Shown: in pieces, positions 1-64,000 of the stretch
Layout of the letters: each line of letters begins with the position of its first letter
How positions within the stretch are numbered: the first letter of the stretch is position 1
Origin: a virus
Strand: one strand, 5' to 3'
DNA length: 64,000 bases
IMG/VR virus record: IMGVR_UViG_3300042373_001362
Coordinates: 84,356 to 148,355 of that record
Notes under the pieces: generated by a model
Database searches by the model: none
What the model was told of the DNA's origin: nothing
The model's input: the letters and a program-made list of their open reading frames with translations, nothing else
Translations under genes and position numbers: made by a program

Positions 1-214
1 GGCTGGTTGATAGGGTTGGGTCGTTTCTGGGAAGAAGCGCTTCTCGTAGAATGGGTGAAAAAATAAACTCTTCTTATAGAGATAGTTACTCTGAAAATAA
101 CAGAATAAACAGAAGAGTAAAGTCTCTTATCGGAATTGAAGAAATAGACCTAAGCCACTATCCAGTACCTGAAAGAATGAATATTTCTGGCATTGAGAGA
201 ACTAGGAGAATCTG

Positions 215-1369
215 ATGACCAAGAAGCAAAGGTTCAGAGCTCCAAGGTTTGATAAGGCTGATGCCGAAAAGCTTGCAGCATCCATAGGATGTTCAGGAGC
301 CCATCAGGATTCCGAAGGTAAATGGCTCCCCTGTGCATCAGAAGAAGAAATGCAGCGTCTTTCTAATGAGGCCGAACCAGAAAAAAAACCAGTTGGCTTT
401 TATGACAAAAAAGAAGGAAAGCCAAAAAGAAAAAAGCGTGGGAAAAGAAAACGCTATGTAAATGATGAATGGGAAAATCTAAGGCAACGCGCACCTCTTG
501 GTTTTGACAGTCTTCCAGGTGGTGGCATTGTGTCTGGAAATAACCCTCCGATTCCTGCAGTTGGAGAAACTGTTACAGCTTTTGGTGGTGGAACAATTCC
601 TGGTATAACGAATACTGGAATCAAGTCTGCCCTTGGAGCATCTATTGGAGAAAGAGCTGGTGGCAGTTCTTCTTCTGGAAGTGCGAGAGACGGTGTTGAC
701 AGAGATGGTGACGGAGTAATAAATGACGGCACAGAAGACGAGCGCCCATCTAAAAAGAAAAAACGAGACGAACGTCCAGTGCCTGGAGATGGAGTTGGTC
801 CGCCAAAACCAAAGAACAGAGACGAAATGCCACCAGGGGGCAATGCTGGTCCGCCAAAACCCAAAAACAGAGATAGGCGTCCAGTGCCTGGAGATGGAGT
901 TGGTCCGCCAAAACCAAAGAATCCTCGCCGCAGAGACACTCCGATAAGGCCAATACCTAATGCTCCGTTGCAGGGTAGAGATACACCTGCGAGGCCAATA
1001 CCAAATAGCCCAATTGACAGTAATCGCGATGAAGCGGCAAGGCCTTATAACAAGGGCAAGTCAGAGAGTGTAGAAGACGTCGAGACCAAAGCAAGACAGA
1101 TGGTTGGTCCTGAGTACGTTAGAGACAATGACCCAGACGTGTTTATAGACCCAGAGTCTGCAAGGTTTCGCTCTAGGCAGCTTGGGTGTATAGGAATTTC
1201 TAGAAGAATATCTAAAACAGGTAGAGCCGTGTGGATGCCTTGCACAAACATGAGCGATTATTCAAGAGTTTCTGGCTCAACATCTCTCGGCAGAAGAGGC
1301 CAAAGAAGAGAGATGGAAAACACGGTTAGAACGATTGTGTCAAGAGAACTTAGAAAAAACAAGAAGTAA
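215..1369 (+). CDS. Hypothetical protein with Pro/Lys-rich repeats, immediately upstream of the capsid gene
   Basis: 384-aa ORF after an AGGAG SD; repeated RPVPGDGVGPPKPKN units and a DRDGDGVINDGT motif. Confidence 0.7.
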   Translation: MTKKQRFRAPRFDKADAEKLAASIGCSGAHQDSEGKWLPCASEEEMQRLSNEAEPEKKPVGFYDKKEGKPKRKKRGKRKRYVNDEWENLRQRAPLGFDSLPGGGIVSGNNPPIPAVGETVTAFGGGTIPGITNTGIKSALGASIGERAGGSSSSGSARDGVDRDGDGVINDGTEDERPSKKKKRDERPVPGDGVGPPKPKNRDEMPPGGNAGPPKPKNRDRRPVPGDGVGPPKPKNPRRRDTPIRPIPNAPLQGRDTPARPIPNSPIDSNRDEAARPYNKGKSESVEDVETKARQMVGPEYVRDNDPDVFIDPESARFRSRQLGCIGISRRISKTGRAVWMPCTNMSDYSRVSGSTSLGRRGQRREMENTVRTIVSRELRKNKK

Positions 1370-1532
1370 CATTTTTATTGTTCGTATAAATATTTACGCA
1401 CAATAGTTACTAAATATTGTTAGTTCCACTATTGATGGTAAATCTCTGTTATTTTTGATAGTTAAGGGCTGGGTGCTCACCTAAGTCGCAGTTAACCATC
1501 CATTATCAATCTCACAAAGAAGTAGGAAAATC

Positions 1533-2900
1533 ATGTCGGAAGACACTTCAAGAATCAAGGAACTGCAGAGCGCACTCCGCGTCAAAATGGCAGACAACAA
1601 GGCTATCGCCGATTCATTCAGAATCGAAGATGGCGCTGTGGTCGTCTCTGCAGAGCAAAAGACTGCGTTCGATAAGAACATGCAGGACATCAAAGAAATC
1701 AAGAGCCTCATTGAGGGTCTTGAGACCATGGGCGGCGTAAGCAGCTGGTCATCTGAGCCACAGGAAACTGTTTCTGGTGCATTTGCAGCAGCACAGAATG
1801 ACATCAAGCAACTTTCTTCACGCGAAATCAAGAGCATCGGTGAAATGTTCCTCGACTCAGCAGAATTCAAGGCACTTAATGGTGGCAAGAATGGCGCAAA
1901 CATGGCAGCAGCATGGCAGGCAGGCGTTTCGCTTACCGGCTTCAACGTCAAGGACGTTTACTCAGCACTTCCAAGCGGCACAATGGGCCGTGGTGCAGAC
2001 GCAGTATTCGGTTCAATTCAGCGCGATGCGCTGGTAACTCCTCCAATGCGCACAAAGCGCGTTCGTGACTTGTTCCCAGTTCGCACCACAACCGCTGCAG
2101 TTATCGAATACTTCCGCCAAATCGGTTTCACGACCTTGGCAGCACCTGGTGTTACCAACTCCACATATTCGACCAACAACGCTGCAGCTCCAGTTGCAGA
2201 GCGTGACGGCGGAGCATTCGGCATCAAGCCACAGTCAGCATTCCAGTTCGTCGGCGAGCAGTCGCCAGTGCGTACGCTTGCTCACTGGGAAGCTGCACAC
2301 CGCAATGTTCTCGCAGACGAGCCACAGCTTCGTAGCATCATCGACAACGAGTTGATGTACGGTCTTCGCCTCCTTGAAGACTCACAAATCCTCAACGGTG
2401 ACGGTACCGGCGAAAACTTGCTCGGCGTTTTGAACACACCTGGCATCCAGGAGTACGCATGGTCAGACGGCGCTGTATCTCCAGTTCCCGACACCAAGGC
2501 TGATGCACTTCGTCGCGCTGCAACTCTCTCGTTCCTCGCATACTACGAGCCAACCGGCATCGTGTTGCACCCGAACGATTGGGAAGACATCGAATTGACC
2601 AAGGACTCACAAGGTCAGTACCTCATCGCAGTTTCGGTTGCAATGGGTGGCGAGCCAAAGGTTTGGCGCATGCCAATCGTGGACACTCCTGCAATGCAAG
2701 AGGGAACAGCTTTGGTTGGTGCTTTCGGTACCGGCGCTCAGTTGTACGACCGCGAGCAAGCAAGCATCCGCATCTCAGAGCAGCACTCGGACTTCTTCGT
2801 GCGCAACGCAATTGTCATCTTGGCCGAGCAGCGCCTCGCCCTTGCTGTCAAGCGCCCAGAAGCATTCGTGACTGTCGACTTTGACGGTGCACCTAGCTGA
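1533..2900 (+). CDS. Major capsid protein, HK97 fold
   Basis: 455 aa with HK97-like segments (LADEPQLRSIIDNEL; DSQILNGDGTGENLLG; FVRNAIVILAEQRLALAVKRPEAF); AGGA SD; downstream terminator. Confidence 0.93.
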   Translation: MSEDTSRIKELQSALRVKMADNKAIADSFRIEDGAVVVSAEQKTAFDKNMQDIKEIKSLIEGLETMGGVSSWSSEPQETVSGAFAAAQNDIKQLSSREIKSIGEMFLDSAEFKALNGGKNGANMAAAWQAGVSLTGFNVKDVYSALPSGTMGRGADAVFGSIQRDALVTPPMRTKRVRDLFPVRTTTAAVIEYFRQIGFTTLAAPGVTNSTYSTNNAAAPVAERDGGAFGIKPQSAFQFVGEQSPVRTLAHWEAAHRNVLADEPQLRSIIDNELMYGLRLLEDSQILNGDGTGENLLGVLNTPGIQEYAWSDGAVSPVPDTKADALRRAATLSFLAYYEPTGIVLHPNDWEDIELTKDSQGQYLIAVSVAMGGEPKVWRMPIVDTPAMQEGTALVGAFGTGAQLYDREQASIRISEQHSDFFVRNAIVILAEQRLALAVKRPEAFVTVDFDGAPS

Positions 2901-2923
2901 TAGCTAGTTAATAGCAAAGATGT

Positions 2924-2957
2924 AAGCCCCCTGCAGAAATGTGGGGGGCTTCTTCTA
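2924..2957 (+). terminator. Intrinsic terminator after the capsid gene
   Basis: AAGCCCCC..GGGGGCTT stem followed by a T-rich tail. Confidence 0.75.
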
Positions 2958-2999
2958 TTATTGGATGATGTAGAATATAAAAAACAAAAAGGTGCACCA

Positions 3000-3662
3000 A
3001 TGAACGAAGAAGAAATATTCGAAAGTCTTTTAAAGATTGAAAAAAACATCGTCGTAAAAGATGATTTTTTTGATGTCGAATTTCCTGAGTGGGGTGAAGA
3101 CTATTCAGATGAAGCGCTATTCGGTGATGGAATCTCTTCCAAGTCTGCAAAGCTAAAAGACCCCAAGGGTGGACTTACTGCGGCAGGAAGAAAGCACTTC
3201 AAGAGAACGCAGGGAGCAAACCTCAAGCCTGGAGTAAAAGGTGCTGCCGACACTCCCGAGAAGATGAGACGTAAGGGTTCTTTCCTTACCCGCTTCTTTA
3301 CCAACCCATCTGGCCCAATGGTCGACGAAAAAGGAAGAGCAACGAGACTGGCTTTATCAGCAGCAGCGTGGGGCGAAAGAGTTCCCAAGAATGCAGAAGA
3401 TGCAGCAGCACTTGCAGCAAAAGGTCGCAGACTTCTTGAAAGATACGAAAATACAAAGAAAAAGAAAAAAGACGCTTTCGATGACGTTAAAACAAAGTCA
3501 AAGAAAAAGCCAGCATTCTGGGAGCAGCCTTCACCATCAAAAGGGAAGACTTCTAAGCTGACAGATTCTCAAAAGAAAAAAGCTAAAGCTCGTGCCAAGG
3601 CAGCCGGTCGTCCATATCCAAACCTTGTAGACAATGCATGGGCAGTTAAGCAGAAGCCATGA
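3000..3662 (+). CDS. Basic phage protein (DUF6321-like)
   Basis: KDPKGGLTAAGRKHF...NLKPGV...RRKGSF segment recalled from phage head-region proteins; start placed at ATG 3000. Confidence 0.55.
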   Translation: MNEEEIFESLLKIEKNIVVKDDFFDVEFPEWGEDYSDEALFGDGISSKSAKLKDPKGGLTAAGRKHFKRTQGANLKPGVKGAADTPEKMRRKGSFLTRFFTNPSGPMVDEKGRATRLALSAAAWGERVPKNAEDAAALAAKGRRLLERYENTKKKKKDAFDDVKTKSKKKPAFWEQPSPSKGKTSKLTDSQKKKAKARAKAAGRPYPNLVDNAWAVKQKP

Positions 3663-4069
3663 GTCAGAGATTTTGGTACGGAGCAACTGTCCTAAACGTC
3701 GTTGATGGTGACACTATTGACTTAATGATTGACCTTGGATTCAATGTTCATCACAAAATCAGGGTGAGACTTTATGGAGTCAACACTCCAGAATCAAGAA
3801 CAAAAGATTTGAAAGAAAAAGAGCTAGGTCTAAAGGCTAAGGAATTTACAAAAGACTGGCTATCTAAGCATCAGTGGGTATACGTAAATACAATTCCCGA
3901 CAAGAACGATAAGTACGGCCGTGTACTTGCAAAAATATACACAGATGAAGAAATAGCGCGCCCAGAAGTAGCTTGCCTCAATGAAGACATTATTGAGTCT
4001 GGTTACGCTCGTCAGTACTTTGGCGTTGGCGATAAAACTTGGTCAGAATTCAAGAAGGAAACAAAATAG
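3659..4069 (+). CDS. Thermonuclease (SNase-like)
   Basis: VVDGDTID, RVRLYGVNTPE and DKYGRVLA motifs. Confidence 0.9.
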   Translation: MSQRFWYGATVLNVVDGDTIDLMIDLGFNVHHKIRVRLYGVNTPESRTKDLKEKELGLKAKEFTKDWLSKHQWVYVNTIPDKNDKYGRVLAKIYTDEEIARPEVACLNEDIIESGYARQYFGVGDKTWSEFKKETK

Positions 4070-4071
4070 CC

Positions 4072-4437
4072 ATGTCTGAAGAAAAATCAATTATAGAACT
4101 CCTGATGGCTGGAATGCCTGTAAGAATTGTCAACAGGCCAGAGCCCCCAAAACACTTTCTTCAACCAGAAGAAAAAGAACTTGCTGAATCTTTAGTAAAG
4201 ATTGCAGAAAAGTATGGAAAGTTCAACGAGGACGGAAAAGGCATCTGGGCTGGGTACAAGCCAGCATCCAGTAATCAAAAAGCCAGAATAGGCGTTAAGT
4301 GCGAAAACTGTGTCCTATACGCAGGCGGCGGGCAATGCCGCATAATCCTTCAGACTGTTGAGCCTGAAGGAAAATGCAGATTTGCAGTTATCCCTGATGG
4401 CGTTGTTCAAGTAGCTATGGGTGGCCCGACTACTTAA
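4072..4437 (+). CDS. Small Cys-rich protein with a HiPIP-like motif
   Basis: Y..CENCVLY..GQC..V.PEGKC, four Cys. Confidence 0.4.
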   Translation: MSEEKSIIELLMAGMPVRIVNRPEPPKHFLQPEEKELAESLVKIAEKYGKFNEDGKGIWAGYKPASSNQKARIGVKCENCVLYAGGGQCRIILQTVEPEGKCRFAVIPDGVVQVAMGGPTT

Positions 4438-6370
4438 TCGGACATGCGCCAGTAGCGCAGTCATCCATGTCCATTTCACCGATTCCCTTTGGAACGTAAA
4501 GAGGAACAGTGAAATCAACCTTGCTAAGAAGCTTTTCGTATGCTTCTTTTGTGATTTCCTCATATGGAGCCAAAGCAAAGTTGTGGTCCGAATGGAGAAG
4601 GAAAGATACGGACTTAACTGAGTTGTCGTAATTCTTCTCAAGCCATTCTTTAATCAATGGAAGCTCTTCTTTGCGGTAATAGACGGTCACCGAAACAGCA
4701 TTGTCTGCCCATTCAGTTTGCATCTTCTTTACCCACTCAAGCTGTTCTACTGCTGTCATGTCTTTTGCGAGAACCGCATTCTCTGGAGACTCACAGGGGA
4801 ACTCAACCACGTAGCGAGTGTGGTCTTCGCGTCCATCAAGACCCATGTCCCATTGAACTTTGTATCCACGCTTACGGCATGCCTCAACCAATGGGTCAGC
4901 AGAGCCAAAACGCACTCTACGGATGTAGTGGCGAGCATACGCTGGGTGAATTCCCGGAGCAATGCCAGGGAGAAGAGACAGGGTTCCAGAAGGCTGGACA
5001 GTAGTAAGCCTCACCGACTTAGGGAATGAGTTCTCCTTGGAGTAGGACTCGTCAAATTCTCTAAGATGCTTGTAAGCCTCATCAAGCCACGAAACTTGCT
5101 CTTCAGATGCTTGAAGCACTCCTGTGATTGACTGACCAAGACGAGCATTCTGACGAACGATTGCCGTGGTCTTCTCGTATGGGTAATTCATTCTGGTGAT
5201 TTGCTTTTGAACCTTGTACAGAAGCGTGCTGATTTCCTTGAACTGCTTAAGCGACTCAATGTTCGGAAGGAATATTGTTGCCAAGTTGCAAGACTCGCCA
5301 TCACCTAGCGCTATTTCTGCGCAAGGGTTAAATCCTTCGATTGAGTTATCCAGTCGCTTCTCTCCAAGACGGCCAGTGGTACGAGCCAAACGACGATTAA
5401 GAAGGCCGTATGGCTCTCCTGAGCCGTCATAGCCCTTCCACAGTTCGGACATAATCTCATCAAAATGGTCAGCGTAAATACTGTTGTTCGAGTTGGCTCT
5501 CCATGCAGGAACATTTCCCGATGCCCAGTTCTTTGCACGAAGGAAAAGAACGTCATCTGGGTCACCCATTGCTATTTGCGCCGACCGCCTAGACGAGCCG
5601 GAAACAACAATGCGACCAATAATGTTACAAATATCCAGAACATCAATAGACCTCAATTTCTTTCCTGCGCGGTTCTCCAGAACCTTGCAGATGTCTTCAA
5701 TACCGTCAACGAGCGCGCCAGGTCCGCTTGCTGTTCCACCAAACGTCTTGAGTGGTGCTCCAAATTCGCGAATCAAAATTGTGGAGTAAGAGAACGACTT
5801 GCCGGTATCAAAGTATGAACGAAGAACACTATGCAACAGGCGACGCCATCCTTGACGTGAGTCTGGAACAATGATGTCTGCATCGTTGCTGCGTTCGTGA
5901 GTGATTGATACACCGGTCTTTACTTTTGGAAGTTCGTGAATCTTGGAACGCTCTACAGAAAAACCAACGCCTCCACCAAGCATGAGGTAGTCAAACAAAA
6001 GCTCAAAGTCCTCAATCTTCTCAATGTTCGTGAAGTAACAGTTATTAAGAGAAGTTGCGTTGTACTTTTCTACTAATGGCGTTCCGAGTTGCCATAAAGA
6101 CCTGCCCGAAAAAGAACAACGCAAGTTAAAACAGTGGTCGAATAAAGTCTCAGCTTCATCTTTTGTGAACGGTACGCCAATGTCAATAGCACCATTAATA
6201 ACACGCTGGAGTGTTTCTGCCCACGTCTCATTATCGCCATTCTCTTTCTGTCTGCTGTATGTACGAAGAAATACTATTTCTCCAAGACCGTTGAATCCCC
6301 AAGGGGCTTGTTTCATTGCGTAAGAGTCAACAAATGACTGTTCTAAGTGGCTCATTTTCTTCCTGTTCAT
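4430..6370 (-). CDS. nrdJ: Class II (adenosylcobalamin-dependent) ribonucleotide reductase
   Basis: RTYSR, NNC, NPCAEI active site, TTVQPSGTLSLL, C-terminal CATGACPIK. Confidence 0.93.
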   Translation of the reverse strand: MNRKKMSHLEQSFVDSYAMKQAPWGFNGLGEIVFLRTYSRQKENGDNETWAETLQRVINGAIDIGVPFTKDEAETLFDHCFNLRCSFSGRSLWQLGTPLVEKYNATSLNNCYFTNIEKIEDFELLFDYLMLGGGVGFSVERSKIHELPKVKTGVSITHERSNDADIIVPDSRQGWRRLLHSVLRSYFDTGKSFSYSTILIREFGAPLKTFGGTASGPGALVDGIEDICKVLENRAGKKLRSIDVLDICNIIGRIVVSGSSRRSAQIAMGDPDDVLFLRAKNWASGNVPAWRANSNNSIYADHFDEIMSELWKGYDGSGEPYGLLNRRLARTTGRLGEKRLDNSIEGFNPCAEIALGDGESCNLATIFLPNIESLKQFKEISTLLYKVQKQITRMNYPYEKTTAIVRQNARLGQSITGVLQASEEQVSWLDEAYKHLREFDESYSKENSFPKSVRLTTVQPSGTLSLLPGIAPGIHPAYARHYIRRVRFGSADPLVEACRKRGYKVQWDMGLDGREDHTRYVVEFPCESPENAVLAKDMTAVEQLEWVKKMQTEWADNAVSVTVYYRKEELPLIKEWLEKNYDNSVKSVSFLLHSDHNFALAPYEEITKEAYEKLLSKVDFTVPLYVPKGIGEMDMDDCATGACPIK

Positions 6371-6436
6371 TTAGTCACCCATGGTGGTGGGAGTTACTAT
6401 TGTAACCTACAGGAAAATACTAAAAGGGTCTACTAT

Positions 6437-6784
6437 CTACGGAAGTTTTGGTCTTTCAACCAAGCCAAGTTTTTCTGCTTCTCTAAACGGAATGTATTTA
6501 CCTTTTCTGTGCAAAAGAACTTTTGCACGAGTGAAAGGTGTTATTTGTCTCTCTTCAAAAATGTCTTCTTCAACAAGAATTGTTTGTGTGTCAATGATTG
6601 TTTCACTTGAGCCTTGACCAAAAATAACTATTGGTGGACCGGAGTCTCCAGTGCAGTCCCCAGTTTCATGGCCACAAACAATGCATGGCTTTCTATCTGC
6701 TCCAAGAACTGTTACGTCGTTGAAAAGTCTACGAGTGCCGTCCCCATTCATGTATGAATTTTCGTAGAACGCGCTCATGACCAA
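6437..6784 (-). CDS. Hypothetical protein (CxxCxHxxxxC motif)
   Basis: 115-aa ORF in line with nrdJ. Confidence 0.6.
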   Translation of the reverse strand: MVMSAFYENSYMNGDGTRRLFNDVTVLGADRKPCIVCGHETGDCTGDSGPPIVIFGQGSSETIIDTQTILVEEDIFEERQITPFTRAKVLLHRKGKYIPFREAEKLGLVERPKLP

Positions 6785-6792
6785 TTATACCA

Positions 6793-7428
6793 TTAAGGCA
6801 GTTCTTGAATGTAAAACCCGTTGCTATCTATCGCATCACGTAATTCCGTGTAGGCCTCATCTGGGAGCTCTTCGGTAGAGATGGGTTCGGCCAGTGCCTT
6901 GCGAAGCATTTTGGGAAAGCTTGAATTTCTCAACACTTTATCTGCGCTTCCAGGATAGGTTAGAATTTCTCCCCACTCTATTTCATTGTTTTGTAAATAT
7001 TTATAGGGGACAGCGACAAGGTCGCTTAGCATTTTGTCGCCAACTATTGACGCATGGGCTACGGTTATGCACTCCTGGACGTCTTCTTTATTATCGGCAT
7101 AGGCTTTGGCTAGGTCTAGACCTTTGGTTTTTCGCGAATCGGTGGAGCAAAAGCCCTCGGCAACCATAGTTATGTCGGTTACCCCCCAGTACCTTCTCAG
7201 GGCAGTACACAGATGGCCAGACCTGGTTAGCCTTTCGGCGTGCTCTAGGTCCATTATGGGCTTCTTCATTTGACAGATTATGACAAGAGTGTCCCTGTCC
7301 CATCCCATGAAGTTAAAAGTAAGGTCTTCCCCTACTCCAAACTCCTTGACAGACATTTTCTTAGCCAATTGAGCAGAAGTTATCGACAGGGCGATTTTGC
7401 TAAAATTATTGTCGTAACTTGATTCCAC
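6793..7428 (-). CDS. Hypothetical protein
   Basis: 211-aa ORF, tightly packed. Confidence 0.65.
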   Translation of the reverse strand: MESSYDNNFSKIALSITSAQLAKKMSVKEFGVGEDLTFNFMGWDRDTLVIICQMKKPIMDLEHAERLTRSGHLCTALRRYWGVTDITMVAEGFCSTDSRKTKGLDLAKAYADNKEDVQECITVAHASIVGDKMLSDLVAVPYKYLQNNEIEWGEILTYPGSADKVLRNSSFPKMLRKALAEPISTEELPDEAYTELRDAIDSNGFYIQELP

Positions 7429-7498
7429 AGGGCAATAATAATCACAAATTGGTCGTTCCTAGGGGTACTTCCACCGCAGGCCCGCCACATTCGCTATT

Positions 7499-7888
7499 AT
7501 GTCCCCTATGGCAACACAAAAGAAAAAGACAACAGCAAAGAAGGCCCCTGCAAAGAAGGCCGCCCCTAAGAAGAGCACGGCAAAAAAGGCCCCCGCTAAA
7601 AAGGCTCCTGCAAAGAAGAGCCCTGCGAAAAAAGCCCCTGCCCCCAAAACACCTTCTGTTGTCAATGTTACGAGCACAACAACAACCTCCGGTACGCCCG
7701 ACTTTAAGGTGTCGTTTCAGACTGCACCAATTCATGAGGCGATTGACAAGACTGTCGAAAATGCAACAGTCGTAATTAACGACATTGTGGACAGCGTTGA
7801 AGAAATGGTGTCTACCCTTGACTCAGCACTTCCGGAGAGCATTAAGAAGACATCGTTCTTCAAGAGGATTTTCCGTCGTAAGAAGTAG
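7499..7888 (+). CDS. Histone-like Lys/Ala-rich protein
   Basis: Repeated AKKAPAKK units as in actinobacterial histone-like tails. Confidence 0.65.
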   Translation: MSPMATQKKKTTAKKAPAKKAAPKKSTAKKAPAKKAPAKKSPAKKAPAPKTPSVVNVTSTTTTSGTPDFKVSFQTAPIHEAIDKTVENATVVINDIVDSVEEMVSTLDSALPESIKKTSFFKRIFRRKK

Positions 7889-7894
7889 TCATAA

Positions 7895-8302
7895 ATGACT
7901 ACAGAACACCGCAAGGCCCCAAGAAAAAAAATCATATCTGTAACCAGAGTTGGTGAATGGGGCAATGTTCGCTATGACCACCTTCTTTCCTGTGGACACA
8001 TAGAGTCGAGACCAAGAGAAGCTGACACCAAAACGAATACCCTCGCTTGTGCATGGTGTTTTAAGTCGGTGAATATGGGTAGGGAACTTATGAAGCTCGG
8101 TTCATCGACAGTTCTCTATGAAGAGGACTCTTCAAGTTCGGAATCTCGAATAAACAGCATCAAGGCTTCTATCGCCGCAAAGTTCAATGTTCCACTCGAT
8201 TCTGTTGATGTAGTTTCAACTGTGGATAACGCTGAATTGAAAATTCAGTACGCAACGGTATTTCTTTCTTCTATTGACGTTGGTAGGATTACAAACACCT
8301 AG
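7895..8302 (+). CDS. Hypothetical protein (possible Zn-binding)
   Basis: LSCGH..CAWC, 135 aa. Confidence 0.6.
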   Translation: MTTEHRKAPRKKIISVTRVGEWGNVRYDHLLSCGHIESRPREADTKTNTLACAWCFKSVNMGRELMKLGSSTVLYEEDSSSSESRINSIKASIAAKFNVPLDSVDVVSTVDNAELKIQYATVFLSSIDVGRITNT

Positions 8303-8320
8303 CCACTAACGGAGGAATAA

Positions 8321-8680
8321 ATGGCCGACAAGTTCGATGAAGCCCCACGGGATGGAAACTGCAAAGGCCATGACACAAATATGTGGTTTCCCGTTTTTGG
8401 ACCTTCGCCCACTAGGGAAGAACGAAAAACAAACGAGAGAAACACTGCGCAGGCTTTAATTATCTGTGGTTCTTGCGCAAAGACTGAACACTGTCTAGAG
8501 TATTCGCTACGCCACGAGCCCTATGGGATTTGGGGTGGAAAAACAGAGTTACAGCGTGCAAAACTGAGAGCAATTAGAAGCATAAGGCTCTCGCGCGACG
8601 CAAGAATATTTTTTCCAGGGATAGGGACAAGGAATGCCAACGGAGACTTCACCGGATGGCGTGAAATGGAAACAGAGTGA
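8321..8680 (+). CDS. whiB: WhiB-family transcription factor
   Basis: C..WFP..CGSC..C..YGIWGG..R pattern. Confidence 0.9.
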   Translation: MADKFDEAPRDGNCKGHDTNMWFPVFGPSPTREERKTNERNTAQALIICGSCAKTEHCLEYSLRHEPYGIWGGKTELQRAKLRAIRSIRLSRDARIFFPGIGTRNANGDFTGWREMETE

Positions 8681-10443
8681 GTCAACCTAAATATCCACAC
8701 ACCCAAGAATTTCTATCTCGTCTTGTCGGTGTAAGAGACACATCTGCAGGATGGGAAGCCAGATGTCCATGCAGAGACGACGACAGAAATCCGTCTTTGT
8801 CGGTGGCAGAGGACGAAAATGGTACGGTCCTTGTTCACTGTCACAGAGGTAATGGGTGTGGCGTAGACAAAATATGTTCTTCCGTTGGGCTTAAACCAGC
8901 AGACCTCTATCCTGTCAAGATAGAAAAGAAAGAACGCCCACAAGAAAAGGAAAAGCTCACTCTTGTAAAAGAGTATGACTACCTTGACAAAGATGGGAAC
9001 CTGCTGTTCCAGAAGCTACGGTACGTGAATCAGTGGGGAGTAAAAACCTTTAGACAAAGAAAACCATTGCCAAATGGCGATTGGGCTTACTCGTTGGGCG
9101 ACACTCCTAAAGTTTTATATAACTTGCCCTACATTGCGCAGGCAATAGAAGCGAACGTACCAATCTGGTTGGTCGAGGGTGAAAAAGATGCAGACACACT
9201 CATGGATATGGGTATTGTCGCAACTACAGCTCCGGGTGGTGCTGGTAAATGGCTTGACATAAATACAGAATCACTCGCTGGCGCAACTGTTGAGATTGTT
9301 GCCGACAATGATTCAGTGGGTAAAGCCCACGCAATAATGGTTTGTGACCAGCTTAAAAAGGCTGGATGCACTGCAACCATATTCATAAGCCCTTTTGCAA
9401 AAGACGTAACAGACCATATAGAGGCTGGATACTCTCTTGATGAGCTTGAATACTTTGACCCATCTGACTTCATTGAAGAAGTAAAAGAGACAGATGAAGT
9501 AATCGAAAAAGAAAAAGACAAGGGTCAAGAAACTCTTGACAGGCTCTCAAAGATTCTCGGCAATGATGAGTTAAATACTCTTCAGAAGATAGTCAAGGCA
9601 TCGACAATCATAAGTTCGTTTTCGCAGGATGAAGCACCAGACCCAGGTCGCCTTGTTGATTGGGAGACGTTCTTAGCAGAGACAGACGATGATACATACG
9701 AATGGATTATCCCTGGCCTTTTGGAAAAGAGCGAAAGAGTAATTGTTGTTGCAGCGGAAGGCGTTGGAAAGACAATGCTTGCTCGACAAATAGCAATTTG
9801 TTCAATGTGGGGAATTCACCCTTTCACATATCAACCAATGGACCAAGTCAGAACTCTGACAATCGACCTTGAGAACCCTGAAAGAATCATCAGGAGAACG
9901 TCCAGAGCAATCGGTAAGGCTGCGGAAAACAGGGCGAAGATGTATCGAAAGGTAAGCTCGCCTACGGGCAGTCTCGTTGTCAAGCCAGACGGACTAGACT
10001 TACTAAAAGCGTCCGACAGGCTAATCATCGAGGAACATATCGAGAAGAAAAAGCCTCAGCTTGTAGTCATGGGTCCTCTGTACAAGGCTTTCGTAGACCC
10101 AGGTGGAAGAACTTCTGAATCCGTTGCTGTCGAAGTAGCAAAATACCTTGACTACATCAGGACAACCTATGGTTGCGCTCTATGGCTTGAGCACCATGCA
10201 CCGCTTGGTCAGAGTATGTCAACAAGAGACCTGCGTCCATTTGGTTCCGCAGTTTGGTCTAGGTGGCCAGAATTCGGCGTATCCCTACAGCCAGACTTTA
10301 CCTCTACCGTTCCCTATGTGTACGATGTGAGACACTTTAGAGGCGCTCGCGATGAGCGCCATTGGCCTACGAAAATCAAGCGTGGCAAAGAATTCCCGTT
10401 TGAGGTGCTTGAATTTGCTAATGTTTCAGGAGAGCATCGATGA
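8677..10443 (+). CDS. DNA primase-helicase (Zn finger, TOPRIM, AAA_25/RepA-like)
   Basis: RCPC..HCHRGNGC; VEGEKDAD; ADND; Walker A AAEGVGKT; PFGSAVW. Confidence 0.88.
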   Translation: MSQPKYPHTQEFLSRLVGVRDTSAGWEARCPCRDDDRNPSLSVAEDENGTVLVHCHRGNGCGVDKICSSVGLKPADLYPVKIEKKERPQEKEKLTLVKEYDYLDKDGNLLFQKLRYVNQWGVKTFRQRKPLPNGDWAYSLGDTPKVLYNLPYIAQAIEANVPIWLVEGEKDADTLMDMGIVATTAPGGAGKWLDINTESLAGATVEIVADNDSVGKAHAIMVCDQLKKAGCTATIFISPFAKDVTDHIEAGYSLDELEYFDPSDFIEEVKETDEVIEKEKDKGQETLDRLSKILGNDELNTLQKIVKASTIISSFSQDEAPDPGRLVDWETFLAETDDDTYEWIIPGLLEKSERVIVVAAEGVGKTMLARQIAICSMWGIHPFTYQPMDQVRTLTIDLENPERIIRRTSRAIGKAAENRAKMYRKVSSPTGSLVVKPDGLDLLKASDRLIIEEHIEKKKPQLVVMGPLYKAFVDPGGRTSESVAVEVAKYLDYIRTTYGCALWLEHHAPLGQSMSTRDLRPFGSAVWSRWPEFGVSLQPDFTSTVPYVYDVRHFRGARDERHWPTKIKRGKEFPFEVLEFANVSGEHR

Positions 10444-10456
10444 ATAGGCGCGCTAA

Positions 10457-11104
10457 ATGGCAGATGACAAAGGAAACAAGCCGGTAACCAGGGAGTTCCT
10501 GTCGGAAAGAGACGCCCGCATTTTTAAGATGCGTCAAGCTGGAACGTCTATACAAGAAATAGCTAGAAGATTTGGCGTTAGTAGTGGTGTTGTCTCTAAC
10601 GCAATTAAGCGACAACTAGAAAAGCTCAACAAAGAAGCAATGCTTGCTTACCCTGAGGTTCTCAGGATGGAGCTTGAGCGTTTGGACAACCTCCAGCAGG
10701 CGATATGGCCTATGACTCAACATCGCAAGGTCAGAATGGATGACGGCTCAGAGGTGTCTGTCGAGCCAGACATGAAAGCAATACAACAGGTACTGTCAAT
10801 CATGGATAGACGCACAAAGCTATTGGGCATGGACCATGTCAATGTAAATGTGCAAATGGAAGCAAATATGTCCAATGCCGACCCGGTCAAGGTAACGCTT
10901 GCTGGAGCAATTACCAATCAAGAGACAGAGAAGTTTGACCCAGAGTCCGAAGCTAAGAAACTTCTTGAACTTATGGGAGCATCGGGAATATTACCCCCAG
11001 ACATGATTAAGCAGCTTCTGGGTAACAGAGAAATAATTGATGCAGAAATAGTCGAAGAAGAAGAAGAGGAAATGACTCTCAGTATTGAGGAGTCAAAAGA
11101 ATGA
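10457..11104 (+). CDS. HTH DNA-binding protein, possible terminase small subunit
   Basis: N-terminal HTH (RQAGTSIQEIARRFGVS) and ELERLD..RRTKLLG segment. Confidence 0.5.
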   Translation: MADDKGNKPVTREFLSERDARIFKMRQAGTSIQEIARRFGVSSGVVSNAIKRQLEKLNKEAMLAYPEVLRMELERLDNLQQAIWPMTQHRKVRMDDGSEVSVEPDMKAIQQVLSIMDRRTKLLGMDHVNVNVQMEANMSNADPVKVTLAGAITNQETEKFDPESEAKKLLELMGASGILPPDMIKQLLGNREIIDAEIVEEEEEEMTLSIEESKE

Positions 11105-11418
11105 TGGAAAAGAACAAAAAAGCCAGAGAAGCAATTGACAAAGTCATGGAAGAAAATAAAGACATATCTATTGCCAACCCTGCAACAGCAAATGGTGAAA
11201 CTGTTGACAAACAGGTTCTTATTCGTGCATCAGAGGCAGACAGAGACAGATGGAAACAGGCTGCAGAAAAAGCCGGAATAACACTTTCTGCATGGATACG
11301 AGATTCTTTAAATAAAAGCGCATCTGAAGCCCTGGATTGCCCACACCCTCTCAACTTTAGAAGGTTTTACCCATGGGCAGAAATTTGCTTAGCTTGTCAC
11401 ACTAGGTTAAAAGGTTAG
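11101..11418 (+). CDS. Ribbon-helix-helix-like protein
   Basis: VLIRASEADRDRWKQAAEKAGITLSAWIRDSL. Confidence 0.55.
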   Translation: MMEKNKKAREAIDKVMEENKDISIANPATANGETVDKQVLIRASEADRDRWKQAAEKAGITLSAWIRDSLNKSASEALDCPHPLNFRRFYPWAEICLACHTRLKG

Positions 11419-11457
11419 TTTCCCTACCTAGCCCTGTATAAAAGTAGAATATCTTCT

Positions 11458-12549
11458 ATGGAAAATACACCAGAAGGCAATTCGGGGCGACGAAATAAAT
11501 GGCCTGACCAGAAGAACTCGGAACGAATAGCTGGTGCCGGGAGGGTAAAAAGGAAATTCCTCTCTGACAGGGTTGCCCCAAAAAACAAATCTGAGTTTTC
11601 TGAGCGGACCCCCATAAAGGCTCTCCCGGTTGAAGAAACCCTAGAGCTTCCCAAAATGCCTGCGCCTGACCCCAAAAGACTTTTTTCCGAGATGCCTACA
11701 GAGCAGATAGTGGAAATGGTTACCCCAGCATCTGCTGAGCAGTACTACGAAATGTGGAAAAGGTTTAACAATCTTGAAAACATGACCGACAAATCAGAAA
11801 AAAAATTTAAATCTGAGTTTGATAAGTGGATTGCCAAGCCAGAAAATGCTGTTGACTTTTCTGACAAAACCGTTGCCAGAGTAAAAGAAATCTTCAAAAA
11901 AGTTATAGACGAGTCACCAAAATTTGTTTCCGCTATTCAGAAGTTCGGTTTCCCAATAATTGTTGCAAAAACAGAAAATGCTGAAAAAGAAATAGTAAAG
12001 CAAATGTCTGGGGCCAAAGATGAAGAAGCACGAGAAAACAGCGAAGTAGCTATCGTCTCGGATGCATTCACTACAAGTATTGCAATACTTCCTTCCGCTA
12101 TTAAGTCGCTGTACCCAGACGGGGAAATGCTAGAAGAATCATCACTCATAAGTAGAGCGTCTATGCCAAAGATGGGTGAACCACTAATCGACTCCTCAGT
12201 GAACGGTCAAGTGCGTCATGAATGGTCTCATTATCTTATTTCATCTACTCTCAATAACTCAGAGAGGCTTTCTGCTACTTCAAGAATGAAGGACAGAAAT
12301 AATGCAAGACTTTTTGGTATTGCAGAAAAATACATGTCTGATTCGACAATGATGCCTCTTTTGGATAAAGAATTCTCTGAGACAAAAACTATGCCTAGAA
12401 CAATAACAAGATACGCACACTCAAATATGTTTGAGATGTTTGCTGAAGGGATAAATGCTTACTTGCACCCTGACACAAACTTCGAACGTTTTGTTATAAA
12501 TTCTGTTCTTAGAAAAGACATACAGTCAGCTCTCGGTGAGGACGAATAA
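11458..12549 (+). CDS. Putative zincin metallopeptidase
   Basis: HEWSH plus downstream TRYA..N..EMFAEG. Confidence 0.55.
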   Translation: MENTPEGNSGRRNKWPDQKNSERIAGAGRVKRKFLSDRVAPKNKSEFSERTPIKALPVEETLELPKMPAPDPKRLFSEMPTEQIVEMVTPASAEQYYEMWKRFNNLENMTDKSEKKFKSEFDKWIAKPENAVDFSDKTVARVKEIFKKVIDESPKFVSAIQKFGFPIIVAKTENAEKEIVKQMSGAKDEEARENSEVAIVSDAFTTSIAILPSAIKSLYPDGEMLEESSLISRASMPKMGEPLIDSSVNGQVRHEWSHYLISSTLNNSERLSATSRMKDRNNARLFGIAEKYMSDSTMMPLLDKEFSETKTMPRTITRYAHSNMFEMFAEGINAYLHPDTNFERFVINSVLRKDIQSALGEDE

Positions 12550-12921
12550 AAATGAGCGGATACGAAGACGAAGACGACATGCTTCTAGAGCAGTATCAGA
12601 GGTATGTTCTTTCCAATCCTGGAATACCGGAAGACTTTGATACTTGGGTTCAAAGCCAGGGAGAGACACACAGGCGTAAGCCTAAAAAACAGCGCCCTAG
12701 AAAATTCACGGACTACGGTGATTAATATGGCTTTGCCTTTTGATACAAAAAATCCAGATTCTGCTCTTGCATCTATAAAGATATCTAACAGCATTTTCTT
12801 AAGTCAAAACAATGACTTAATGGATTTAGTTGTAGTTGCAGAACACAATGATACGGTAAAAAAGAATCACCAAAAAGTCATTGAAGATTCGGCACAGATA
12901 GATTTAGAAGAAGAAGAATAA

Positions 12922-13125
12922 TTACTTCTTCATTACTGCTTTCATCTCTTTTTCGAGAATCTCTGCATACTCGTCGGAATGACGATGCTGCAAAACAAGC
13001 AAAGCCCTGCGACGTGCTTCTTGACGCTTATTGGTCATCTCTTTGCGTAGCTCGCGTTCCTCATCGCTGAGGCGAGGGCGACCACGAACAAGTCCTTTAT
13101 TTTTTAGTACATCGTACTCAGACAT
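12922..13125 (-). CDS. Hypothetical protein
   Basis: 67 aa with an AGGAG SD; RGRP motif. Confidence 0.6.
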   Translation of the reverse strand: MSEYDVLKNKGLVRGRPRLSDEERELRKEMTNKRQEARRRALLVLQHRHSDEYAEILEKEMKAVMKK

Positions 13126-13443
13126 AAAGTCTCCTTTTTTCTAGGTTGTTTTTAACCTATACACAAGCTGGTTACATTGCAACACCGGACGTCAAATATT
13201 TTCCGTTTTATTGTGGTGGCATTAATTCCCAAGGATGGTAGTGTCTGGGCGTGGAAGAAATAGACCGCTATCTTGCAGAGCTTTCAGAGCTCTATTCTTA
13301 CGACAATTTCTTTAGGGTTTCAGTAGAAAGCGTCATAGACCGAATTCTTGAAATCAGAACATCGCTTCCCAAGCCTCGCGAAATCATTATTGACGGTGAC
13401 GAGCTATCTAAATACTTTAGAGGGGACAAAGGAGGGGCATCTG

Positions 13444-13908
13444 ATGACTAGAAAAGAATATGACCTTCCACAAAGAACGTTCGACTTCAAGAAAGACCTT
13501 TCTTTTGGGCATCAGGGCGAGGACCTGGTTACTGGTTTTTTAGATTCTCTTTCAGCCGGAAGTTTTGAGGTCAAAACTGACAGGTACCGAAATGGAAGAA
13601 TGATTGTGGAAACCAACCAAAACCCCAAAGCCCTCCGTGACGAAAACGGCGAACAGGTATGGGTTCCTAGTGGAATAAACGTTACTACCGCAAAATGGTG
13701 GGTTTACGTTTTTGCGCTTGACGGCTCGTTCGTGATGGTTGACACCTCTCGACTGAGGCGCTATCTTCGTGCGAACAGAAATAAGTTCAATGAGTCAACA
13801 AAAAAATCTCTGGGCGGGGAAGACAACCCTGCTCGTGGGTTCTTGCTAATGGCCAACGATGTTCAAGATTTACTCATCAACCCTAAATACGATTCGGACA
13901 CAGAATAA
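13444..13908 (+). CDS. Putative PD-(D/E)XK-fold nuclease
   Basis: DL..G..GE...EVKTD..NGRMIVE; GGAGG SD before ATG 13444. Confidence 0.45.
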   Translation: MTRKEYDLPQRTFDFKKDLSFGHQGEDLVTGFLDSLSAGSFEVKTDRYRNGRMIVETNQNPKALRDENGEQVWVPSGINVTTAKWWVYVFALDGSFVMVDTSRLRRYLRANRNKFNESTKKSLGGEDNPARGFLLMANDVQDLLINPKYDSDTE

Positions 13909-14264
13909 TGGAAATGCCAGACCTACCGCCTTCTGAAAAAAGAAGCGAAGAGCGTAAGCAGCTGAAATTTTGGATTGAACAGTGTCATCGTTTTGAACAG
14001 CGGATTCTTGAACTAAAAGAAGATATCGCAACCCTTGAATCACAAAAGCTGACTGCTGAGGCCTTGCTCCATCACTGGTTCCCGGAAGTAATGGCATCTA
14101 GGTCAGAGTCGTACTTTGCTGCTGGCTGGCTTGTAGACCTAGACAAGAAACTGCCAGAAATGGACCAAGACATCCACGATGCAGCAATGCTTCTCGGAGA
14201 AATTCCAACATACTGGAACAGAGACTCTGAACCAGAATCAGCAGAACGCCGAATATATCCGTAA
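13908..14264 (+). CDS. Hypothetical protein
   Basis: TAATG-coupled 118-aa ORF. Confidence 0.6.
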   Translation: MEMPDLPPSEKRSEERKQLKFWIEQCHRFEQRILELKEDIATLESQKLTAEALLHHWFPEVMASRSESYFAAGWLVDLDKKLPEMDQDIHDAAMLLGEIPTYWNRDSEPESAERRIYP

Positions 14265-14270
14265 TCACTA

Positions 14271-14343
14271 GGGCTAGTAGCTCAGTGGTTAGAGCGCCAT
14301 TCTTATAAAATGGTGGTCGCGGGTTCAATTCCCGTCTAGCCCA
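14271..14343 (+). tRNA. tRNA-Ile (UAU)
   Basis: GGGCTAG/CTAGCCC acceptor stem, D arm, CCATT-CTTATAA-AATGG anticodon arm, GGTTCAATTCC T arm; no encoded CCA. Confidence 0.9.
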
Positions 14344-14361
14344 CTAGACAAAATAAAATGT

Positions 14362-14913
14362 ATGAGAAAAGACGAATCGCAACTACGTTTATCAGAAATG
14401 CCACAGCCGGTGTATTTGCGCTGGGCCAGAGAACCTGAGCGCAATAGTTACGATACAAAAACTTTACTCGACTACGACGGCTATAGATATCTGCATACCT
14501 GGCAGGCAGGTTGTTGCGCCATGTGTGGCAATGATAAAGCAAGCATGGTTCTTGACCATTGCCACGAGAGTGGACTAGCACGAGGATTTCTTTGCAGCCC
14601 GTGCAACACAAAAGAGGGAACTAGTTTCAACGACGTTGAGTGGGAAATCTACAGAAAGTTTCCACCAACTGTTTTGCTTGACTTGAAGTTTTACTACAAC
14701 GACTTCGGCAGAGCTCCATACCCTGTGCAGGCCGAGATATCTAAAGAAAAAGTGGATACAAAGGTCAAGACCTGGGATAACGAATTTTGTTATCAGGTCG
14801 TAAAAGAATACTGCAACTACAAGTCGAGCCTTCATTGGATAAATTCATCCGATATGAGGGAATTAATTAGAAAATCGATAGCATACGTTAGAGAAGCAAC
14901 TAGAAACGGATAA
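14362..14913 (+). CDS. Recombination endonuclease VII-domain protein
   Basis: CAMC..LDHCHESG..RGFLCSPCN. Confidence 0.85.
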   Translation: MRKDESQLRLSEMPQPVYLRWAREPERNSYDTKTLLDYDGYRYLHTWQAGCCAMCGNDKASMVLDHCHESGLARGFLCSPCNTKEGTSFNDVEWEIYRKFPPTVLLDLKFYYNDFGRAPYPVQAEISKEKVDTKVKTWDNEFCYQVVKEYCNYKSSLHWINSSDMRELIRKSIAYVREATRNG

Positions 14914-14915
14914 AC

Positions 14916-15113
14916 ATGGAAAACACCGAAACAACAATCGATTTTATCGACAACTGTGTAAAGTGCGACAAGTCACTGATTTCAGATGACGGAAAACGTA
15001 TAGGTGGATTAATGAGAAGCGTCAAGCTTGGTAACGCAACAATTTACGGCACCAAATGCTGGGAATGCGTAATGGCTCCCGATTCAGAAATTTGGAAAGA
15101 AGAACAGGACTAA
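14916..15113 (+). CDS. Small Zn-ribbon protein
   Basis: CVKC..CWEC. Confidence 0.55.
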   Translation: MENTETTIDFIDNCVKCDKSLISDDGKRIGGLMRSVKLGNATIYGTKCWECVMAPDSEIWKEEQD

Positions 15114-15123
15114 CATCCAATTC

Positions 15124-15200
15124 GGGCCCTTAGCTCAGTTGGTTAGAGCGCCGGACTCATAATCCGTTGGTCGTGGGTTCAAGTCCCACAGGGCCCACCA
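15124..15200 (+). tRNA. tRNA with CAU anticodon, probably Ile2
   Basis: Cloverleaf, loop CTCATAA, encoded CCA; GGGCCCTTAGCTCAG start resembles Ile2 tRNAs rather than fMet. Confidence 0.85.
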
Positions 15201-15217
15201 TTTACACAAAGGAAAAA

Positions 15218-15862
15218 ATGCCAGAATTAAACGCAAACACACCACCAGTGCATTGCTATGTGAGGGGTAACTTCCTAGCAAACCAAAAACATAGCCACGA
15301 CCTGAAGTTCCCTGTTGTTATCTTCGGAGTTGCATCCATTACAGACAGGGCACCAGTTTTCCACTTTCTGATGGAAGATGGCGGAGTTTGGTGGAGAGCT
15401 CCAATTAACGCTTTCTGTATGTATGAGGACAGCCCTGTTGTGGACATCCATGACCTAGTAATGTGGAACTGCTTCTCTCCGTACATCACTGTCACCACCT
15501 TTGAGCACATGCGTGGCAGGTCAATGACCTATGTGGACCGCCACAGAGAAGATGTAAACGGCAAGTACATGTTCACTCTCGACTGGCACCATCCGGACAA
15601 CAACATCATTGACTCAAATTATTCAATAAATTCAGCGAACCACAAATGCGGCCATGTAATTGAGCGAACAGACGGCAACTTTGCTATCCAGCCAAACAAT
15701 CGCGTACATCTCTGGGACCCTTCACACACAACTAAGAAGGGCGTTCACCTGATTGACCGTGAGGTAAGCGACCACATCTGGGGCGTGGAAGACGGCTCTA
15801 AATGGCTGACCTCTGATGATTATGCCTATAACTACGATGTCCAGAACATGGAAGAAAAGTAA
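15218..15862 (+). CDS. Phage hypothetical protein
   Basis: AAGGA SD; begins MPELNANTPP; true start lies after the tRNA. Confidence 0.7.
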   Translation: MPELNANTPPVHCYVRGNFLANQKHSHDLKFPVVIFGVASITDRAPVFHFLMEDGGVWWRAPINAFCMYEDSPVVDIHDLVMWNCFSPYITVTTFEHMRGRSMTYVDRHREDVNGKYMFTLDWHHPDNNIIDSNYSINSANHKCGHVIERTDGNFAIQPNNRVHLWDPSHTTKKGVHLIDREVSDHIWGVEDGSKWLTSDDYAYNYDVQNMEEK

Positions 15863-16025
15863 AAGACAATGGATAAATTTATCTGCATTTCATACCCAAA
15901 ATCATTGTTTGATGATGACCATGTTGACTACTGCGACATTGTAGAAATCCAGGACGACCGAACCGGCATCATTTGGGTTCGTGGTGTCGAAAAGGAAAAG
16001 GCAATGACTATCGCCAAGGCTCTCA

Positions 16026-16310
16026 ATGACGCAAGCAACAACCCAAAGGGGTGAAAATAGGCTCTCTATCGAGCCTGTCATGGCGATGTTCGCCGAAAAG
16101 GACCTCTGCGTCAACGACATAGGCGAGGTATGTGGGTTTTCTCGTAAGACCTACTATCGTCTAGTCCAAAATGGCGTCCCTTTAACCTGGGCCGAGAAGA
16201 TAGCCCACAGCTTGGGCCTCCACCCAACGGAGATTTGGGGCAGTGCATACACCATGCTCTGTGCGGCCGAGGACGAATTCTGTGCCCAGGAATCGCCTTC
16301 CGCCAATTAA
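16026..16310 (+). CDS. HTH protein (Ner/Cro-like); start uncertain
   Basis: AEKIAHSLGLHPTEIWG. Confidence 0.5.
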   Translation: MTQATTQRGENRLSIEPVMAMFAEKDLCVNDIGEVCGFSRKTYYRLVQNGVPLTWAEKIAHSLGLHPTEIWGSAYTMLCAAEDEFCAQESPSAN

Positions 16311-16489
16311 ACGCCCCACAGGGCTTCCCAGGCCCCAATCCGGGCCCCCACGCCCCCGCCCGACCGCAACTATCCGGCATCGTTAAGTTGTATTAAAGAA
16401 TCCAGCGCGCAGCGCTCCGCGAAATTTTTTAGAAAAACCAACAAGATGCAAAAAAGCCCGCTAAATTTATCCGAGAAGAACCGAGAAAG

Positions 16490-16795
16490 TTGAATATTAT
16501 GACCAACCCTCAACCGTATGTAGCAAAAAACGACGGAGCTACCATGCGTCACCGTCAAATGAGCCTCCGTTTGGTTAAATTTATCCACGAATACCGTGAA
16601 GAGAATGGATTTCCCCCGTCAGTACGAGAAATCTGTGCAGAAATGGGCTATAACTCGACAAGCTCCGGCAAAACTCTTCTAGAAAACACGCAAAAGCGTG
16701 GATGGATTCAGGTCAACACGAAAATTCCACGAGGAATCAAGATTCTGGACGAAGGAATGGCCGTGTTGCTGCAAGAAATTCAGGAAACTGAATAA
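16490..16795 (+). CDS. LexA-type N-terminal DNA-binding domain, no peptidase domain
   Basis: FIHEYREENGFPPSVREICAEMGYNSTSS..KRGWI..PRGIKI. Confidence 0.85.
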   Translation: MNIMTNPQPYVAKNDGATMRHRQMSLRLVKFIHEYREENGFPPSVREICAEMGYNSTSSGKTLLENTQKRGWIQVNTKIPRGIKILDEGMAVLLQEIQETE

Positions 16796-16882
16796 AAAAC
16801 GCCCCTTTGGATAAATCTATCCGGACAGAATCTCACTTCCGTTAGATTTTTAGGGGTACCAGCTCCTGTAAGGTACAGAATT

Positions 16883-17092
16883 ATGACACTACGTGACAAT
16901 AACCAGTACATGAGAGAGATTGTCGAACGATTTGAGCGTTACGACCACCCTAAAGCTCGTGCCTATGTGCAGTACTACAAAGAGAATGGCCATTTCCCGC
17001 CCGGAGTGTGGGATGACGTACAGATACTTGACATGCGATTCAACATGCAGATTGCAATGGGTGAACGCCCTGAGGATATTGAAGAAGACTAG
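16883..17092 (+). CDS. Hypothetical protein
   Basis: 69-aa ORF. Confidence 0.55.
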   Translation: MTLRDNNQYMREIVERFERYDHPKARAYVQYYKENGHFPPGVWDDVQILDMRFNMQIAMGERPEDIEED

Positions 17093-17234
17093 TCCTTCTG
17101 GGGAGTTTGGATAAATCTAGTGGAGATTTTGCGAACTCAAAAATTTGCGATTTTGACCCCCCCAGCCCGTGACGTCCCCCCGGAAGGTTTCACGGGGCTG
17201 CCTAGACCCCTTTCCCCGACCCCATACCCCACTA

Positions 17235-18362
17235 TGTACGGCACACGGCATAGCACACACGCAATCACATAGCACATACGCAACGCACACGCAAGCACAC
17301 AGCACACAGCACACACGCAGTGATACACGCACACGCACACACGCACACAATCGCTTATGGGTTGTATGGGTTGTATGGGTTGTACGGGTTACGGGTATCG
17401 CACACACACGCACACACGCAGTGTGTATCGCAATCGCACACCACACCACATCACACGCAATCGCCCACCACACCACATCACACGCAATCGCACACATACG
17501 CAAACGAATACACACACATCACATCACACAGTGACGTCACACGCAGTGACGCAACACATCATCACATCACATCACATCACAACGCACACATACACATACG
17601 CACACACAGTGACACATCACATCATCACGCACGTATCGCATACACACATCACACGCACACACACGCACACGCATAGTGTCATCACATCACATCACATCAC
17701 ATCACATAGTGACGCACACGCAGTGACACACGCACATCACACATCACACACACACGGTGACGCACGCACGCACGCACACGCATAGGTACGCATAGGTACA
17801 CACATAGGTACACACGCATACACACACGCACACGCACATAGGTCGCTAGGCGTCACGGGTTGCCTTCGGGTTACACACACACATAGGTACATACACATAC
17901 ACACACATAGCGCACGCTATGTCACTCACCTACATAGGCATACACCACATCACCCCATAGGCATACACCCCTACCCCCTATGCCCCCTACCTACATAGCC
18001 CACATACATACACACCCCTACACATCAGCTACCCCTAGTGAGGTGAGGCGCAAGGTGCTATGGGTAGCCCTACGGGTATCACACACATACCTAGTACCCA
18101 CCTAGTACCTACCTAGTACCTACCTACATAGGTACACATACATACATACCTACATACCTGCCTACCTGCCTACCCTATGTACCTACCTGCCTAGTATCCA
18201 TAGCCCTATCGCCATTAGCCCCATTAGCCCTATCACTATGCCCATACATACCACTGTCGTATCCATACATACACGCTACCCATACACACCCCTACATACC
18301 CCATTGCCCAATAGGCGAGGGACACCCCACCTACCCACACCCCATACACATACCCCATACAC
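17235..18362. repeat. Non-coding low-complexity tract (CACA/CGCA alternation, then CCTAC/CATAG units)
   Basis: Directly visible; strong C/A strand skew. Confidence 0.9.
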
Positions 18363-18404
18363 AAATGCTTGACTTTATCCACAAGGGGGATTACTGTAAG
18401 AGGT

Positions 18405-18695
18405 ATGGAAAACAGCACCACATACAGCACCTACTACAAGAGGCGCATAGCAGTAGCCAGCATCATCACTATCGTAGTGATGGTACTGTCCTACCTGCTA
18501 GGCACAGACATTGACAATGGCTATGACTACACCTGCCCTATGGCGAGCGTGACAGTAGAGCAAGGCGAGACACTTGCCAGCATCACAGAGAGATACTGTG
18601 AAGGTCACACACTCCAAGCAAGTTGGGACATAGCAGAGAAGCGTGGCACTAGCGCAGTGGACATAGGCGACATCATTCATCTAGGGGGCAAGTGA
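18405..18695 (+). CDS. Membrane-anchored LysM-like protein
   Basis: N-terminal TM segment; VTVEQGETLASITERY..IGDIIHL; leaderless after TTGACT-N17-TACTGT. Confidence 0.65.
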   Translation: MENSTTYSTYYKRRIAVASIITIVVMVLSYLLGTDIDNGYDYTCPMASVTVEQGETLASITERYCEGHTLQASWDIAEKRGTSAVDIGDIIHLGGK

Positions 18696-18696
18696 G

Positions 18697-19014
18697 GTGA
18701 AGCACATCAGCGAACTACTAACAGAGGTCGTGGCAAAACTTGTCGGTCAAGAGGGGGAGCAGATAGTATTAGAGGAGAGCGACAAGGAGAACGCAATGTC
18801 ATTAGACGACAACTCACACACACGAACACACGACAAGTTCGCACTCTGCCCACGTTGTGAAGGCTTTATCCCAAACAACGACACCCCAGGTGCTTACCCA
18901 GGTGCTATCTCACGACTAGACAACAAGACAGAAATCTGTTCAGAGTGTGGAACGATTGAGGCAATGCTTGATTGGCAAGGTGAACTCACTGATTGGCGTA
19001 AGCCACAGGAGTAA
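18697..19014 (+). CDS. Small Zn-binding protein; probable start 18796
   Basis: CPRC..PGAISRLDNKTEICSECG; a copy of the array promoter at 18740. Confidence 0.55.
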   Translation: MKHISELLTEVVAKLVGQEGEQIVLEESDKENAMSLDDNSHTRTHDKFALCPRCEGFIPNNDTPGAYPGAISRLDNKTEICSECGTIEAMLDWQGELTDWRKPQE

Positions 19015-19043
19015 AAACATCACGTCACCTGTACTATTCAGGT

Positions 19044-19322
19044 ATGAATGATGAGCCAAAAGAACTAGCACTCGTAGCCTTCTCAATGGAGGAACTAAAC
19101 GAACTACGCCGAATACTCAAAGGCCACTGTCGCTCACTCGCAAACAGAGAAGCGAGAGGCGACGAAGTCCCGGCAATCAAAGTGGAGCTCGCCAACACAA
19201 TGCTCCACAATGTAACTGACACGCTGTTAGAGGTTGAGACATACGACATCATTGGTGACGCAATGAGAGACGGCACGTTTGAGGAAGTCGTTAGAAGTTG
19301 GCAAGGCGACACGGGTGCTTGA
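19044..19322 (+). CDS. Hypothetical protein
   Basis: 92-aa ORF. Confidence 0.6.
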   Translation: MNDEPKELALVAFSMEELNELRRILKGHCRSLANREARGDEVPAIKVELANTMLHNVTDTLLEVETYDIIGDAMRDGTFEEVVRSWQGDTGA

Positions 19323-19352
19323 CGGGTATCCACTACACATAACGCATACATA

Positions 19353-19397
19353 ACAAAAGCCCCCTCTCCTGATTGCTCAGTGCGAGGGGGCTTTTGT
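19353..19397. terminator. Bidirectional terminator between convergent genes
   Basis: ACAAAAGCCCCCTC..GAGGGGGCTTTTGT. Confidence 0.75.
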
Positions 19398-19438
19398 CTA
19401 AGAGGGATTGGAATGGAAACGCTCCCCCTTAGTTCTTG

Positions 19439-19888
19439 TTAGAACGGCTCGTCATCTGCTCCGACATTAGCGAGTGTGCGCTTTGTGTTGGGGCGTGGGG
19501 CATTGGTGCGAGCACCACCCTGACCACCTTCTGAACGCTGACGGCGAGTTACCTGCTCAATGGCTGAGGTGTTGATAGCGATTTGCTCTGCTACTACCTC
19601 AACTGCTGAACGGGTGTTGCCTTCTTTGTCCTCGTAGGTGCGCTGTTCCAAGCGACCGATTACTACAACGCCAATTCCTTTTTCCAAAGTCTTTGCTGCG
19701 TTTTCTGCTGTGTATCGCCAAGCAACAACATTCACGAAAGAAGTCTTTTCCTGCTTTTCGTTGTTGGCGTCGTACCAAACATAGTTCACTGCTACTGAGA
19801 AGCCAAGTCGTGCTTGACCACTCGTTGTAAAGGTGAGTTCGGGGTCTTGGGTGATGTTCCCAATTACCGTGATTGGACTGTTATTCAT
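19439..19888 (-). CDS. ssb: Single-stranded DNA-binding protein
   Basis: ITVIGNITQDPELTFT; GRLEQRTYEDKEG; acidic DDEPF tail. Confidence 0.95.
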   Translation of the reverse strand: MNNSPITVIGNITQDPELTFTTSGQARLGFSVAVNYVWYDANNEKQEKTSFVNVVAWRYTAENAAKTLEKGIGVVVIGRLEQRTYEDKEGNTRSAVEVVAEQIAINTSAIEQVTRRQRSEGGQGGARTNAPRPNTKRTLANVGADDEPF

Positions 19889-20030
19889 TTCATCTCCTTG
19901 TGGGGCTAGGAGACTTACGATAACAGCTCACTACACCTCACGCAACACCGAAACGCCATTTTCTTTTACGACAACATTTTACACAGGGTCGTGGTTGTGA
20001 TAGCCTCTACGGGTGGGCTAGGGTGACCAA

Positions 20031-20372
20031 ATGACAGACACACCCAAGACCCCCGAACAGAGCGAAGCCTTCATAGCAGTAGTGACAGCAGTCGGAGACG
20101 CTCTCTTTCTGCTCCTCTCTGATGAGACATTCACAGAGGACGAAATAGAAAGTTTTAGTGCTGACACCAATGAGGTAGCCATTCTTGCTCTCGGAGCGTT
20201 TGACCCACAGGTGATTGACACAGAAACACTCGGTGACGGCTCAAAGAAGTTCACATTCAGTATGACTATCCCGACTACTGACACTTTTGACACATTCTGG
20301 AACCACTACAAAGAAGTCCTCGGAGAGTACCCCACAGATGACGACGATGAAGACGACGAAGACGAAGAATAG
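20031..20372 (+). CDS. Acidic hypothetical protein
   Basis: 113-aa ORF. Confidence 0.6.
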   Translation: MTDTPKTPEQSEAFIAVVTAVGDALFLLLSDETFTEDEIESFSADTNEVAILALGAFDPQVIDTETLGDGSKKFTFSMTIPTTDTFDTFWNHYKEVLGEYPTDDDDEDDEDEE

Positions 20373-20481
20373 TCAATAAACACAAGTGTCCTAGACACTA
20401 AAACACAGGTGTAAAATAGATACACACCAAACGCCCCCCTACTAACAGGGCAGTCCTATCCCCTTATCAAAGGAAAGACCA

Positions 20482-21588
20482 TTGCCAAATAACCAGCGTT
20501 ACCTACTGCCCTTTCTCATTGCCTCGCTTTTTACGGCGAGCACTGCCCACGCTCTAAGCGTAGATAAGGGGGTCGGCTCAACAGCTGGTCAAGAGACCAC
20601 ATCAACACTCGTGGTCTTGGCAAAGCCTCTCTCTGCTCCTTCACACACAACTCTTGCTTTTGACAAGACCCCCAACGCTCCGGTAGAGTTTTGGGAGAAA
20701 ATGGCTGTCTGTGAAACCAACAGCAATTGGCAGAACACGGGTCAATGGGCAGGTGGACTAGGTATCTACACAAAGGGCGAGTTCCCTCAGTCAAGTATGG
20801 GCACTTGGGAACGCTACGGTGGCGAGGAGTTTGCTCCCTCTCCCGACAAAGCGACCAAAGAACAGCAAATCATCATTGCTAACCGTATTTCCGTAGAGGG
20901 TTGGAAAACCACAGTGACCCGTGACGAAGTGCGAGCAAAGGCTATGGGTGTCCCACAGGTCTATGAGTGGCATCAAAAACCCGTTGGGTTCACAGGGTGG
21001 GGTTGCTACAAATCCAAATCAACAGGCAAGCACCGAATGGCGAAGCCTCTGTTGCTCCACTACGACCCAAAGATGGTTCCGATAGTTCAGTACCATTTCA
21101 ACCAAAGAGGCATCATTGTTCAGGACTTACAGAAACTAATCGGCGTTACTCCTGACGGTCACTACGGGGTAAAGACAAGAGAAGCACACATTCGTTACCT
21201 CAAAGAACACAAACTATCAACACTTGGAGTTGGTGTTCTACCGACATTCCTTAGTGGGAACTATCCAAAAGACAAGACAAAGCGTTGTCCACAGTGGGAG
21301 GGTCGCCTTCGTTTTCACGGACTACAACCCGTAGACCGTTTCTCTTACATAATGTGGAGAGAGAGCCGTTGTCAAGAAAAGATAGTTTCTAAACCAAACT
21401 CAAACGGTACAAGAGACTACGGGTTGCTACAAATCAACTCATCTTGGGTCACAGTAACAAAGAAACTGTGTGGTGGCAAGGATATGAAAGTCCTACTGAA
21501 CCACAAGTGTAATCTCAAGGTGGCGAAGTATCTACTTGACAACGGTGGGCTTGGTCATTGGTCTGCTACATCAGGTTCAGACAAGTAA
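20482..21588 (+). CDS. Secreted protein with Rpf-like transglycosylase, PG-binding and SLT/lysozyme-like domains
   Basis: Signal peptide; WEKMAVCETNSNW..GGLGI..TW..YGG..ATKEQQI; LQKLIGVTPDGHYG; RESRC..NSNGTRDYGLLQIN. Confidence 0.8.
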   Translation: MPNNQRYLLPFLIASLFTASTAHALSVDKGVGSTAGQETTSTLVVLAKPLSAPSHTTLAFDKTPNAPVEFWEKMAVCETNSNWQNTGQWAGGLGIYTKGEFPQSSMGTWERYGGEEFAPSPDKATKEQQIIIANRISVEGWKTTVTRDEVRAKAMGVPQVYEWHQKPVGFTGWGCYKSKSTGKHRMAKPLLLHYDPKMVPIVQYHFNQRGIIVQDLQKLIGVTPDGHYGVKTREAHIRYLKEHKLSTLGVGVLPTFLSGNYPKDKTKRCPQWEGRLRFHGLQPVDRFSYIMWRESRCQEKIVSKPNSNGTRDYGLLQINSSWVTVTKKLCGGKDMKVLLNHKCNLKVAKYLLDNGGLGHWSATSGSDK

Positions 21589-22299
21589 CTACGGAGAGAC
21601 TTTTCCGTTAGCAATCCAGCTTTCGTAAGTAATTGGCATTTCCTTAGAAAACAATGTCTCAACAGCGTTTGCGTATTTGCGAATGTCAAGTTGTGCGTTC
21701 TCGTCTGTCCTGAGCGAAAGAAAGTTCATCAAAGCACGGGCGTTCACTGTCCAATAGAACTGAGTGAACATTCCCATTGGTAGGACAGTTCTCGCCAACT
21801 CCTTAGCAACACCAAGAGCCAGCATCTCAGCGTAAGCCTCATAGGCGTTACTGTTACTCTCAGTAATTATCTCGGTCGTTCTCAGTGCCGTACTCATATC
21901 AGCCTGCTTGAACTTGTAAGCCCCGGGCTTACCTGTCTGCTCTCGCACCTCAGCAAGCTCAGGCACGAACATCTCATTAGGAACCTCTGAGTAGCGAGCC
22001 GAGAACTCATTGAAAGAACCAATACGGTGACGAAACCACTCACGGGCTACAAACACAGGGCACTTGATGTGGAAACGAAAAGCGTTATGCTCAAACGGAG
22101 TACCGTGACGCTCTCTCATTAGGAAGTTGATTAGTCCAACTTCTGCGTCTGTCATCTCGACTTCATCTTCCCTATTGCGAGCAAAACTCACACGGGCTGA
22201 GTTCACAACAGAATAATCGTCAGCCATACAGTTGTCAAGCCGAACGAATCCGTTACCAATGTTTAGTGTGTTGCTGTCTATGTTGTTCATAGCGAACAT
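21589..22299 (-). CDS. thyX: FAD-dependent thymidylate synthase
   Basis: HGTPFEH; RHRIGSFNEFSARY; ELARTVLP; NARALMNFLSLR. Confidence 0.95.
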   Translation of the reverse strand: MFAMNNIDSNTLNIGNGFVRLDNCMADDYSVVNSARVSFARNREDEVEMTDAEVGLINFLMRERHGTPFEHNAFRFHIKCPVFVAREWFRHRIGSFNEFSARYSEVPNEMFVPELAEVREQTGKPGAYKFKQADMSTALRTTEIITESNSNAYEAYAEMLALGVAKELARTVLPMGMFTQFYWTVNARALMNFLSLRTDENAQLDIRKYANAVETLFSKEMPITYESWIANGKVSP

Positions 22300-22308
22300 A
22301 CTACTCTG

Positions 22309-22381
<73 letters not shown>

Positions 22382-22553
22382 TTATTTTGTTACGAGCATA
22401 CTCGCTCTCGGGATAAAGTTTCTCTATCACTGTTGGGACTTTACGACACAATCCACAACGCCCCATAGAATGATAAGCACTATGTCTGTGTATCGGCCAG
22501 TCTCGACAACAGCGCAAAATAATCAGTTGATTCCAAAACTCATCACTCATTAG

Positions 22554-22625
22554 CACCCCCGATAGGAATCGAACCTACGCACATAGTTTAGGAAACTACT
22601 GCTCTATCCACTGAGCTACGGGAGT
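22554..22625 (-). tRNA. tRNA-Arg (CCU)
   Basis: Minus-strand cloverleaf, anticodon loop TTCCTAA. Confidence 0.88.
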
Positions 22626-22631
22626 TTGACA

Positions 22632-23012
22632 CTACGCCTGCGCTGCTGCGTCAAGGAACCATTGGTTGTGTGGGCAAATGTTCAAAACTGCGTGTCGCAC
22701 CATAAATCCGATAAGAGCAACATCTCCACCTTGGGGAACCATTCGTGCCAAATCACTAAGAGACATTCCTTCGTCAATCGCGTCACAAGCAATTTGACCG
22801 AACTCCACAATCCACTTGCGACCGTGAATGTTTACTGCGTCAGGGAAGCCTTCCATCACTGCGTCAAAGTAACCCTCGACACCACCTCTAGACTCAGGTG
22901 CTGTCACGGGTGGGTTTGTTGATTCAGGCGTAGTAGCTTCAACTACAACAGTTCTTGTTCCACACCCGACAAGAGTTACGCTTGCGAGTATTACGAGTAT
23001 TGCTTTTTTCAT
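22632..23012 (-). CDS. Putative lipoprotein
   Basis: MKKAILVILASVTLVGC lipobox; GGAG SD. Confidence 0.65.
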   Translation of the reverse strand: MKKAILVILASVTLVGCGTRTVVVEATTPESTNPPVTAPESRGGVEGYFDAVMEGFPDAVNIHGRKWIVEFGQIACDAIDEGMSLSDLARMVPQGGDVALIGFMVRHAVLNICPHNQWFLDAAAQA

Positions 23013-23044
23013 TTTCTCTCCGTTTGTTAGATACACAAGTATCG

Positions 23045-23117
23045 TACCCCTAGCAGGGCTCGAACCTGCGACGCACGGATTAAAAGTCCGACGCTCTACC
23101 AACTGAGCTATAGGGGC
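23045..23117 (-). tRNA. tRNA-Lys (UUU)
   Basis: Minus-strand cloverleaf, anticodon loop CTTTTAA. Confidence 0.9.
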
Positions 23118-23326
23118 GTGATTAATCTAGGTAGTAATCGTTTTCTCTCTTTTTACGCCTTGCGTCTCGAGCGTTTCTTTCTGCGTTCTGAGCAAAGAAA
23201 ACACCAGCGAAAAAGATAGCTGTCGTCTGTATCAGAAAAATGATTAATTCAACCATTCCTTAAACCTAACACCTAAAAGCACATAAGTCAAGCATTTACG
23301 CAAGCTCGCCTGCTCCCGGGCCCCGT

Positions 23327-23611
23327 TCACTCGTCAAGGTCGTCGTCTGGCTCAATCCCTATGGCATAGCCAAAGATAGCGTCCCAACGTTCTTCTTCAG
23401 TCATTTGTCGTGCCTTCTCTGTAACCGAGTAAAGCCATTGACCGTCATCTGTTATGCCTGTGACGGTGACGAGCCCGAGCGCAACTAGCGTTTCTAGTTC
23501 TCGCTCTATTTCCTTACGGGGGTCATCTTCGTCATAATCCACAATAAACGAATAATACCACCAGCCCGTGGTCGCAAAATCAGCAAGTAATCGTGGTCTT
23601 ATCAACAACAA
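23327..23611 (-). CDS. Small hypothetical protein, paralog of 41391..41591; start uncertain
   Basis: Shared GL..V...DG.W.Y..(T/S)E.A..MTEEE. Confidence 0.55.
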   Translation of the reverse strand: MLLIRPRLLADFATTGWWYYSFIVDYDEDDPRKEIERELETLVALGLVTVTGITDDGQWLYSVTEKARQMTEEERWDAIFGYAIGIEPDDDLDE

Positions 23612-24449
23612 TGTTGTCCGTGCTAACGAACTCCAAATCTGCGCTTCTGTCGGTGATGCTCATAAACAATGCGCCGTGATGCTTATTTGACAAGAAAGCA
23701 GAGCCCTCTACGGGTGTCCTGACACGACGTAAATCTTTTCCACCAGTGCCGACAACGAACTGAACAGGCTGTGTGTCAAATCGTTCGTAATGATGGTCGT
23801 GTCCACTCAGCAGGACATCAACACCATACTGAGTCATCAGGTCAAAAGAGTCCTTCATAAACTTGGAAGAACCGTGAACTCCTGACGAGTATCTAGGGTG
23901 ATGGGCCATCACAACAACACACCTCGATGCGTTCTTTTGTAGTTCCGACTCGAGCCATAAGTATTGGTCTGAGCCTTTTCCACAATAAACGAACCGACAC
24001 TCATCATTCGTGTTCATTACCACGGCAACCCAATCGCTGTTGATGTCGAAAGAGTAATACCCAGGCTTCGGATACTTCACCCACGTCGCATAGTAACCAC
24101 GAGCCCCGGCTTCTGCGTACTCGTGGTTGCCAGCAACAGGTTTGGCAATAGGTATCAGGTCAGACCAAATGGGCGCAAAGTTCTCTTGGAAGTTCTTGAT
24201 TGTATGACTTTGATACTGAATGTCCCCTAGAAGGAACAGGTGGTCGGGTTGTCTACTACGAACGACAGAAGCAACATCTGCGTCTACGCAAGGATACTTT
24301 CCACTGTTTCGCTGTGTTTTTGAGCAGGAAATGTCACCAACAGAAGCAACAATCACGGGTTCAGGCTTTGTCTCAATGGTTGTTGTAGTCGGGGAGTTGT
24401 TTGAGCAGGCGTACAGAAAGACGATAAACGCACTCATAATCTTTTTCAT
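23580..24449 (-). CDS. Calcineurin-like metallophosphoesterase lipoprotein
   Basis: LYAC lipobox; GDI, LGDIQY, GNHEY, HHP, SGHDHHYER motifs. Confidence 0.88.
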   Translation of the reverse strand: MKKIMSAFIVFLYACSNNSPTTTTIETKPEPVIVASVGDISCSKTQRNSGKYPCVDADVASVVRSRQPDHLFLLGDIQYQSHTIKNFQENFAPIWSDLIPIAKPVAGNHEYAEAGARGYYATWVKYPKPGYYSFDINSDWVAVVMNTNDECRFVYCGKGSDQYLWLESELQKNASRCVVVMAHHPRYSSGVHGSSKFMKDSFDLMTQYGVDVLLSGHDHHYERFDTQPVQFVVGTGGKDLRRVRTPVEGSAFLSNKHHGALFMSITDRSADLEFVSTDNIVVDKTTITC

Positions 24450-24450
24450 C

Positions 24451-25059
24451 TCAGAACCAAGCCTTTTTGATAGTACGAGCAATGTATTTTGCTCTTAGTT
24501 TTGACCCAGTGCTACCGTAGTGAACTCCGTCAGGATTTAGCAAGCCCCTGTTCTTTGTGATAACTTTGTCCCAGTAGATAATAGAAAAACCGTATTTATC
24601 CGACTTTTTCTCCAACATTGCGTTCCAGTTACGGGCTGACGGGTTGTTTTTCTTGCCCTTCCACACTGTCACCCAAGCAACTTTCATTCCTTTGAGTTCC
24701 CTCATTACGGAAGCAACACGAGTTCCGACATCTTGATACTTCCAAGCAGGGCTGTCGTTTGTTCCCAATGCGATTACCCAGCAGGTATTTTGGTCAGACC
24801 TTTTCTTCCAATACTTCACAGCCTCTAAGCCAGTGTGCCTATCGTTAGGCAACTTACTCAACACTGAGCGACTGCCGTGAGCAGAGATAACAGCGTTCGG
24901 GTATCCGAGTTTCTTGTATTCCTTTTGTTGGAACTCTCGGGAATGGACACTGAGCGAGTCTCCAATGTGGACAATGTTTGAGCAACCGTCTGTGGCTCTT
25001 GCTTGCTGAGGGATAGCGATAGCAGTGACAATAAGTGCTGAGAGTAGAAGCTTCTTCAT
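24451..25059 (-). CDS. Secreted SGNH/GDSL-like hydrolase
   Basis: Signal peptide; IGDSL, ALGTND, DGVH. Confidence 0.8.
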   Translation of the reverse strand: MKKLLLSALIVTAIAIPQQARATDGCSNIVHIGDSLSVHSREFQQKEYKKLGYPNAVISAHGSRSVLSKLPNDRHTGLEAVKYWKKRSDQNTCWVIALGTNDSPAWKYQDVGTRVASVMRELKGMKVAWVTVWKGKKNNPSARNWNAMLEKKSDKYGFSIIYWDKVITKNRGLLNPDGVHYGSTGSKLRAKYIARTIKKAWF

Positions 25060-25165
25060 TCCGGGCCCCGTTCCTAGTAGATAAGACGGCAGAGCCCTAG
25101 TCCGAACACAGGCTCTACCGTCTTGATGTGACAGGCTACTAAGGGAAGGCTGGTCTGCCAACCCC

Positions 25166-25369
25166 TTAGAAGTTGGCTCGGGGGACTTGTGCGCCACACG
25201 CATACTCGGCAACACGACCCCACGGACGGCAGTCACAGTAGACACAACGGTCAAACTGAGGGTCAAAGTAGTGAGTGTTGTAGTTTTCCGACTTTTCTGC
25301 GTCCGACCCCGAAAAAGGGACAGGGGCATTGACGGTAGTAGGGGCAAGGATTTCGCTGTTTGTTTCCAT
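25166..25369 (-). CDS. Small leaderless cassette gene (METNSEI family)
   Basis: Preceded by a minus-strand array promoter (25376-25405). Confidence 0.7.
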   Translation of the reverse strand: METNSEILAPTTVNAPVPFSGSDAEKSENYNTHYFDPQFDRCVYCDCRPWGRVAEYACGAQVPRANF

Positions 25370-25484
25370 ACCTAAATCTTAGACAAACCCACCCATACCC
25401 GACAAGTTTCACTACGGGCAGGTAGTTGGGACTATGATGAGTTCAGATAAATCTATCCATACGGATAGGAAGGACACACGGAAA

Positions 25485-26510
25485 ATGGCACACGAACTAG
25501 AGTTTGACCGTAAGGGCTTGGCGAAAATGGCTTACGCTGACCGAGAAGTGCCGTGGCACAGGCTAGGAACGCCTATGAAGGGCTTACAGACGGCTGAGGC
25601 AATGCTGGCAGCAGCACAGGCTGACTATGACGTAGTTCTTGCCAAAGTTGCCGTAGTAGACGACGAAGGCAACTTCATCACCAACCCTGACGGGACTCCT
25701 GTGCTGGTGGACGACAGCCGTGCCACAGTCCGAGTGAACCCTGACGGCTCATTTGACGGATTGTCCACAGTTGGGACAAGGTATGTAGTCCAACAGAACC
25801 GTGAGTGCCTTGAGTACGCCCTCGCCATTGTGGGTGCGTCTAAGGGTGACGCAGTTGTGGACACTTGTGGAGTTCTCCACGGTGGGCGTGAGTTCTTTTC
25901 ATCTATTGACTTGGGTGGTCTAATCATTGACCCCAAGGGAGTGAATGACAAGATTGAGCGTTACCTGCTTGTTCGCAATGGTCACGATGGCAAGACAGCG
26001 ATTACTTTCGCAAACACAAGCATTCGTGCCGTTTGTAAAAATACCGTTATCGCTGGAATGAACAATGCTCAACGGGTATTCACGGCTCGCCATACAAGAA
26101 ATGTGGAAACTGCTCTCGCAGAGGCTCAAAGCATTCTCAACATCTCAACCGAGTGGGCTAAGTCGTTCAGCGCAACAGCCGAGAAAATGTTGTCAATCCC
26201 GATGAGTTTGAGTTCAGCAAGAATGGACACGCTTATCGGTGCTCTCTATCCCGAAAAGCCCCAAGAAACCGACAGACAAAAGCGCAATAGGGACAACATA
26301 ACTATGACCATTCGTGCTCTCTATCAGACAGAAAGAAACTCTGCTGGATACGGAGACAACGGCTGGTCTGCTTACAACGCTGTCGTGGAATACCTTGACC
26401 ACTACCGAGACGGTGGAGTTACGGAACGGGCGATTGCGTCTATGGACGCAAACTCATCAGTCACACACAAGAAGATAAAAGCCCAAGAAGTTATCTTGTC
26501 ATTCGCTTGA
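25485..26510 (+). CDS. DUF932 / phage-plasmid family protein
   Basis: MAHEL..VPWHRLG..YLLVRNGHDG..IRAVCKNT..RHT..WSAYNAVVEYLDH. Confidence 0.85.
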   Translation: MAHELEFDRKGLAKMAYADREVPWHRLGTPMKGLQTAEAMLAAAQADYDVVLAKVAVVDDEGNFITNPDGTPVLVDDSRATVRVNPDGSFDGLSTVGTRYVVQQNRECLEYALAIVGASKGDAVVDTCGVLHGGREFFSSIDLGGLIIDPKGVNDKIERYLLVRNGHDGKTAITFANTSIRAVCKNTVIAGMNNAQRVFTARHTRNVETALAEAQSILNISTEWAKSFSATAEKMLSIPMSLSSARMDTLIGALYPEKPQETDRQKRNRDNITMTIRALYQTERNSAGYGDNGWSAYNAVVEYLDHYRDGGVTERAIASMDANSSVTHKKIKAQEVILSFA

Positions 26511-26556
26511 CACACCCACGGGTTATCATTGTTGTACGGACTGAAGGGACGGAACA

Positions 26557-27042
26557 ATGGATTTCTTTGATGAAGAAGACGACGAAACGTTCGCAAGCCC
26601 CGAGGAGCTCGCTGTCTGGCTGAGCGAGTTTATGGCTCAAACATCAGACGCAGAAGTAATGTACCGAAACCACTTCTGTACTATGATTGCTAACCGTGTC
26701 TATGACGAGTTCGGACACGAAGGCCTGTGCGAACTGATGATAGCAATGGACAAGAAGGCTGGCTGGATTTCGGACATCATCATTGAGAACAATGACCTCG
26801 ATGAAATACTGTTCAAGAAGTACGGCGTGTATGACCACAACATTGTCTCAAAAGCTCGCAAAACAGAAGCCGTTCAGGAAATGAACACAAAGATTTGGAA
26901 GTTACGCCGTAAGTACGCCAAAGCAATAGTGGACGAGCTGATGGTAGCCCCGTCTGACCCCACCCCGATTGACCCACTGCTAGAAGAACAAGAGACGCAA
27001 AAGCCCACCGACAGCGACAACGGTGGGACTTCTACGGAGTAG
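26557..27042 (+). CDS. Hypothetical protein
   Basis: 161-aa ORF. Confidence 0.65.
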   Translation: MDFFDEEDDETFASPEELAVWLSEFMAQTSDAEVMYRNHFCTMIANRVYDEFGHEGLCELMIAMDKKAGWISDIIIENNDLDEILFKKYGVYDHNIVSKARKTEAVQEMNTKIWKLRRKYAKAIVDELMVAPSDPTPIDPLLEEQETQKPTDSDNGGTSTE

Positions 27043-27087
27043 ACAACGGGGGGCGTTGCCTGCTCAGATTTGTGAGGTTGCGACTAT

Positions 27088-27321
27088 TTAGTAGTCGTCA
27101 TCATCACCCCAGCCGATACCAGCAAGGGCGTTAGCGTCAGCCCAGCCGTCAGTTTCGTACGGCTCCGTACTGTCATCACGGACAACGCAGTCGCAGTCAT
27201 CTTCACATTCGCAGTCTTGCTCCCACTCACAAGCACCCTCGTGCTCAAACTCCAAGTCGCAATTTACGCAATACGACATAATGTAGGGGGCAGTTTCGGC
27301 AATTTCGCTGTTCATTTCCAT
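27088..27321 (-). CDS. Small acidic Cys-rich cassette gene, paralog of 44879..45151
   Basis: Array promoter at 27328-27357; C-terminus WADANALAGIGWGDDDDY. Confidence 0.7.
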   Translation of the reverse strand: MEMNSEIAETAPYIMSYCVNCDLEFEHEGACEWEQDCECEDDCDCVVRDDSTEPYETDGWADANALAGIGWGDDDDY

Positions 27322-27361
27322 ACACACAGATTAGCAAGACCCACCCCAGCCCGACAAGTTT

Positions 27362-29272
27362 CTACATTCCCATCAGGTCAAACAGCAGTTGTGCTGTATC
27401 TACATCATCTACGGGTGAACCACCGTCTACAGCCCTATTGACCACGCTTCTCTTGCGTTCTATGAGGGAATAGATTTCCTCATCTATCGTGCCGTCTGTG
27501 AGTAGATAGGTAGCCACCACGCTTCCCTTCTGCCCTAATCTGTGGCATCGTGAGTATGTTTGGTCTACATCAGCAGGCGTCCACGGTAGTTCCACGAATA
27601 AGACATCTTGCGCCGATGTCAGCGTGTGACCCGTCTTGGCTGCCTGAATGGACAGCACGATAACCGGGGCTTCCTCTACCGGCAGCGTTTGGAACTTCTT
27701 CTTCTGTTCCTCTACTTCCTCAACGCTCATTCCACCCTGAATGCGTAGGTTGCCGAACTTCATTGCTAACTCATCAACAATGTCTCTGTGATGGGCAGCG
27801 ATTACAACTTTCTTTCCATCTTCTATTCGCTGCTTTACCCATTCTTCTACTACGGGCATCTTTGCTCTTGCTGACAACCTTCGCAGCACAGACAAGCGAA
27901 CTAAATGTTCGTTGCTTTCTGCTTTGATGCGAGCAACAACGGCAGCAGACCCTACGGGTTCTCCAAGTTCTCTCGCTATTTCCTTTGCTCTGTCAATGAG
28001 ATACTGAATAATGTCTACTTCTGCTTTTTTGTATTCTTTCATCGCAGCAGCACTTCCCTCAACCAATACGGGGCTGTGGATGACAGGGGGCAGTTCCGAT
28101 AGCACTTGGTCTTTTGTTCTCCTGATGTAGCAAACACCACGAAGCCGTTCGTTTAGTTCGTCAAGGTGTGAATGTCCACTGATGTTCCATTGACCGAAGC
28201 TGTCCTGAAAAGCGTTACAGTAACGCCGATAAAAGCCCCACAAACCACCGAATTCTTTTAGTTTCCCAAGAATGTCGAGTTGTGATGCGTACTCTGACGG
28301 GCGATTAGTAACGGGTGTTCCTGTTAGACAAAGAACAATTCCGTCTTTTGGTGCGCTTTTAGCAATCTTTTGTGCGCTTTTGGTTCTCTGTGCTGTAACA
28401 GTTTTACAGTAATGGCTTTCGTCAAATACATAGGAACGATGTTTAGACAACTCTTTTTCCCATTTGGTAATGTTGCTGTATCCAACGACAACGACATCAT
28501 AAGTTCCACTTTCGGGGAATTCTTTTCTGTTCGTTACAACCGAAACTCTCCGACTAGGAAGCCAACGGGCGTATTCAGCTTGCCAATTGAGAACAAGAGA
28601 AGGTGGGCAAACAACGACTGCTGGGTAACTATCCATAACATACTCAACGGTGGCAATGGCTTGGAGAGTTTTGCCTAGACCCATTTCATCAGCAATAAAA
28701 GTTCTGCGAGCATTGGAAGCGTAAGCAACGCCTGCCCTCTGATAAGGAAGAAGTTCTGCCGTTAGTGACGGAATAGAAATCTCAGCATCTACTGAGCGAG
28801 AAGCCTCAATGAGAGCATTTAGATTATTTGTGACATTCTCTGAACACGACCTTAGTTCATCGGACACCTCAATGTCAAAGTATTCAGCCCACCTGATGAC
28901 ATCATTCGCCGATGTCAACGGGGCCCTCCACGCCTTCTTGGTTGCGTTCCAAGTGATAGACGGTATTTTCTTGACGCTGTTGATGACTACCTTCTCATAC
29001 GGGAATGTAATAAAAATCCAATCGCCTTCTAGCCAAATGGAATTGACAGCTTTCCTAACCGGTGGGGTGATTAGCAGTATCTCTGTATCAACCTCTATGT
29101 CGTGCTTTATTGCGAAAGCTCTTGCTTCGGACATAGAGGTAACCGGAACTCTCCATACCTTTGAGACCTTGTCCCATTTAGCCCCTGCGATTTTTTTGAC
29201 CTCATCAACTTGGTCTTTGTCGTAGGGAAAATCGAGAATTATTTGGTCGTCTACAAGTCTTGCCGTGCTCAT
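27362..29272 (-). CDS. SNF2-family helicase with two N-terminal HARP-like repeats
   Basis: ADEMGLGKT, DESH, LTGTP, RRTK, SRCHRLGQ; duplicated FPY..VKKI...W....W. Confidence 0.9.
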   Translation of the reverse strand: MSTARLVDDQIILDFPYDKDQVDEVKKIAGAKWDKVSKVWRVPVTSMSEARAFAIKHDIEVDTEILLITPPVRKAVNSIWLEGDWIFITFPYEKVVINSVKKIPSITWNATKKAWRAPLTSANDVIRWAEYFDIEVSDELRSCSENVTNNLNALIEASRSVDAEISIPSLTAELLPYQRAGVAYASNARRTFIADEMGLGKTLQAIATVEYVMDSYPAVVVCPPSLVLNWQAEYARWLPSRRVSVVTNRKEFPESGTYDVVVVGYSNITKWEKELSKHRSYVFDESHYCKTVTAQRTKSAQKIAKSAPKDGIVLCLTGTPVTNRPSEYASQLDILGKLKEFGGLWGFYRRYCNAFQDSFGQWNISGHSHLDELNERLRGVCYIRRTKDQVLSELPPVIHSPVLVEGSAAAMKEYKKAEVDIIQYLIDRAKEIARELGEPVGSAAVVARIKAESNEHLVRLSVLRRLSARAKMPVVEEWVKQRIEDGKKVVIAAHHRDIVDELAMKFGNLRIQGGMSVEEVEEQKKKFQTLPVEEAPVIVLSIQAAKTGHTLTSAQDVLFVELPWTPADVDQTYSRCHRLGQKGSVVATYLLTDGTIDEEIYSLIERKRSVVNRAVDGGSPVDDVDTAQLLFDLMGM

Positions 29273-29308
29273 TGCTATTATTCTACTCTCTGAAACAAAG
29301 GAGAGCGA

Positions 29309-29557
29309 ATGCCCTTAGAACAAGAACCAACGGTAGAAAGTCTCAGCAAGAGAATTGACGAGCTCGAGCAAATCGTCAAGCAACTCAAGACAACTATCGA
29401 GAGAATGGAAAGCTCTACAAAGAAGCTTCCGGTAATTCCACAAATTTCTATTCCCGGCTCACTTGGTGACAACACTCTGTCTATTGGCAAAAGACAAGCG
29501 ACACTCCACGAGAACGAGCAACGCCTAGCGTGGGAACGAGCAACCGGGGCTCAGTAG
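29309..29557 (+). CDS. Small coiled-coil protein
   Basis: AAGGAG SD, 82 aa. Confidence 0.6.
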   Translation: MPLEQEPTVESLSKRIDELEQIVKQLKTTIERMESSTKKLPVIPQISIPGSLGDNTLSIGKRQATLHENEQRLAWERATGAQ

Positions 29558-29628
29558 AAAGTAGAGTGCCACAGAACTAGGGGAACAGCGACGAAAACCC
29601 TAGCCCTGTGGCAGACCGAACTCTATCA

Positions 29629-30144
29629 TTAGCAGATAGAGAAACCCCCACACTCTGAGAGAAACTCAGCAAACTGCGAGACATTCTCAACATTGAACGG
29701 ATAGTGCGAAGCCCACGATTCTTTTGTGCCCACTCCGTCACAAGCGTTACACCAACCGTGTGTGCGACCTGTAAGAATCTGAACCTCTACCGATAGTTCA
29801 CGCTCAGGATGTCCAGACTCAATGCCTAGTGCGTCTCTGCGTATTCCAGTCGCTTCACACAAAGCGCAATCCTCACGGGGAAGGTTTGCTATGTATTCGT
29901 AGTAAGACTGCTGATGAGCAAGAGCCCCACCATTTTCTATTTCCTCACGGAGAATGTTTGCCAACTCCAATGAGCCTTCCTCATCTAGTCCTTCTCCGTC
30001 ATTGGTATGACCACTCACTTCACTACATAGGTGAGGTGCGACTATTTCGCAATAATCCCACAGTGGTCGCCACCACCAAACATTGTTACGAAAATACTCA
30101 CCCTTCTCGCTTGAAGGATTCTGTCCGTAAACATCCATACCCAT
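29629..30144 (-). CDS. Phage hypothetical protein (MGMDVY..WWWRPLW)
   Basis: Array promoter at 30180-30209 on the minus strand. Confidence 0.7.
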   Translation of the reverse strand: MGMDVYGQNPSSEKGEYFRNNVWWWRPLWDYCEIVAPHLCSEVSGHTNDGEGLDEEGSLELANILREEIENGGALAHQQSYYEYIANLPREDCALCEATGIRRDALGIESGHPERELSVEVQILTGRTHGWCNACDGVGTKESWASHYPFNVENVSQFAEFLSECGGFSIC

Positions 30145-30298
30145 AGTCGCTTTTCCTCTCGGCTCGCTTGTTTCTCTCAACATTATCTCAACCCACCCTC
30201 AACCGACAAATCTTTATCTGTGAGGCGGGGCTCACAGATAAAGAAGCACTCAGTGTCGGGGGGTGACACTGAGTGCTTACTGGAGAGAATTGCTGGGG

Positions 30299-30451
30299 CT
30301 AAACGCCCTTGGCGATGAGCAGGTCTATCAAGACGACGAGACGCTGGGCGTCCATCTCGCTCTTTGTGATTCTGCCACGCTTGAGCTGGTCGTCCAACTT
30401 CTCCAACTGGAGAAGGGCTTGTTCTATTGGGGATGTCGCTGTTGTTTCCAT
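30299..30451 (-). CDS. 50-aa leaderless cassette gene (METTATSP..), not in the ORF track
   Basis: ATG 36 nt from the -35 of the minus-strand promoter. Confidence 0.6.
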   Translation of the reverse strand: METTATSPIEQALLQLEKLDDQLKRGRITKSEMDAQRLVVLIDLLIAKGV

Positions 30452-30487
30452 AAGAACAGCCTAGCATCACCCACCCCAGGCCGACAA

Positions 30488-30503
30488 TGTTTCACGTGAA
30501 ACA
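30488..30503. other. parS site (perfect)
   Basis: TGTTTCACGTGAAACA. Confidence 0.85.
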
Positions 30504-30569
30504 TTTTGCCCGACAAGAGCCCCGATGGCTAACTTGTCGGGCAAGGGTGGGTCGGAGTAAGGTGGAGGT

Positions 30570-30734
30570 ATGAACACGGCACCAGAAAAACTGACCAACC
30601 ACCAAATGCTCAACAAGATTGAGGAAGTGATGAACTCCTTCGAGCATCGCCAAGACTGGAGCGACACGGACAGGAAGGTCTTCCTCAGCCTCCACGAGGC
30701 TTGGAAGGCACTCGCTGAAGCAGTCGCCCTCTAG
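30570..30734 (+). CDS. 54-aa leaderless cassette gene, not in the ORF track
   Basis: ATG at +36 from promoter 30534. Confidence 0.6.
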   Translation: MNTAPEKLTNHQMLNKIEEVMNSFEHRQDWSDTDRKVFLSLHEAWKALAEAVAL

Positions 30735-30846
30735 GAAGTGAACGCCCCTCCAGTGGGGGCGTTCTTTCTACGCAAGCCCCGTTTGCGTAGAAAGAACGCT
30801 TGTGGCTGATTTGTCGGCTAAGGGTGGGTCGGTGTAAGGTTTGGGT

Positions 30847-31155
30847 ATGGAAACAACAGCGACAACAAAAGCAGCAATCATCGCAGAGTGGTACGACAAC
30901 CGCTTCGGTGCGGAAGTGTTCGGAGCACTCATCAACATTCTCCGTCTCGCAGGAGCAACGGAGTTCACAATCCCAACCGCTTGGCTTGACTTTCAGCCCA
31001 ACGGTCGGGAAGGCGAGATTGCTTTCCGCTTCGCCCACACGCTCTCTTGGGAGAACGGTGAGACAGCACCAGTCATCAAGGCTCTCCGTGAAGTAGCCCG
31101 TATCAAGTCGGTGGATTGGGACACAGACGCTCCGAGAGATTGGGACTACGACTAG
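30847..31155 (+). CDS. Cassette hypothetical protein
   Basis: Leaderless ATG at +36 from 30811. Confidence 0.7.
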   Translation: METTATTKAAIIAEWYDNRFGAEVFGALINILRLAGATEFTIPTAWLDFQPNGREGEIAFRFAHTLSWENGETAPVIKALREVARIKSVDWDTDAPRDWDYD

Positions 31156-31198
31156 TCCCAACTTGTCGGCTAAGGGTGGGGTGAACTAAGGTATGGGT

Positions 31199-31396
31199 AT
31201 GACATCAACAGCGAAATGGATTAGCGAACTCCCAACAGTAGAGGAGTGCGACAAGGAGATTGCTCGCCTCTCTTACTGGCTGGAAACAAAGCGATACGAG
31301 ATGAGCGCACGAGAGGCAGTTGCCCTCGCTGACCGTATTCGGACTTGGGAGAAAAAGCGCATTTGGGCGAGACGCTACGGAAAGTGTGACTACTGA
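31199..31396 (+). CDS. Cassette hypothetical protein
   Basis: Leaderless ATG at +36 from 31163. Confidence 0.65.
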   Translation: MTSTAKWISELPTVEECDKEIARLSYWLETKRYEMSAREAVALADRIRTWEKKRIWARRYGKCDY

Positions 31397-31790
31397 TGAA
31401 GAAGTACAGCGCAACAATCTCTCTGTTCATTGACGAGTTTGAGGCAGAGGACAGAGAGAGTGCTAGGGCGATTGTCGGCAAATACATTGACCACCTCATT
31501 GACATTTGTGAGGTCAATGAGGGCGAACTCACTTGGGGTGGGGTAGACGAGTCAATAGAAGAAGAACAGTAAGAGAGACGGGGCTCTCTTACTTCTTTTT
31601 CTTTATCGTGTAGCCGTTTGCTTTGAGGTCTTTGACTATCCGTTCTGGAATGCCACCCCAAATGGGGATACCAGAAGAGGCCAGTGAGCGAGCGATAATG
31701 TCAAGCTTTTTCTTACGGTGGAGTTGTCTGAACATTCTGAAAGCATACAACGATTTGTCGGCCTGGGGTGGGGTGGACTAAGATTTAGGT

Positions 31791-31970
31791 ATGGACAGCG
31801 ACAAAGACCTGATGGAACTACTGGAACAGATAGAGAAGATTATGCGCCCACTGGCCGAGTGCTGTGGGAAAATCCCACAAGGCGTATGGTTAGAGCGCAC
31901 CTACTGCGTTTACTGCGAGATGAGTGCCGAGTGGTGCCAGTGTGATGTGTCCGACTTCTGCGACTGCTAG
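31791..31970 (+). CDS. Cys-rich cassette gene, not in the ORF track
   Basis: Leaderless ATG at +36 from 31755. Confidence 0.55.
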   Translation: MDSDKDLMELLEQIEKIMRPLAECCGKIPQGVWLERTYCVYCEMSAEWCQCDVSDFCDC

Positions 31971-32072
31971 CAATCGGCCAGACATCTGACGGCCTTGCTA
32001 CGCAGGCACGAGGCCGGGGCTACGTGCCTGCGTGATTTGTCGGTCGAGGGTGGGTCGGAGTAATGTGTGTGT

Positions 32073-32390
32073 ATGGAAACAAACAGCACATACCCAACAC
32101 CCGAAGCCCAAGCAGTAGCCGAAGGCACAACCGTTCACGAGAGTGGAGCAATCTCTCTCGACAACCCAGCAAGCATTGAGCACTTGCGTTTCGTGAGCGC
32201 AATCAGCGCACTCTCACTCGAAGCAAAGACGGGAATGAAAATGACCCGAGTCCCAATGACACGCTTTTGCCGTGAGAACTACGGAACAACGAAGCGCACC
32301 CTGAAGGGTTGCTTGCGTGAGATGCTCGACCTCTACAAAGAGGTGTACGGGCGTGAGAGCGAGTTTGAGAAGTCCTACAGCCAACTGTAG
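32073..32390 (+). CDS. Cassette hypothetical protein
   Basis: Leaderless ATG at +36 from 32037. Confidence 0.7.
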   Translation: METNSTYPTPEAQAVAEGTTVHESGAISLDNPASIEHLRFVSAISALSLEAKTGMKMTRVPMTRFCRENYGTTKRTLKGCLREMLDLYKEVYGRESEFEKSYSQL

Positions 32391-32491
32391 AACTCTCGAC
32401 CACAGGAACGGCAGCCTGTGGTCGACAAACCCCCTGAGCCCCGGCTATTGGGGGTTTGTCGGTTTGGGGTGGGTACTGATAAAGTGGAATC

Positions 32492-32731
32492 GTGAACAGC
32501 AAGCCAAACTCAATTTTTGACATTTTCGTAGACGGTTGCGAATGCGACAACTGCCAAGAGAAAGTGTCAAAGCCAGACCTATTCGCCAACATCATCACGG
32601 TCAATGGAAAAAGCTCCATTCAGGTGTTCAACAGCGATTACAAGCATTTAGAAGCAGTCAAGTACTCAAGCATCTTTGATGCTATGGCAGTCATTAGAGA
32701 GAACGGTCTAACGCTCCTAGCGTCAATCTGA
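32492..32731 (+). CDS. Cassette hypothetical protein
   Basis: GTG at +36 from 32456; coupled to 32731..32943. Confidence 0.6.
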   Translation: MNSKPNSIFDIFVDGCECDNCQEKVSKPDLFANIITVNGKSSIQVFNSDYKHLEAVKYSSIFDAMAVIRENGLTLLASI

Positions 32732-33109
32732 TGACATACAACGAGTTTCTATTCCACTTCATCAAGAGCCTCCCCAATGACGGAGAGACGCGCATTGGAC
32801 AGCACTACTTCAACACGCTCAACGAAGTACGGCCAGAAATAGCCAAGAGAATCAGAGCGATGAAGATTGACCCGTTCTATTTGAACTCAGTCCCCGAAGA
32901 AACGGAAAAGGTGGTACGGGGCTTATGGGAGCAGAAGCTGTGAACTTGTCGGTTTGGGGTGGGGTGAACTAATCTGTGTGTATGGACAGCGATTACCAAA
33001 ACGAATACCAAGACCATTGCGAAGACCTCGCAAACTCTTTCCTCTGTGACACGGCAGAACCAAAAGAACAGCCCGATTACGGAGACATTGAGAGCGATGG
33101 AGTTTTCTA

Positions 33110-33463
33110 ATGGGAGTATTTGAGCAAGCACAAGAAGAGATGTGGAGAAACGCCGTGAGCGTTCGCATCTCACCGATTGACCTTCCCGATGAACCAATGA
33201 GCGAATGGATGTGGGATGTTGAGATTGTCGTTCCAAATAATCAGTGGGAGAACTCTGATGAAGATGGGAACTTCACGATTGAGCAATGTGGCATTGACTC
33301 TTTTCATTCGCTTGAGTCAGCTTTTGAGTGGGCGTACAAGTGGCTCAAGGGTCGTGGCTATGATGTCTCCAACATTGAACTTTCATTGACCTCAATGGTG
33401 GGCAGTGGGATTACTCACAACAACGATTTACAAAAAGTTATGGAAGCGAGAACAAATGCTTGA
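33110..33463 (+). CDS. Hypothetical protein
   Basis: Coupled to the 42-aa leaderless ORF 32982..33110. Confidence 0.6.
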   Translation: MGVFEQAQEEMWRNAVSVRISPIDLPDEPMSEWMWDVEIVVPNNQWENSDEDGNFTIEQCGIDSFHSLESAFEWAYKWLKGRGYDVSNIELSLTSMVGSGITHNNDLQKVMEARTNA

Positions 33464-33836
33464 GGCATTGCCAAAGGAATGTAGTGAGTGCGGGGCTCAC
33501 TACCCATCACACCAGCAAGAAGGTCGCTTTATTGACTACGGGTGGTCTTTCAACTACCTCACTCTCGGTCACTACGGAGGATTTACCGATTGCGTTCCCG
33601 ACAGGGGAGATGATTGGGATGATGAGAAATACATTGTCCACCTTTGCCACGATTGCTGTCTGAAACTAATACGGGCATTGCCTAGTGTCTTTAGAAAAGC
33701 TCTCGGTGACTTAGGTTGTCATCCAGGCAATGTCGGACAGCCAGCGTGCTGTGAGTATGCGTGGACAACAGACAATTCAGGCTTTCACTACAGAGGGTCG
33801 GCTGATGGCTCTTGGACTTTGGTTGGTAAGGACTGA
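33456..33836 (+). CDS. Cys-rich hypothetical protein
   Basis: CSEC..LCHDCC. Confidence 0.6.
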   Translation: MLEALPKECSECGAHYPSHQQEGRFIDYGWSFNYLTLGHYGGFTDCVPDRGDDWDDEKYIVHLCHDCCLKLIRALPSVFRKALGDLGCHPGNVGQPACCEYAWTTDNSGFHYRGSADGSWTLVGKD

Positions 33837-34151
33837 TGTACCATTGAGTACATGAGTGAAGAGCAACAGCCAAAAGAACAGCCACAAAAAGCTGAGAAAA
33901 AAGTTACCGAGGTGAACATCACCAAGCCCCGTCCCGGGAAGCTAAGGACAACAGTTATTCGGAAGGTTTGTTGCCGTCGCGGAAGATAAGCCACTGTCCG
34001 TAGCAAGAGTTGAGAACAGCGCACAAAATAAGAATTATCGCTAATACTGTCCCTACAAAGAAAGACATGTAAGCGATAACAAGACTCAATCCAATGTGAA
34101 GCAACCCCTTCATGACGGGGTCTTCAGGAATCCATCTATCAATAACTGAAA

Positions 34152-34391
34152 TCAGCTTTTCCAATGGTTTCTCCACTGACTAGGTGAATGACCTTCCTCA
34201 GCCTCTGCTTTATCTTCCGGAGATTCATAAAGACGAATGGCGTGGATACATGGGTCTCCACCTTCTTCCCACATTTCTTCTTCTGCTTTTGTCTGTGGCA
34301 ATCCGTCATGGGTTTCGCAAAGAGGTGGTGAACACCAACCTTGTTGCATGCCATAGGTAATCCATTCGTCAAAGTTGTTTATCTCGGCCAT
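34152..34391 (-). CDS. Hypothetical protein
   Basis: GWCSPPLCETHDGLP..GGDPCIH. Confidence 0.6.
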   Translation of the reverse strand: MAEINNFDEWITYGMQQGWCSPPLCETHDGLPQTKAEEEMWEEGGDPCIHAIRLYESPEDKAEAEEGHSPSQWRNHWKS

Positions 34392-34733
34392 GTCTAATCC
34401 TTAGAAAAGTGTTGGGTCATTGTCTACGCCGTCTTTGACGCAGTACTCATGAATGTATCGGAAATCTTCTGTAATTATTGAATGGACGCTTCTGCCTTTT
34501 CCCTTCAACCAAACCGTAGCTTGCCGGACGACAGTGCTCGAGTTTCTATCTAAGGGATGGCCACACTTCTCACAATAATAAAGCGATGGCATTTTCATGG
34601 TTCGCATCTTATAGGAATAGCCCCGCTATTCCTACACACAGGGAGAAGGGCGAAACTTGTCGGCTAAGGGTGGGGTCTTGCTAAACTGGCAAAGCCGAAA
34701 GGCACACAGCGAAAAACAGCGAAAGGAAAAGCA

Positions 34734-35087
34734 GTGGCACTTACAGCACAGGAACTTGCGAAGCTCCCGATTTGGGAAGCAGAAGCGTTCGGGCGTTGGC
34801 TCGCAGGCGAAGCGTTTGATGACGGTTCTGACGATTATTACGATTCTTCCGAGGGAGAACTTTACGCCGAGTTCGTCTCATCTTGGGTTTCGGGTGGAGG
34901 TCTTTACTCTGACGCCTCTCGGGCGTGGAATTCAGGTATCGCTCACCGTAACGGTTACGCTTCAGCTCCCGAGGGAGATTACGAGGAACGCCCTGATTGG
35001 CTTCCTCGTTACGGCACCCCTGAATGGGAAGCTTACGAGCTTGCGATGGACGCACGAGATTACATGGAAGAAATGCGAGGTTATTAG
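34734..35087 (+). CDS. Acidic hypothetical protein
   Basis: Promoter 34657, short leader with AAGGA SD, GTG start. Confidence 0.65.
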   Translation: MALTAQELAKLPIWEAEAFGRWLAGEAFDDGSDDYYDSSEGELYAEFVSSWVSGGGLYSDASRAWNSGIAHRNGYASAPEGDYEERPDWLPRYGTPEWEAYELAMDARDYMEEMRGY

Positions 35088-35549
35088 GATGCGAGCGATT
35101 CACAACACACCAATTCCCGACGAGCAAGAGTTCCCTATCCCCGACGATTGCGTTTGCGACGGTGACGAGCTTTGCGAAGCTTGTCAGCGTGTCATCGCCG
35201 ACGACCTGCGTCAGCAGGAGGAAGAGGAGGCGGGGCTCCTCTTGTACTTGTCGGTTGAGGGTGGGGACTAATAAAATTAGGTCATGCTGATAACGACATA
35301 TTGCAAAAACGAAAAGTGCGCTGAATTTGAGAACGACTTTGACGACCAAGAAGTTGATTTAGACGGCGATTACACACTCAAGGATTGGGTTGAGTACGAA
35401 TGGGATTGCCCAGAGTGTGGAGAGACCAGCACCCACTATGAGCAAGCGAAAGACCTGCATCATGGTTATTGGTCAGATGACTACTAACCGATAACGCAAT
35501 GCTTGTTGCGCTATCTAAAGGTATAGACGGGGCTATACCTTTAGATAGA

Positions 35550-35861
35550 TTATCGCAGAGCTTCTTTTCCTTCTTCAGTGATTTCGCAAACCTGCATCGC
35601 CGAACCGGCCGAAGAAGGTCGAGTTTCACCGGTAGGAACAATCAAGCCGTTAGCACGAAGTTCTGAGCACCTCTTCCAATAGCAACACTTTGGCTTCGAA
35701 GCAAGTCCAGTGGCTATGCCAGCTTCCTCATCAGTTAGACCACCGTGTAAATATTCAGCAAGTAACAGCATCGCTTGTGAGCGTTTACGAGGCTTGACAT
35801 CTTCAGCACCCATCGCCGAAGTGGCCGGGTCTGCACTACGAAACATTGGTAAGTCGTTCAT
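35550..35861 (-). CDS. Winged-HTH-like protein
   Basis: RSADPATS..GLTDEEAG..KRCSELRANGLI. Confidence 0.55.
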   Translation of the reverse strand: MNDLPMFRSADPATSAMGAEDVKPRKRSQAMLLLAEYLHGGLTDEEAGIATGLASKPKCCYWKRCSELRANGLIVPTGETRPSSAGSAMQVCEITEEGKEALR

Positions 35862-36361
35862 AAGTTTCCTTCTATTTGTTTTCAAGTCTAAACATTATGC
35901 CAAGCGTTTGAACATCTGTCAATCTCACCACTACGGGAGCCCCGCCCCCGTAGTGGTGAGATTTGTCGGCTAGGGGTGGGTCGTGATAAGTTGTTTACAG
36001 ACAAGGAAGTAAGCCAAGTCGGTGGGGAAGCCTAGAAAGCACCACATTGTTGAAGCCGAGAGGTGGAGATGTGAATGACGGTGTAGCCCACATAAAAACC
36101 ACCCAATAACAGCGAAAGAGAAAAAATGGGATACGACTACGATTACGACTGGGACGACCGAGACGAACTCGCAGGTCATCACGCCGCAGGCGCAGCCGAG
36201 GCACGAGCTGAGGACGAGCTGGACTGGGAAGAGGAGGAATAACCAGTCCCCTACGGGCGTAGCCCCGGCTTACCCCGTAGGGGTGATTTGTCGGTTAGGG
36301 GTTGTCTTTGCGAGAATGTAGGAGTGAACTCCATTGGGGGGTTCAGGAAGGAACAGCGATT

Positions 36362-36625
36362 ATGTGTCAATGTGAAGACCGACCCTGTTGTGGTCACCCA
36401 GCAGAGGAACTTGCTGATGCTCGTTATTGGGCAGAGCGTGAGTATTACGGCGATGATTATGACCGTGATTACGACGAATACGACGGAAGCGACGAACGCT
36501 GTGAGGGCTGTGGGGGAACATTTGATGACCCTGAAGACGACGAAGCGTGTCTCTGTCGTGGCACCGATGGCTCTTGGGGGCGTGAAGACTCTGCTCTTGA
36601 GTCGTCCATTTTCGGAGATTGCTAG
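36362..36625 (+). CDS. Acidic Cys-rich cassette protein
   Basis: Promoter 36288; MCQCEDRPCCGH. Confidence 0.6.
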   Translation: MCQCEDRPCCGHPAEELADARYWAEREYYGDDYDRDYDEYDGSDERCEGCGGTFDDPEDDEACLCRGTDGSWGREDSALESSIFGDC

Positions 36626-37122
36626 ATAGGCTCTAGACAGTTGTAGGGGGTGGGTGTCCTGGATATTCGCCCACCCCCTAACAACCTCTCACCATTTGCG
36701 GTGGGGCGATGCGGTCTTTGGGGCAACCACATAGTCAAGACCCTAACAGCAGCGGGGCTGCTGTAGTGAAAGAATCCGAGCTGATAAATAATTCTGATTA
36801 GTTCTGACATTGTTTGACGCAAGGTCACTTCTATTAGGTATGACGGCACTTATCCCTTCACCATCTGCTTACCATTCCAAGTCCCCTGATGAGTGGACAC
36901 CACGAGACCTCTTTGAGCGTGAGGTGGATTGGTATTGTCAAGGCCATAGCCGTGTTCGCTACCGTTCTAAGGAATGGATTGAGTTCACAGAACGCTTTGT
37001 ACCGTATTGTGAAGATTGGAACGGCTGTTGGGTTGCTGAGGAAGCGTGGCGTGAGTTCACGCTCTATCTAACTCTCCCTGAAGGCGAGTACTACCCTGAT
37101 GAATACCCTGAGGGGTGGCACT

Positions 37123-37554
37123 TCAGACGAGGCTATTAGAGTCTGAATCTACCCACACATACGGAAGGTCATCGGGTATGCCTTCCCAAATACCACCATA
37201 GAACTCAGGTGCTTTACGAATGAGATTACTTCTATGGGAATCAACAATGTCCATACGACCCCACCATTCAGGAAGGTCTGTTTCATCGGGCTTTACTAAC
37301 TCAACAATTTTGTCCATTGTCGTGTCTTTGTAACCTCTTGACTTCCACTCAAGACACATAGCAACTCCATAGGCAGACAGCCCCGGCAAGTTGTCTGCCC
37401 ACATACGAGAAGCTGGGTGGTTTCTCCAACCGTTTGTCATTCCTAGATTCGCACGAAGAATCTGAAATGTCTCGACCCGTTGTTTTCCTAGCCTTCGATA
37501 ATCGAGAACCTTTGCAATGCTTTGGAAATCTAGTTCGGGAACAAATACTTGCAT
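37123..37554 (-). CDS. MSMEG_6728-family / pyrimidine-dimer glycosylase-like protein
   Basis: MQVFVP..LDYRRLGKQRVETFQIL..HPASRMW..SHRSNLIRK. Confidence 0.8.
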   Translation of the reverse strand: MQVFVPELDFQSIAKVLDYRRLGKQRVETFQILRANLGMTNGWRNHPASRMWADNLPGLSAYGVAMCLEWKSRGYKDTTMDKIVELVKPDETDLPEWWGRMDIVDSHRSNLIRKAPEFYGGIWEGIPDDLPYVWVDSDSNSLV

Positions 37555-37679
37555 AAAATCTCTTTTCAGTAGGCGGCCAACGATAGTCACACTTTTACTA
37601 ATTAGCAACACAACTACGGGGCTCAGCCCTTGATTGTTGCGATTTGTCGGCTAAGGGTGGGCGTTGCTAAATTGTTCGT

Positions 37680-37901
37680 ATGGAAACAGCAACACAAACA
37701 GACCACCCGTACCTAGTCCAATTACGTGACGAAGACGGCGCACCTATCGGTGCTCTTTACTTTCGCAACCTTGCGAACGCACAGGGCTACGCCTTCACAA
37801 TGCTCGGACACGAAAAGAGCACAGGGCTCGTTTGCTCGGCAGAAATTATGACGAAGCAAGCAGATGGTTGTTACATCGTCACAGAAGAAATGGAGTACTA
37901 G
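37680..37901 (+). CDS. Cassette hypothetical protein
   Basis: Leaderless ATG at +36 from 37644. Confidence 0.7.
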   Translation: METATQTDHPYLVQLRDEDGAPIGALYFRNLANAQGYAFTMLGHEKSTGLVCSAEIMTKQADGCYIVTEEMEY

Positions 37902-37903
37902 AA

Positions 37904-38302
37904 ATGGGCGACAGGGCAGTAACAGGATTTAGGGAGACACCCGAATCACCAACGATTTTCATTTACCAACATTGGGTAAATGGTGACCAGTGTGACGTTC
38001 TAGCAAGCGCATTAGAAGCGTCACGCCCTAGGTGGAAAGATGATTCATACGCCACCCGTATCTGTCTCTCTCAAATTGTTGGGGAGAGTTGGAATGGTGA
38101 ATTGGGCTACGGCATTTACGCAAGTGGCACATCACACGGTGCCGATTACGATTACATTTTGGTAGTTGATTGGTCTCGTATGGTTGTGATGGTTTGTCGC
38201 AATGATGATTCGGATTCAGTAATTGGAGAATTGTCTTTTGACGATTTTCTTCTACACCCACAAACAGCAGTATCCGACATTCTTGACAGCGTGAGGAGTT
38301 GA
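37904..38302 (+). CDS. Phage hypothetical protein (MGDRA..IYQHW)
   Basis: Follows the cassette gene directly. Confidence 0.65.
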   Translation: MGDRAVTGFRETPESPTIFIYQHWVNGDQCDVLASALEASRPRWKDDSYATRICLSQIVGESWNGELGYGIYASGTSHGADYDYILVVDWSRMVVMVCRNDDSDSVIGELSFDDFLLHPQTAVSDILDSVRS

Positions 38303-39011
38303 TAACAGGGGGAGCCCCGTCTCCCCCTGTTATTGGATTTGTCGGTTGAGGGTGGGTCTTGCTAATCTGATTACATGAACACAGCGACAGACATTCAGTT
38401 AGCAGAAGCACTACTCACGAGCCTTGCCCGTGTGATTGTGCGAAACTCAAAAGACCACGATGAAATGGTTTCACAGTTCATCACCACTTGCACCACCTAT
38501 CGCATTGAGTTGATGACCAACATGGCAGAGAACCTTTGGCAGAAGGTTCTCACCGTTCAGGAAGGAAACAAGTAATGGCTTGCCGATGCGACTCACTTGG
38601 GTATCAGTGCCCTGATTGCGACAGGTTCTACACCAACAGCGAACGCTACGCACACATTCACGATGCGAAGTTTGACCGTAATGGCAACTTCACAGGGCGT
38701 GACAGTTGGAAAGACAACGATGAGTTTTTTGATGGGGACTGGGACGACTAATGGGATTATTTACTTCCTACGTTTTTTATCGTGTTGGCAAGAGTCGTGG
38801 CGAGCGAAAAGCGAGACAACGAGACCACGGGGCTCCGGCTTGTTATGACGAGCGGTGCGATGATTACTACTACTGCAAAGCAAGTGAGAACTGCAACGGT
38901 CAATGCACTTACGAGAATCAAGAGTAGCTCTCGCTTGCGCAGCCCCGCTGCGCAATAAGCACGGCCATTCTCGATTTGTCGGTTAGGGGTTGACGTTGCT
39001 AATCTTTGAGC

Positions 39012-39449
39012 ATGGAAACAGCAACACACGCCGAGCAGATTCTGCAGGCAGACCGTACTATCAGAGACCGCAAGGTTACTTACGTCTGGAAGAATCAGAC
39101 TCTCGATAAGGATTGGGACGGCACGCCTGCAGGCGAACAAGTCGAGATAGAACTACGTCACGACACCAAGCGCAAGCAATACACCGCAACTATTCGACTT
39201 GTTTGGTGGCAACCTAATGACCGTGGATTTACCGTCACCATGTACGCACCATTCGACAACGTGACTTATCCGTCTTCACGCTTTCATAGTCAAGGCGTGA
39301 ACCGATACAGCGATAAGTCGTTTGCGCAATTCGAGACAGATTCTCTTTCTATTGTTTCTGAAGTTCTGCATGAACTCGAGAACTCCGATAGAGACAAGTC
39401 GACAGACACAGTCCTTGTTCGACTACTCGATAAAGTTCTAACTTTCTAA
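39012..39449 (+). CDS. Cassette hypothetical protein
   Basis: Leaderless ATG at +36 from 38976. Confidence 0.7.
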   Translation: METATHAEQILQADRTIRDRKVTYVWKNQTLDKDWDGTPAGEQVEIELRHDTKRKQYTATIRLVWWQPNDRGFTVTMYAPFDNVTYPSSRFHSQGVNRYSDKSFAQFETDSLSIVSEVLHELENSDRDKSTDTVLVRLLDKVLTF

Positions 39450-39563
39450 TCGAGAGAGGCCAAGCATCTTATGGTGCTTGTGTCTCTCCCTACGGGAGAC
39501 GGGGCTCCCGTAGGGAGATTGTCCGGTTTGTCGGTTAGGGGGTGGGCATACTAAGGTGGGTGC

Positions 39564-39842
39564 ATGGAAACAGCGACAACATACACGGTAACCATTTCAG
39601 ACAATGTGTTCTGCGATTGGAGAACGCGCGGCCTTATTGACAACATCAACGAGGACACCGAGCGTTGCGTAATCGTAAAGAGAACGAAAACACTCTGCAC
39701 ACTGACAATGGATAAAGAAGCACTGAACTACCTCATCAGTGACTTGGAATACCAAATAGAAATCATTCAACAGAACGGCGACGGAGATAGTCCGGCAATG
39801 TTCAAGAGGGCACTAGCAAAACTCAACGCAGCGAAAGGATAA
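39564..39842 (+). CDS. Cassette hypothetical protein
   Basis: Leaderless ATG at +36 from 39528. Confidence 0.7.
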   Translation: METATTYTVTISDNVFCDWRTRGLIDNINEDTERCVIVKRTKTLCTLTMDKEALNYLISDLEYQIEIIQQNGDGDSPAMFKRALAKLNAAKG

Positions 39843-40120
39843 AGCAATGCGTAACCCATTCATCATCAAGACCGGCCCAAACGAGGGCTACACCTACTTC
39901 CGTCTCATCAAGGCGAAGGCGTATCTTCGCTACTTGCGTATTCGCTACGCAAGGTAGTCGAGAAGTATCCGGATACTTACAAGCTGAGTATCCGGATACT
40001 TTACCGGCTGCGTGTCCGGCTATTCTTCCCGGTTACAAATCAGCAGCGGGGCTTCTGCTGATTTGTCGGTCGAGGGGTGGCGTTGCTAAGGTGATTACGT
40101 CTACAGCGAAAGGGGACACT

Positions 40121-40414
40121 ATGCCGAACACGGCTATCAAAATCCGTAAAACCAAAAGTGGTAGAGGCGCTATCTACAAACTCGAACCAGCATTGGTTAC
40201 TGAGTCGGGCCCAGTCGAGTACGTCATTTACGAGTGCATCTCGAATAGCCCGACATACGGTGGAATGGTTTCGCCAGTGAAGGTCACAACTCTCGTGGCC
40301 TGCGTACCTTCAGAGAATGGTTACGACACAAAGAGAGCACTTTTCTCTCGCCGATACGACGGCAAGAAACTGTCAGTACAGAAGGCCTTCGAGCAGATTG
40401 GATACTCAGCATGA
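40121..40414 (+). CDS. Cassette hypothetical protein
   Basis: Promoter 40063, short leader with SD; coupled to 40411..40644. Confidence 0.6.
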   Translation: MPNTAIKIRKTKSGRGAIYKLEPALVTESGPVEYVIYECISNSPTYGGMVSPVKVTTLVACVPSENGYDTKRALFSRRYDGKKLSVQKAFEQIGYSA

Positions 40415-41390
40415 AACACTATTTCATTGTTTGCTTCGACGCAGAGTCGAACACTTGGGATTGGGATACGGAGCAAGAGGAGGCCTCACTCACTGACGGC
40501 ACTTGCTTCGATGAGAAATCTGGAGAATGGGTTTACGCCTATCTCGGTGATGGTGAGTACATCGACGACGAAGACCTACTGTCAGAACAACTGTGCAGCC
40601 ATCTCAGAATGATGAACAACGAAAGGAAAGCTGCTGCCGAATAGCGCAGCAAAATTCCGGTGCAGCAAGCGAGCGGGGCTTGCTGCAGGTCGTCGGGAGT
40701 TTGTCGGCTTGGGGTAGGGCCAACTAAGATAAAGACATGGAAACAGCGATGAACATTCAGGTAACAACGGAACACGAAAATTGCGAATACTGCAATAACT
40801 TCATTGACGGAAGTGTTGAGCAATTTCTCTCCGATGACAGGTACAACGTTGCTAGCGGTTACGGGCACATCACTTCTGCTGGTGGCTACGGTGGCACAAC
40901 GGCAGACGGTGTAACTCACTCCGCTATGGTGCGTTGGGCTACGGCCTAACAAAAATTCCGGCAGCGGAAAACACTGCGGCACAAACCAGGCAGCAATGCG
41001 GCCATACATAGGTGCATAGCCCCGCTATGCACCTATGTATTTGTCGGCTTGGGGTGGGCAGTGCTAAGGTAAAGACATGGCAACAGCGAAAACAAAAAAA
41101 CTCAAAGTTCAAGATGTAGTTGGCAACGAAGTGCGTTTGCACTCTCAGCTGTGGATACAGGGATACTGTGACGGTATCTGCACTGGCTACGACAGCAAGC
41201 GTGGAGTGCTCTTCTTCCGTCGTCATGGCCAGCAACTTGATGAGGGTACTTACGAAGTACGCAACATCTCACAGTTTGAATTGCTGTAAGGGAATGAGGG
41301 AACCGAAAGGTTCCCTTTACCCGTATTGAGCCCCGGTATTGGCTGCATCGATTGCGCAGCAGAAATCACTGCGGCACAAAAGTACTGCTG

Positions 41391-41591
41391 CTAGTCTTCC
41401 GGCAAATCGTCGTATTCGTCGAGCCTGGAGATAAGGTCAGCTTTCTCTTCTTCGGTCATCGACAGTGCAGCTTCGCTTGGCCGGTACACCCACTCCCCAT
41501 CTTCTCTCATTGCTACATCGAGCAGCCCGGCTTTCACCATCAGGTATAAGTCGCGGGCCAGGTCATCAGTTGTGTATTCGCTATTTGCCAT
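41391..41591 (-). CDS. Small hypothetical protein, paralog of 23327..23611
   Basis: GLLDVAMREDGEWVYRPSEAALSMTEEE. Confidence 0.55.
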   Translation of the reverse strand: MANSEYTTDDLARDLYLMVKAGLLDVAMREDGEWVYRPSEAALSMTEEEKADLISRLDEYDDLPED

Positions 41592-41678
41592 CCAGGCAGC
41601 ATAGACCGGATGGCAGCAAAAACACGGGGCTCAAAACAGATTTGTCGGTTAGGGGTGGGGGGTAGTAAGGTGGTTCTT

Positions 41679-41885
41679 GTGAGGGAGACCCACCGCCTCT
41701 CCTCCGATACAACCGAATCGCACCAGTCCCTCCGCAGGATAAGGCTCTGGACAGCAAGCCTCTGATGGGCGTACGACCATCAAGCATCCGCCACAGTCCA
41801 CCCGTCCTCCCTCTCGCGCGATAACTGCTCTAGGCTCGGGGGTGCTAGCCCCAGTATCGGAGGTGGGGCGGGGGGTCTTTTTCTT
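41679..41885 (+). ncRNA. Structured non-coding RNA, copy 1 (6S-like rod)
   Basis: Array promoter 41642, no credible ORF; 41681-41710 pairs with 41854-41883; ends in a U-tract; homolog at 43313. Confidence 0.7.
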
Positions 41886-41954
41886 TGTGCCAAAAGCGGG
41901 GCTTGGCACAAAGAAAGTTTGTCGGTCGTGGGTGGCCTGTTCTAAGATTGTCTT

Positions 41955-42257
41955 ATGAAAACAACAGCGAACAACGAAACAAGGGCAGCAATGAACGCTG
42001 CGTATCTAAACCCATTCGTCACGACATTGACTCTTGACGAAGTGCCGCACAAACGCAAATACACAAAAGAGCTGCGGGCTGGAGATTTCGTGGCCGTGTT
42101 TGTCAGCACCTCTCAGAAAGTTTGGGAAGGCTATTTTTCTTGGAAAGAAATCCGGACGATTGCTGCGACCCCTCAGGCCTATGTCCTGAAGTTCACAGAC
42201 GGAACAGACGAACGACACCCAAAGTTCTCAGCAGGTAAATGGGAAGTGATGAAATAA
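41955..42257 (+). CDS. Cassette hypothetical protein
   Basis: Leaderless ATG at +36 from 41919. Confidence 0.7.
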   Translation: MKTTANNETRAAMNAAYLNPFVTTLTLDEVPHKRKYTKELRAGDFVAVFVSTSQKVWEGYFSWKEIRTIAATPQAYVLKFTDGTDERHPKFSAGKWEVMK

Positions 42258-42375
42258 CCCGCCGGAATTTCCGGCAGCCGCACGCACGAGTGGCTAGCCC
42301 CGCTAGCCACTAATACGTGAGTGCTCCTCTTTCGTAAATTGTCGGTTAGGGGTGGGTGGGTGTAATGTTGGAGAC

Positions 42376-42672
42376 ATGAACACAACAGCAACAACACACA
42401 CACAGTCAGCCCAACTAATTGACGATGCAACCCGTGAGGGTCGCCTCTATCACTTCAACGGTGGGCAGGCATACATCAAAGCAAGTGAGGACGATGTTCT
42501 CCTAATCATTGACATGACACAGGAAACACCCGACTTCACTTACCACTATGGTGAGTTTGCCTCTAACTACTTCCGTAACAACCACCCACAGCCCACAGAC
42601 AGGGAACCACTTGTTCCGTTCTACGCAGAAGTGGACAAAAGAAAATTGTCGGTTCAGGGTGGGAAGAACTAA
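42376..42672 (+). CDS. Cassette hypothetical protein
   Basis: Leaderless ATG at +37 from 42339; its 3' end overlaps the next promoter. Confidence 0.65.
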   Translation: MNTTATTHTQSAQLIDDATREGRLYHFNGGQAYIKASEDDVLLIIDMTQETPDFTYHYGEFASNYFRNNHPQPTDREPLVPFYAEVDKRKLSVQGGKN

Positions 42673-43312
42673 GATAGAGACATGGAAACAGCACAAGCAT
42701 TCATCATCGTCACTTGGTTCTTGGTCAAGTGTGCAGGACTCGCAATCTTTGCAGTCGGCGCATACACCACTATCCAATGGATTAGGAAAAATGTCTCATT
42801 CTTCACTTACGAAGATGTAGACCCATCAGAAGACCCCGACTGGGTTCGGGAAAACTACGGATAACAATCCGTAGACAGCGACAGCGAGAAAGTTCTTGCT
42901 CCCAGTTTGTCGCTGTACTGGTTGAGCAGAAAGAGAAAGAGTCACTTTCGGGTGGCTCTTTCTCTATGTGGAGCCCCGGTTCTCCGGACAAAAAGAAAGA
43001 GCCCCAGCAATAAAGCTGAAGCTCCTCTTTCCTTGTGACTCACCATTAGAGCTCTCAAGGAAGAGCTTATGTCTGGTCGTGAGCCAATCCAGCAAGGGGG
43101 ACTTCCTTACCCGATAGTTGGTATCTGCCGATGTCCCTAACCCAATCGAGCTAAGTACGGTTTCGTTCCTCAACAGCAGTGTCCCTGACTGATAGGTAAA
43201 CATTACCAGCATTTCTCCAGCTTGTCAACTCAGATAGTCGTGGCCTCAATCTAGGCAACGGGGCTCATTTCCCGATTTGTCGGGTCAGGGGGGGTGGTGA
43301 TAAATTGGTCTT

Positions 43313-43521
43313 GTGAGCGAGGCTCTTCGCCTCTCCCACACACAACATAAGTGCATAGTCTCCCTTCTGGATAAGGCTCTTGTCACTGCGATATCCTCTC
43401 CACTCTCCGGAAGTGCGATGTTCCCTCCAGTCAGACAATCCGTCCTCCTCTGAATAGACCTCTCCTTATGGGGGTGACGACCTCGTGTGTGGGTGGGGCG
43501 AAGGGGCTCGCTCTTTCTTTT
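43313..43521 (+). ncRNA. Structured non-coding RNA, copy 2 (6S-like rod)
   Basis: Array promoter 43277; 43315-43343 pairs with 43485-43513; U-tract; covaries with copy 1. Confidence 0.7.
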
Positions 43522-43554
43522 ACATAGGGGCAAGCCCCGTCTTGCCCCTATGTA

Positions 43555-43570
43555 TGTTTCACGTGAAACA
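43555..43570. other. parS site (perfect)
   Basis: TGTTTCACGTGAAACA. Confidence 0.85.
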
Positions 43571-43612
43571 TTGGACTTGTCGGTCAGGGGTGGGTGCGAC
43601 TAAGGTGGGGGT

Positions 43613-43915
43613 ATGGAAACAGCAACAACATTGGAAACATCAGTCGGCAACCAACTCCCAAAGGGAAACGGCTCATTCTCGGTCACTACGATTGTCAATG
43701 GACTGATTATCACGCCAAGCAACTCATCAGCGATTAGTCAAATCAACTACCTCGCTGATGACAGCGTTCTTGTCGTGACATACAGCAACGGTGGTATGTA
43801 CCACTACAAAGAAGTCCCAGCAACGGTGGTATTCCACTTATTGGTTGCCGAGAGTTTTGGGAAGTTCATCAACGCACACATCAAGCCACACTACGAGTTT
43901 CGCAAAATCTGGTAA
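43613..43915 (+). CDS. KTSC-domain protein 1
   Basis: SSAISQINY..VLVVTYSNGGMYHYKEVP..LLVAESFGKFINAHIKPHY. Confidence 0.8.
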   Translation: METATTLETSVGNQLPKGNGSFSVTTIVNGLIITPSNSSAISQINYLADDSVLVVTYSNGGMYHYKEVPATVVFHLLVAESFGKFINAHIKPHYEFRKIW

Positions 43916-44043
43916 CAAGTCCCCCCAATAGATAGCCCCACCTGATACCCCGTCAGGTGGGGCTATCGCTTTATTACGGGGAAGCCCCGTTTCCCCGTAA
44001 TAAAGATTTGTCGGTCAGGGGTGGGCCGCGATACAGTGGAGAC

Positions 44044-44259
44044 ATGAGCAGCGACACAACATACACAGAACAGCAGTACGAAACCATTGAGGAAGTTTGC
44101 ATAGAACACGCCGTGTTTGGTTTCATTGAGGAGTACGGCCTGGTGGAGTCAGACTTCATCAAATGGGCTTCCGACAACGGCGTGAGCTATGAGGACTTAC
44201 TGGACAACATGTACGACCACATCGACGACTTTGTGAAGGACTTGTCCACTTCTCGATAA
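44044..44259 (+). CDS. Cassette hypothetical protein
   Basis: Leaderless ATG at +36 from 44008. Confidence 0.65.
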   Translation: MSSDTTYTEQQYETIEEVCIEHAVFGFIEEYGLVESDFIKWASDNGVSYEDLLDNMYDHIDDFVKDLSTSR

Positions 44260-44386
44260 GGCCGCCAGCCCTGACCGATTCCTCCTGGTCGGTCAGGGCT
44301 TTATTCTCTCCTGAGCCCCGACTGTCCGGGTGAGAGAGTTCCATAACGAGACTGTACGAACGTACGTACGGGGCTCCCATAGGGAG

Positions 44387-44402
44387 TGTTTCCCGTGAAA
44401 CA
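44387..44402. other. parS site (one mismatch)
   Basis: TGTTTCCCGTGAAACA. Confidence 0.7.
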
Positions 44403-44444
44403 TTGGATTTGTCGGTTAGGGGTGGGCTGTAATAAAGTGGGGTT

Positions 44445-44741
44445 ATGGAAACAACAGCAACATTTGAAACATCACTCGGCAACCAACTTCCTTCGGGCAA
44501 CGGTACTTTCACAGTCCTTGACAGTGGAAACCTCATCATCAGACCAACCTCATCAGCAATCAGCAAAGTCAGTTACCTCATTGGCTCGCAAGTACTTGTT
44601 GTGAAATACAACGGCAGTGAGACCAAATACTTCTATCGGAATGTTCCCGTAGCAGTGGCGTTCCACCTGCTAATCGCTGACAGTTTCGGCAAGTTCATCA
44701 ACGCTCACATCAAGCCCAACTACGAGTTCTGGACAAGTTAG
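44445..44741 (+). CDS. KTSC-domain protein 2
   Basis: Paralog of 43613: SSAISKVSY..YFYRNVP..ADSFGKFINAHIKPNY. Confidence 0.8.
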   Translation: METTATFETSLGNQLPSGNGTFTVLDSGNLIIRPTSSAISKVSYLIGSQVLVVKYNGSETKYFYRNVPVAVAFHLLIADSFGKFINAHIKPNYEFWTS

Positions 44742-44878
44742 CCCCACCAGCCCCCCAACAGATAGCCCTACCCGATACTCCTAGTCGGGTAGGGCTATCG
44801 CTTTTCCCATAGGGAAGCCCCGCTGCCCCTATGGGAGTGGACTTGTCGGCTTGGGGTGGGTGCTGCTAAATTGGAGTT

Positions 44879-45151
44879 ATGGAAACAAACAGCGAAATCA
44901 GCACCGCCCACCTTCCCCACTTCTGTGGTGAAACTTGTATGTTGGAAGCCGAGCAAGTTGGCTACTTCACGGGTGACGATTGGGTAAATACCGAGCAAGA
45001 GTTCACCCACGAGAATCCCCATTGCGATTGGTGTGGCGAGTCTGATGATGACGGTGATGAAGATTCAGCGTGGGCAGACGCAGACGCATTACGCTCTATC
45101 GGTTGGGGTGATGACGAGGATTATGGATACTGTGGTGGTGACGACTACTAA
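44879..45151 (+). CDS. Acidic cassette protein (METNSEI family)
   Basis: WADADALRSIGWGDDEDY; paralog of 27088..27321. Confidence 0.7.
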   Translation: METNSEISTAHLPHFCGETCMLEAEQVGYFTGDDWVNTEQEFTHENPHCDWCGESDDDGDEDSAWADADALRSIGWGDDEDYGYCGGDDY

Positions 45152-45588
45152 GTAACAGGGGAAGGTTAGCCTTCCCCTTATTCTCTGCCTGAGTCCCGTT
45201 TACTGCTGTGACTAAGTCTCTTTACAGAACTGTACGAACATACGTACGGGGCTACGGATGAACTTGTCGGCCTGGGGTTGGCCCTGGTAATGTCTGGGTA
45301 TGGAAAAAACAGTGACTATCCCGTACGCGCTACTACTCGAACTCTATGAGTCCCAGGTGTACGATGCGTACTACAACCCCCAGACAATCTACGGCCCTGG
45401 GCGACCAGAAGCCCTGGAGTTCATTGCCAAGATGAATGAGTTCGTGGCCGAGCAAGACCAATACGAAGAAGAGTAACCAAAGCCCTGGCCTAGCAGCTGG
45501 GGCTTTATCTCTATTGGAGCCCCGTCTCCAATAGAGATACCCCCGACAAGATTTGTCGGGCAGGGGTGGGTCGGTCTAAGATGGAGGT

Positions 45589-45897
45589 ATGACATCAACA
45601 GCGATTCAGTATCAAACAGCACAACACGACCTTCCAATGCCAAAGGGCAACGGAACATTTATTGTCTTTGCAGACGGAACCCTAATGGGTCACCCCGAAT
45701 CATCGGCAGTAGCAGAATGGAACTACCTTGTCCACACGGCAACGCTTGTAGTGGAATACAAGGGAAGCCCCAAGCAATACTTCTACGAAGAAGTACCTTC
45801 CTACAAGGTATTCCAAATGCTCGCCAGCGACAGCATCGGCTCATTCATCGCCAAGGCAATCAAGCCCCACCACCAAGTGTGGTCGCCCGAGCGCTAA
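45589..45897 (+). CDS. KTSC-domain protein 3
   Basis: SSAVAEWNY..YFYEEVP..ASDSIGSFIAKAIKP. Confidence 0.75.
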   Translation: MTSTAIQYQTAQHDLPMPKGNGTFIVFADGTLMGHPESSAVAEWNYLVHTATLVVEYKGSPKQYFYEEVPSYKVFQMLASDSIGSFIAKAIKPHHQVWSPER

Positions 45898-46074
45898 TCC
45901 CAGCAGTTCCCCCCAAGAACGGAGAGCCCACCCACCCCCATTTGGGTGGGCTTCTCTGCTTGTGAGCCCCGTTGCAGCCAGGGAGACCGCTGCGCTCCCC
46001 GGACACGAAGCAGCAGCTGCGGGGCTATAAATCACGATTTGTCGGGCAGGGGTGGGGGTTGCTAAGGTGGAGGT

Positions 46075-46383
46075 ATGACAACAGCGAAGAGCACGCAGAA
46101 TGTTTCACGTGAAACATTTGAGCGAATCAGTGAAGCGGCCGAAGAATTGCGTAAAGCACTCAAGGCCTTGAACCCAGAGACAGGGCAACTGCCCTCCTAC
46201 AGCAATCCTCACCCACGAGGATGGACATCGTCTTGGGAGGTCGCCCGACCTTGGGATGACACGACAATCTCCAATGCAGTCCACTACGCATTCGCCCTCA
46301 TCCTTGACGAGGGCTGGGAAGATGAGATGGCCGAGAAGCAGGCCGAACTTGACGAGTTCAACAAGGAAGACGAGGAGGGATGA
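46075..46383 (+). CDS. Cassette hypothetical protein containing an in-frame parS
   Basis: Leaderless ATG at +36 from 46039; parS translates as NVSRET. Confidence 0.65.
   Translation: MTTAKSTQNVSRETFERISEAAEELRKALKALNPETGQLPSYSNPHPRGWTSSWEVARPWDDTTISNAVHYAFALILDEGWEDEMAEKQAELDEFNKEDEEG
46101..46116. other. parS site (perfect)
   Basis: TGTTTCACGTGAAACA. Confidence 0.85.
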
Positions 46384-46773
46384 TGGACTTCATTCAGGAA
46401 CCAAAACTGATGACCAGAGTCAAGAAGGAGAAGCCCAAGGAGAAGACCAAGTACAAGGTCAGAGGATGGGTCGAGGACTTGATGGAGAACCCGAACCGAT
46501 GGGCAATCTATTCACGCCGACCGCTAGACCGACAGGGCATGGTCATGGCCTACAGTTCAATGGATGGATACAGGAAGCGCTACCCACACATTGAATGGGC
46601 AATCTCAAAAGAAGATGACGCTTACGCAGTGTGCGGCCGATACACACCGCCGACCGAGGAAGGGTAATCAGGGGAGCGGGGCTTACCTGATTACCGGTAG
46701 CTGAAAACTTGTCGGTCAGGGGTTGTTTCAACTAAGGTTTATTTATGAAAACATTTGCTGAGAGGGCAGAGAA

Positions 46774-47202
46774 ATGATGAGAACGCCAGAACTAATTGCA
46801 CAAGACCATCTTCAATGGTGCGTGGATAATCAAGACGACTGTTTCTTCAAACCAGAAGCAGAGTTGTACGGTGTCACAGATAAAGAGCAGTTTGTAAAGA
46901 TTGCATCTGCAAAAGATGTCTATGCCCTGCTGGAAATCACTTACTCACTTCCACACAACAAGTACATCGCTCTCGCTATCCATGTAACAGGGCTAGCGTC
47001 TCCCTTTGATGAAGATGACCCAACTCCACCATCAGAAAGAGAGGACAGCAGGCGAGTCTCTCTCATCACTATCACCACAGAAGAGGGTATGGGGTCAGCA
47101 CTAGCCTTTTCAGATACAGAAGAGATAATCACAGATGAAGGTGAAGCGTCTGGGGGTCTAGCAGAAGCACTGCTCGATTGTTGGTTCAGGTCAGCATCAT
47201 GA
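46774..47202 (+). CDS. Hypothetical protein, paralog of 49581..50054
   Basis: Shared RRV.L..F.DT.E..TDEG.A.G.LAEA. Confidence 0.7.
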   Translation: MMRTPELIAQDHLQWCVDNQDDCFFKPEAELYGVTDKEQFVKIASAKDVYALLEITYSLPHNKYIALAIHVTGLASPFDEDDPTPPSEREDSRRVSLITITTEEGMGSALAFSDTEEIITDEGEASGGLAEALLDCWFRSAS

Positions 47203-47330
47203 AAAACCTGATGCTCTTCATAGTCACCGTCAGCTCGCTGGCGACCATCTTCTACATCACGCAACTCATCACTCGCCTTTTCTAACACCTGAGCCCCGCG
47301 TGCCCAATTGGGTAACGGGGCTGCCCCCAC

Positions 47331-47400
47331 TAGATAGTTGCGACCACAACTATCTAGTTGCGCACTCAACTAATAAAGATAGTTGCGCACTCAACTAATA
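47331..47400. repeat. Three tandem TAGTTG-N6-CAACTA inverted repeats (operator-like)
   Basis: TAGTTGCGACCACAACTA plus TAGTTGCGCACTCAACTA twice. Confidence 0.7.
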
Positions 47401-47502
47401 AATTCCGTTTGTCGGGGAAATGACCAGAGTGTCCGTACTTCATGACGGTGGTGGATGAGTCTGAATTTGTCGGTTAGGGGTGGGTGCTACTAAGTTGGTG
47501 GC

Positions 47503-47949
47503 ATGACGAAAGCACTTTTCATCCCAGCGACAGGCGAACCACGCACCATCATTCTCCCAAAGGAGAACGCACACAAGACAATCCACGAACTAATCGGTGG
47601 ATGGTTTGACTGTGTGTCCCTATCTAACGAAGTTGTCATGTATGTCCATGACGAAGGTCTGCTCATCGGGCTTGACCCCAATGTCACTGCCAGCACCCTG
47701 TACGGCAACCCCATCGCTGGCGATGTTCTCTTGGTCGGCACACTCAACGCACAAGGCGAGCGTGACGGCTACGACTACGACTTGCCCGAGTTCATGTTTG
47801 AGCCAACCTTTGTGGCACGAGTGAACGAAGTGAACAGCAACCCAATTCACCGAGAAATAATCTCTCTCTACATGGCACAGATGGACTTGACTCCACGCAT
47901 TACAAGCCTGACAGATGACGAGTTCAACGAGTGGTTGGGGGCTAAGTGA
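47503..47949 (+). CDS. DUF3846-like protein
   Basis: LIGGWFDCV..MYVHDEGLL..N..A....IAGDVLLVG. Confidence 0.7.
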   Translation: MTKALFIPATGEPRTIILPKENAHKTIHELIGGWFDCVSLSNEVVMYVHDEGLLIGLDPNVTASTLYGNPIAGDVLLVGTLNAQGERDGYDYDLPEFMFEPTFVARVNEVNSNPIHREIISLYMAQMDLTPRITSLTDDEFNEWLGAK

Positions 47950-48293
47950 TGTTTGACGAAGAACCAATCGCACAACTTGAACGAGAGTTCACCAAACTTG
48001 AATTGTCGGTCATCATTGAAGCACTAATCAACTATCGCAGTGGTGGTGTAAGACCCGACTTTGACTCAGTAGACCCTGAGACAGTCACTATGGAGAACAT
48101 TGACAAAATTGAAATTCCTGTCAAAGAGATGACCGAAGAAGATGAAGAAACAATCACAGAAATGATGATGTTGTTCATCGCTGGATTTACTCAGGTTCTC
48201 AGCGCAGAAGCTGAGATGATGGAAGAAGCAGTCACCAAAGGCACAAAGACGCTCATGGGTGAAATTACAGAATTCCTGAAAGAGCAGAAGTAA
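47946..48293 (+). CDS. Acidic hypothetical protein
   Basis: Coupled ORF. Confidence 0.6.
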   Translation: MMFDEEPIAQLEREFTKLELSVIIEALINYRSGGVRPDFDSVDPETVTMENIDKIEIPVKEMTEEDEETITEMMMLFIAGFTQVLSAEAEMMEEAVTKGTKTLMGEITEFLKEQK

Positions 48294-48373
48294 TCCCCCG
48301 GCTAGATACAGGGGGCGGGGCTCCCTGTATCTAGATTTGTCGGTCAAGGGTGGGTAGAAATAAGATGGAGAAC

Positions 48374-48946
48374 ATGAACAAGATACAAGTATCAGCACGC
48401 AAGGGTGGCCTAGGGACAACAACAGTCGCTTGTGCTATCGCACTCACCTATTCACGCAATCACCCAACACTCAAGGTTGGCTTGGTTGATGGGTCTAGGT
48501 TCAACGACTGTCTATCAGTGATGGGTCTCAACCCTCAATCACCAAGCATTGACGGAGTTACCATTATCGGCAAAGAGACAGACGGCTATGACGTTCTTGT
48601 CATTGACGCTGGAGTTACTGACCGACTAGACCCTGACGCAATCATTGTGAATGTCGTTCGCAATGAATACCTGCCTCTCAGAGCAGAGACATTCGCACGC
48701 TTGAAAAGCGACTACACAGTCGCTCTCATTCACGAGGACAACGCTCTCACTGCCAAAGATGTCGCCAATGTTCTTGGGGCAAAGATTATGAACTTCCCTA
48801 TCTCATCACAGATGAGCAGAGCCATTGACGCTGGAATGTTCACTTCACGATTTGAGCAACTAGGTAACGAGTGGGCTACCGAGTTGGTGGAGAGCCTTGC
48901 GTTTAGGAACGGCCACGAACTTTTGTCGGTCAAGGGTGGGGAGTAG
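48374..48946 (+). CDS. ParA/MinD-like P-loop protein with a degenerate Walker A
   Basis: SARKGGLGTTTVA..LVD..YDVLVIDAG. Confidence 0.7.
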   Translation: MNKIQVSARKGGLGTTTVACAIALTYSRNHPTLKVGLVDGSRFNDCLSVMGLNPQSPSIDGVTIIGKETDGYDVLVIDAGVTDRLDPDAIIVNVVRNEYLPLRAETFARLKSDYTVALIHEDNALTAKDVANVLGAKIMNFPISSQMSRAIDAGMFTSRFEQLGNEWATELVESLAFRNGHELLSVKGGE

Positions 48947-48958
48947 TAAGGTAGAGAC

Positions 48959-49243
48959 ATGGAAACGAACACACTCAACGAATACAACGAACTACGAATT
49001 GGCGACAAGGTTGGCAGTGGTGGCGAACGAATGGTTATCGCCCACACGAAGCGCAACGAACGCATTGTTGGCGAACTCTACGCAACTTGGATTGCCATTT
49101 GCGTAGACGAGACAGCGTTCCACCCTTACGCCGTTTGGACAGTCGTGGCTCGCCCTAACGGCTGGCACGCCGAGAGTGGCGACTACTGCAAGACGCTTGA
49201 TGAAGCGTTGGTCGCCTACAAGGAGCGAGGTGGAGAGGCGTGA
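48959..49243 (+). CDS. Cassette hypothetical protein
   Basis: Leaderless ATG at +36 from 48923. Confidence 0.7.
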   Translation: METNTLNEYNELRIGDKVGSGGERMVIAHTKRNERIVGELYATWIAICVDETAFHPYAVWTVVARPNGWHAESGDYCKTLDEALVAYKERGGEA

Positions 49244-49580
49244 GAGTAGACCTCTCCACTTCCATTGAGCAACTGGATTTTGTGCACAGCCTCTTTCAAG
49301 AGCTCGAGACACAGAATGTCGAGTTGCCAATGGGGGACTATCACCTCATTTATCACTATCTCGAGAATGCTCGAGAGGCCCTCATTGAGTTTGAGGAAGA
49401 ACTGGAAAGCCAGCTCGAGTAGTTGGTTTTCTTTTTCCTGAGCCCCGATTTATTGCTGCATCCACCGGGAGCAACGGGGCCCCCGATGCCACCACTCCAC
49501 TATCTACGAAACTTGTCGGTTAGGGGTGGGTCTTACTAATGTGGTACTCGCAACAGCAACTCCCACGAAAGGGGAACACA

Positions 49581-50054
49581 ATGTCCACCACACTCACCGA
49601 AATCGCCACCGAAGCAGAACTCTTTGTTCATGACTTCTTGGGTGCTTTCACCAACGAACAGGACAGTCTCTACATGAGCAACGCCCACCTTCTTGTTGTC
49701 AAGGCAACTGATGACGGCGTAATCGTTGAGCCTGTCACTTCTGGCGAAGATGTGTACGAACTCATTGACGAAGTAATCGCTGAAACTCCGTTTCCTGTTC
49801 GTGCTTCTGACATTCTCGCCATTGTCACAACAGGGTGGGCTGCCCCACTCAACGAACAAGGCGAAGTAGATGGGCGACCTTCTGAACACGCACAACGCCG
49901 TCGTGTCCGTCTTATGTCATGCGTTCGCCGTAGTGACCTTCGTGTAGCAAGCGTTCTCCGTTTTGGAGATACTGACGAAGTAACTACTGACGAAGGAAGC
50001 GCAACGGGCGCACTTGCCGAAGCCATGCTGGCTCTTGGTAACGCTGGCAAGTAA
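49581..50054 (+). CDS. Hypothetical protein, paralog of 46774..47202
   Basis: Promoter 49513, AAGGGG SD. Confidence 0.7.
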   Translation: MSTTLTEIATEAELFVHDFLGAFTNEQDSLYMSNAHLLVVKATDDGVIVEPVTSGEDVYELIDEVIAETPFPVRASDILAIVTTGWAAPLNEQGEVDGRPSEHAQRRRVRLMSCVRRSDLRVASVLRFGDTDEVTTDEGSATGALAEAMLALGNAGK

Positions 50055-50434
50055 TGAACAACTACTACCGTTTCTATCGGGCAGTTTGGGTGGGGAGAGT
50101 TACGGCTCTCCCCACTACCGAGCTGTACGGTGCTGTTGTTGGCACTTACTACCCAACTGATGACACCGACCTTTCTACTGCCATTGCCGACCTTGCTTAT
50201 GAAGAACTAGCTAGGCGTGGCGAAATGAGACCCCGGGGCTCAGCCACGCCTACTGTCGCAAAACTTGTCGGCTTGGGGTGGGTGTGACTAAGGTTGAGCC
50301 ATGACCAACGAACAAGAACAAGAAATGTGTGAGCGCAACTACTGTGACGAAGTAGCCGTGAACACTTGCCCTAACGGTTTCCTAGTGTGCCAAGCGCACG
50401 CTGAAGAGGCATGGGAGAAAGACGGTATCCACTC

Positions 50435-50857
50435 ATGAGCGAGACAGTTATCGCCACTGGCGAAATCACCAATACCTGCACCTGTCTTCTTTATGAGGAA
50501 GACGGTGAAACAAAGTCAATTGACGAAAAATACGGTTCTTCCTGTTTCGGAGACTGTTGGGAGTTCGCCGTTGAGGACTTTGCAATGATTACTGAGGAAC
50601 TTCGCAACTCAAATGAGACCGACTGGTGGAAGGTTGAGGACTTGCGCTTATGGAGTGGCAATGTCTCAGGCTACTTTCACGGAAAGACCGTCTCAGCCAT
50701 TATTGAGGGAATGACAGTCCGTAGCGAGTGGAACATGACCTACAAGGTATTCAGTGACCGTATTGAGTATTCACTCAGCCACCATGACGCAATGGGTAGC
50801 GCAAGCACGCTACGCCCTGTCTCTGATGATGAGCGTGAAGAAATGGGGCTCTACTGA
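50435..50857 (+). CDS. Hypothetical protein
   Basis: Coupled to a 45-aa leaderless ORF starting at 50301. Confidence 0.6.
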   Translation: MSETVIATGEITNTCTCLLYEEDGETKSIDEKYGSSCFGDCWEFAVEDFAMITEELRNSNETDWWKVEDLRLWSGNVSGYFHGKTVSAIIEGMTVRSEWNMTYKVFSDRIEYSLSHHDAMGSASTLRPVSDDEREEMGLY

Positions 50858-51105
50858 TGAGCATGGAACTTGACGAACGTAATTGGACAGAACTGGCGAA
50901 CTGTAAAGACATGGACAAGTCCGTGTTCTTCCCTAGCACTGTTACTGGCATAAAGGTTGCTAAGAAAGTGTGCTCCACCTGTCCTGTATCTGCCGAGTGT
51001 CTGCAGTACGCAACCGACAACGGGCTTGAGTACGGAGTGTGGGGAGGACTTGGAGAGAGTGACCGACTTAGGTTGGCGAGGGACGCTAGGCGTGCCGGGC
51101 TCTAA
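50857..51105 (+). CDS. whiB: WhiB-family transcription factor (second copy)
   Basis: W..LANC..VFFP..AKKVCSTCPVSAECLQYA..YGVWGG..R. Confidence 0.93.
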   Translation: MSMELDERNWTELANCKDMDKSVFFPSTVTGIKVAKKVCSTCPVSAECLQYATDNGLEYGVWGGLGESDRLRLARDARRAGL

Positions 51106-51266
51106 CCAAGCTCCGGAGCCCCGGGCTTGCGTGGGGACAGCAAGTCTCCCCACGCAACTCACTTTCGTGCCGGTGCGCTAGGGCTGGCCATGAAGGGGCT
51201 CCCTTACTTGACGGTGGTGGAAGAGAAACTTGTCGGTCAAGGGTGGGTTCTACTAAGGTGGCAGAC

Positions 51267-51734
51267 ATGGGATTAGACCAATATTTATACGCAAAGAACT
51301 ACCTCTCACCAATGGAGTGGCGAGGTGAAGAAATGAAAGACAAGTTCAACGCTGTTGCTGACGCAATCGGAGTTAGGGACTTCATGGACAAGGAAATGCC
51401 TTCTATCCAATGCCAAGTGAAGATTGGCTATTGGCGAAAGGCTAATGCCATTCATGATTGGTTCGTACAGAACTGCCAAGACGGAAACGACGATTGCCGT
51501 GAGAGTTATGTCTCTGTTGAGCAACTAGAGGAACTTCGCAAAGTCTGCAAAATGGTCTTAGAGAACCACGCACTAGCAAGCGAGCACCTTCCAACTAGTG
51601 CTGGCTTCTTCTTTGGTTCGCAGGACTATGACGAGTGGTACTTCCGAGACCTTGAAAGCACCGTTGAAATCATTGACAACGCCCTCTCTAAGATTTCTGA
51701 CGATTGGTCTTTCTTCTATCAGAGTTCGTGGTAA
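51267..51734 (+). CDS. Phage hypothetical protein (MGLDQY..YWRKANAIH..GFFFG..YQSSW)
   Basis: Leaderless ATG at +37 from 51230. Confidence 0.75.
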   Translation: MGLDQYLYAKNYLSPMEWRGEEMKDKFNAVADAIGVRDFMDKEMPSIQCQVKIGYWRKANAIHDWFVQNCQDGNDDCRESYVSVEQLEELRKVCKMVLENHALASEHLPTSAGFFFGSQDYDEWYFRDLESTVEIIDNALSKISDDWSFFYQSSW

Positions 51735-52052
51735 GTCATGGCTCTCAACGCAAAAGAAAGTAGCTTTGACTGGCTTGTCTGTGATTGTGGAAATAATCCA
51801 CATTCCGACGGGTTTGACACATGCCTCAAGGACGGAACGGTTGTCCATCCAACGCCCGATGAGTGGGACGGAATTCATTACATTTGTTATCGCTGTAACA
51901 AGGTTTACAACGTGGACACAATGGAAGAGGTCACCGGGTAAGTCCGGGTACGGGGCTCCCCCCACCGACATACAGAAAATTGTCGGTTAGGGGTGGGCTC
52001 TACTAAGGTGGGTATTACCAGCCCACCACTACTAGAAAAAAGGAACAGGGAA

Positions 52053-52469
52053 ATGGCACAGAAATCCATAAATGTAAAGGTCAGTACGGCAAAAGTCGTA
52101 AAGGCTTTGGAAACAGCACTCGCTAATCGCAAGAAGCAAATTGCCGATTACGAAAAGTCAGTAGAGAACCACAAAAAGGTTGTCGCTGATTGGGAAAAGT
52201 CCATCATTGAGCACATCAAGTCGGGCAAGGCAAAAGTTTCAGATGTTTCTGAAAACTCAAATTGGCGTACCGATACAAAGGAAGCCCGTGTGACCATCAC
52301 ACTCCCAGCAAGCCTTGTCTGCCCTCAGTCCCCCGAGAAGCCCTCAGAAATGTGGAACATCAACAATGACATTGAGGAGTTGGAGAACGCTATCGCTCTA
52401 CTCAAAATGACAGACGAGGAGTATGTCTCCACAAGCACCTACAAGGGTGTCGCACGACTTATCAAGTAA
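52053..52469 (+). CDS. Coiled-coil hypothetical protein
   Basis: Promoter 51980; leader CTACTAGAAA..AGGA. Confidence 0.7.
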   Translation: MAQKSINVKVSTAKVVKALETALANRKKQIADYEKSVENHKKVVADWEKSIIEHIKSGKAKVSDVSENSNWRTDTKEARVTITLPASLVCPQSPEKPSEMWNINNDIEELENAIALLKMTDEEYVSTSTYKGVARLIK

Positions 52470-52602
52470 GAGGTCGTTTCCATAACGGAGAAAGGGTAGG
52501 AGAAATCCTGCCCTTTCTTTATGCCCGAGCCCCGGCTTGGGCAGCTTTACCGGTTGAGGGAAAATTTGTCGGTTAGGGGTGGGGGGAAATAGGATTGACG
52601 AC

Positions 52603-52941
52603 ATGAACACAAACAAGACACAAAACCAACTGGAGTCACTGATGCAACTCCATTGGGACGTCATCAAATCATTTGGCCCGACAACAGCAATAGAGATTCG
52701 CTTTCACGCAAATCGTTCACTGAAGTCATACCAACTGCTAGCAACATGCTCAGAAGCGGGCTCTGTTTATTACACGCTCCACTACAACCCACGAGGCAAC
52801 TATCCAATGTCACTGAACTACATCAGTGGTCATGAAAAAACTGACGTCACTCTGCCAATGAAAGCCTATTCGGGCTGGCAGTCCGATGTGCTTGCGTGGA
52901 TTATCAGCAACCCCTTCTACACAGTGGACGAGGTCTACTGA
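52603..52941 (+). CDS. Cassette hypothetical protein, first of coupled ORFs 52941..53261, 53248..53508, 53495..53761
   Basis: Leaderless ATG at +37 from 52566; overlapping stop/start chain. Confidence 0.65.
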   Translation: MNTNKTQNQLESLMQLHWDVIKSFGPTTAIEIRFHANRSLKSYQLLATCSEAGSVYYTLHYNPRGNYPMSLNYISGHEKTDVTLPMKAYSGWQSDVLAWIISNPFYTVDEVY

Positions 52942-54274
52942 TGAGGGAGGTAGACGAGACACTGATTGATGCTTGGATTGAGCAATATAAGCCCATCCCT
53001 AATCACATTGGAGAGGGTGGCTGGATTATCAACGAAGTCCCCATCATGTTTGAGACATACGGTGATGAACTTGAATTCGTATTCAATCAACCTGCGCACA
53101 ATGTGTGGACTTGGGTTGATGGAGATGAAGGAAGTTTCATTGTTGCTGGGTTCAGTTATGTGAACAGAATCGGCTATTTCGTCACCAAGGAACCATGGGC
53201 CCAATTTGAAGAGATTCAGGTTGATTACTACGAGGAAGAGGACGACGATGAAGACCTCTGACGTAATCAAAGAATTGTCAAATATTGACAAAGACGAAGA
53301 AGTCATCTGCGTCTGGTTCAAGAAGGAAGACTTCCCCCTCGGAATCAACGACGATTATGAGTACGAGACCCTTCCCAACACTCAGTGGAATGAGGTAGTC
53401 TCTAGGTTTGAGAGCACTAAATGGGACAACCCCACAAGCAGCTCGTGGACGGAAGTCCATAAAGACATCTATCAACTCGTAGGAGAAAAAGTAAATGCAA
53501 GCGTCTGAGGAAGTCAAGAGAGCATTCATGACAAACGCTGTTTCGTTTGTGTTATCTGAATATCCACGCGATGTAGACATCATGGATATCCCGACTCTCG
53601 TTGAGTATGTCGACAAGCGCGTCCTTGTATGGGAACCATTCTCGAGACGCTCCGGCATCGAACTGGCCGACATCATCGACCAATTGTTCGAGATGAATCT
53701 GCAGACACACATGCAGCTGATGGAGGGCGGGGCTCCCGAGCCAGCCAACCACGCCGAGTGATGGTGACCACGCTGCGTGGTTATTCAGAAATCCGATAAT
53801 TCAACAGACTCACCCCAGACAATTTCTACATGACGGTGGTGGAAGAGAATTTGTCGGGTTGGGGTGGGTAGTTGTAAAGTGTTGTTATGAAGAAATTCCT
53901 AATCCGAGTAACAGAATCAATCAATCACGATTACGAGATTGAGGCAGAGACCGAAGAAGAGGCTTTGGCTATCTATTACTCGTACGACAACGACGAACTG
54001 AAAGAACATGACCTTGACGGTCAGGGTGAATGGGATTCACATCCTTGGGAAATTGAGGAACTGTCATGACCGTTTACCGAGTAAGCGTTTGGGCTTCCAT
54101 TGAGGTTGAGGCAGAGAACGAACGAGATGCTGAAGAGAAGGCTCACGATGCTGTCCTCAACGGCGAGATACGGATGCGTGACTACGAGTTCACGGCTGAG
54201 GAAACCGACCATGAGGAAGCAGAACTGCCATCATGAAATTGTCGGTCAAGGGTGGGTCTAACTAAAGTATGTCT

Positions 54275-54604
54275 ATGACCTTTCATCACTACATCAGAGT
54301 TCTTACGGAAGTTGTTTATCCAGAAGACGGCCCGTATTTCCATAAATGGGATTATTTCTCAATTTCCGACGAAGAGCTTCCCGAACGCTTTCGCCCCACC
54401 CCAAACAAGGTTGGGTCGGCTAGCGACAACAACATGAAGTATCTTCACCCTTTGTCGTCAGAACTGTACGACTGGCTCAACGAGGGTGGCTATTGGATAA
54501 AGGGCTGGCAAGAGATTAGCCCAGACCAAGAGAAGTGGCTTGACGAGAATGACATTCTCGCAGGTCAGCAAACAGAGACGACTCTGGAAGCAGAGTTCAT
54601 CTAA
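54275..54604 (+). CDS. Cassette hypothetical protein
   Basis: Leaderless ATG at +36 from 54239. Confidence 0.65.
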   Translation: MTFHHYIRVLTEVVYPEDGPYFHKWDYFSISDEELPERFRPTPNKVGSASDNNMKYLHPLSSELYDWLNEGGYWIKGWQEISPDQEKWLDENDILAGQQTETTLEAEFI

Positions 54605-54670
54605 ATTTGTCGGTCAGGGGTGGGTAGCACTAAACTGACTGATGTCCCCAACTACTAGAAGGAACAGAAA

Positions 54671-55285
54671 ATGCCAAATTGGGTATCAACCACACTGAGC
54701 GTAAAAGGCTCAAAAGAAGAAGTACAGCGATTCGTTGATGGGGTCAAAGACTCCAAAATCATTGAGTCCTATGTACCCTGTCCTGAAGAACTACATGCGA
54801 CAGTTGCAGGCTTTGTCGGAGAAGATAAAGCCGAAGAACATCGCAAGCAACAGGAAGCCAACATTGCCAAGTACGGCTACAAGGACTGGTGGGATTGGCA
54901 GTATGACAATTGGGGAACCAAGTGGGGCGACTGCGATACGCACCTTGAGAAGCCAGCAGAGATGTCAAACGGCTCATGGGAAGTACAGGGCTACTTCTCA
55001 ACAGCGTGGGGTCCAGCCGATACTGCATTTCGTAAGGTCTCAGCACTCTTCCCAACGCTGACATTCCTCTTTGACTACGACGAAGAGGCTGGTTTCTTTG
55101 CTGGTCTCCAAGCGATGAAAGACGGCGAGATTGTCTTTGAGTCAATGTTTGAGCCTTGTAACTACGAGGGAGAACTTGACTATGACGACTACGAGTCAAT
55201 TGACAAGTACGAGGCTTGGAAGACCGAGAACAACGACAGAATCTTTGATGAGTATCAGTTGTTCTTGGGTGGGGTTCCCCAATGA
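54671..55285 (+). CDS. YubB/DUF1281 ferredoxin-like domain protein
   Basis: MPNW..WWDWQYDNWGTKW..FSTAWGP. Confidence 0.75.
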   Translation: MPNWVSTTLSVKGSKEEVQRFVDGVKDSKIIESYVPCPEELHATVAGFVGEDKAEEHRKQQEANIAKYGYKDWWDWQYDNWGTKWGDCDTHLEKPAEMSNGSWEVQGYFSTAWGPADTAFRKVSALFPTLTFLFDYDEEAGFFAGLQAMKDGEIVFESMFEPCNYEGELDYDDYESIDKYEAWKTENNDRIFDEYQLFLGGVPQ

Positions 55286-56071
55286 AAATCAAGCAGGTCA
55301 TAGACATGCTGAGTCGCTACTCACCAGAGGATGAACTGTGCATCCTCTGGTGGGACAAGCCTCAGTTTGACAACCTAGACGGACTAGTCCTTGACGATGA
55401 GGCGTGGGCTCGCATCTGTAAGGAGTTTGACGAGTGGGACAATGCTGGAGCAGATGTAAACCAATGGATTCTTGATGCGAGTATAGACTATGCAGAGATT
55501 TCTAATTATGGAGAAGAAAGCTGATGGATAAGAAAATCAAGAAACACGAATTGATGAGCATTCTCGAGGAGAATTACTACACGCTCTCCACAACTGGCTC
55601 TGAAGCAGTGGCTTCAATCTTTGACGACTACTCGAAGGGTCTGTTTGAGCCGAACCTCGTAGAGTGGGGTATAACCGATGAGCGTCTACTTCAGGTCATC
55701 AACAGTATGGTTGACGACTGGTGTAGGACCGGGAAGATGGAGACGCCTGCAGTCGAGTTCTACAAGCGCAAGGGGTACTTCTTCTCTGACAAGAGGTGAG
55801 CCCTGGAGCCCCGGCGGGTCGCGAAGGCGAAGGGCCCGGGGGAGTTACCGTCTAGACGGCAGCAGACAACTCCGGAGCTCGCGGCGGCATGCGGCAGAAA
55901 ATCAAAAAATCGTATTTAATTCTGGACCGAGTCAAAATTTACTTGACGGTGGTGGATGAGACCAGAAACTATGACACACCCCCTGAAAAAATTCATTTTT
56001 TGAATAACTTTTGTCGGTTAGGGGTGGGTCCCAGTAGAATCCGAAAAACCAACTAATAGAAAGAAGGCCCA

Positions 56072-56575
56072 GTGTCTACAGGATTTATTACAGATGATTT
56101 GATTAATTCGAATCATAAGAAATTGTGGGGGAAAGCTATCGATGAATACGGAGACGCATTCAGAGTTCCACAAGATGTGGCCACAAAAATAAATGAAACA
56201 ACTCGTGCTCTTTACACTCTTCAAGTGTGGCAAAGAAGCGGGGCTGCGGGGAACCCAGCAAAGTTCCTATCGGCCTACTCCATATATCCTGATGTGTTGA
56301 TGGAAGTAGTGCGGGACTTCTGCTCTATGGAAATCGATTCTATGGAAGAAGTGATTGTCAAGACCGAGAAGCGTTCAGATAAATACGATGCTTTCATTGA
56401 CTGGACAAAGGCCCATACATTCGAGCAGTACACCACTGAGCAATTGGTAGAAATAGCTGGATTCTCATATCCCACTACTCTGAAGTTCATCCAGGAGTCA
56501 CCGGTATTCCGCAAGATAAAGAAGGGATTGTGGGAAATCCGTGACCCCAAGGCCGATAGAGAGGCCGATAAATAA
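56072..56575 (+). CDS. Hypothetical protein (possible C-terminal HTH)
   Basis: Promoter 56011; 167 aa. Confidence 0.6.
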   Translation: MSTGFITDDLINSNHKKLWGKAIDEYGDAFRVPQDVATKINETTRALYTLQVWQRSGAAGNPAKFLSAYSIYPDVLMEVVRDFCSMEIDSMEEVIVKTEKRSDKYDAFIDWTKAHTFEQYTTEQLVEIAGFSYPTTLKFIQESPVFRKIKKGLWEIRDPKADREADK

Positions 56576-56723
56576 AAATTGTCGACCAGGGGTGGGTCCA
56601 TATAATCTGTCCCTTGTCAACCCGACAACATTCCCCATATTGACCATCAGACAAAATTTGTCGGTCAAGGGGGGGTGCTGTTAGTTTGTTCAATGTCAAC
56701 CGCTACTAGAAAAGGAACTAGAC

Positions 56724-57455
56724 ATGACAGCAACACCCGATTCAACAACCACACTCCCTGAGTGTTGGCAGATGTTTGAGGACGCAATCACAAACGGCAT
56801 TGACCGTGTTGTGCTTTACGGACCATCAGGCATTGGCAAGACCTATGCAGGTCTCAACATGGGCAACACCGATGGTGGAGCCTTCCGTCTCGTTTGCACC
56901 GAGGACATGACCAACATGGATGTGACTGGTGCATTCATGCCAAGTTCAGACAAAGGCTTCCAGTGGGTCAATGGCTCCGCTATCAAGGCTTGGGAAGGCA
57001 ACGGCATCGTTGGTGGTCGTCTCATCGTTGATGAAGTGGACAAGGCATCAGGCGATGTGTTCGCAACGCTTCTCGCAATGCTTGATTCCCCTGAATCTGC
57101 AACTTGGGAACACCCTGAGACTGGTCGCATCGTTCGTCCTCGTGAAGGCTTTACAGCAATCATGACCACCAATGTGGAGAACATGGATGAACTGCCAACA
57201 GCATTGGCTGACCGATTCCCTGTTCGCATTCGCATCAATGCGCCACACCCAACTGCACTGCTCGCACTGTCTCCTGACTTGCGCAACTTCGCAGTCCGTA
57301 TGGCTGATGCTGGTGAACGCCGAATCTCGCTTCGTGCATTCGCATCGTTTGACAAACTTCGCAAGGGTCTTGGCGATGCTCGTGCATCACAGATTGTATT
57401 TGGCTCACGCTCAGAATCAATCCTTGACGCAATCGCAATTGACAAGGTTTCCTGA
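56724..57455 (+). CDS. MoxR/CbbQ-like AAA+ ATPase
   Basis: GPSGIGKT, LIVDEVDKA, TTN, ALADRF. Confidence 0.85.
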   Translation: MTATPDSTTTLPECWQMFEDAITNGIDRVVLYGPSGIGKTYAGLNMGNTDGGAFRLVCTEDMTNMDVTGAFMPSSDKGFQWVNGSAIKAWEGNGIVGGRLIVDEVDKASGDVFATLLAMLDSPESATWEHPETGRIVRPREGFTAIMTTNVENMDELPTALADRFPVRIRINAPHPTALLALSPDLRNFAVRMADAGERRISLRAFASFDKLRKGLGDARASQIVFGSRSESILDAIAIDKVS

Positions 57456-57456
57456 G

Positions 57457-58953
57457 ATGAATCATCAGACAGCAATTTACGCCGAGCCTGAATGGCTTGG
57501 ACGCAATGACGCCGATAACGGAAGGTGGGTTGTATCGGAGTGCAACCCACGCCGTGGCGAACCAATGACTGCAATCGCAGAACGCATCATGCGTGTGCCG
57601 GTGATGAACACCGAACTCGCTCGTGTGATTCGTGCGCACGAGATGATGCATGCAAAAGTTTCTCCACTTGGTGATTCATTTCAACAGTGGATTCAACGAG
57701 GCATCGCAACTGAAAAAGCGATGACAGTCGTTGAGGAATTGCGTGTGAACTTTCTGATTCAACAACGTGGATTCGATGCAAAGGCCCATCTTGCAGACGG
57801 TGGAGAAACTGCAGACGGTGAACGCTTTGCGAACACCAACGACTGGCAGGGTGCTGTTCACATGGCAATCGCAACTGCTGGCACTGCAAGTAACAAACTG
57901 TTCTTGAACGGTGTACGCCGACACAATCGCATGTGGGGTGAATCGCTTGCCGACATTTCCAAGCGAGCAGTGAAAGAAATGCAGAAGGCGTACAAGACTG
58001 GAACGCTTGCATCAACTGCTGTTGATACTCGCACTGGTTTGTTCCCATACGGATTCTCTCACACCGAGCGCATCGCTGAATGGATTGACCGTCTCGCTTC
58101 AATCTCTCCTGAGGAACTTCACGAGGGTGAAGAAGGCGAATCGCAAGAAGGTGCAGAAGGCGAGAGCAACGAGGGTGCAGAAGGCGAGCCTGCAAAGGCA
58201 TCACACTCCAACAAGGGTCGTGGTCGTCCTAAGAAAGGCACTGGCAAGCGTCTCACTGGAATCACACCGAGCGAATACACTCGCAACATTCCAATGTGGG
58301 GTGAATTGAACATCGGCAAACTTTCAATGCCACTCGCAACGAAAGGCAACATCGGCAAGAAGCGCACTGCATCAAACATCGGTCGCTCTCCACGCCGTAT
58401 GCACCGAATCATGACCGACCCACAAATGCGTGTCTTTGACAAAGTGACACGAGGCAGTGGTGGTGTTGTTGTGATTGACGCATCAGGGTCAATGAACTTC
58501 AACCACGAGCAGATTCGCAAGATTGTTGAGAACGCCCCCGGTGCAACTGTTCTCTCTTACTCAGAAATGGGTGGCAAGGAAACTCCCAACGCTTACATTC
58601 TCGCTGACAAGGGTCGAATGGTCAAAGACCTTCCGAATCAGGGTAGTGGCAACGGTGTTGACTTCCCTGCACTTGAATGGGCAGTGAAGAATCGCCAACG
58701 CTCAAACTCTCCAATCATTTGGGTGACCGATGGTGGCGTGTGCGGAACGAACAGTGGATTCCACAATTCACTTGCGATGCAGTGCATCAACTTCTGCAAG
58801 AAGCACAACATCATTGTCGTGCCATTCGTTGATGAGGCAATCGCTGAACTTCGCAAAATGAAGAACGGTGGAAAGCCTGAATCTCGTTATCCCGAGATGC
58901 TTCGCATGGCGTGGAAAGAATCAATCGGAACAGAACTCCCAATCAGGGGATAA
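57457..58953 (+). CDS. HExxH metallopeptidase-like plus vWA-domain protein
   Basis: HEMMH; MIDAS VIDASGSM; WVTDG; start placed at ATG 57457. Confidence 0.75.
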   Translation: MNHQTAIYAEPEWLGRNDADNGRWVVSECNPRRGEPMTAIAERIMRVPVMNTELARVIRAHEMMHAKVSPLGDSFQQWIQRGIATEKAMTVVEELRVNFLIQQRGFDAKAHLADGGETADGERFANTNDWQGAVHMAIATAGTASNKLFLNGVRRHNRMWGESLADISKRAVKEMQKAYKTGTLASTAVDTRTGLFPYGFSHTERIAEWIDRLASISPEELHEGEEGESQEGAEGESNEGAEGEPAKASHSNKGRGRPKKGTGKRLTGITPSEYTRNIPMWGELNIGKLSMPLATKGNIGKKRTASNIGRSPRRMHRIMTDPQMRVFDKVTRGSGGVVVIDASGSMNFNHEQIRKIVENAPGATVLSYSEMGGKETPNAYILADKGRMVKDLPNQGSGNGVDFPALEWAVKNRQRSNSPIIWVTDGGVCGTNSGFHNSLAMQCINFCKKHNIIVVPFVDEAIAELRKMKNGGKPESRYPEMLRMAWKESIGTELPIRG

Positions 58954-59106
58954 GAATTCATGGGCCAGTGGGGGAAGCTTCACTGGCCCATGACACCGCA
59001 CACAGTGGGTCTCTTTGACCCATGGGTGTTGTTCCTTTCCCATGAGGTTGGAGACTCACTGTTGTGTCGGTAACATCACAATCAATTACTAGAAACGGAA
59101 AAACAA

Positions 59107-59376
59107 ATGGAAAAGATTTATTCTTTCATCGGAGATGCGACCCACGAGGATTCGCTTGACGGTCTCAACTACTGCATCGTTCTTTGCGATGATGCACCCG
59201 GGGACATCGTTGATGAGGTAATGGAAGAATCTGAAGATGCAATCTTCTACAAGGTAGACAGAGCACAGATGGATTCACTCGCCAAGAGCATTGAGATGGA
59301 CGTAGACCGTCATGCAATGGGTGACGGGTACCTGTTAGACCTCACAGAGCCTTATATCCTCGCTACGGCTGATTAG
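59107..59376 (+). CDS. Hypothetical protein
   Basis: 89-aa acidic ORF. Confidence 0.6.
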   Translation: MEKIYSFIGDATHEDSLDGLNYCIVLCDDAPGDIVDEVMEESEDAIFYKVDRAQMDSLAKSIEMDVDRHAMGDGYLLDLTEPYILATAD

Positions 59377-59688
59377 GACCGCTTGGGCCCACTGTCTCTC
59401 ATGGTCCTAGCCCACGAGCGACAGAAGATAATTACTCCAGCGACTAGCACGCAGTTAGTCCAGGAGATATCCCAGCCGAACATCTGTGACGGCTCGAGAA
59501 GCTTGAAGATAATCCAGGCACCGGTGCCGTACAGAACCGACGTCAACATGAACCCAACAATGAGACCAAAGAAAATCATTCCGACAAAACCTATTACAGC
59601 TTTTTCTTCGAGAACTTCGTCCGAAGGTATGGGCCGGTGCTTATTAATCGACGGTGGTGGAAGAAACAGTTCCGACCTTCTTAGTCGG

Positions 59689-60075
59689 TCATCCTTGCGC
59701 ATCGATGTCTCGCACAATCTGATGTACCCGCTGGCGACTCAAATCAAATTCGTCGGCAATCTGGCGGAGAGATTTTCCGGCCGCACGCATTTCGAGAATT
59801 CTATTATTTCGATTAATGTCCGTCGCAGGCCCTGGACGAAGAGGTCCCCAAACCCATCCCGCGATACTCGAGAGCTCTTTAACTCTTTCTTCAGAAAGTT
59901 GATTTTTTCTGTAACGTTGCCTGGCGTAACCAACCCAAGCTCCCAGATTAATTTCAGATTCTTCGATTTTTTCGACATGCGCGGCCGGTACGTGAGTGTG
60001 CCCTTCTCGTTCGGCGAACTGCTTAAGCGCTTTGATGTAAATATTGAAACGTGTGGTGTTGTCCATGGTCGTCAT
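59689..60075 (-). CDS. Helicase-associated (HA) domain plus sigma70 region 4-like HTH
   Basis: LKQFAEREGHTHVP..LGAWV..QR..LSEERVKEL..W; SLRQIADEFDLSRQRVHQI. Confidence 0.75.
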   Translation of the reverse strand: MTTMDNTTRFNIYIKALKQFAEREGHTHVPAAHVEKIEESEINLGAWVGYARQRYRKNQLSEERVKELSSIAGWVWGPLRPGPATDINRNNRILEMRAAGKSLRQIADEFDLSRQRVHQIVRDIDAQG

Positions 60076-60110
60076 AGTAATACATTAACTAGTCAAAGGA
60101 TGAGAGCACA

Positions 60111-60638
60111 TTGGACATGAGCCCAGAACCCGTATACAATCCCATAAACAGATATTGCCGGTTTGGCAGGAAGACAGAGGCCCCCGTGGAGGATGAGGAT
60201 TACAAGAAAATCTTCAATTTCGAAGAAAGCGAAGAATTGCTGAGTGAGCTCAACGGCTTTAAAGACCTTTCTCCAGAATTAGCAAAAAACATGCGGCGAG
60301 AATTGGCCCAGGTTATGGAAAATCCGGAAAATGTTCTCATCGTGGGTACCGACGGGGACAAAACAATAACAATTGTTACCGCCCCAGAGGAAGTAGTTGG
60401 AGGCCACGGCCCAGTACTCATCCCAACTTTAGATAAAAACCGAATTCTTTCAATGGTCTCTTCGGAATTTATTACAGAAATGGCCGAAAATTGTCGAGAA
60501 ATGGAAGACCAGGACGGGGCTCAAGATTTCTGGAGCTTGCTCCTGGAGAATTTTTTCGAAAAAACGTTAGAATTGTCCGAACGTGGCGGCGGAGCTCTAC
60601 TGGAAATTCCAGATTTTATCCCTGAGGAGGGTTTTTAA
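60111..60638 (+). CDS. Hypothetical protein
   Basis: 175-aa acidic ORF. Confidence 0.55.
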   Translation: MDMSPEPVYNPINRYCRFGRKTEAPVEDEDYKKIFNFEESEELLSELNGFKDLSPELAKNMRRELAQVMENPENVLIVGTDGDKTITIVTAPEEVVGGHGPVLIPTLDKNRILSMVSSEFITEMAENCREMEDQDGAQDFWSLLLENFFEKTLELSERGGGALLEIPDFIPEEGF

Positions 60639-60639
60639 G

Positions 60640-61203
60640 ATGACGGTGGTGGAAGACCTTGGTTACGAAGAGCCAGCTACCTGGGATGAAGCAGCGGAAC
60701 TGACAGTTTCTCAGATTTTCAGATTTAATCTGGTGGCCCTTAATCGCCTGGACGATATGCGTGCGCAGCTGGATTATATGATTTCTAAAAATGTAGGAAT
60801 TCTCCCAGTGGCCTGGATGTCTTCAGACGAGATGTCTGATTTTTGGAAAATACTCGGAGCTATTACACGTGCCGCAGCTGCGGAATCAAAAATTGAGTTT
60901 TTCGGAATTAATCCAGAACGTGCTGCGGCGGACGAAAATCTCGAAAAAATGATTAAAGACATTGCCGGGCTGATAATTCGCAAACAAAGAGATTACGGCA
61001 GCGACAATATTCTTCGATTTGGAAGATTAGGTCTCCTGGTCCGGGTTCATGACAAAATCGCGAGATTAGAGAATTTAACAGCTCGCGGCACTGAACCCAG
61101 TAATGAATCAATTTCGGATAATTACATGGATGTAATTGGTTACTGCACGGTAGCCATGATGTTCGAACGCGGTTGGTTTACGCTGCCGCTGCAGGAAAAG
61201 TAA
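60640..61203 (+). CDS. DUF1599 / nucleotide-modification-associated domain protein
   Basis: KQRDYGSDNI..VRVHDKIARLENL..ESISDNYMDVIGY. Confidence 0.75.
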   Translation: MTVVEDLGYEEPATWDEAAELTVSQIFRFNLVALNRLDDMRAQLDYMISKNVGILPVAWMSSDEMSDFWKILGAITRAAAAESKIEFFGINPERAAADENLEKMIKDIAGLIIRKQRDYGSDNILRFGRLGLLVRVHDKIARLENLTARGTEPSNESISDNYMDVIGYCTVAMMFERGWFTLPLQEK

Positions 61204-61714
61204 AAAAGATGGAAAATGCGAAAGCCCCCAGAGGAACGACGAGAGTCCGCCACCTACAAACCCGTTACAGAAAAGCAACTTCGCTCAACTCTGGGGAGCT
61301 TCGCAATGCCGCGCCAGCAACTGAAAGGGAAATTGCTATGCGGCTCATAGACGATAGCACATCCATGGCCTGTGGAAAAGAAACTCAAAGAAATTCTTGT
61401 TTCCAGGTTGACGGTGGTGGATGAGCCTGCTATCGTGTCCCACTACTCGGCCCTAGGGCCACATAAGAGTGACGTCACATCTACAGCCACCTGATTGAAG
61501 TTCGCGGAGAATTCCGAGGGCCTACTTTGAGTTTGCCAAAAACTGGTTTTCAAAAAGTAAAGGTTCCCCCGGACCCCCTCCAAAGTTCATCAACTGACTG
61601 ACTCTTACAACTCAATCTCAGTTACATTGCTAACTAACTATTATCACTACAACTTGAGAATTTAAGTCTCGATGAGACTTGACAAAACCTTCTCACGGGG
61701 ATTAAACTAAGAAA

Positions 61715-62071
61715 ATGACCGAGAAACCGAAACGAATTACTAAAAAAGTTCTCGAAAGAAATTCCGCCGCAGCAAAAATCTCAGAAGACCAAATTCTGGA
61801 AGTTTTTGAATTCTGGAAATTAACGTTTAAAAAGCGCAGCTCTGTAGCTCTGGACCATGGTCGAAGAGTTCTTATCGGCAGCGCTATTTACCACTACGGA
61901 ATAGACGGCGCAAAAGATGCAATTATCGGCTGCACCAGGTCAGATTTCTGGATGGGTCGCAACAAACGCAATAAAGCGTATACGGGCATAGAGCACATCT
62001 TCAAAGACAACGCACGCATCGAGTCGATGCTGGAATTACTACCGGAGGACGGCAATGAAGCAAATTGGTAA
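61715..62071 (+). CDS. Phage replication-initiator C-terminal-like protein
   Basis: EVFEFW..AIIGC..DFWMG.N..Y.GIEHIF; leaderless after TTGACA-N18-TAAACT. Confidence 0.45.
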   Translation: MTEKPKRITKKVLERNSAAAKISEDQILEVFEFWKLTFKKRSSVALDHGRRVLIGSAIYHYGIDGAKDAIIGCTRSDFWMGRNKRNKAYTGIEHIFKDNARIESMLELLPEDGNEANW

Positions 62072-62594
62072 AAAAGCAAAAAAGTCCGCCGCAGCTGCGG
62101 CCGGAAACAAAACGGCAGAAAAGCGATTTTCTCCCCAGGCTTACCCGCTGTACGTGTGGGGACTATGGGCGGAAACAGTTCGTAGTACTAACCCAGCAAC
62201 TGGGTTCAAGCTTCTGGGGTACAAGTACCACACTGACCGGTTAACCATCGTCGGCTGGATGCAGATGAGTGACACCCGTGTCGAGCCCATGGTGTTTACG
62301 TCCGAGTGGGGAGTAGTGCCCATCTACGAGCTGGCGGGCTCCTGGCCTGCAGAGTACGGCCAGCTGCCGGATTATTACGAATTAATCCAGGACCGCGACG
62401 GAGCTCCGATGGTTGTCCCCCACGAAGACTTCGTCCTGGTGGATATAGCAATGTCGCAGCCAGACAGGGAGATGTTCGAGGCAACCAAGCAGCAGCACCT
62501 AACGAACTGCTCTCTATATGCAGGAACAGAAGATGGCGAGCTAAAAGACCTAAGTTCCTCGACGGTGGTGGAAGAGAATAAAGATGGCAAGTGA
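62055..62594 (+). CDS. Hypothetical protein
   Basis: Overlapping operon ORF, followed by 62584..62838. Confidence 0.55.
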   Translation: MKQIGKKAKKSAAAAAGNKTAEKRFSPQAYPLYVWGLWAETVRSTNPATGFKLLGYKYHTDRLTIVGWMQMSDTRVEPMVFTSEWGVVPIYELAGSWPAEYGQLPDYYELIQDRDGAPMVVPHEDFVLVDIAMSQPDREMFEATKQQHLTNCSLYAGTEDGELKDLSSSTVVEENKDGK

Positions 62595-62834
62595 AGACTG
62601 TTACGTAGCTAGAAAAATCGAAAATTCGGATTTCCCAGGGATAGTTCAGATAAATCTAGCCGAAAATCTTGAGGACGTCGCGCTCTTATTGCTTGTGTCA
62701 TTAATGGCCGCGCAAAAATATCCAGATTCAATAAGCGAGGCTGAAGTCCACAGGGAGATTACTGACCTAGCAGATGCTGGTAAGTGGGATGAGCTGGCAT
62801 TCAAAGGCCTAAAGTGGATTCAGGAGATTGGGCA

Positions 62835-63323
62835 ATGAAAAAAATCGAATGTGAGGAATTGGTTCGTATTGCCTACGCAACGTATAACCTCCAGATTCTC
62901 ATCGCCGACGAAAAACATATTTTCCGAGCATGGTACGCGCTACTGGGAGACCTGGAGTATGAAGACGTGCGCGACGCATTTACCGAATTAGCAACTTATG
63001 CGGACTTTATGCCTCGACCAGGGGAGGTCCGCCGAAGGACGATAGACAACCTTAGTGGCGGCTCAAACCATCCAGATGCTGCAACGGCATGGGGGATGCT
63101 CCAATCGATGCGTAAAGCAACTGAGGGAGGACAGTTCTACGAGGGGGAGAGACCAGAAGCTCTCATCGAGACGCTCTCTCTCCTGGGGGCATCAGCCTAC
63201 GACCTCCACACCAACGGAGATAGGGAAACTTTTATACGGGTATATAACAAGACCATAGAAAAGTTTGAAAAAAAGAAGTACAAGAAGACTTCCAACCTGA
63301 CGGTGGTGGATGAAGATGCCTAA
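62835..63323 (+). CDS. Helicase loader/inhibitor (G39P-like)
   Basis: AWYALLGDLEYEDV..F.PRPGEV..AATAWG. Confidence 0.55.
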   Translation: MKKIECEELVRIAYATYNLQILIADEKHIFRAWYALLGDLEYEDVRDAFTELATYADFMPRPGEVRRRTIDNLSGGSNHPDAATAWGMLQSMRKATEGGQFYEGERPEALIETLSLLGASAYDLHTNGDRETFIRVYNKTIEKFEKKKYKKTSNLTVVDEDA

Positions 63324-63475
63324 ACTGGAATACCCAAACAAAAAGAGGGAAACTAAATGAAGTACATTATTGGTTCGGTACTTATTTACCTCACTTTTAA
63401 ATCCCCACGAATCGACCCATTATCGAAGATAACGCTCTACGCCGCGATTGCTGGCGTGGTGTACTATCTTCCCTG

Positions 63476-63643
63476 ATGAAGCGAAACCCTGGACGACCAA
63501 CAGTAAAACCAACTAAGCCTTATACGACGGTAACAATCCGCGTAAGTAAAGAGTTTAAAGAAAAATTAATTCAACAAGCAGAAGCTGTTGATTTAACCCT
63601 GACCGACTATCTCATCGCTCTCGTCGAACGAGATAGTGCGTAA
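63476..63643 (+). CDS. Ribbon-helix-helix protein, not in the ORF track
   Basis: GRP..TVTIRVSKEFKEKLIQQAEAVDLTLTDYL. Confidence 0.6.
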   Translation: MKRNPGRPTVKPTKPYTTVTIRVSKEFKEKLIQQAEAVDLTLTDYLIALVERDSA

Positions 63644-63977
63644 GCCTCAGAAGTCCCGTCACCCCGACAAGTGGTCAGAGATACACGTACGGCTGAAGGG
63701 GTCGCTCAAGAATGAGCTGATTGACTATGCACGCCGCCACGACCTGTCCGTCGGCCAGATAGTAAATTACGCAATATTCCTATTACTCCAGGAGGAGAAG
63801 GGAATCCCTGCCCCCGGTTCTCCCCAGTACTCTCTCCCCACGATGGAGGAGTCTATTGTCGCCTACATGAAGGGCGAGACACTCTTGCAACCCTGTGGGC
63901 AAGTTAGTTGCGATATGAAACTGACCCAGTTAGATGGCCTGAGTTTCTGTGATACCTGCAATCTTCGCATTTTGTAA
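63636..63977 (+). CDS. Ribbon-helix-helix protein with a C-terminal Zn ribbon
   Basis: IHVRLKGSLKNELIDYARRHDLSVGQIV; C..C..CDTC. Confidence 0.55.
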   Translation: MRKPQKSRHPDKWSEIHVRLKGSLKNELIDYARRHDLSVGQIVNYAIFLLLQEEKGIPAPGSPQYSLPTMEESIVAYMKGETLLQPCGQVSCDMKLTQLDGLSFCDTCNLRIL

Positions 63978-64000
63978 TTTGCTTTTGTAATTTTGAAAAT

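Follow-up and report, generated by a model that had tools for sequence, protein, structure and literature searches.

An array of about 50 near-identical predicted promoters, most apparently leaderless, in an uncultured 148-kb actinophage

A promoter motif repeated across 38 kb

The locus lies in a 64-kb stretch of viral DNA (the window, whose numbering is used below unless the genome is named) within a genome of 148,355 bp, here called G000. A sequence-only reading of the window had described about 50 near-identical promoters, and counting confirmed the repeats. The pattern TTGTCG-N18-TANNNT gave 48 strict matches in the window, compared with 0.39 expected by chance and at most 2 in any shuffle, and GGGTGGG, the word in its spacer, matched 56 times against 6.1 expected. 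When a weight matrix was run over the whole genome, 50 copies scored at least 20 bits, whereas the shuffled-genome maximum was 6.1 bits. These comprise the 48 strict matches and two plus-strand variants, one with 19-nt spacing (34657) and one in which GAGAAT replaces the -10 (36288). The motif has an information content of approximately 44 bits and a constant geometry, with TTGTCG (identical to TTGACA at four of six positions) 18 nt 5' of TANNNT in 48 copies. In 48 of the 50 copies the -10 has its first T, its A and its last T, and the inner bases vary. Only one pair of promoters, 27357 and 38339, is identical at the variable positions.

All 50 copies fall between 18740 and 56687, a 38-kb stretch; 46 read along the plus strand and the other 4 along the minus. 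The minus-strand arm (25376-30487) consists of copies at 25376-25405, 27328-27357, 30180-30209 and 30458-30487, with first T's at 25405, 27357, 30209 and 30487. The plus-strand arm (30534-56687) holds 45 copies (43 strict and the two variants), whose first T's lie at 30534, 30811, 31163, 31755, 32037, 32456, 32946, 34657, 35248, 35963, 36288, 37644, 38339, 38976, 39528, 40063, 40701, 41041, 41642, 41919, 42339, 42646, 43277, 43577, 44008, 44409, 44843, 45264, 45553, 46039, 46709, 47467, 48337, 48923, 49513, 50265, 51230, 51980, 52566, 53851, 54239, 54607, 56011, 56579 and 56658. The arms part at 30458-30563, where back-to-back promoters (minus, 30458-30487; plus, 30534-30563) flank a 16-bp palindrome at 30488-30503. 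This is the strand switch that had been proposed, and its one exception also stands: an atypical plus-strand copy at 18740-18769, in which GAGGGGG replaces GGGTGGG and a 20-nt leader follows.

Elsewhere in IMG/VR, the full motif was present on one 5-kb contig only, a fragment of the same phage; a looser scan of that collection returned single chance matches only, and none of 20 long relatives scanned for the motif exceeded the reversed-pattern control. L028, from a 151-kb contig, was unrelated. No close annotated relative was recovered from GenBank phages with a 20-kb megablast query, and the nearest capsids among annotated phages, at 48%, were those of Gordonia and Brevibacterium phages. As judged from sequence, the array appears to represent the promoters of an uncultured 148-kb actinophage, serving about 50 gene cassettes, most of whose messages are predicted to begin at the start codon.

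Predicted leaderless units and their cassettes

The unit at 43577-43630 (plus strand) is representative. Counting from its first T as 0, offsets 0 to 6 are TTGTCGG (-35-like), 7 to 10 are variable, 11 to 17 are the spacer word GGGTGGG, 18 to 23 are unconstrained, 24 to 29 are the -10 (TANNNT) and 30 to 35 are N6; the ATG at 36, the predicted +1, is followed by GAAACAGC. An ATG or GTG stands at offset 36 in 33 of 48 copies and at offset 37 in another 5, giving 38 of 48, where chance would place one at about 3% per position. These 38 starts lie 6 to 7 nt past the -10, as in the leaderless SigA transcripts of actinobacteria. In mapped mycobacterial promoters, ANNNT stands 6 to 13 nt 5' of the transcription start, SigA prefers TANNNT, and an ATG or GTG at the 5' end suffices (PMC6448022). 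About 36 of the fixed-offset starts open a reading frame of at least 42 amino acids.

Ribosome-binding signals were compared between classes of genes. A canonical Shine-Dalgarno (SD) sequence (GAAAGG or AAAGGA) preceded all eight leadered first genes, and genes outside the array use GGAGG. Among 30 fixed-offset genes, 12 had no SD-like sequence and 18 had an SD-like match (TAAGG, G-rich N6). The -10 bases T24, A25 and T29 are invariant, whereas the G's at 27 and 28, which a ribosome site would need, vary. The proposal that these promoters are leaderless thus fits every sequence test that was run and matches the mycobacterial geometry (PMC6448022); we infer that transcription starts at the ATG and that its timing is early. 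Six short genes had also been proposed from the fixed offset, and three of them (31791, 32982 and 50301) have orthologs in the closest relative, G022; none was found there for 30299 (minus strand), 30570 or 45300.

Conservation extends 3' of the ATG, a feature that the sequence-only reading did not mention. ACAGCGA, with at most one mismatch, occurs between +5 and +17 of the predicted transcript in a sub-class of units between 25166 and 46100 and is missing from the units at 47467-56658. It is independent of frame and confined to leaderless lineages. Upstream, 62 of the 66 GCCCCG/CGGGGC words in the genome lie within the array, 34 of them in the loops of hairpins just 5' of promoters. These 34 hairpins (30213-52545) have variable stems of at least 5 bp and mostly stand 15 to 45 nt before the next promoter (for example, around 38314, 39500, 41019, 43984 and 48316). 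Terminator-like sites number 44, compared with 18.4 expected, and the GCCCCG-loop hairpins are predicted cassette boundaries or terminators.

The genes of the array are mostly unrelated to each other and are mostly ORFans without a known family or function. Promoter 30209 (minus strand) is placed to drive genes for a 171-aa protein, a 70-aa protein and an SNF2 helicase (27362-29272), and a WhiB-family gene (50857-51105, plus strand) is the third behind promoter 50265. At promoter 46709 (46709-46777, plus strand), the fixed-offset ATG opens a 10-codon mini-ORF whose stop overlaps the ATG of a 142-aa gene (ATGA), an arrangement that suggests translational coupling. Two plus-strand units lack an ORF. 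In the first (41642-41915), an array promoter precedes a predicted transcript of about 230 nt that is structured and rich in CCUCC, and the second (43277-43530) is a diverged paralog of it. The only known RNA families matched were tRNAs.

Tandem gene duplication was ruled out as the origin of the array, which contains one three-member gene family and one pair only. In the comparison with G022, the shared units make up 24 of 43 in G000 and 23 of 34 in G022; the two genomes differ by whole cassettes, and some units are reordered. This whole-cassette turnover supports the earlier suggestion that the repeats supply homology for recombination. A search for tyrosine integrases, which did not extend to serine integrases, found none.

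The spacer word and candidate readers

In G000 promoters, the spacer word GGGTGGG occupies -25 to -19. Pairwise identity within the genome is 0.92 at positions 11-17 and 0.35 at 18-23; both 18-23 and 30-35 are near random (0.34-0.35). The constrained stretch of G022 is shifted relative to this, covering positions 7-16 (0.83 versus 0.35). In nine orthologous promoter pairs the geometry is kept, and positions 13-15 differ in all nine. At the ORF-less locus 41642, the body is identical at 211 of 223 positions (94.6%) between G000 and G022, in contrast to 7 of 17 in the spacer (Fisher p = 6e-8). Sites orthologous to 18740 in G002 and G022 each carry the word of their own lineage. The fixed-offset layout is kept at 12 of 57 related loci, which use at least eight different words, some only a few bases apart, and every lineage word includes a G or C run. 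Across lineages the -35-like TTGT and the -10 are constant and the spacer alone changes; lineages G004 and G023 have a block without a TTG -35, and the -10 is an ordinary SigA TANNNT in every lineage.

Collectively, these data strongly support the earlier view that conservation of the spacer exceeds the needs of sigma, and they extend it: the spacer word is under position-specific selection, and orthologous promoters of close relatives show it replaced in a coordinated way, which we report as new. Each relative has its own rewritten promoter stretch, which suggests a phage-specific switch protein, and the concerted rewriting favors a putative lineage-specific DNA-binding reader of the word.

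Four candidate readers, two WhiB proteins and two helix-turn-helix proteins, were compared with the word, and none of the four co-varies with it. The sequence-only reading had counted two WhiB genes and proposed WhiB as activator. Two do lie in the window, but the genome holds three, and the activator role is disfavored. The comparison took in two of the three genes, the WhiB in the array and that at genome positions 461-652, with the third (window 8322-8650) outside it; both compared proteins keep near-identical C-terminal tails in G022 despite its different word. P_B (59689-60075, minus strand) was rejected because its recognition helix does not change between lineages whose words differ, and P_A (10457-11104) because G000 and G002 share its helix though their 18740-equivalent promoters differ. 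Among distant relatives the P_A helix does track the word, a correlation confounded by phylogeny. P_A has no close solved homolog, and its PHROG label, "Rnase E," is uninformative. An injected reader was also sought in the virion cargo polyproteins, where Pfam gives protease, UvrD, ArdC/metallopeptidase and exonuclease only and no transcription-factor domain. No sigma region 2 domain was found, region-4-like domains occur in P_A and P_B only, and a weak search for a T7-type polymerase, in which the control set was also silent, gave no match.

Interpretation and comparison with known systems

We consider it slightly better than an even bet that the array combines host-sigma leaderless promoters, set in shuffling cassettes, with a spacer word that serves as the operator of a lineage-specific phage protein. 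This reading starts from what was observed, namely, the anatomy of the array, its copy statistics, the position-specific constraint, the concerted replacement at orthologous sites and the turnover of cassettes. Host primary-sigma RNA polymerase would read the TANNNT -10, in this lineage together with a TTGT-type -35, and would begin transcription at the first base (A or G) of the start codon to yield a leaderless mRNA. The region would be a chain of self-contained cassettes, each made of a hairpin, a promoter and one to a few small, mostly orphan genes, and the array as a whole a hyperplastic early or accessory region in which gain, loss and reordering affect entire cassettes. The word of 7 to 12 nt would be a cis element in its own right, which selection preserves inside each genome and which changes across the array from one lineage to another. 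Its most likely role is that of an operator, bound by a lineage-specific DNA-binding protein that the phage encodes and that turns all cassettes on or off together. We infer that such a reader exists, and it would act as either an activator or a repressor.

Since a run of G or C is common to all words, a specific reader could be mimicked by a general structural constraint acting together with homogenization inside each genome. Rather unlikely, though a serious contender, is an account in which host polymerase alone uses these promoters: the word would have no dedicated reader, being kept uniform by recombinational copying (molecular drive, as in the linkers of T4-type phages) and by the strength of a G/C-rich spacer, and lineages would drift to different array-wide consensus words. 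The constancy of the TTGT and -10 beside a varying spacer suits it, as do the cassette recombination evident against G022, the failure of any examined candidate to qualify as reader, and the approximately 100 bp of promoter/terminator homology that such processes can keep in T4-type linkers (PMC2839356). Copying should, however, homogenize neighboring positions too, yet 18-23 and 30-35 remain near random beside the 0.92 block, and just one promoter pair matches at the variable positions. The shift of the constrained positions between G000 and G022 and the rewriting of the spacer alone at locus 41642 likewise count against it.

Two further accounts change the molecule that reads the repeat. In the first, the repeat would work in RNA, on long polycistronic messages, either as a start-associated translation signal (TAAGGT as ribosome-binding site, comparable to the start-associated sequences of Cluster K mycobacteriophages) or as a processing site that trims mRNAs to the AUG. 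This would draw on the SD-like matches in 18 of 30 genes and on a constant distance to the ATG that also suits a translation signal. We regard it as very improbable, given the invariant T24, A25 and T29 beside variable G's, the 12 units without an SD-like sequence, the additional canonical SD of leadered units, the terminator-like hairpins directly 5' of most copies and the presence of the same repeat on ORF-less units. About as improbable, and if anything slightly more so, is recognition by a phage-encoded sigma factor or RNA polymerase in place of the host holoenzyme. The high information content and lineage specificity do recall phage-polymerase promoters, and the blocks without a TTG -35 in G004 and G023 fit. 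Against this, every lineage has a SigA-type TANNNT -10, the genome yielded neither sigma region 2 nor a T7-type match (with silent controls), and the region-4-like domains are solely those of P_A and P_B, neither of which tracks the word.

More tentatively, and at somewhat less than even chance, the operator reading may extend to an addressable promoter code in a large family of uncultured actinophages of about 150 kb. A host -10, a leaderless start and a word of 7 to 12 nt read by a fast-evolving phage protein would let each lineage control its own 35 to 50 cassettes as a block, insulated from co-infecting relatives, with the frame-independent ACAGCGA as a dedicated signal of leaderless messages. 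Two array promoters would also make ORF-less RNAs rich in CCUCC, and these might tilt translation against SD-dependent mRNAs. If the reading is true, this would be one of the densest natural leaderless sets known, about 38 in a 38-kb stretch with matched sets in relatives, and useful for learning what makes leaderless messages efficient in Actinobacteria. Array-wide rewriting of the word between phages with capsids about 95% identical offers a natural experiment in promoter/reader co-evolution, and the array could provide orthogonal promoter/regulator pairs for actinobacterial genetics.

Several known systems share features with the array. The start-associated sequences of Cluster K mycobacteriophages are conserved repeats directly 5' of many start codons and include the ribosome-binding site; the array likewise places a conserved repeat immediately before many actinophage start codons, but what is conserved in it corresponds to a -10, not to an SD. 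An ordinary -10 joined to a phage-specific -35 or spacer element that a phage protein reads is also the design of T4 middle promoters (MotA box with AsiA, sigma appropriation) and of the lambda Q binding element. The array resembles them in its ordinary -10 and phage-specific spacer element, for which a reader is here only proposed, and differs from T4 middle promoters in that the -35-like TTGT is kept in this lineage. In Cluster A phages, the early-promoter operator overlaps the -35 of its promoter. Cluster A stoperators are dozens of short, asymmetric, transcription-oriented sites whose consensus varies by lineage, there together with the phage DNA-binding protein (Mavrich and Hatfull 2019, PMC6550527; PMC9283540). 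Stoperators, however, are genome-wide and mostly outside promoters, in temperate phages, whereas the array sites are all in promoters at a fixed offset, no co-varying cognate repressor was found among the four candidates, and the integrase search described above was negative.

Mycobacterial leaderless SigA units (Cortes 2013 and Shell 2015, cited in PMC6448022) likewise place TANNNT 6 to 7 nt from the first base of an ATG or GTG without an SD, and this geometry has already been used to find unannotated small ORFs. Those cellular promoters have no common 44-bit consensus or conserved spacer word, and leaderless transcripts make up only about a quarter of the cellular total, compared with a predicted three quarters or so of array units. 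The promoter-early stem-loops (PeSLs) of T4-type phages (Arbiol et al. 2010, PMC2839356; Comeau et al. 2014, PMC4122927) are also repeated cassettes of promoter and stem-loop flanking orphan genes in a hyperplastic region; their stem-loops contain G/C runs, and close relatives differ by insertion, deletion and replacement of whole cassettes. PeSLs end in an SD and start codon, whereas the array units are predicted to be leaderless; the array phage is actinobacterial and unrelated to T4, and an array-wide swap of a selected spacer word between lineages has not been described for PeSLs. The likeness makes the array a probable leaderless, actinophage version of PeSL cassettes and would carry over to actinophages the concept, known from T4-type phages, that promoter/terminator cassettes serve as linkers for gene shuffling.

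The phage and its promoter array

The window covers the final 64 kb of a 148,355-bp IMG/VR record that carries a 127-bp repeat at both ends, indicating that the assembly closes on itself. Among the products of the genome are an HK97-type capsid protein, ribonucleotide reductase, a primase-helicase, an SNF2 helicase, WhiB-family proteins, and five tRNAs. Annotated capsids come closest in Gordonia and Brevibacterium phages (48% identity), and related contigs in IMG/VR number over 400, with many measuring about 150 kb. From this gene content, the nearest capsids, and the number of relatives, we infer that the phage is an uncultured actinophage belonging to a large environmental family. A search of its genome for an integrase of the tyrosine type found none. 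At about 55.5 to 79.5 kb in the genome, two giant ORFs (L330:5483-17371, 3,963 amino acids, and L331:3034-13503, 3,490 amino acids) encode prohead protease, UvrD helicase, ArdC-like anti-restriction, zincin metallopeptidase, and RNase T-type exonuclease modules, and large parts of both have no Pfam match.

The repeated TTGTCG-N18-TANNNT pattern noticed in the sequence-only reading is real and far beyond chance, with 48 matches against 0.39 expected. A weight matrix built from these 48 copies and run over the whole genome found 50 sites (46 plus, 4 minus), all within window positions 18740-56687, and nothing comparable in a shuffled genome. The consensus, rAy-TTGTCGG-yyar-GGGTGGG-N6-TAAggT-N6-ATG, holds about 44 bits of information. 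Counting the first T as offset 0, 33 copies have an ATG or GTG at offset 36 and another 5 have one at offset 37, in agreement with the fixed start-codon spacing proposed in that reading. The hexamer at offsets 24 to 29 has an invariant T, A, and final T and variable inner bases, which identifies it, as judged from sequence, as the SigA -10 of actinobacteria. When this element is placed at -12 to -7, position +1 coincides with the A of the ATG. In M. smegmatis, mapped starts are preceded 6 to 13 nt upstream by ANNNT, with TANNNT the preferred form; leaderless transcripts make up a quarter of the total, and translation needs no more than a 5' ATG or GTG (PMC6448022).

Alternatively, the repeat could be an RNA-level start signal rather than a promoter. 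Such a signal would not readily account for -10 bases in which T, A, and the final T are fixed while the inner bases vary, nor for the hairpin directly upstream of most copies, nor for the two copies that drive ORF-less transcripts. An SD-like sequence is absent from 12 of 30 fixed-offset genes, whereas each of the eight leadered first genes, with its start codon at a greater distance from the promoter, shows GAAAGG or AAAGGA 2 to 6 nt before the start (7 of 8 at 4 to 6 nt); outside the array, the SD is GGAGG. The reading of the array as promoters firing leaderless mRNAs is thus clearly better and is well supported in silico, and the earlier proposal of leaderless small-gene promoters fits the fixed -10, the geometry, the SD contrast, and the hairpins. 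At 46745-46777 lies a predicted leaderless mini-ORF of 10 codons, and its stop codon shares bases with the start codon of a 142-amino-acid gene (ATGA), which suggests that this gene is translationally coupled to the mini-ORF.

The spacer word and its predicted reader

The array motif was absent from all 20 long relatives searched, and a search of 2.9 million viral contigs recovered its full form from nothing but a 5-kb piece of this phage and one single-copy match elsewhere. Relatives keep the promoter geometry but carry a different conserved stretch. In G022, the closest relative spanning the array region, TTGTYGG is followed directly by GTTGGGTAAG; the word is of the GTCRCCCGTA type in the related genome G002 and at locus L227, and the blocks of genomes G004 and G023 are of the GGAAACTC type, without the TTG. 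In five further lineages, the word adjoins the -10, with GGTTGT as the -35 ahead of it, and some words are a few bases apart. Among the 57 related loci that measure 9 kb or more, 12 have the fixed-offset leaderless layout.

Within the phage, pairwise identity between copies is 0.92 at positions 11 to 17, 0.35 at 18 to 23, and 0.34 in the N6; within G022, it is 0.83 at constrained positions 7 to 16 and 0.35 at free positions 17 to 23. Since recent copying would leave neighboring bases un-randomized, these values argue for purifying selection on particular spacer bases that are not the same in the two phages. Nine promoters orthologous between this phage and G022 retain the geometry, and positions 13 to 15 differ in 9/9 pairs. 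At an ORF-less locus, the two phages agree at 211/223 positions of the transcribed body, against 7/17 of the spacer (P = 6e-8). The earlier claim that the spacer is conserved beyond what a sigma factor needs is strongly supported, given the 0.92 versus 0.35 identity and a word rewritten at orthologous promoters.

A primary sigma factor is not known to read the spacer base by base. A lineage-specific DNA-binding protein would explain the pattern most simply: it would recognize the word as its operator in each cassette and either activate the cassette or shut it off. Binding of this predicted reader would place all cassettes of one lineage under control through a shared operator.

Among the phage proteins, no sigma region 2 was found, nor was a T7-type polymerase in a weak search whose own controls were silent. 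Two proteins have a sigma-region-4/LuxR-type helix-turn-helix. P_B (59689-60075, minus) was rejected as the reader, its recognition helix being identical in lineages with different words. P_A (10457-11104, plus; 215 amino acids; PHROG label "Rnase E") has an N-terminal sigma-region-4/LuxR/Mor-like helix-turn-helix and is present in 14 of 14 relatives searched. The recognition helix belongs to the more variable parts of the protein and varies with the word among distant relatives; P_A was nevertheless rejected, as the helix is the same in G002, though the G002 promoter at the site equivalent to 18740 differs. The suggestion of WhiB as activator fared no better: in G022, the C-terminal tails of the array WhiB and of a second WhiB are retained despite the different word there. 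The virion cargo polyproteins have no recognizable transcription-factor domain. Because none of these candidates was identified as the reader, a host-only explanation is a less likely alternative, in which within-genome homogenization and a generic need for a G/C-rich spacer produce the word pattern. Homogenization by recent copying, however, would not randomize the bases beside the 0.92 block, which stand at 0.34 to 0.35.

Related genomes G010 and G011 have leadered promoters instead of the fixed-offset layout, together with 40 to 100 copies of a GTAGRTAAGT word on both strands. Many relatives show this kind of repeat: loci L209-L216 of G011 and L217-L224 of G010, and likewise L251-L260, L277, L278, L290, and L295, carry 30 to 100 copies, on both strands, of a 10- to 12-nt word of the GTAGRTAAGT or ATAGATAAC type. 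Just a subset of these copies overlaps the -35 region of a leadered promoter, a distribution that resembles that of stoperators.

Other repeated elements of the array

Seventeen units have the element ACAGCGA between +1 and +30, where about 0.003 would be expected per unit; these account for 17 of its 43 occurrences in the genome and all fall among units 25405 to 46039. The element is read in two frames (Thr-Ala or x-Ser-Asp/Glu) and is also present in three leadered copies; it thus tracks the predicted transcript start, not the protein. Enrichment is confined to the leaderless lineages (this phage, G004, G022, and G023), with none in leadered G010 and G011. It may act as a 5'-proximal signal in leaderless translation or in message stability, or it may supply additional homology when cassettes are exchanged.

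The homologous ORF-less transcripts at 41642-41915 and 43277-43530 (predicted, about 230 nt), each from an array promoter, have a long closing helix (z = -3.5), several CCUCC-like stretches, and no Rfam match; 41642-41915 is the segment best conserved with G022 (about 95%). The 12-mer GACGGTGGTGGA has nine copies, all plus (47444, 51210, 53832, 55945, 59650, 60642, 61410, 62561, and 63299), in no consistent reading frame, three of them about 20 nt upstream of array promoters. Relatives whose promoter words differ retain it (nine copies in G022, seven in G010, six in G011), and a conserved factor may bind there. Three copies of a 16-bp palindrome, TGTTTCACGTGAAACA, directly precede promoters 30487(-)/30534(+), 43577, and 44409 (at 30488-30503, 43555-43570, and 44387-44402), and a fourth lies at 46101-46116 inside the gene behind 46039; one of the four has a mismatch. 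The palindrome also occurs upstream of promoters in G022 and looks like the operator of a dimeric regulator.

Cassette turnover and comparison with known systems

GCCCCG/CGGGGC words are concentrated in the array (62 of 66 in the genome), and 34 lie in the loop of a variable-stem hairpin, mostly 15 to 45 nt ahead of the next promoter. At some cassettes (32424-32468 and 30505-30547), the TTGTCGG of the next promoter lies within the 3' arm of the conserved-loop hairpin, where -35 recognition and hairpin formation could compete. Nearly all genes driven by the promoters are mutually unrelated and of no known family, a WhiB, a DUF3846 protein, and an AAA ATPase being among the exceptions. G022, whose helicase is 89% identical, arranges 34 copies of its own motif in the same divergent layout and is collinear across the region at about 70 to 75% nucleotide identity. 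Plus-arm units common to both number 24 of 43 in this phage and 23 of 34 in G022; the genes not in common come as complete units bounded by promoters, and the order of a few common units has changed.

The lineage-specific, apparently selected spacer word rewritten in concert and the frame-independent downstream element are new and worth experimental follow-up. The array itself is well supported, from sequence comparison, as leaderless promoter cassettes of a known, PeSL-like kind. PeSLs are composite early-promoter/stem-loop cassettes of T4-type phages; they flank orphan genes in hyperplastic regions and serve as recombination linkers (PMC2839356, PMC4122927). Like them, the array cassettes are promoter-plus-hairpin units turned over whole between relatives; PeSLs, however, end in an SD, whereas the array units are predicted to be leaderless.

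Follow-up and report, generated by a model that had tools for sequence, protein, structure and literature searches.

What does a short word signal that recurs at the boundaries of gene cassettes, framed at many of them by a perfect palindrome? We addressed this question in a lake-water phage with a 148-kb genome, using a 64,000-nucleotide stretch of it (the window, to which coordinates refer unless stated otherwise). A sequence-only reading of this DNA had described hairpins with variable stems and a fixed CCCCG/CGGGG loop at 30211–48334, and had proposed a DNA-level signal for recombination, cassette capture or promoter activation. The word at their centre, AGCCCCG, is restricted to the early-gene block and resembles a putative protein landing site more than it does an ordinary terminator or a recombination site of the integron kind.

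AGCCCCG is confined to a single block of the genome

The word matched the 64-kb window 60 times (29 on the plus and 31 on the minus strand), against 4.49 ± 1.96 and a maximum of 12 in 100 shuffles of the window, a 13-fold enrichment. All 60 copies of the 148-kb genome were confined to a single 45-kb block reaching past the 30211–48334 first noted, with 0 copies across the other 100 kb, where GCCCCG occurred twice versus 12.6 (Markov) to 27 (composition) expected. The 7-mer core was invariant and flank conservation was weak, and an A preceded GCCCCG in 60 of 66 copies. The block coincides, roughly, with the region under a family of near-identical promoters:

17193–60521, no strand assigned: word-bearing block with all 60 AGCCCCG/CGGGGCT copies (genome 101.5–144.9 kb)
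25388–56675, mixed strands: array of about 50 leaderless promoters, TTGTCGG-N4-GGGTGGG-N6-TAnnnT-N6-ATG

Four promoters of the array (25405–30487) are on the minus strand and the remainder on the plus strand, and every cassette has its own. At about 30 of some 45 array promoters the word lay 16–44 nt upstream of the −35 element, a spacing that it held without a palindrome and even inside a coding end (32917, 41625, 43259 and 45247). The remaining copies were unpaired in spacers or stood within genes.

Perfect palindromes carry the word

Perfect palindromes with 8- to 17-bp arms enclosed 29 of the AGCCCCG copies at their centre. They mostly followed a stop codon and preceded the promoter of the next cassette, and most of these hairpins began 7–70 nt past the stop codon. 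Counting perfect palindromes with arms of at least 8 bp, 29 of 69 in the early block had GCCCCG in or at the loop, compared with 0 of 40 in the other 100 kb, in agreement with the more than 20 inverted repeats around a shared core described from the sequence. All seven hairpins offered there as examples were found in place (30211, 30759, 35921, 41004, 41880, 45506 and 48302), as was the terminator at 43931 followed by a CCCCG hairpin at 43969. The palindromes and paired copies are as follows (window coordinates, no strand assigned; L122 is a related locus).

24095–24128: palindrome, 9-bp arms; word where the stem meets the loop
30211–30244: palindrome, 14-bp arms; loop GCGGGG; upstream of minus-strand promoter 30209
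30506–30544: palindrome, 12-bp arms; word in 15-nt loop; between divergent promoters, right arm forming the −35 of promoter 30534
30759–30799: palindrome, 17-bp arms; loop GCCCCGT; folded as DNA
31568–31593: palindrome, 10-bp arms; loop ACGGGG, then a T-run; convergent gene junction, no promoter
32000–32033: palindrome, 11-bp arms; word in 12-nt loop
32423–32461: palindrome, 12-bp arms; right arm extends into the −35; preceded by a hairpin without the word at 32396
33481–33503: palindrome, 8-bp arms; within coding sequence; missing in the L122 orthologue
34612–34634: palindrome, 10-bp arms; CCC triloop (AGC/GCT paired)
35222–35243: palindrome, 8-bp arms; left arm is acidic C-terminal coding sequence; not in the L122 orthologue
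35511–35548: palindrome, 16-bp arms; loop ACGGGG; convergent junction without promoter
35921–35963: palindrome, 17-bp arms; loop AGCCCCGCC; folded as DNA
36248–36283: palindrome, 10-bp arms; word in 16-nt loop
36746–36764: palindrome, 8-bp arms; GGG triloop
37372–37399: palindrome, 8-bp arms; word in 12-nt loop
38302–38333: palindrome, 13-bp arms; loop CCCCGT
38935–38955: palindrome, 9-bp arms
39485–39518: palindrome, 14-bp arms; loop ACGGGG
40035–40066: palindrome, 12-bp arms; right arm overlaps the promoter's ATTTGT
40661–40687: palindrome, 10-bp arms
41004–41040: palindrome, 17-bp arms; CCC triloop; folded as DNA
41880–41916: palindrome, 14-bp arms; loop AAGCGGGGC
42289–42311: palindrome, 10-bp arms; CCC triloop
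43521–43554: palindrome, 14-bp arms; loop CCCCGT; then a TGTTTCACGTGAAACA palindrome and promoter 43577
43969–44005: palindrome, 15-bp arms; loop GCCCCGT; directly after a separate U-tract terminator (43931–43967); folded as DNA
44314–44375: head-to-head pair, 55 nt apart; words base-paired with one another
44805–44836: palindrome, 10-bp arms; after a separate terminator (44761–44799)
45506–45539: palindrome, 14-bp arms; loop CCCCGT; folded as DNA
45965–46026: head-to-head pair, 55 nt apart
46663–46695: palindrome, 10-bp arms; word in 13-nt loop
47292–47322: head-to-head pair AGCCCCG-N17-CGGGGCT, the predominant arrangement among relatives
48302–48334: palindrome, 12-bp arms; loop GGCGGGGCT; folded as DNA

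The six hairpins folded as DNA gave −12 to −20.5 kcal/mol (z = −6 to −9), and 26 hairpins comprised 303 Watson-Crick pairs with no G.U pair and no mismatch. The word in hairpins of the plus-strand array was oriented 13:12, that is, randomly relative to transcription, so the claim that the loop occurs in both orientations applied there as well as to the 29:31 overall. Several boundaries had a classical terminator and a second, word-bearing palindrome, U-tract terminators being separate from and beside the word hairpins (43931, 44761 and 52489). No Rfam family matched the word hairpins. In one lake strain a C>T change at 38940 was paired with a G>A change at 38950, preserving a base pair of palindrome 38935–38955, and at the pair 47292–47322 the spacer varied across lake strains while the words were constant. 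At the L122 boundary orthologous to 38302–38333 the stem was unrelated and the word identical.

Related phages keep the word and change its layout

Relatives were located by using the SNF2-family helicase as an anchor, which yielded 79 related loci with helicases 63–90% identical:

27362–29272, minus strand: SNF2-family helicase gene

The word was enriched at nearly all of the 79 loci and is kept by about 70 related uncultured phages; the exact 18-nt promoter word of this phage occurred at 0 of the 79. Four complete relatives each contained 32–38 word copies within a single block of some 30 kb and next to none in the rest of the genome, whereas a reversed control word had 1–11 copies genome-wide. 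The palindrome-loop layout was seen in this phage and L122. Paired-type relatives had 78–81 unique head-to-head pairs of AGCCCCG and CGGGGCT around a spacer of 17 ± 1 nt that was neither conserved nor self-pairing, and L127–129 had everted pairs. In another clade the words were dispersed inside genes at 2–3 per kb through synonymous codon choice, one such relative having GCCCCG 60 times in about 33 kb and 0 times in about 90 kb. In all layouts the word was restricted to one block, and its orientation in coding DNA was balanced (135:147).

The helicase gene itself contained 3 word copies here, 5–9 in dispersed-type and 0 in paired-type relatives. Dispersed-type genes created their copies through synonymous codon usage at conserved Ala-Pro, Thr-Gly-His and Cys-Pro-Ala positions, which paired-type genes encoded with other codons. 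It is the word rather than the structure that the relatives conserve, including by synonymous codons. By capsid and helicase, the closest cultured relatives are actinobacterial phages.

A putative landing site for a trans-acting factor

Since relatives keep the word in other layouts and always in one block, we reasoned that it is read on duplex DNA in trans. We lean tentatively, at somewhat less than even confidence, towards AGCCCCG being a word recognised on double-stranded DNA by a trans-acting factor and labelling the early block; such a factor would probably be a product of this phage family. The word would label the early part of the chromosome, transcribed by the host polymerase, and be excluded from the remainder. 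The palindromes would serve as cassette insulators or terminators between a stop codon (or classical terminator) and the next −35, and the loop, as the sole palindrome position needing no complementary copy, would hence host the word. The factor would bind at each cassette boundary (in some relatives, at intervals of a few hundred bases) and could treat all early cassettes as one regulon; once accumulated, it might shut off early cassettes or block read-through, while middle and late genes, being word-free, would stay unaffected. Several observations speak against this reading. Duplex binding alone leaves the perfection of the palindromes unexplained, as it does the 8-bp word palindrome inside a gene (33481), the promoterless hairpins at convergent junctions (31568 and 35511) would suit a terminator role equally, and a position 50–80 bp upstream of the start is unusual for a repressor site.

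Two neighbouring genes encode candidate readers:

25434–26510, plus strand: DUF932 (PF06067) protein
26557–27042, plus strand: 161-aa all-helical protein, acidic at the N-terminus and ending in a basic helix at the C-terminus

The DUF932 gene was found in every word-bearing relative with enough flank, and the distribution of the 161-aa gene matched it; both were absent from two separate word-less lineages, a co-loss comprising two events only. The predicted DUF932 fold was poor (pLDDT 51), and no solved relative was found. Judged by this co-occurrence, the DUF932 protein and its acidic neighbour beside the SNF2 helicase were the only candidate readers found, and weak ones.

Recombination and other explanations

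The sequence-only reading had favoured recombination or cassette capture and had recognised no recombinase in the window. Extending the search to the complete genome likewise revealed neither a recombinase of the tyrosine, serine or HUH (Y1) type nor a RecT, and therefore integron-like capture was not supported; the paired sites of relatives also lack a conserved crossover core for strand exchange, and each cassette has its own promoter. The word could still be a recombination junction, either a hotspot or site of an unrecognised enzyme or part of a boundary module (word plus promoter) that provides short homology for exchange between co-infecting relatives, but we consider this unlikely. Its sites are the cassette boundaries of a gene array that is mosaic and changes quickly, with genes shared between the window and L122 scattered among different neighbours, and the perfect palindromes and inverted neighbour copies (35222 and 33481) resemble template-switching products. 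Published promoter-early stem-loop (PeSL) modules of T4-type phages, which combine a stem-loop with an early promoter and for which such exchange has been proposed, also lie beside insertions and deletions (PMC2839356, PMC4122927), and PeSL-like recombination at conserved boundaries is possible. A recombination role, as opposed to duplex recognition, predicts breakpoints right at the word, as occur between some relatives: homology begins or ends 8–22 nt from it in three locus pairs (L151/L156, L174/L191 and L162/L167). When related loci were compared, 12 of the 76 ends of homology breakpoints were within 31 nt of the word, a nearness confounded by the short intergenic spacers in which breakpoints are to be expected anyway, and the other 64 were not near. 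Moreover, 7–10 conserved bases are insufficient for homologous recombination, and neither hundreds of intragenic copies in dispersed-type relatives nor the purge from the late region would be expected of a cassette-boundary site.

The proposal of a DNA-level signal beyond ordinary terminators was supported by the random orientation, the strict pairing, the separate U-tract terminators, and the retention of the word by relatives in stems, loops and coding DNA, in some of them through synonymous codon choice. A structure-specific version, in which a protein would recognise the word as displayed by a hairpin in cruciform or single-stranded DNA (a site for priming or single-strand initiation, an N4 virion-polymerase-type hairpin promoter or the target of a hairpin-binding nuclease), seems quite improbable. 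Perfect palindromes with short loops and strong predicted DNA hairpins fit it, a cruciform displays both loops simultaneously and would so account for the indifference to orientation, and the neighbourhood codes for an SSB, a primase-helicase and the SNF2 helicase, with its weak match to HARP, an annealing helicase. However, most relatives have the word in a stem with a 17-nt unpaired spacer, ill-suited to extrusion, or without an inverted repeat; a G+C-rich centre works against extrusion, N4-type promoters are few and strand-specific, and the genome has no recognisable HUH enzyme. It is very doubtful that the hairpins are simply intrinsic terminators or RNA 3′-end stabilisers of the upstream cassette, with the loop word a by-product of the boundary modules' common descent. 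Terminators of actinobacterial hosts often lack long U-tracts, and the closest cultured relatives infect such hosts; most hairpins follow a stop codon closely, two lie at convergent junctions (31568 with its T-run), the next promoter's ATTTGT could act as a short U-tract, and the paired change in one strain preserves the stem. Yet the transcribed loop would be CCCCG in half of the cases and CGGGG in the rest, G.U pairs are absent, true terminators adjoin several hairpins, one hairpin lies between divergent promoters (30506) and another within a gene (33481), no Rfam family matches, and relatives conserve the word instead of the structure, even through synonymous codons. A role in host DNA-end processing or defence, as a Chi-like protective word or a restriction-like site avoided by the late region, is highly improbable. 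The word is over-represented in both orientations, in some relatives also within coding DNA by synonymous choice, a pattern reminiscent of the statistics of Chi or uptake sequences, and the genome strongly avoids restriction-type words (GATC, 0 versus about 574 expected). A protective word, however, should not be limited to one third of the genome and purged elsewhere, a restriction target should nowhere be 13-fold enriched, there is no Chi-type orientation skew, and GATC, GCCGGC and GGCGCC are depleted in both compartments, unlike AGCCCCG.

Comparison with known systems

PeSLs, described in T4-type phages (Arbiol et al. 2010, PMC2839356; Comeau et al. 2014, PMC4122927), are composite terminator/promoter cassettes. 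The present modules resemble them in having a stem-loop immediately upstream of a near-consensus early promoter and in recurring among the small, variable genes that make up a hyperplastic region, close to sites of insertion, deletion and replacement; in paired-type relatives the stem is likewise conserved and the loop variable. Here, in contrast, stems are unrelated and the loop holds the conserved word, which occurs in both orientations, is dispersed within genes in one clade, is purged from the remaining 100 kb and is common to the whole phage family, unlike this phage's exact promoter word; its nearest cultured relatives are phages of actinobacteria and not T4-like myoviruses. Integron attC sites also mark cassette boundaries with short, conserved inverted cores in a variable structure, a likeness that applies mainly to paired-type relatives. 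They differ in that no integrase accompanies the present array, each cassette has its own promoter, extrahelical bases are absent from the perfect palindromes, both orientations occur, and the word of this phage sits in the loop, not at the stem base.

Duplex recognition as proposed for AGCCCCG, by one protein acting on transcription of many units, recalls the stoperators of mycobacteriophage L5 and other Cluster A phages, which Brown et al. are said to have described in 1997 as 13-bp asymmetric sites for the repressor gp71 in many short intergenic regions. Both are short asymmetric words with tens of copies in short intergenic spaces, and the closest cultured relatives of the present phage are likewise actinobacterial phages. 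Stoperators, however, have one orientation relative to transcription, are genome-wide instead of limited to an early block, are not in hairpin loops, and have a known repressor, that of a temperate phage; no integrase or repressor was found for this phage. Streptomyces phage phiC31 reportedly has conserved inverted repeats (CIRs) together with conserved early promoters (work attributed to Ingham, Wilson and Smith, 1994–95), and thus shares a near-identical early promoter family and a repeated inverted-repeat operator at many intergenic sites, but CIRs are contiguous 17-bp palindromes bound by a phage repressor, whereas the present 7-bp half-sites are 17 bp apart in relatives or stand alone in a loop. 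Neisseria and Haemophilus have DNA uptake sequences, likewise short duplex-read words, which are in strong excess in either orientation, are tolerated in coding DNA and are often arranged as inverted pairs that double as terminator stems. They are genome-wide in the bacterium and serve transformation, whereas AGCCCCG divides a phage genome into two compartments, one marked and one unmarked.

The early block is marked by one 7-mer

AGCCCCG (reverse complement CGGGGCT) occurred 60 times in the window (29 copies on the plus and 31 on the minus strand) versus 4.5 ± 2 times in shuffles, and this word and the two promoter words were the most enriched 7-mers of the early block. The sequence-only reading had taken hairpins with variable stems and a fixed CCCCG/CGGGG loop for a DNA-level signal in recombination, cassette capture or promoter activation, comparable to integrons or promoter-early-stem-loop (PeSL) elements. 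Every hairpin it gave as an example was found in its place, its expectation that AGCCCCG is enriched was borne out, and the same counts dispose of the possibility that the loop is no more frequent than background. The core is an invariant 7-mer, with A preceding GCCCCG in 60 of 66 copies. All 60 copies fall between 101 and 145 kb of the genome, the first 100 kb of which contained no AGCCCCG and 2 GCCCCG versus 12.6-27 expected. At about 30 promoters the word starts 16-44 nt 5' of the -35, and only 8-10 of the 60 copies are genic in this phage.

Exactly at the start of the AGCCCCG block lies a 700-bp C/A-rich low-complexity stretch (window 17250-17950; CACACGCA 19 times, CACATCAC 16 times) with strong negative GC skew, and a G/T-rich counterpart is located at the contig end of the relative L139. 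Candidate explanations for this stretch are an origin, a physical terminus and a repeat that breaks assemblies.

The 148,355-bp viral contig, of which the window is the final 64 kb, has a terminal direct repeat of exactly 127 bp (genome ends; window 63874-64000). Since metagenome assemblers usually work with k-mers of up to 127, this repeat is probably an assembler overlap and the contig circular or permuted in the assembly, so that its termini need not be physical ends. Near-identical DNA was present in about 20 lake-water metagenome runs, and the listed runs, all of lake-water DNA, included no RNA run with this phage. Megablast of the region yielded no match to cultured phages; the nearest of these are actinobacterial (capsid 48% and helicase 34% identical). 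With a TAnnnT -10 box in its promoters and leaderless genes behind them, the array is consistent with an actinobacterial host. The main features are as follows (window coordinates).

0-16 kb: genes for the capsid and for replication
about 17 to 60 kb: about 50 small cassettes, each with its own TTGTCGG-N4-GGGTGGG-N6-TAnnnT promoter and its ATG 36 nt from the -35
14271-15200 and 22308-23117: five tRNA genes (Ile-TAT, Met-CAT, Arg-TCT, Arg-CCT, Lys-TTT)
19439-19888: SSB gene
25434-26510: DUF932 gene
47503-47949: DUF3846 gene
54671-55285: gene for a DUF1281 (Api92-like) ferredoxin-like domain

Many cassettes open with ATGGAAACAACAGC (Met-Glu-Thr-Thr-Ala) as their first codons (window 30534-56700); the promoter module thus runs on into the reading frames, and the conserved unit is about 50 nt long, including the first five codons. 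All five tRNAs read A/T-rich codons, suggesting that the G+C content of the host exceeds that of the phage. Conjugative elements typically encode the combination of DUF3846, DUF1281, SSB and DUF932 in their leading regions. GATC was absent from the complete genome (0 versus about 574 expected), and GCCGGC (0), GGCGCC (1) and ACGCGT (1) were near-absent in both compartments; this scarcity is typical restriction avoidance. Several relatives do have GATC, which suggests that hosts or defences differ.

Palindromes with the word at the loop

The early block contains 69 perfect palindromes with arms of at least 8 bp, versus about 12 expected by chance according to our own estimate. The word was found in or at the loop of 29 of them, including 13 of the 19 longest, and in none of the 40 palindromes in the remaining 100 kb. 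Predicted DNA hairpin energies ranged from -12 to -20.5 kcal/mol (z = -6 to -9), and about 24 palindromes stop 0-12 nt before the -35 of TTGTCGG-N4-GGGTGGG promoters.

Ordinary terminators would form a stable hairpin soon after a stop codon, as these palindromes do, and a role at gene ends is supported by word-bearing palindromes at two promoterless convergent junctions (31568 and 35511) and by the stem pair 38940/38950, which changed jointly from C-G to T-A in one lake strain. However, two further features of intrinsic terminators, a U-tract directly 3' of the hairpin and selection on the transcribed strand with G.U tolerated, were not seen. A T-run followed the word-bearing hairpin at 31568 only, the others having at most the ATTTGT of the next promoter, and 26 hairpins comprised 303 Watson-Crick pairs with no G.U pair, internal mismatch or bulge, which is not usually the outcome of selection on RNA alone. 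The loop of the plus-strand array hairpins was C-rich in 13 and G-rich in 12. Divergent promoters flank one of the word-bearing palindromes (30506), and another is located within a gene (33481). Furthermore, at five boundaries a separate word-less hairpin precedes the word-bearing palindrome that abuts the promoter.

30740/30759: word-less hairpin/word-bearing palindrome
32396/32423: word-less hairpin/word-bearing palindrome
43931/43969: word-less hairpin, with T-run/word-bearing palindrome
44761/44805: word-less hairpin, with T-run/word-bearing palindrome
52489/52520: word-less hairpin, with T-run/word-bearing palindrome

Thus, several facts speak against ordinary terminators as the whole explanation of the word-bearing palindromes.

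A different element, the perfect 16-bp palindrome TGTTTCACGTGAAACA, occurs at window 30488-30503, 43555-43570, 44387-44402 and 46101-46116 and is conserved in the sister phage L122. It lies a few bases 5' of the -35 at three array promoters and once within a cassette, and it looks like a classical dimer operator, putatively serving some cassettes.

Relatives carry the same word in other layouts

Using the neighbouring SNF2 helicase as bait, we collected 80 loci from uncultured viral contigs (helicase 63-100% identical), 79 of which (L122-L200) were compared. AGCCCCG was enriched in both orientations in nearly all 79 loci; the 18-nt promoter word of this phage occurred in none of them, and a scan of viral contigs with it gave single chance matches only. 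In this phage and its sister L122, a single word occupies the loop of unrelated palindromes. Head-to-head pairs AGCCCCG-N-CGGGGCT were found in L125, sister to these two, and in a large clade; the 81 unique pairs had spacers of 16 nt (12), 17 nt (47), 18 nt (16) and 19 nt (6). Spacer sequence is unconserved and spacer ends pair below, not above, chance, indicating that the stem of paired sites does not extend inwards. L127-129 have everted pairs, CGGGGCTTCG...CGAAGCCCCG, and in another clade, of at least 16 loci, (A)GCCCCG is scattered over coding DNA at 2-3 per kb (dispersed type). The word was restricted to one block of about 30 kb in each of four complete relatives (151-170 kb), and a dispersed-type genome of 132 kb concentrated 60 GCCCCG in about 33 kb, leaving about 90 kb free of them. 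Confinement to a single block without strand skew was observed in every complete genome looked at.

The spacing of 17 ± 1 nt suggested a promoter for an alternative sigma factor; this was rejected, given the single words of this phage and the different spacings of everted pairs. As for an alternative word in the word-less relatives, the ACGCACG enrichment of L139 is a simple terminal repeat and no analogue.

Several other motifs were noted. At a paired site of L130, both flanking genes point the same way, and in this locus (e.g., 5200-7850) the 12-mer GGTAGATAAGTC lies about 38 nt 3' of each AGCCCCG pair and also forms inverted pairs after stop codons; it is either the -10 region or another operator, and in L173 and L185 it is oriented differently. 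A GTAGATAAG box occurs in paired-type relatives. On the reverse strand of L129 (about 10520-10650), a spacer cluster consists of DnaA-box-like TTATCCACA / TGTGGATAA words, with similar words in L135 and L189. In the last 17 kb of the window, GACGGTGGTGGA(A/T)GA occurs nine times, always on the plus strand (47444, 51210, 53832, 55945, 59650, 60642, 61410, 62561 and 63299), often immediately 5' of a promoter or start codon, and a related ACGGTGGYGGAAAG recurs in dispersed-type relatives; it is a second family-wide signal.

Codon choice points to selection on the DNA word

Orthologous helicases of dispersed-type and paired-type phages were aligned. Dispersed-type genes contained 5-9 copies of the word, spelled by codon choice at conserved Ala-Pro, Thr-Gly-His, Cys-Pro-Ala and Asp-Gly-Ala, whereas paired-type genes contained none and encoded the same Ala-Pro residues by GCG-CCC, GCA-CCC and the like. 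Counted over long reading frames in dispersed-type loci, the orientations were equal (135:147). Codon choice together with balanced orientation indicated selection on the DNA word itself, strand-symmetric and independent of hairpins. We conclude that the word is presumably read on duplex DNA, the only form in which a reader would meet the same site in loop, stem and coding copies.

Recombination and cassette exchange

The complete 148-kb genome had no match to tyrosine recombinases (PF00589), for which all control genomes matched, nor to serine (PF00239) or Y1/HUH (PF01797) recombinases, and RecT was not found in it. An integron-like system is therefore unsupported. What stands of the proposed cassette-shuffling signal is its action at the DNA level, given the strand-symmetric word and the codon choice; its integron-like side is unsupported, given the missing recombinases and cassettes that each have their own promoter.

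PeSL-type exchange has been proposed for conserved boundary modules (PMC2839356, PMC4122927). Between the window and L122, shared genes are scattered among unrelated neighbours, and upstream of an orthologous gene at 38374 the palindrome stem differs from that of L122 while the word is the same. Comparison of more closely related pairs placed 12 of 76 breakpoint ends within 31 nt of a word, a count confounded with intergenic position, and a few ends lay 8-22 nt from a word in both partners. This proximity is compatible with exchange of the PeSL kind; it would be just as likely if short spacers were simply where breakpoints survive. In the fragmented lake-run contigs, apparent joints and loose ends have sides of 20-25 nt that match the repeated promoter and first codons, and they hence carry no information on shuffling. 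When close relatives were sought for an array gene, just three loci turned up, all 63% identical.

Candidate reader proteins and proposed role

Among all window genes, only two were both present in every word-bearing locus with enough flank and absent from the word-less loci.

25434-26510: DUF932 protein, co-distributed with the word
26557-27042: acidic, helical 161-aa protein, adjoining the DUF932 gene, with the same co-distribution

Both were missing from the word-less L139, L172, L182, L176 and L199 and from an entire 103-kb word-less contig. Word-less loci occupy two places on a quick helicase tree, implying two co-losses of both genes with the word. The pair is thus a lead to candidate readers. 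Neither protein matched a DNA-binding family or had a relative of solved structure, the Atlas lead being another DUF (DUF3871); the predicted model was poor for DUF932 (pLDDT 51) and all-helical for the 161-aa protein (pLDDT 72). A literature search on DUF932 found nothing relevant; members of this family are also encoded by other phages, by plasmids and by integrative elements. A ParB_N protein was rejected as uninformative, since it also occurs in a word-less relative; it is kept at 53-61% identity in all relatives tested, that one included.

genome 46486-47292, minus strand: ParB_N-domain protein, in the structural half
genome 45503-46096, minus strand: PAPS-reductase-like gene, its neighbour

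The observation itself is confirmed and extended: AGCCCCG is a strand-symmetric DNA word that outlasts the promoter word of this phage, marks one genome compartment and is purged from the other. Its function is putative. A trans-acting factor would bind it, more likely phage- than host-encoded because the word persists across relatives differing in G+C (42-61%), GATC avoidance and promoter word. The purge suggests that binding in the late region would be harmful, and such harm fits blocking or silencing better than neutral or protective action; blocking might take the form of early shut-off or a roadblock to read-through. Large lytic phages must silence or isolate dozens of strong early promoters, and the early shut-off mechanisms known to us act on polymerase, not on DNA.

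Between stop codon and -35, this tightly packed array would also have to accommodate a hairpin, whose loop would be the sole position where an asymmetric 7-mer needs no complementary copy; in relatives, two inverted copies would form the stem. This dual use leaves unexplained the perfection of the stems and the apparent growth of palindromes around the word. The right arm at 35222 repeats, in inverted form, the coding sequence before it and is missing in the L122 orthologue, and at 33481 comparison with L122 showed that a variable protein segment holds an inverted copy of the 8 nt upstream. Template switching at a protein-bound site could be one origin of such palindromes.

A more specific proposal, which we consider unlikely, would make AGCCCCG the loading or recognition site of a DUF932-based (UPF0380) system, perhaps with the acidic partner, that splits the chromosome into marked early and unmarked late compartments, with the marked one silenced, insulated or processed as a whole. 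If true, it would provide the first function for DUF932 and explain why palindromes, inverted pairs and synonymous codons were recruited to carry one word. Throughout a family of uncultured phages that are abundant in lakes, a 7-letter word sets the early third of the genome apart and survives changes of promoter, layout (loop, stem, coding) and G+C content. Were it a protein landing site, it would be a compact, testable cis-code for temporal control or modular exchange of accessory cassettes, would offer a handle on the DUF932 family, and its presence or absence would predict early versus late genes in metagenomic genomes of this family.

Comparison with known systems

Rfam returned nothing but one sub-threshold chance match, literature searches on the word and on actinobacteriophage repeat motifs found nothing relevant, and a limited search found no description of a phage-genome-partitioning word that migrates between loop, stem and coding positions. 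As in PeSL cassettes, a stem-loop lies right upstream of a conserved sigma-70-type early promoter between small variable-region genes. In PeSLs, however, the stem base is conserved and the loop variable (GN-loop-CN, A3-4G3-loop-C3T3-4; PMC4122927); this holds for paired-type relatives, whereas in this phage stems are unrelated and the loop is conserved. With L5-type stoperators the word shares a short asymmetric duplex site in many short intergenic regions, but it occurs in both orientations (13:12 in the plus-strand array), and no cognate repressor was found. Stoperators are oriented and genome-wide.

Integron attC sites depend on an integrase and on cassettes that lack promoters; PF00589, PF00239 and PF01797 had no match in the complete genome, and each cassette here has its own promoter. 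Nor do a uniform orientation, extrahelical bases and a stem base with conserved R''/R' core sites describe a word that sits in the loop at 29:31 on perfect stems. Judged on hairpin features, N4-type promoters (strand-specific, short stem, 3-nt loop, few copies) also differ, as here both orientations occur, stems are 8-17 bp, and behind each of about 29 copies comes a -35/-10 promoter of its own. As with Chi or uptake sequences, synonymous choice made the word over-represented in both coding and non-coding DNA of dispersed-type relatives, but in a single block without skew rather than spread genome-wide with the strand skew of Chi. The system fails defining features of PeSLs, stoperators, attC sites, terminators and N4-type promoters. 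The statistics of the word resemble those of uptake sequences, and in its way of working the system comes closest to PeSL cassettes that also carry an asymmetric operator present in many copies, as the L5 stoperators are.

Follow-up and report, generated by a model that had tools for sequence, protein, structure and literature searches.

Few regulatory RNAs encoded by phages have, to our knowledge, been described, and next to none of them come from phages that infect Actinobacteria or from freshwater phages that are uncultured. The uncultured phage analyzed here, which has a genome of 148 kb, a host that is probably actinobacterial, and nearest capsids (47–48% identity) in Gordonia and Brevibacterium phages, carries two neighboring early genes encoding related ~205-nt RNAs. 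With the 6S and Ms1 RNAs these share a length of ~200 nt and ends held in a long closing stem, and they might plausibly also be abundant, stable decoys; the phage RNA is, however, branched rather than rod-shaped, has no universal central bubble and gives no covariance model (CM) match at E<=10. When the whole window (the entire 64,000-nt stretch analyzed) was scanned against Rfam with cmscan at gathering scores, five ordinary tRNAs only were returned, none of them at the RNA units, and a scan at E<=10 over 41600-43600 yielded noise, with no 6S, Ms1, 6C or Y RNA match.

The 6C sRNA (B11/6C in M. tuberculosis) is chromosomal, ~60–100 nt long, and consists of two hairpins with C-rich loops. In actinobacteria these loops pair with G-rich sites in mRNAs and need no chaperone to do so (PMC6486639). 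Subtypes B, C and E of the phage RNA likewise expose UCCCUCC boxes, and the phage host probably falls in that phylum too; neither sequence nor structure matches, however, the phage RNA being ~205 nt long, phage-encoded, clamp-closed and built around a three-way junction, with its C-rich boxes in internal loops of a branched RNA and its key CCUCC paired internally with an element resembling a Shine–Dalgarno (SD) sequence. Y RNAs and YrlA are Ro/Rsr-binding RNAs that some phages carry, and they resemble the phage RNA in having both ends in a long stem, a pyrimidine-rich interior and a 3′ U-tail, whereas the latter has no Rfam match and no tRNA-like domain, and its phage has no TROVE/Ro gene; the Y-RNA reading was rejected, as TROVE (PF05731) is absent from the 148-kb genome in a search with positive controls.

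Short repeated motifs on a structured scaffold are also seen in the CsrB/RsmZ sponges and in phage decoys (pseudo-ToxI, RNA anti-CRISPRs), the last two being, like the RNA described here, phage-encoded, non-coding and probably competitors acting in trans; the phage RNA motifs, however, are neither GGA loops nor ToxI repeats. A CRISPR-repeat mimic, or a host origin, was rejected as well: an 18-mer across the hairpin plus GGATAAGGCTC had 20 scattered single matches and no arrays in 185,579 species genomes, which is about the estimated chance level, and the CM found nothing past the motif (a more diverged host repeat would escape). An apical hexamer whose sequence varies while its self-complementarity is kept recalls the HIV-1 DIS, and ROOL, GOLLD and raiA are oligomeric RNAs of a self-associating class with palindromic kissing loops; dimerization of the phage RNA, however, may be taken as a possibility only, the palindrome in some members being just the stem top plus a CUAG loop.

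Two units within an early promoter array

The TTGTCGG-N4-GGGNGG promoter array of this phage (~50 copies on the + strand; 59 matches versus 3.8 expected by chance) mostly has an ATG 6–7 nt past a TANNNT -10 box, and ~40 early genes are leaderless, while longer genes have AGGA/GGAG-type SDs. Downstream of the promoters at 41642 and 43277, a GTG takes the usual place of the ATG and, just as the sequence-only reading had remarked, no credible ORF is driven; homologous ~205-nt units follow instead. The ORF that opens with this GTG in copy A is 28 aa long and not conserved; among 13 homologs, ORFs range from 6 to 68 aa, six lack the start codon, and neither start codon nor reading frame is conserved, for which the small-peptide reading was rejected. 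Conservation of the short GTG-initiated peptides rather than of a structure, one of the findings that would have refuted the sequence-only reading, was not seen.

Since a generic sigma-70 scan makes no call at 41642, the regularity of the array is the sole basis for regarding this copy A element as a promoter. Each RNA gene would form an early transcription unit of its own, with the array promoter 6–7 nt upstream of the RNA 5′ end; in other lineages, wholly different promoter types stand ahead of the homologous RNA at the same distance, so that each lineage of the family has its own promoter type. By their promoter geometry, U-rich tail, lack of a conserved ORF and covariation, the units would qualify as phage genes of the generic trans-acting ncRNA kind. 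As far as sequence allows one to judge, they very probably represent a new family of structured phage ncRNAs that is absent from Rfam, an A-type copy being followed by its B-type paralog (Table 1).

Table 1. Features of the two RNA units and their surroundings (window positions).
Feature	Positions	Strand	Remarks
Copy A, early-array promoter (TTGTCGG-N4-GGGGTGG ... TAAGGT)	41642..41671	+	then 7 nt to GTG at 41679; near-identical array copies, fixed spacing to start
Copy A, putative ncRNA (A-type paralog), ~208–212 nt	41679..41886/41890	+	CM matches of 233 bits (R1) and 170 bits (R2)
Copy A, P1 5′ strand	41681..41710	+	pairs with 41854-41883
Copy A, motif X, GGA[TAA]GGCTCT, split SD-like core	41737..41748	+	GGATAAGGCTCT, common to both copies; pairing with Y supported by compensatory changes in other members
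Copy A, inner helix (TGGAC/GTCCA)	41748-41752 with 41796-41800		
Copy A, P3b apical hairpin	41763..41782	+	self-complementary hexamer CGTACG at apex
Copy A, motif Y, CCGTCCTCCCTCT	41802..41814	+	anti-SD-like core CCTCC; CCGTCCTCC, common to both copies, starts at 41802
Copy A, P5 hairpin (GGGGT GCTA GCCCC)	41839..41852	+	
Copy A, P1 3′ strand	41854..41883	+	then U-rich tail TCTTTTTCTTT
Boundary hairpin 3′ of copy A, GCGGGGC loop	41883..41913	+	same loop motif 3′ of the RNA in other lineages
Copy B, early-array promoter (TTGTCGGGTCAGGGGGGG ... TAAATT)	43277..43305	+	then 6 nt to GTG at 43313
Copy B, putative ncRNA (B-type paralog), ~207 nt	43313..43519/43520	+	CM matches of 230 bits (R1) and 191 bits (R2)
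Copy B, P1 5′ strand	43315..43343	+	pairs with 43485-43513
Copy B, P2 (CATAAG with CTTATG)	43346..43351 with 43465-43470	+	covaries across subtypes
Copy B, motif X, GGA[TAA]GGCTCT	43369..43380	+	GGATAAGGCTCT; ensemble pairing probability with Y ~0.5
Copy B, inner helix (TTGTC/GACAA)	43380-43384 with 43434-43438		
Copy B, C-box 1 (GCGATATCCTCTCC), P3b hairpin (43401-43415, apex TCCGGA) and C-box 2 (GCGATGTTCCCTCC)	43388..43428	+	
Copy B, motif Y, CCGTCCTCCTCTGA	43440..43453	+	CCGTCCTCC starts at 43440
Copy B, P5 hairpin (GGGGT GACG ACCTC)	43471..43484	+	
Copy B, P1 3′ strand	43485..43513	+	then tail TTTCTTTT
Boundary hairpin 3′ of copy B, AGCCCCG loop	43522..43553	+	

The closing helices first proposed at ~30 bp can be placed at 29–30 bp in both copies, with the identical core, the U-U mismatch and the compensatory flank changes that had been ascribed to them, and the shared segments, the covarying inner helix, the small hairpin on the 3′ side and the terminal U-tract (a U-rich tail after both copies) all reappeared where they had been described. 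This two-copy pattern lies far beyond chance. Copy A folds with a z-score of -2.3, copy B with one of -5.3. An alternative, local terminator-like hairpin can be drawn in copy B at 43495-43514.

Fold, covariation and the X:Y core

Covariation among homologs, the absence of which would have been awkward for any structured RNA, turned out to be strong in P1, P2 and P5, and the conserved fold is, on this comparative evidence, a three-way junction of P1, P2 and P5 whose arm is branched, not a 6S-type rod. Family-wide, 21 of the 27 P1 pairs are changed on both sides and 94.4% of cells are paired, whereas not one of 500 shuffles reached any of the five measures and slid controls were 45–57% paired; within this otherwise covarying helix sits an invariant CGCC/GGCG block with a conserved U-G wobble. 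P2 is canonical in all 13 sequences, with 3–4 pair types per position and subtype-specific pair sets (CATAGG/CCTATG, CATGAG/CTCATG, CTGA/TCAG, CCTAG/CTAGG, CTCAG/CTGGG and GTTGG/CCAAC), the figure of 73% paired in the R2-fitted alignment being an understatement (MAFFT registers were kept for P2, subtypes B and D). P5 covaries too, its GACG or GCTA tetraloop being closed by GGAGC/GCTCC, GGTGC/GCACC or GAGAG/CTCTC; two sequences have a base mismatch in this helix. The CM built from homologs scores 170–191 bits on the + strand versus 16–27 bits on the reverse strand, and the G-U pairs of P1 make sense on the + strand only, from which the RNA should therefore be made.

In the long P2-P3 arm, GGA[UAA]GG(CUCU) occurs once or twice, as does (CCGU)CCUCC(UCU), and these invariant motifs, X and Y, are predicted to pair as GGA[UAA]GG/CCUCC, a split SD core lying on an anti-SD core. 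All 22 modules have a canonical X2:Y9 pair, changes from A-U to U-A and to C-G included, and X0:Y11 goes from G-C to A-U twice; because X and Y are nearly invariant, support for the helix amounts to just 3–4 compensatory events. The joint X:Y score was reached by only 0.08% of shuffles in a test that ignores relatedness (these statistics were obtained by script, as inner and outer modules fall in different columns of the X..Y alignment), and the ensemble pairing probability is 0.3–1.0 in most of 17 members and <0.15 in five. Subtypes D and F have X and Y duplicated together (two modules per RNA), the outer X of the F-type being alternatively placeable in a hairpin loop, and one lineage has CCGCC in place of CCUCC. 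An antisense-target search found no site complementary to X or Y anywhere in the phage genome.

At the apex, each of the 13 members checked has a self-complementary hexamer, for which five sequences occur (CGUACG, UCCGGA, CCUAGG, ACUAGU and UCUAGA); the F-type has CCCGGG or CCGCGG. C is enriched inside the arm (30–39% C versus 17–23% G, with 23% of each in the genome). C-boxes, i.e., two C-rich strands flanking the apical hairpin and the sole bubble-like element of the RNA, are seen in subtypes B, C and E only and are absent from A, D and F; copy B and subtypes C and E have 2–3 extra UCCCUCC boxes predicted to be 0.4–1.0 unpaired.

Distribution of the family

The contigs of IMG/VR and of metagenomes yielded ~30 homologous copies, many contigs having two of them, and TAAGGCTC is present in every homolog found by retrieval routes that all used that motif. 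Four further contigs, with different promoters, carry A-type copies that are 95–97% identical to copy A, and the distant F-type still has P1 and P2, along with the GACG hairpin, a palindrome at the apex and both motifs, X and Y. The RNA is missing from 12 complete related phages (capsid 71–80% identical) and is therefore accessory. A nucleotide search gave no match to it among cultured-phage records, and a strict 5′ pattern scan of IMG/VR gave none either; the IMG/VR loci L083, L086 and L088, plus L089, matched the first pattern and were rejected as chance matches in unrelated sequence. The family occurs in phages with leaderless and in phages with SD-led early genes: in some of them, most early-array genes follow an SD, in leaders such as ...ACGAAAGGACA..ATG, and early genes of F-type phages are mostly SD-led with a stereotyped GAAAGGA leader.

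Possible roles of the RNA

What makes the family worth attention is its place in the host-takeover (early) region, often as two diverged copies, together with an invariant core that amounts to an internal SD/anti-SD-like helix. The explanation that we favor as a whole, at a probability of roughly one in two, combines a new ncRNA family, an early transcription unit and a decoy or regulator of translation initiation. P1 and the U-rich tail would act as a terminator and a nuclease-resistant clamp, leading into a three-way junction that carries the small tetraloop hairpin P5 and the long P2-P3 arm, in whose core an SD sequence split by a UAA bulge would be seated on the anti-SD core, while the apical hexamer may offer a kissing-loop dimer site. 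The RNA would build up early in infection, and its SD-/anti-SD-like module would open and engage the 16S 3′ tail or ribosome-binding sites of the GGAGG type, the free UCCCUCC boxes of subtypes B, C and E adding to this. Of this explanation, the part in which the RNA, as a stable decoy or regulator, acts in trans on translation initiation in the host, its module opening onto the 16S tail or GGAGG-type sites, is a tentative one: if X and Y are stably paired, neither would be available for action in trans.

Protein-binding sites, moreover, have bipartite conserved motifs and bulged helices just as typically. A scaffold or sponge for proteins, with no SD/anti-SD chemistry involved, is possible, if some way from likely: the bulged GGA[UAA]GG/CCUCC helices, the CGCC/GGCG block of P1 and the repeated GCGAnAnUCCCUCC boxes would be recognition sites sequestering or recruiting a host or phage protein (e.g., Rho, S1, IF3, an RNase or a defence sensor), perhaps as a palindrome-mediated homodimer. 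The invariant pairs and the conserved G-U that interrupt the covariation of P1, bipartite repeated motifs with X and Y duplicated jointly, the self-complementary apex and the C-enriched interior all agree with such a scaffold, and the presence of the RNA in phages with either leaderless or SD-led arrays suits a role independent of translation mode. Candidate partners, however, failed to emerge: the phage has no TROVE/Ro protein, recurrent neighbor genes of the RNA include none with a Pfam family, and genes with a KTSC domain, which adjoin the RNA in some lineages, showed no co-occurrence with it across genomes and were rejected. Should ribosomes or their binding sites on mRNAs be what the core engages, a virus would here redirect translation through RNA in a new way, and should the RNA bind a protein, it would define a new decoy and a new RNA–protein recognition motif; either way, the family is a well-defined Rfam candidate, short enough at ~205 nt to be synthesized.

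A more specific form of the translation reading, in which the RNA is a phage device reprogramming initiation by SD/anti-SD mimicry while leaderless or GAAAGGA-led phage messages are spared, appears doubtful. GGA[UAA]GG would occupy the CCUCC of free 30S subunits and/or CCUCC(UCU) would mask GGAGG-type sites of the host; the GAAAGGA leader of F-type phages would pair with UUUCU at the very 3′ end of the 16S tail, a stretch left uncopied in the RNA's CCUCCUCU, and homodimerization through palindromic loops would make the RNA bivalent.

Less probable still is a global anti-SD sponge, the second of the two functions suggested by the sequence-only reading, in which free CCUCC masks host SD sites so that only leaderless phage early mRNAs are translated. 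Its CCUCC-type elements are real and conserved, the ~40 leaderless early genes and the largely unpaired extra UCCCUCC boxes of copy B and subtypes C and E are in its favor, and precedents may be seen in the C-rich 6C-type sRNA (PMC6486639) and in the proposal that anti-SD loss favors leaderless mRNAs (PMC5408214). The most conserved CCUCC, however, is predicted to be paired internally with GGA[UAA]GG, free C-boxes are missing from subtypes D and F, one lineage replaces CCUCC with CCGCC, the longer genes of this very phage use AGGA/GGAG-type SDs, F-type phages have mostly SD-led early genes, and the stoichiometry against the whole host mRNA pool would be unfavorable; a role in translation might persist in some other form.

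A decoy of the 6S or Ms1 kind, capturing RNA polymerase through its likeness to an open promoter, was the other function first suggested and is very unlikely. Besides the size and closing stem, the two non-complementary ~13-nt strands beside the apical hairpin of subtypes B, C and E can be cited for it, and early, strong expression would fit a takeover of transcription; yet there is no 6S, Ms1 or related Rfam match even at E<=10, the would-be downstream duplex has just 4–7 bp, the bubble is absent from subtypes A, D and F, and the conserved motifs are unlike a promoter. The overall reading of non-coding, structured and independently transcribed RNA genes probably stands, while its 6S-like rod gives way to a three-way junction; the existence of two-module subtypes with no C-rich bubble, in phages that are mostly SD-led, weakens both of the earlier functional models.

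An element acting at the level of DNA or transcription (an insulator or terminator, a recombination cassette boundary, an origin), or else a small-protein gene, would be in keeping with units placed between array cassettes and adjoining boundary hairpins with AGCCCCG loops, with the terminator-like P1 and U-tract, and with a GTG at the very position of the leaderless ATG in other units, and is nonetheless barely credible given the unconserved starts and frames, the G-U pairs and 150-bit strand asymmetry that point to selection on a one-strand RNA, and ~120 nt of interior that are 95–98% conserved between phages with unrelated promoters and neighbors, far above what a terminator needs.

Two homologous RNA units and their conserved fold

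Behind two promoters of the early array (41642 and 43277), where GTG occupies the position of the ATG, lie homologous stretches of about 205 nt each, the first and last ~30 nt of which pair with each other, and the whole genome holds exactly two of them (fold z-scores of -2.3 for copy A and -5.3 for copy B). Comparative sequence evidence gives good support to their being two diverged paralogs of a genuine, previously undescribed family of predicted phage non-coding RNAs. The sequence-only reading had described both units with their closing helices, shared motifs, covarying inner helix, 3' hairpin and U-rich tail, and was accurate in these observations. Short conserved GTG-initiated peptides, which would have spoken against an RNA, were not found: the GTG is missing from 6/13 homologs (AAG, GGG, GAC, GAG, GGA or GGC instead), ORFs from its position span 6-68 aa with common residues only where they overlap the conserved helix, and the shared motifs lie in differing reading frames.

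Positions of the RNA units and surrounding features in the window
Feature	Position	Strand	Remark
Early promoter array	30534-56674	+	~50 near-identical copies
Copy A	41679-41890	+	A-type; closing helix 41681-41710/41854-41883
Copy B	43313-43520	+	B-type; closing helix 43315-43343/43485-43513
Alternative hairpin, copy B	43495-43514		7 bp, terminator-like
Boundary hairpins	41883-41913; 43522-43553		After the RNA units
60-aa gene	42682-42864		
Candidate third small RNA	42985-43228	-	Antisense-oriented
Terminator with U-tract	43027-42996	-	13 bp
KTSC-domain genes	43613-43915; 44445-44741; 45589-45897		~100-aa early proteins
tRNA genes (five)	14271-15200; 22308-23117		Ile-TAT, Met-CAT, Arg-TCT, Arg-CCT, Lys-TTT

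The homologs covary in the closing helix (P1), where, in a model-fitted alignment of 15 distinct sequences, 21 of the 27 pairs are changed on both sides, 94.4% of cells are paired and 0/500 shuffles (which ignore the relatedness between sequences) reach any of five measures, while sliding the partner strand lowers pairing to 45-57%. Within P1 an invariant CGCC/GGCG block leads into a conserved U-G wobble, and the many G-U pairs, together with a strand difference of 150 bits, argue for selection on the plus-strand RNA. A conserved ACAAC junction precedes the arm helix P2, which, read per sequence, is canonical in 13/13 members, each position showing 3-4 pair types. Its 3' strand abuts P5, a covarying hairpin of 4-5 bp capped by a GACG or GCUA loop, which makes the core a three-way junction. 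In the P2 arm lie the inner helix P3a (TGGAC/GTCCA, TTGTC/GACAA, CATTG/CAATG or CACTA/TAGTG) and the apical hairpin P3b, which in every member is topped by a self-complementary hexamer (five sequences, to which the F-type adds CCCGGG and CCGCGG), a possible kissing-loop dimer site. The 3' strand of P1 in copy B can also fold on itself ahead of the U-tract, an alternative to P1 that would form while the RNA is being transcribed; nothing equivalent exists in copy A.

Homologs and the X and Y motifs

A two-sequence covariance model run on 50 related viral records returned one homolog, motif scans of IMG/VR and the metagenome collection, verified with covariance models, gave ~14 distinct copies (subtypes A-E and one divergent form picked up by the covariance model alone), and a looser scan placed the distant F-type on a dozen further contigs, the whole set being biased by the motif patterns that retrieved it. 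Several contigs carry two copies; wherever both could be viewed, the A-type is the upstream one and a B- or C-type the downstream one (the window and contig loci L096/L097 and L100). The upstream early-promoter element is lineage-specific and the RNA start constant, 6-7 nt past a TANNNT box; A-type copies are 95-98% identical across phages with different promoters and neighbouring genes. The RNA is accessory, being absent from 12 complete genomes of related phages (capsid 71-80% identical), and 185,579 prokaryote species genomes gave only chance motif matches.

Two motifs are near-invariant, X, (G)GAUAAGGCUCU, and Y, CCGUCCUCCUCU, partly because motif patterns were used in the search; the member found without a pattern keeps UAAGGCUCU and has CCGUCCGCCUCU. 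X minus its bulge is GGAGG, the Shine-Dalgarno (SD) core, and the core of Y is CCUCC, the anti-SD sequence, GGA[UAA]GG being predicted to pair with CCUCC through five base pairs and a UAA bulge. X2:Y9 is canonical in 22/22 modules, one lineage having exchanged A-U for U-A and another for C-G; at X0:Y11, A-U has twice replaced G-C, and the joint score is reached by 0.08% of shuffles, again ignoring relatedness. For most members the ensemble gives pairing probabilities of 0.3-1.0, with none above 0.15 in 5/17 tested. X and Y are each doubled in subtypes D and F, where they nest about the apical hairpin; the F-type arm may form either the X:Y helix or a hairpin loop that holds X. In subtypes B, C and E the inner module is replaced by two mutually unpairable C-rich boxes (GCGAnAnUCCCUCC).

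Possible functions

Two tentative readings lead, at about 0.3 each. One is mimicry of translation initiation, in which the internal SD/anti-SD mimic might open and engage 30S tails or GGAGG sites; published work supports pairing by C-rich segments in Actinobacteria (PMC6486639) and connects anti-SD loss with leaderless translation (PMC5408214). The other, suiting the same facts about equally well, is protein sequestration, the RNA being a protein-binding scaffold. The search for a partner yielded none: a TROVE gene is absent from the phage, KTSC genes show no co-occurrence with the RNA and conserved neighbouring genes fall in no Pfam family. The translation-related role survives, only in modified form, from an earlier proposal of an anti-SD RNA sparing leaderless phage mRNAs; the global sponge itself is weakened because the universal CCUCC is predicted to be tied up in internal pairing, the early genes of F-type phages are mostly SD-led (stereotyped ...ACGAAAGGACA..ATG leader) and longer genes of the window phage use AGGA/GGAG ribosome-binding sites. 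The phage genome offers no antisense target. The comparison with 6S RNA does not hold, the fold being branched rather than a rod, with subtypes A, D and F lacking its sole bubble-like feature. No 6S, Ms1, 6C or Y-RNA model matched at E<=10.

Phage, promoter array and neighbouring elements

The source record is a complete virus of 148,355 bp with direct terminal repeats, the right-hand 64 kb of which form the window; relatives of its capsid protein run into the hundreds among uncultured viral contigs. The nearest cultured-phage capsids (Gordonia and Brevibacterium phages, 47-48% identity), an encoded Rpf-type transglycosylase domain, TANNNT -10 boxes and many leaderless starts, taken together, suggest an actinobacterial host. 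The array repeats one promoter-like element, TTGTCGG-N4-GGGTGGG-N6-TAAGGT, rightward over ~30.5-56.7 kb of the window (59 pattern matches vs 3.8 expected by chance); a generic sigma-70 scan does not call it, so its regularity alone carries its promoter status. In most copies an ATG follows the -10 box by 6-7 nt, which makes those genes leaderless, and many of them share the opening codons ATGGAAACAGC[A/G]AC (Met-Glu-Thr-Ala-Thr); in ~10 other units the leader contains an AGGA-type ribosome-binding site, frequently with CTACTAGAA upstream (e.g., 54607, 56658, 51980).

Boundary hairpins, also found downstream in L084, L093, L097, L099 and L100, combine a variable stem with an unchanging loop, AGCCCCG or CGGGGCT; CGGGGCT also occurs upstream of promoters, and the motif is retained in lineages with wholly different promoters. 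The three KTSC-domain (PF13619) proteins are paralogous; such a gene directly follows the RNA in L084, L092 and L100, and the domain also occurs within giant open frames of related phages. A gap of 410 nt separates the 60-aa gene from the copy B promoter and holds a minus-strand promoter-like site (TTGACA-17 nt-TAATGT) with the terminator ~200 nt downstream, a candidate third small RNA for which the related loci compared showed no conservation; an 82-aa ORF there begins within the promoter spacer.

F-type phages have an array of their own, AACTC[G/A]GGAAnGTA[T/A]AATGA (L145, L147, L151, L159, L161, L169, L170), with a stereotyped ~20-nt leader (...CAACGACGAAAGGACAnnnATG) in most units and a leaderless minority. 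It includes a unit with neither ribosome-binding site nor start (L145 ~738, L151 ~6642, L159 ~4221, L169 ~4713), with a conserved hairpin-like opening (GCAGTTGGATAACACTGC... / GCGGTTGGATAACACCGC...), then ...CTGGGCGGCGTC; this unit possibly represents a second family of non-coding RNAs. In a related complete phage without the RNA (G012, L129-L136), AATAGATAAGTC occurs 36 times, on both strands, in the early region (~35-68 kb) and looks like a further array element specific to its lineage.
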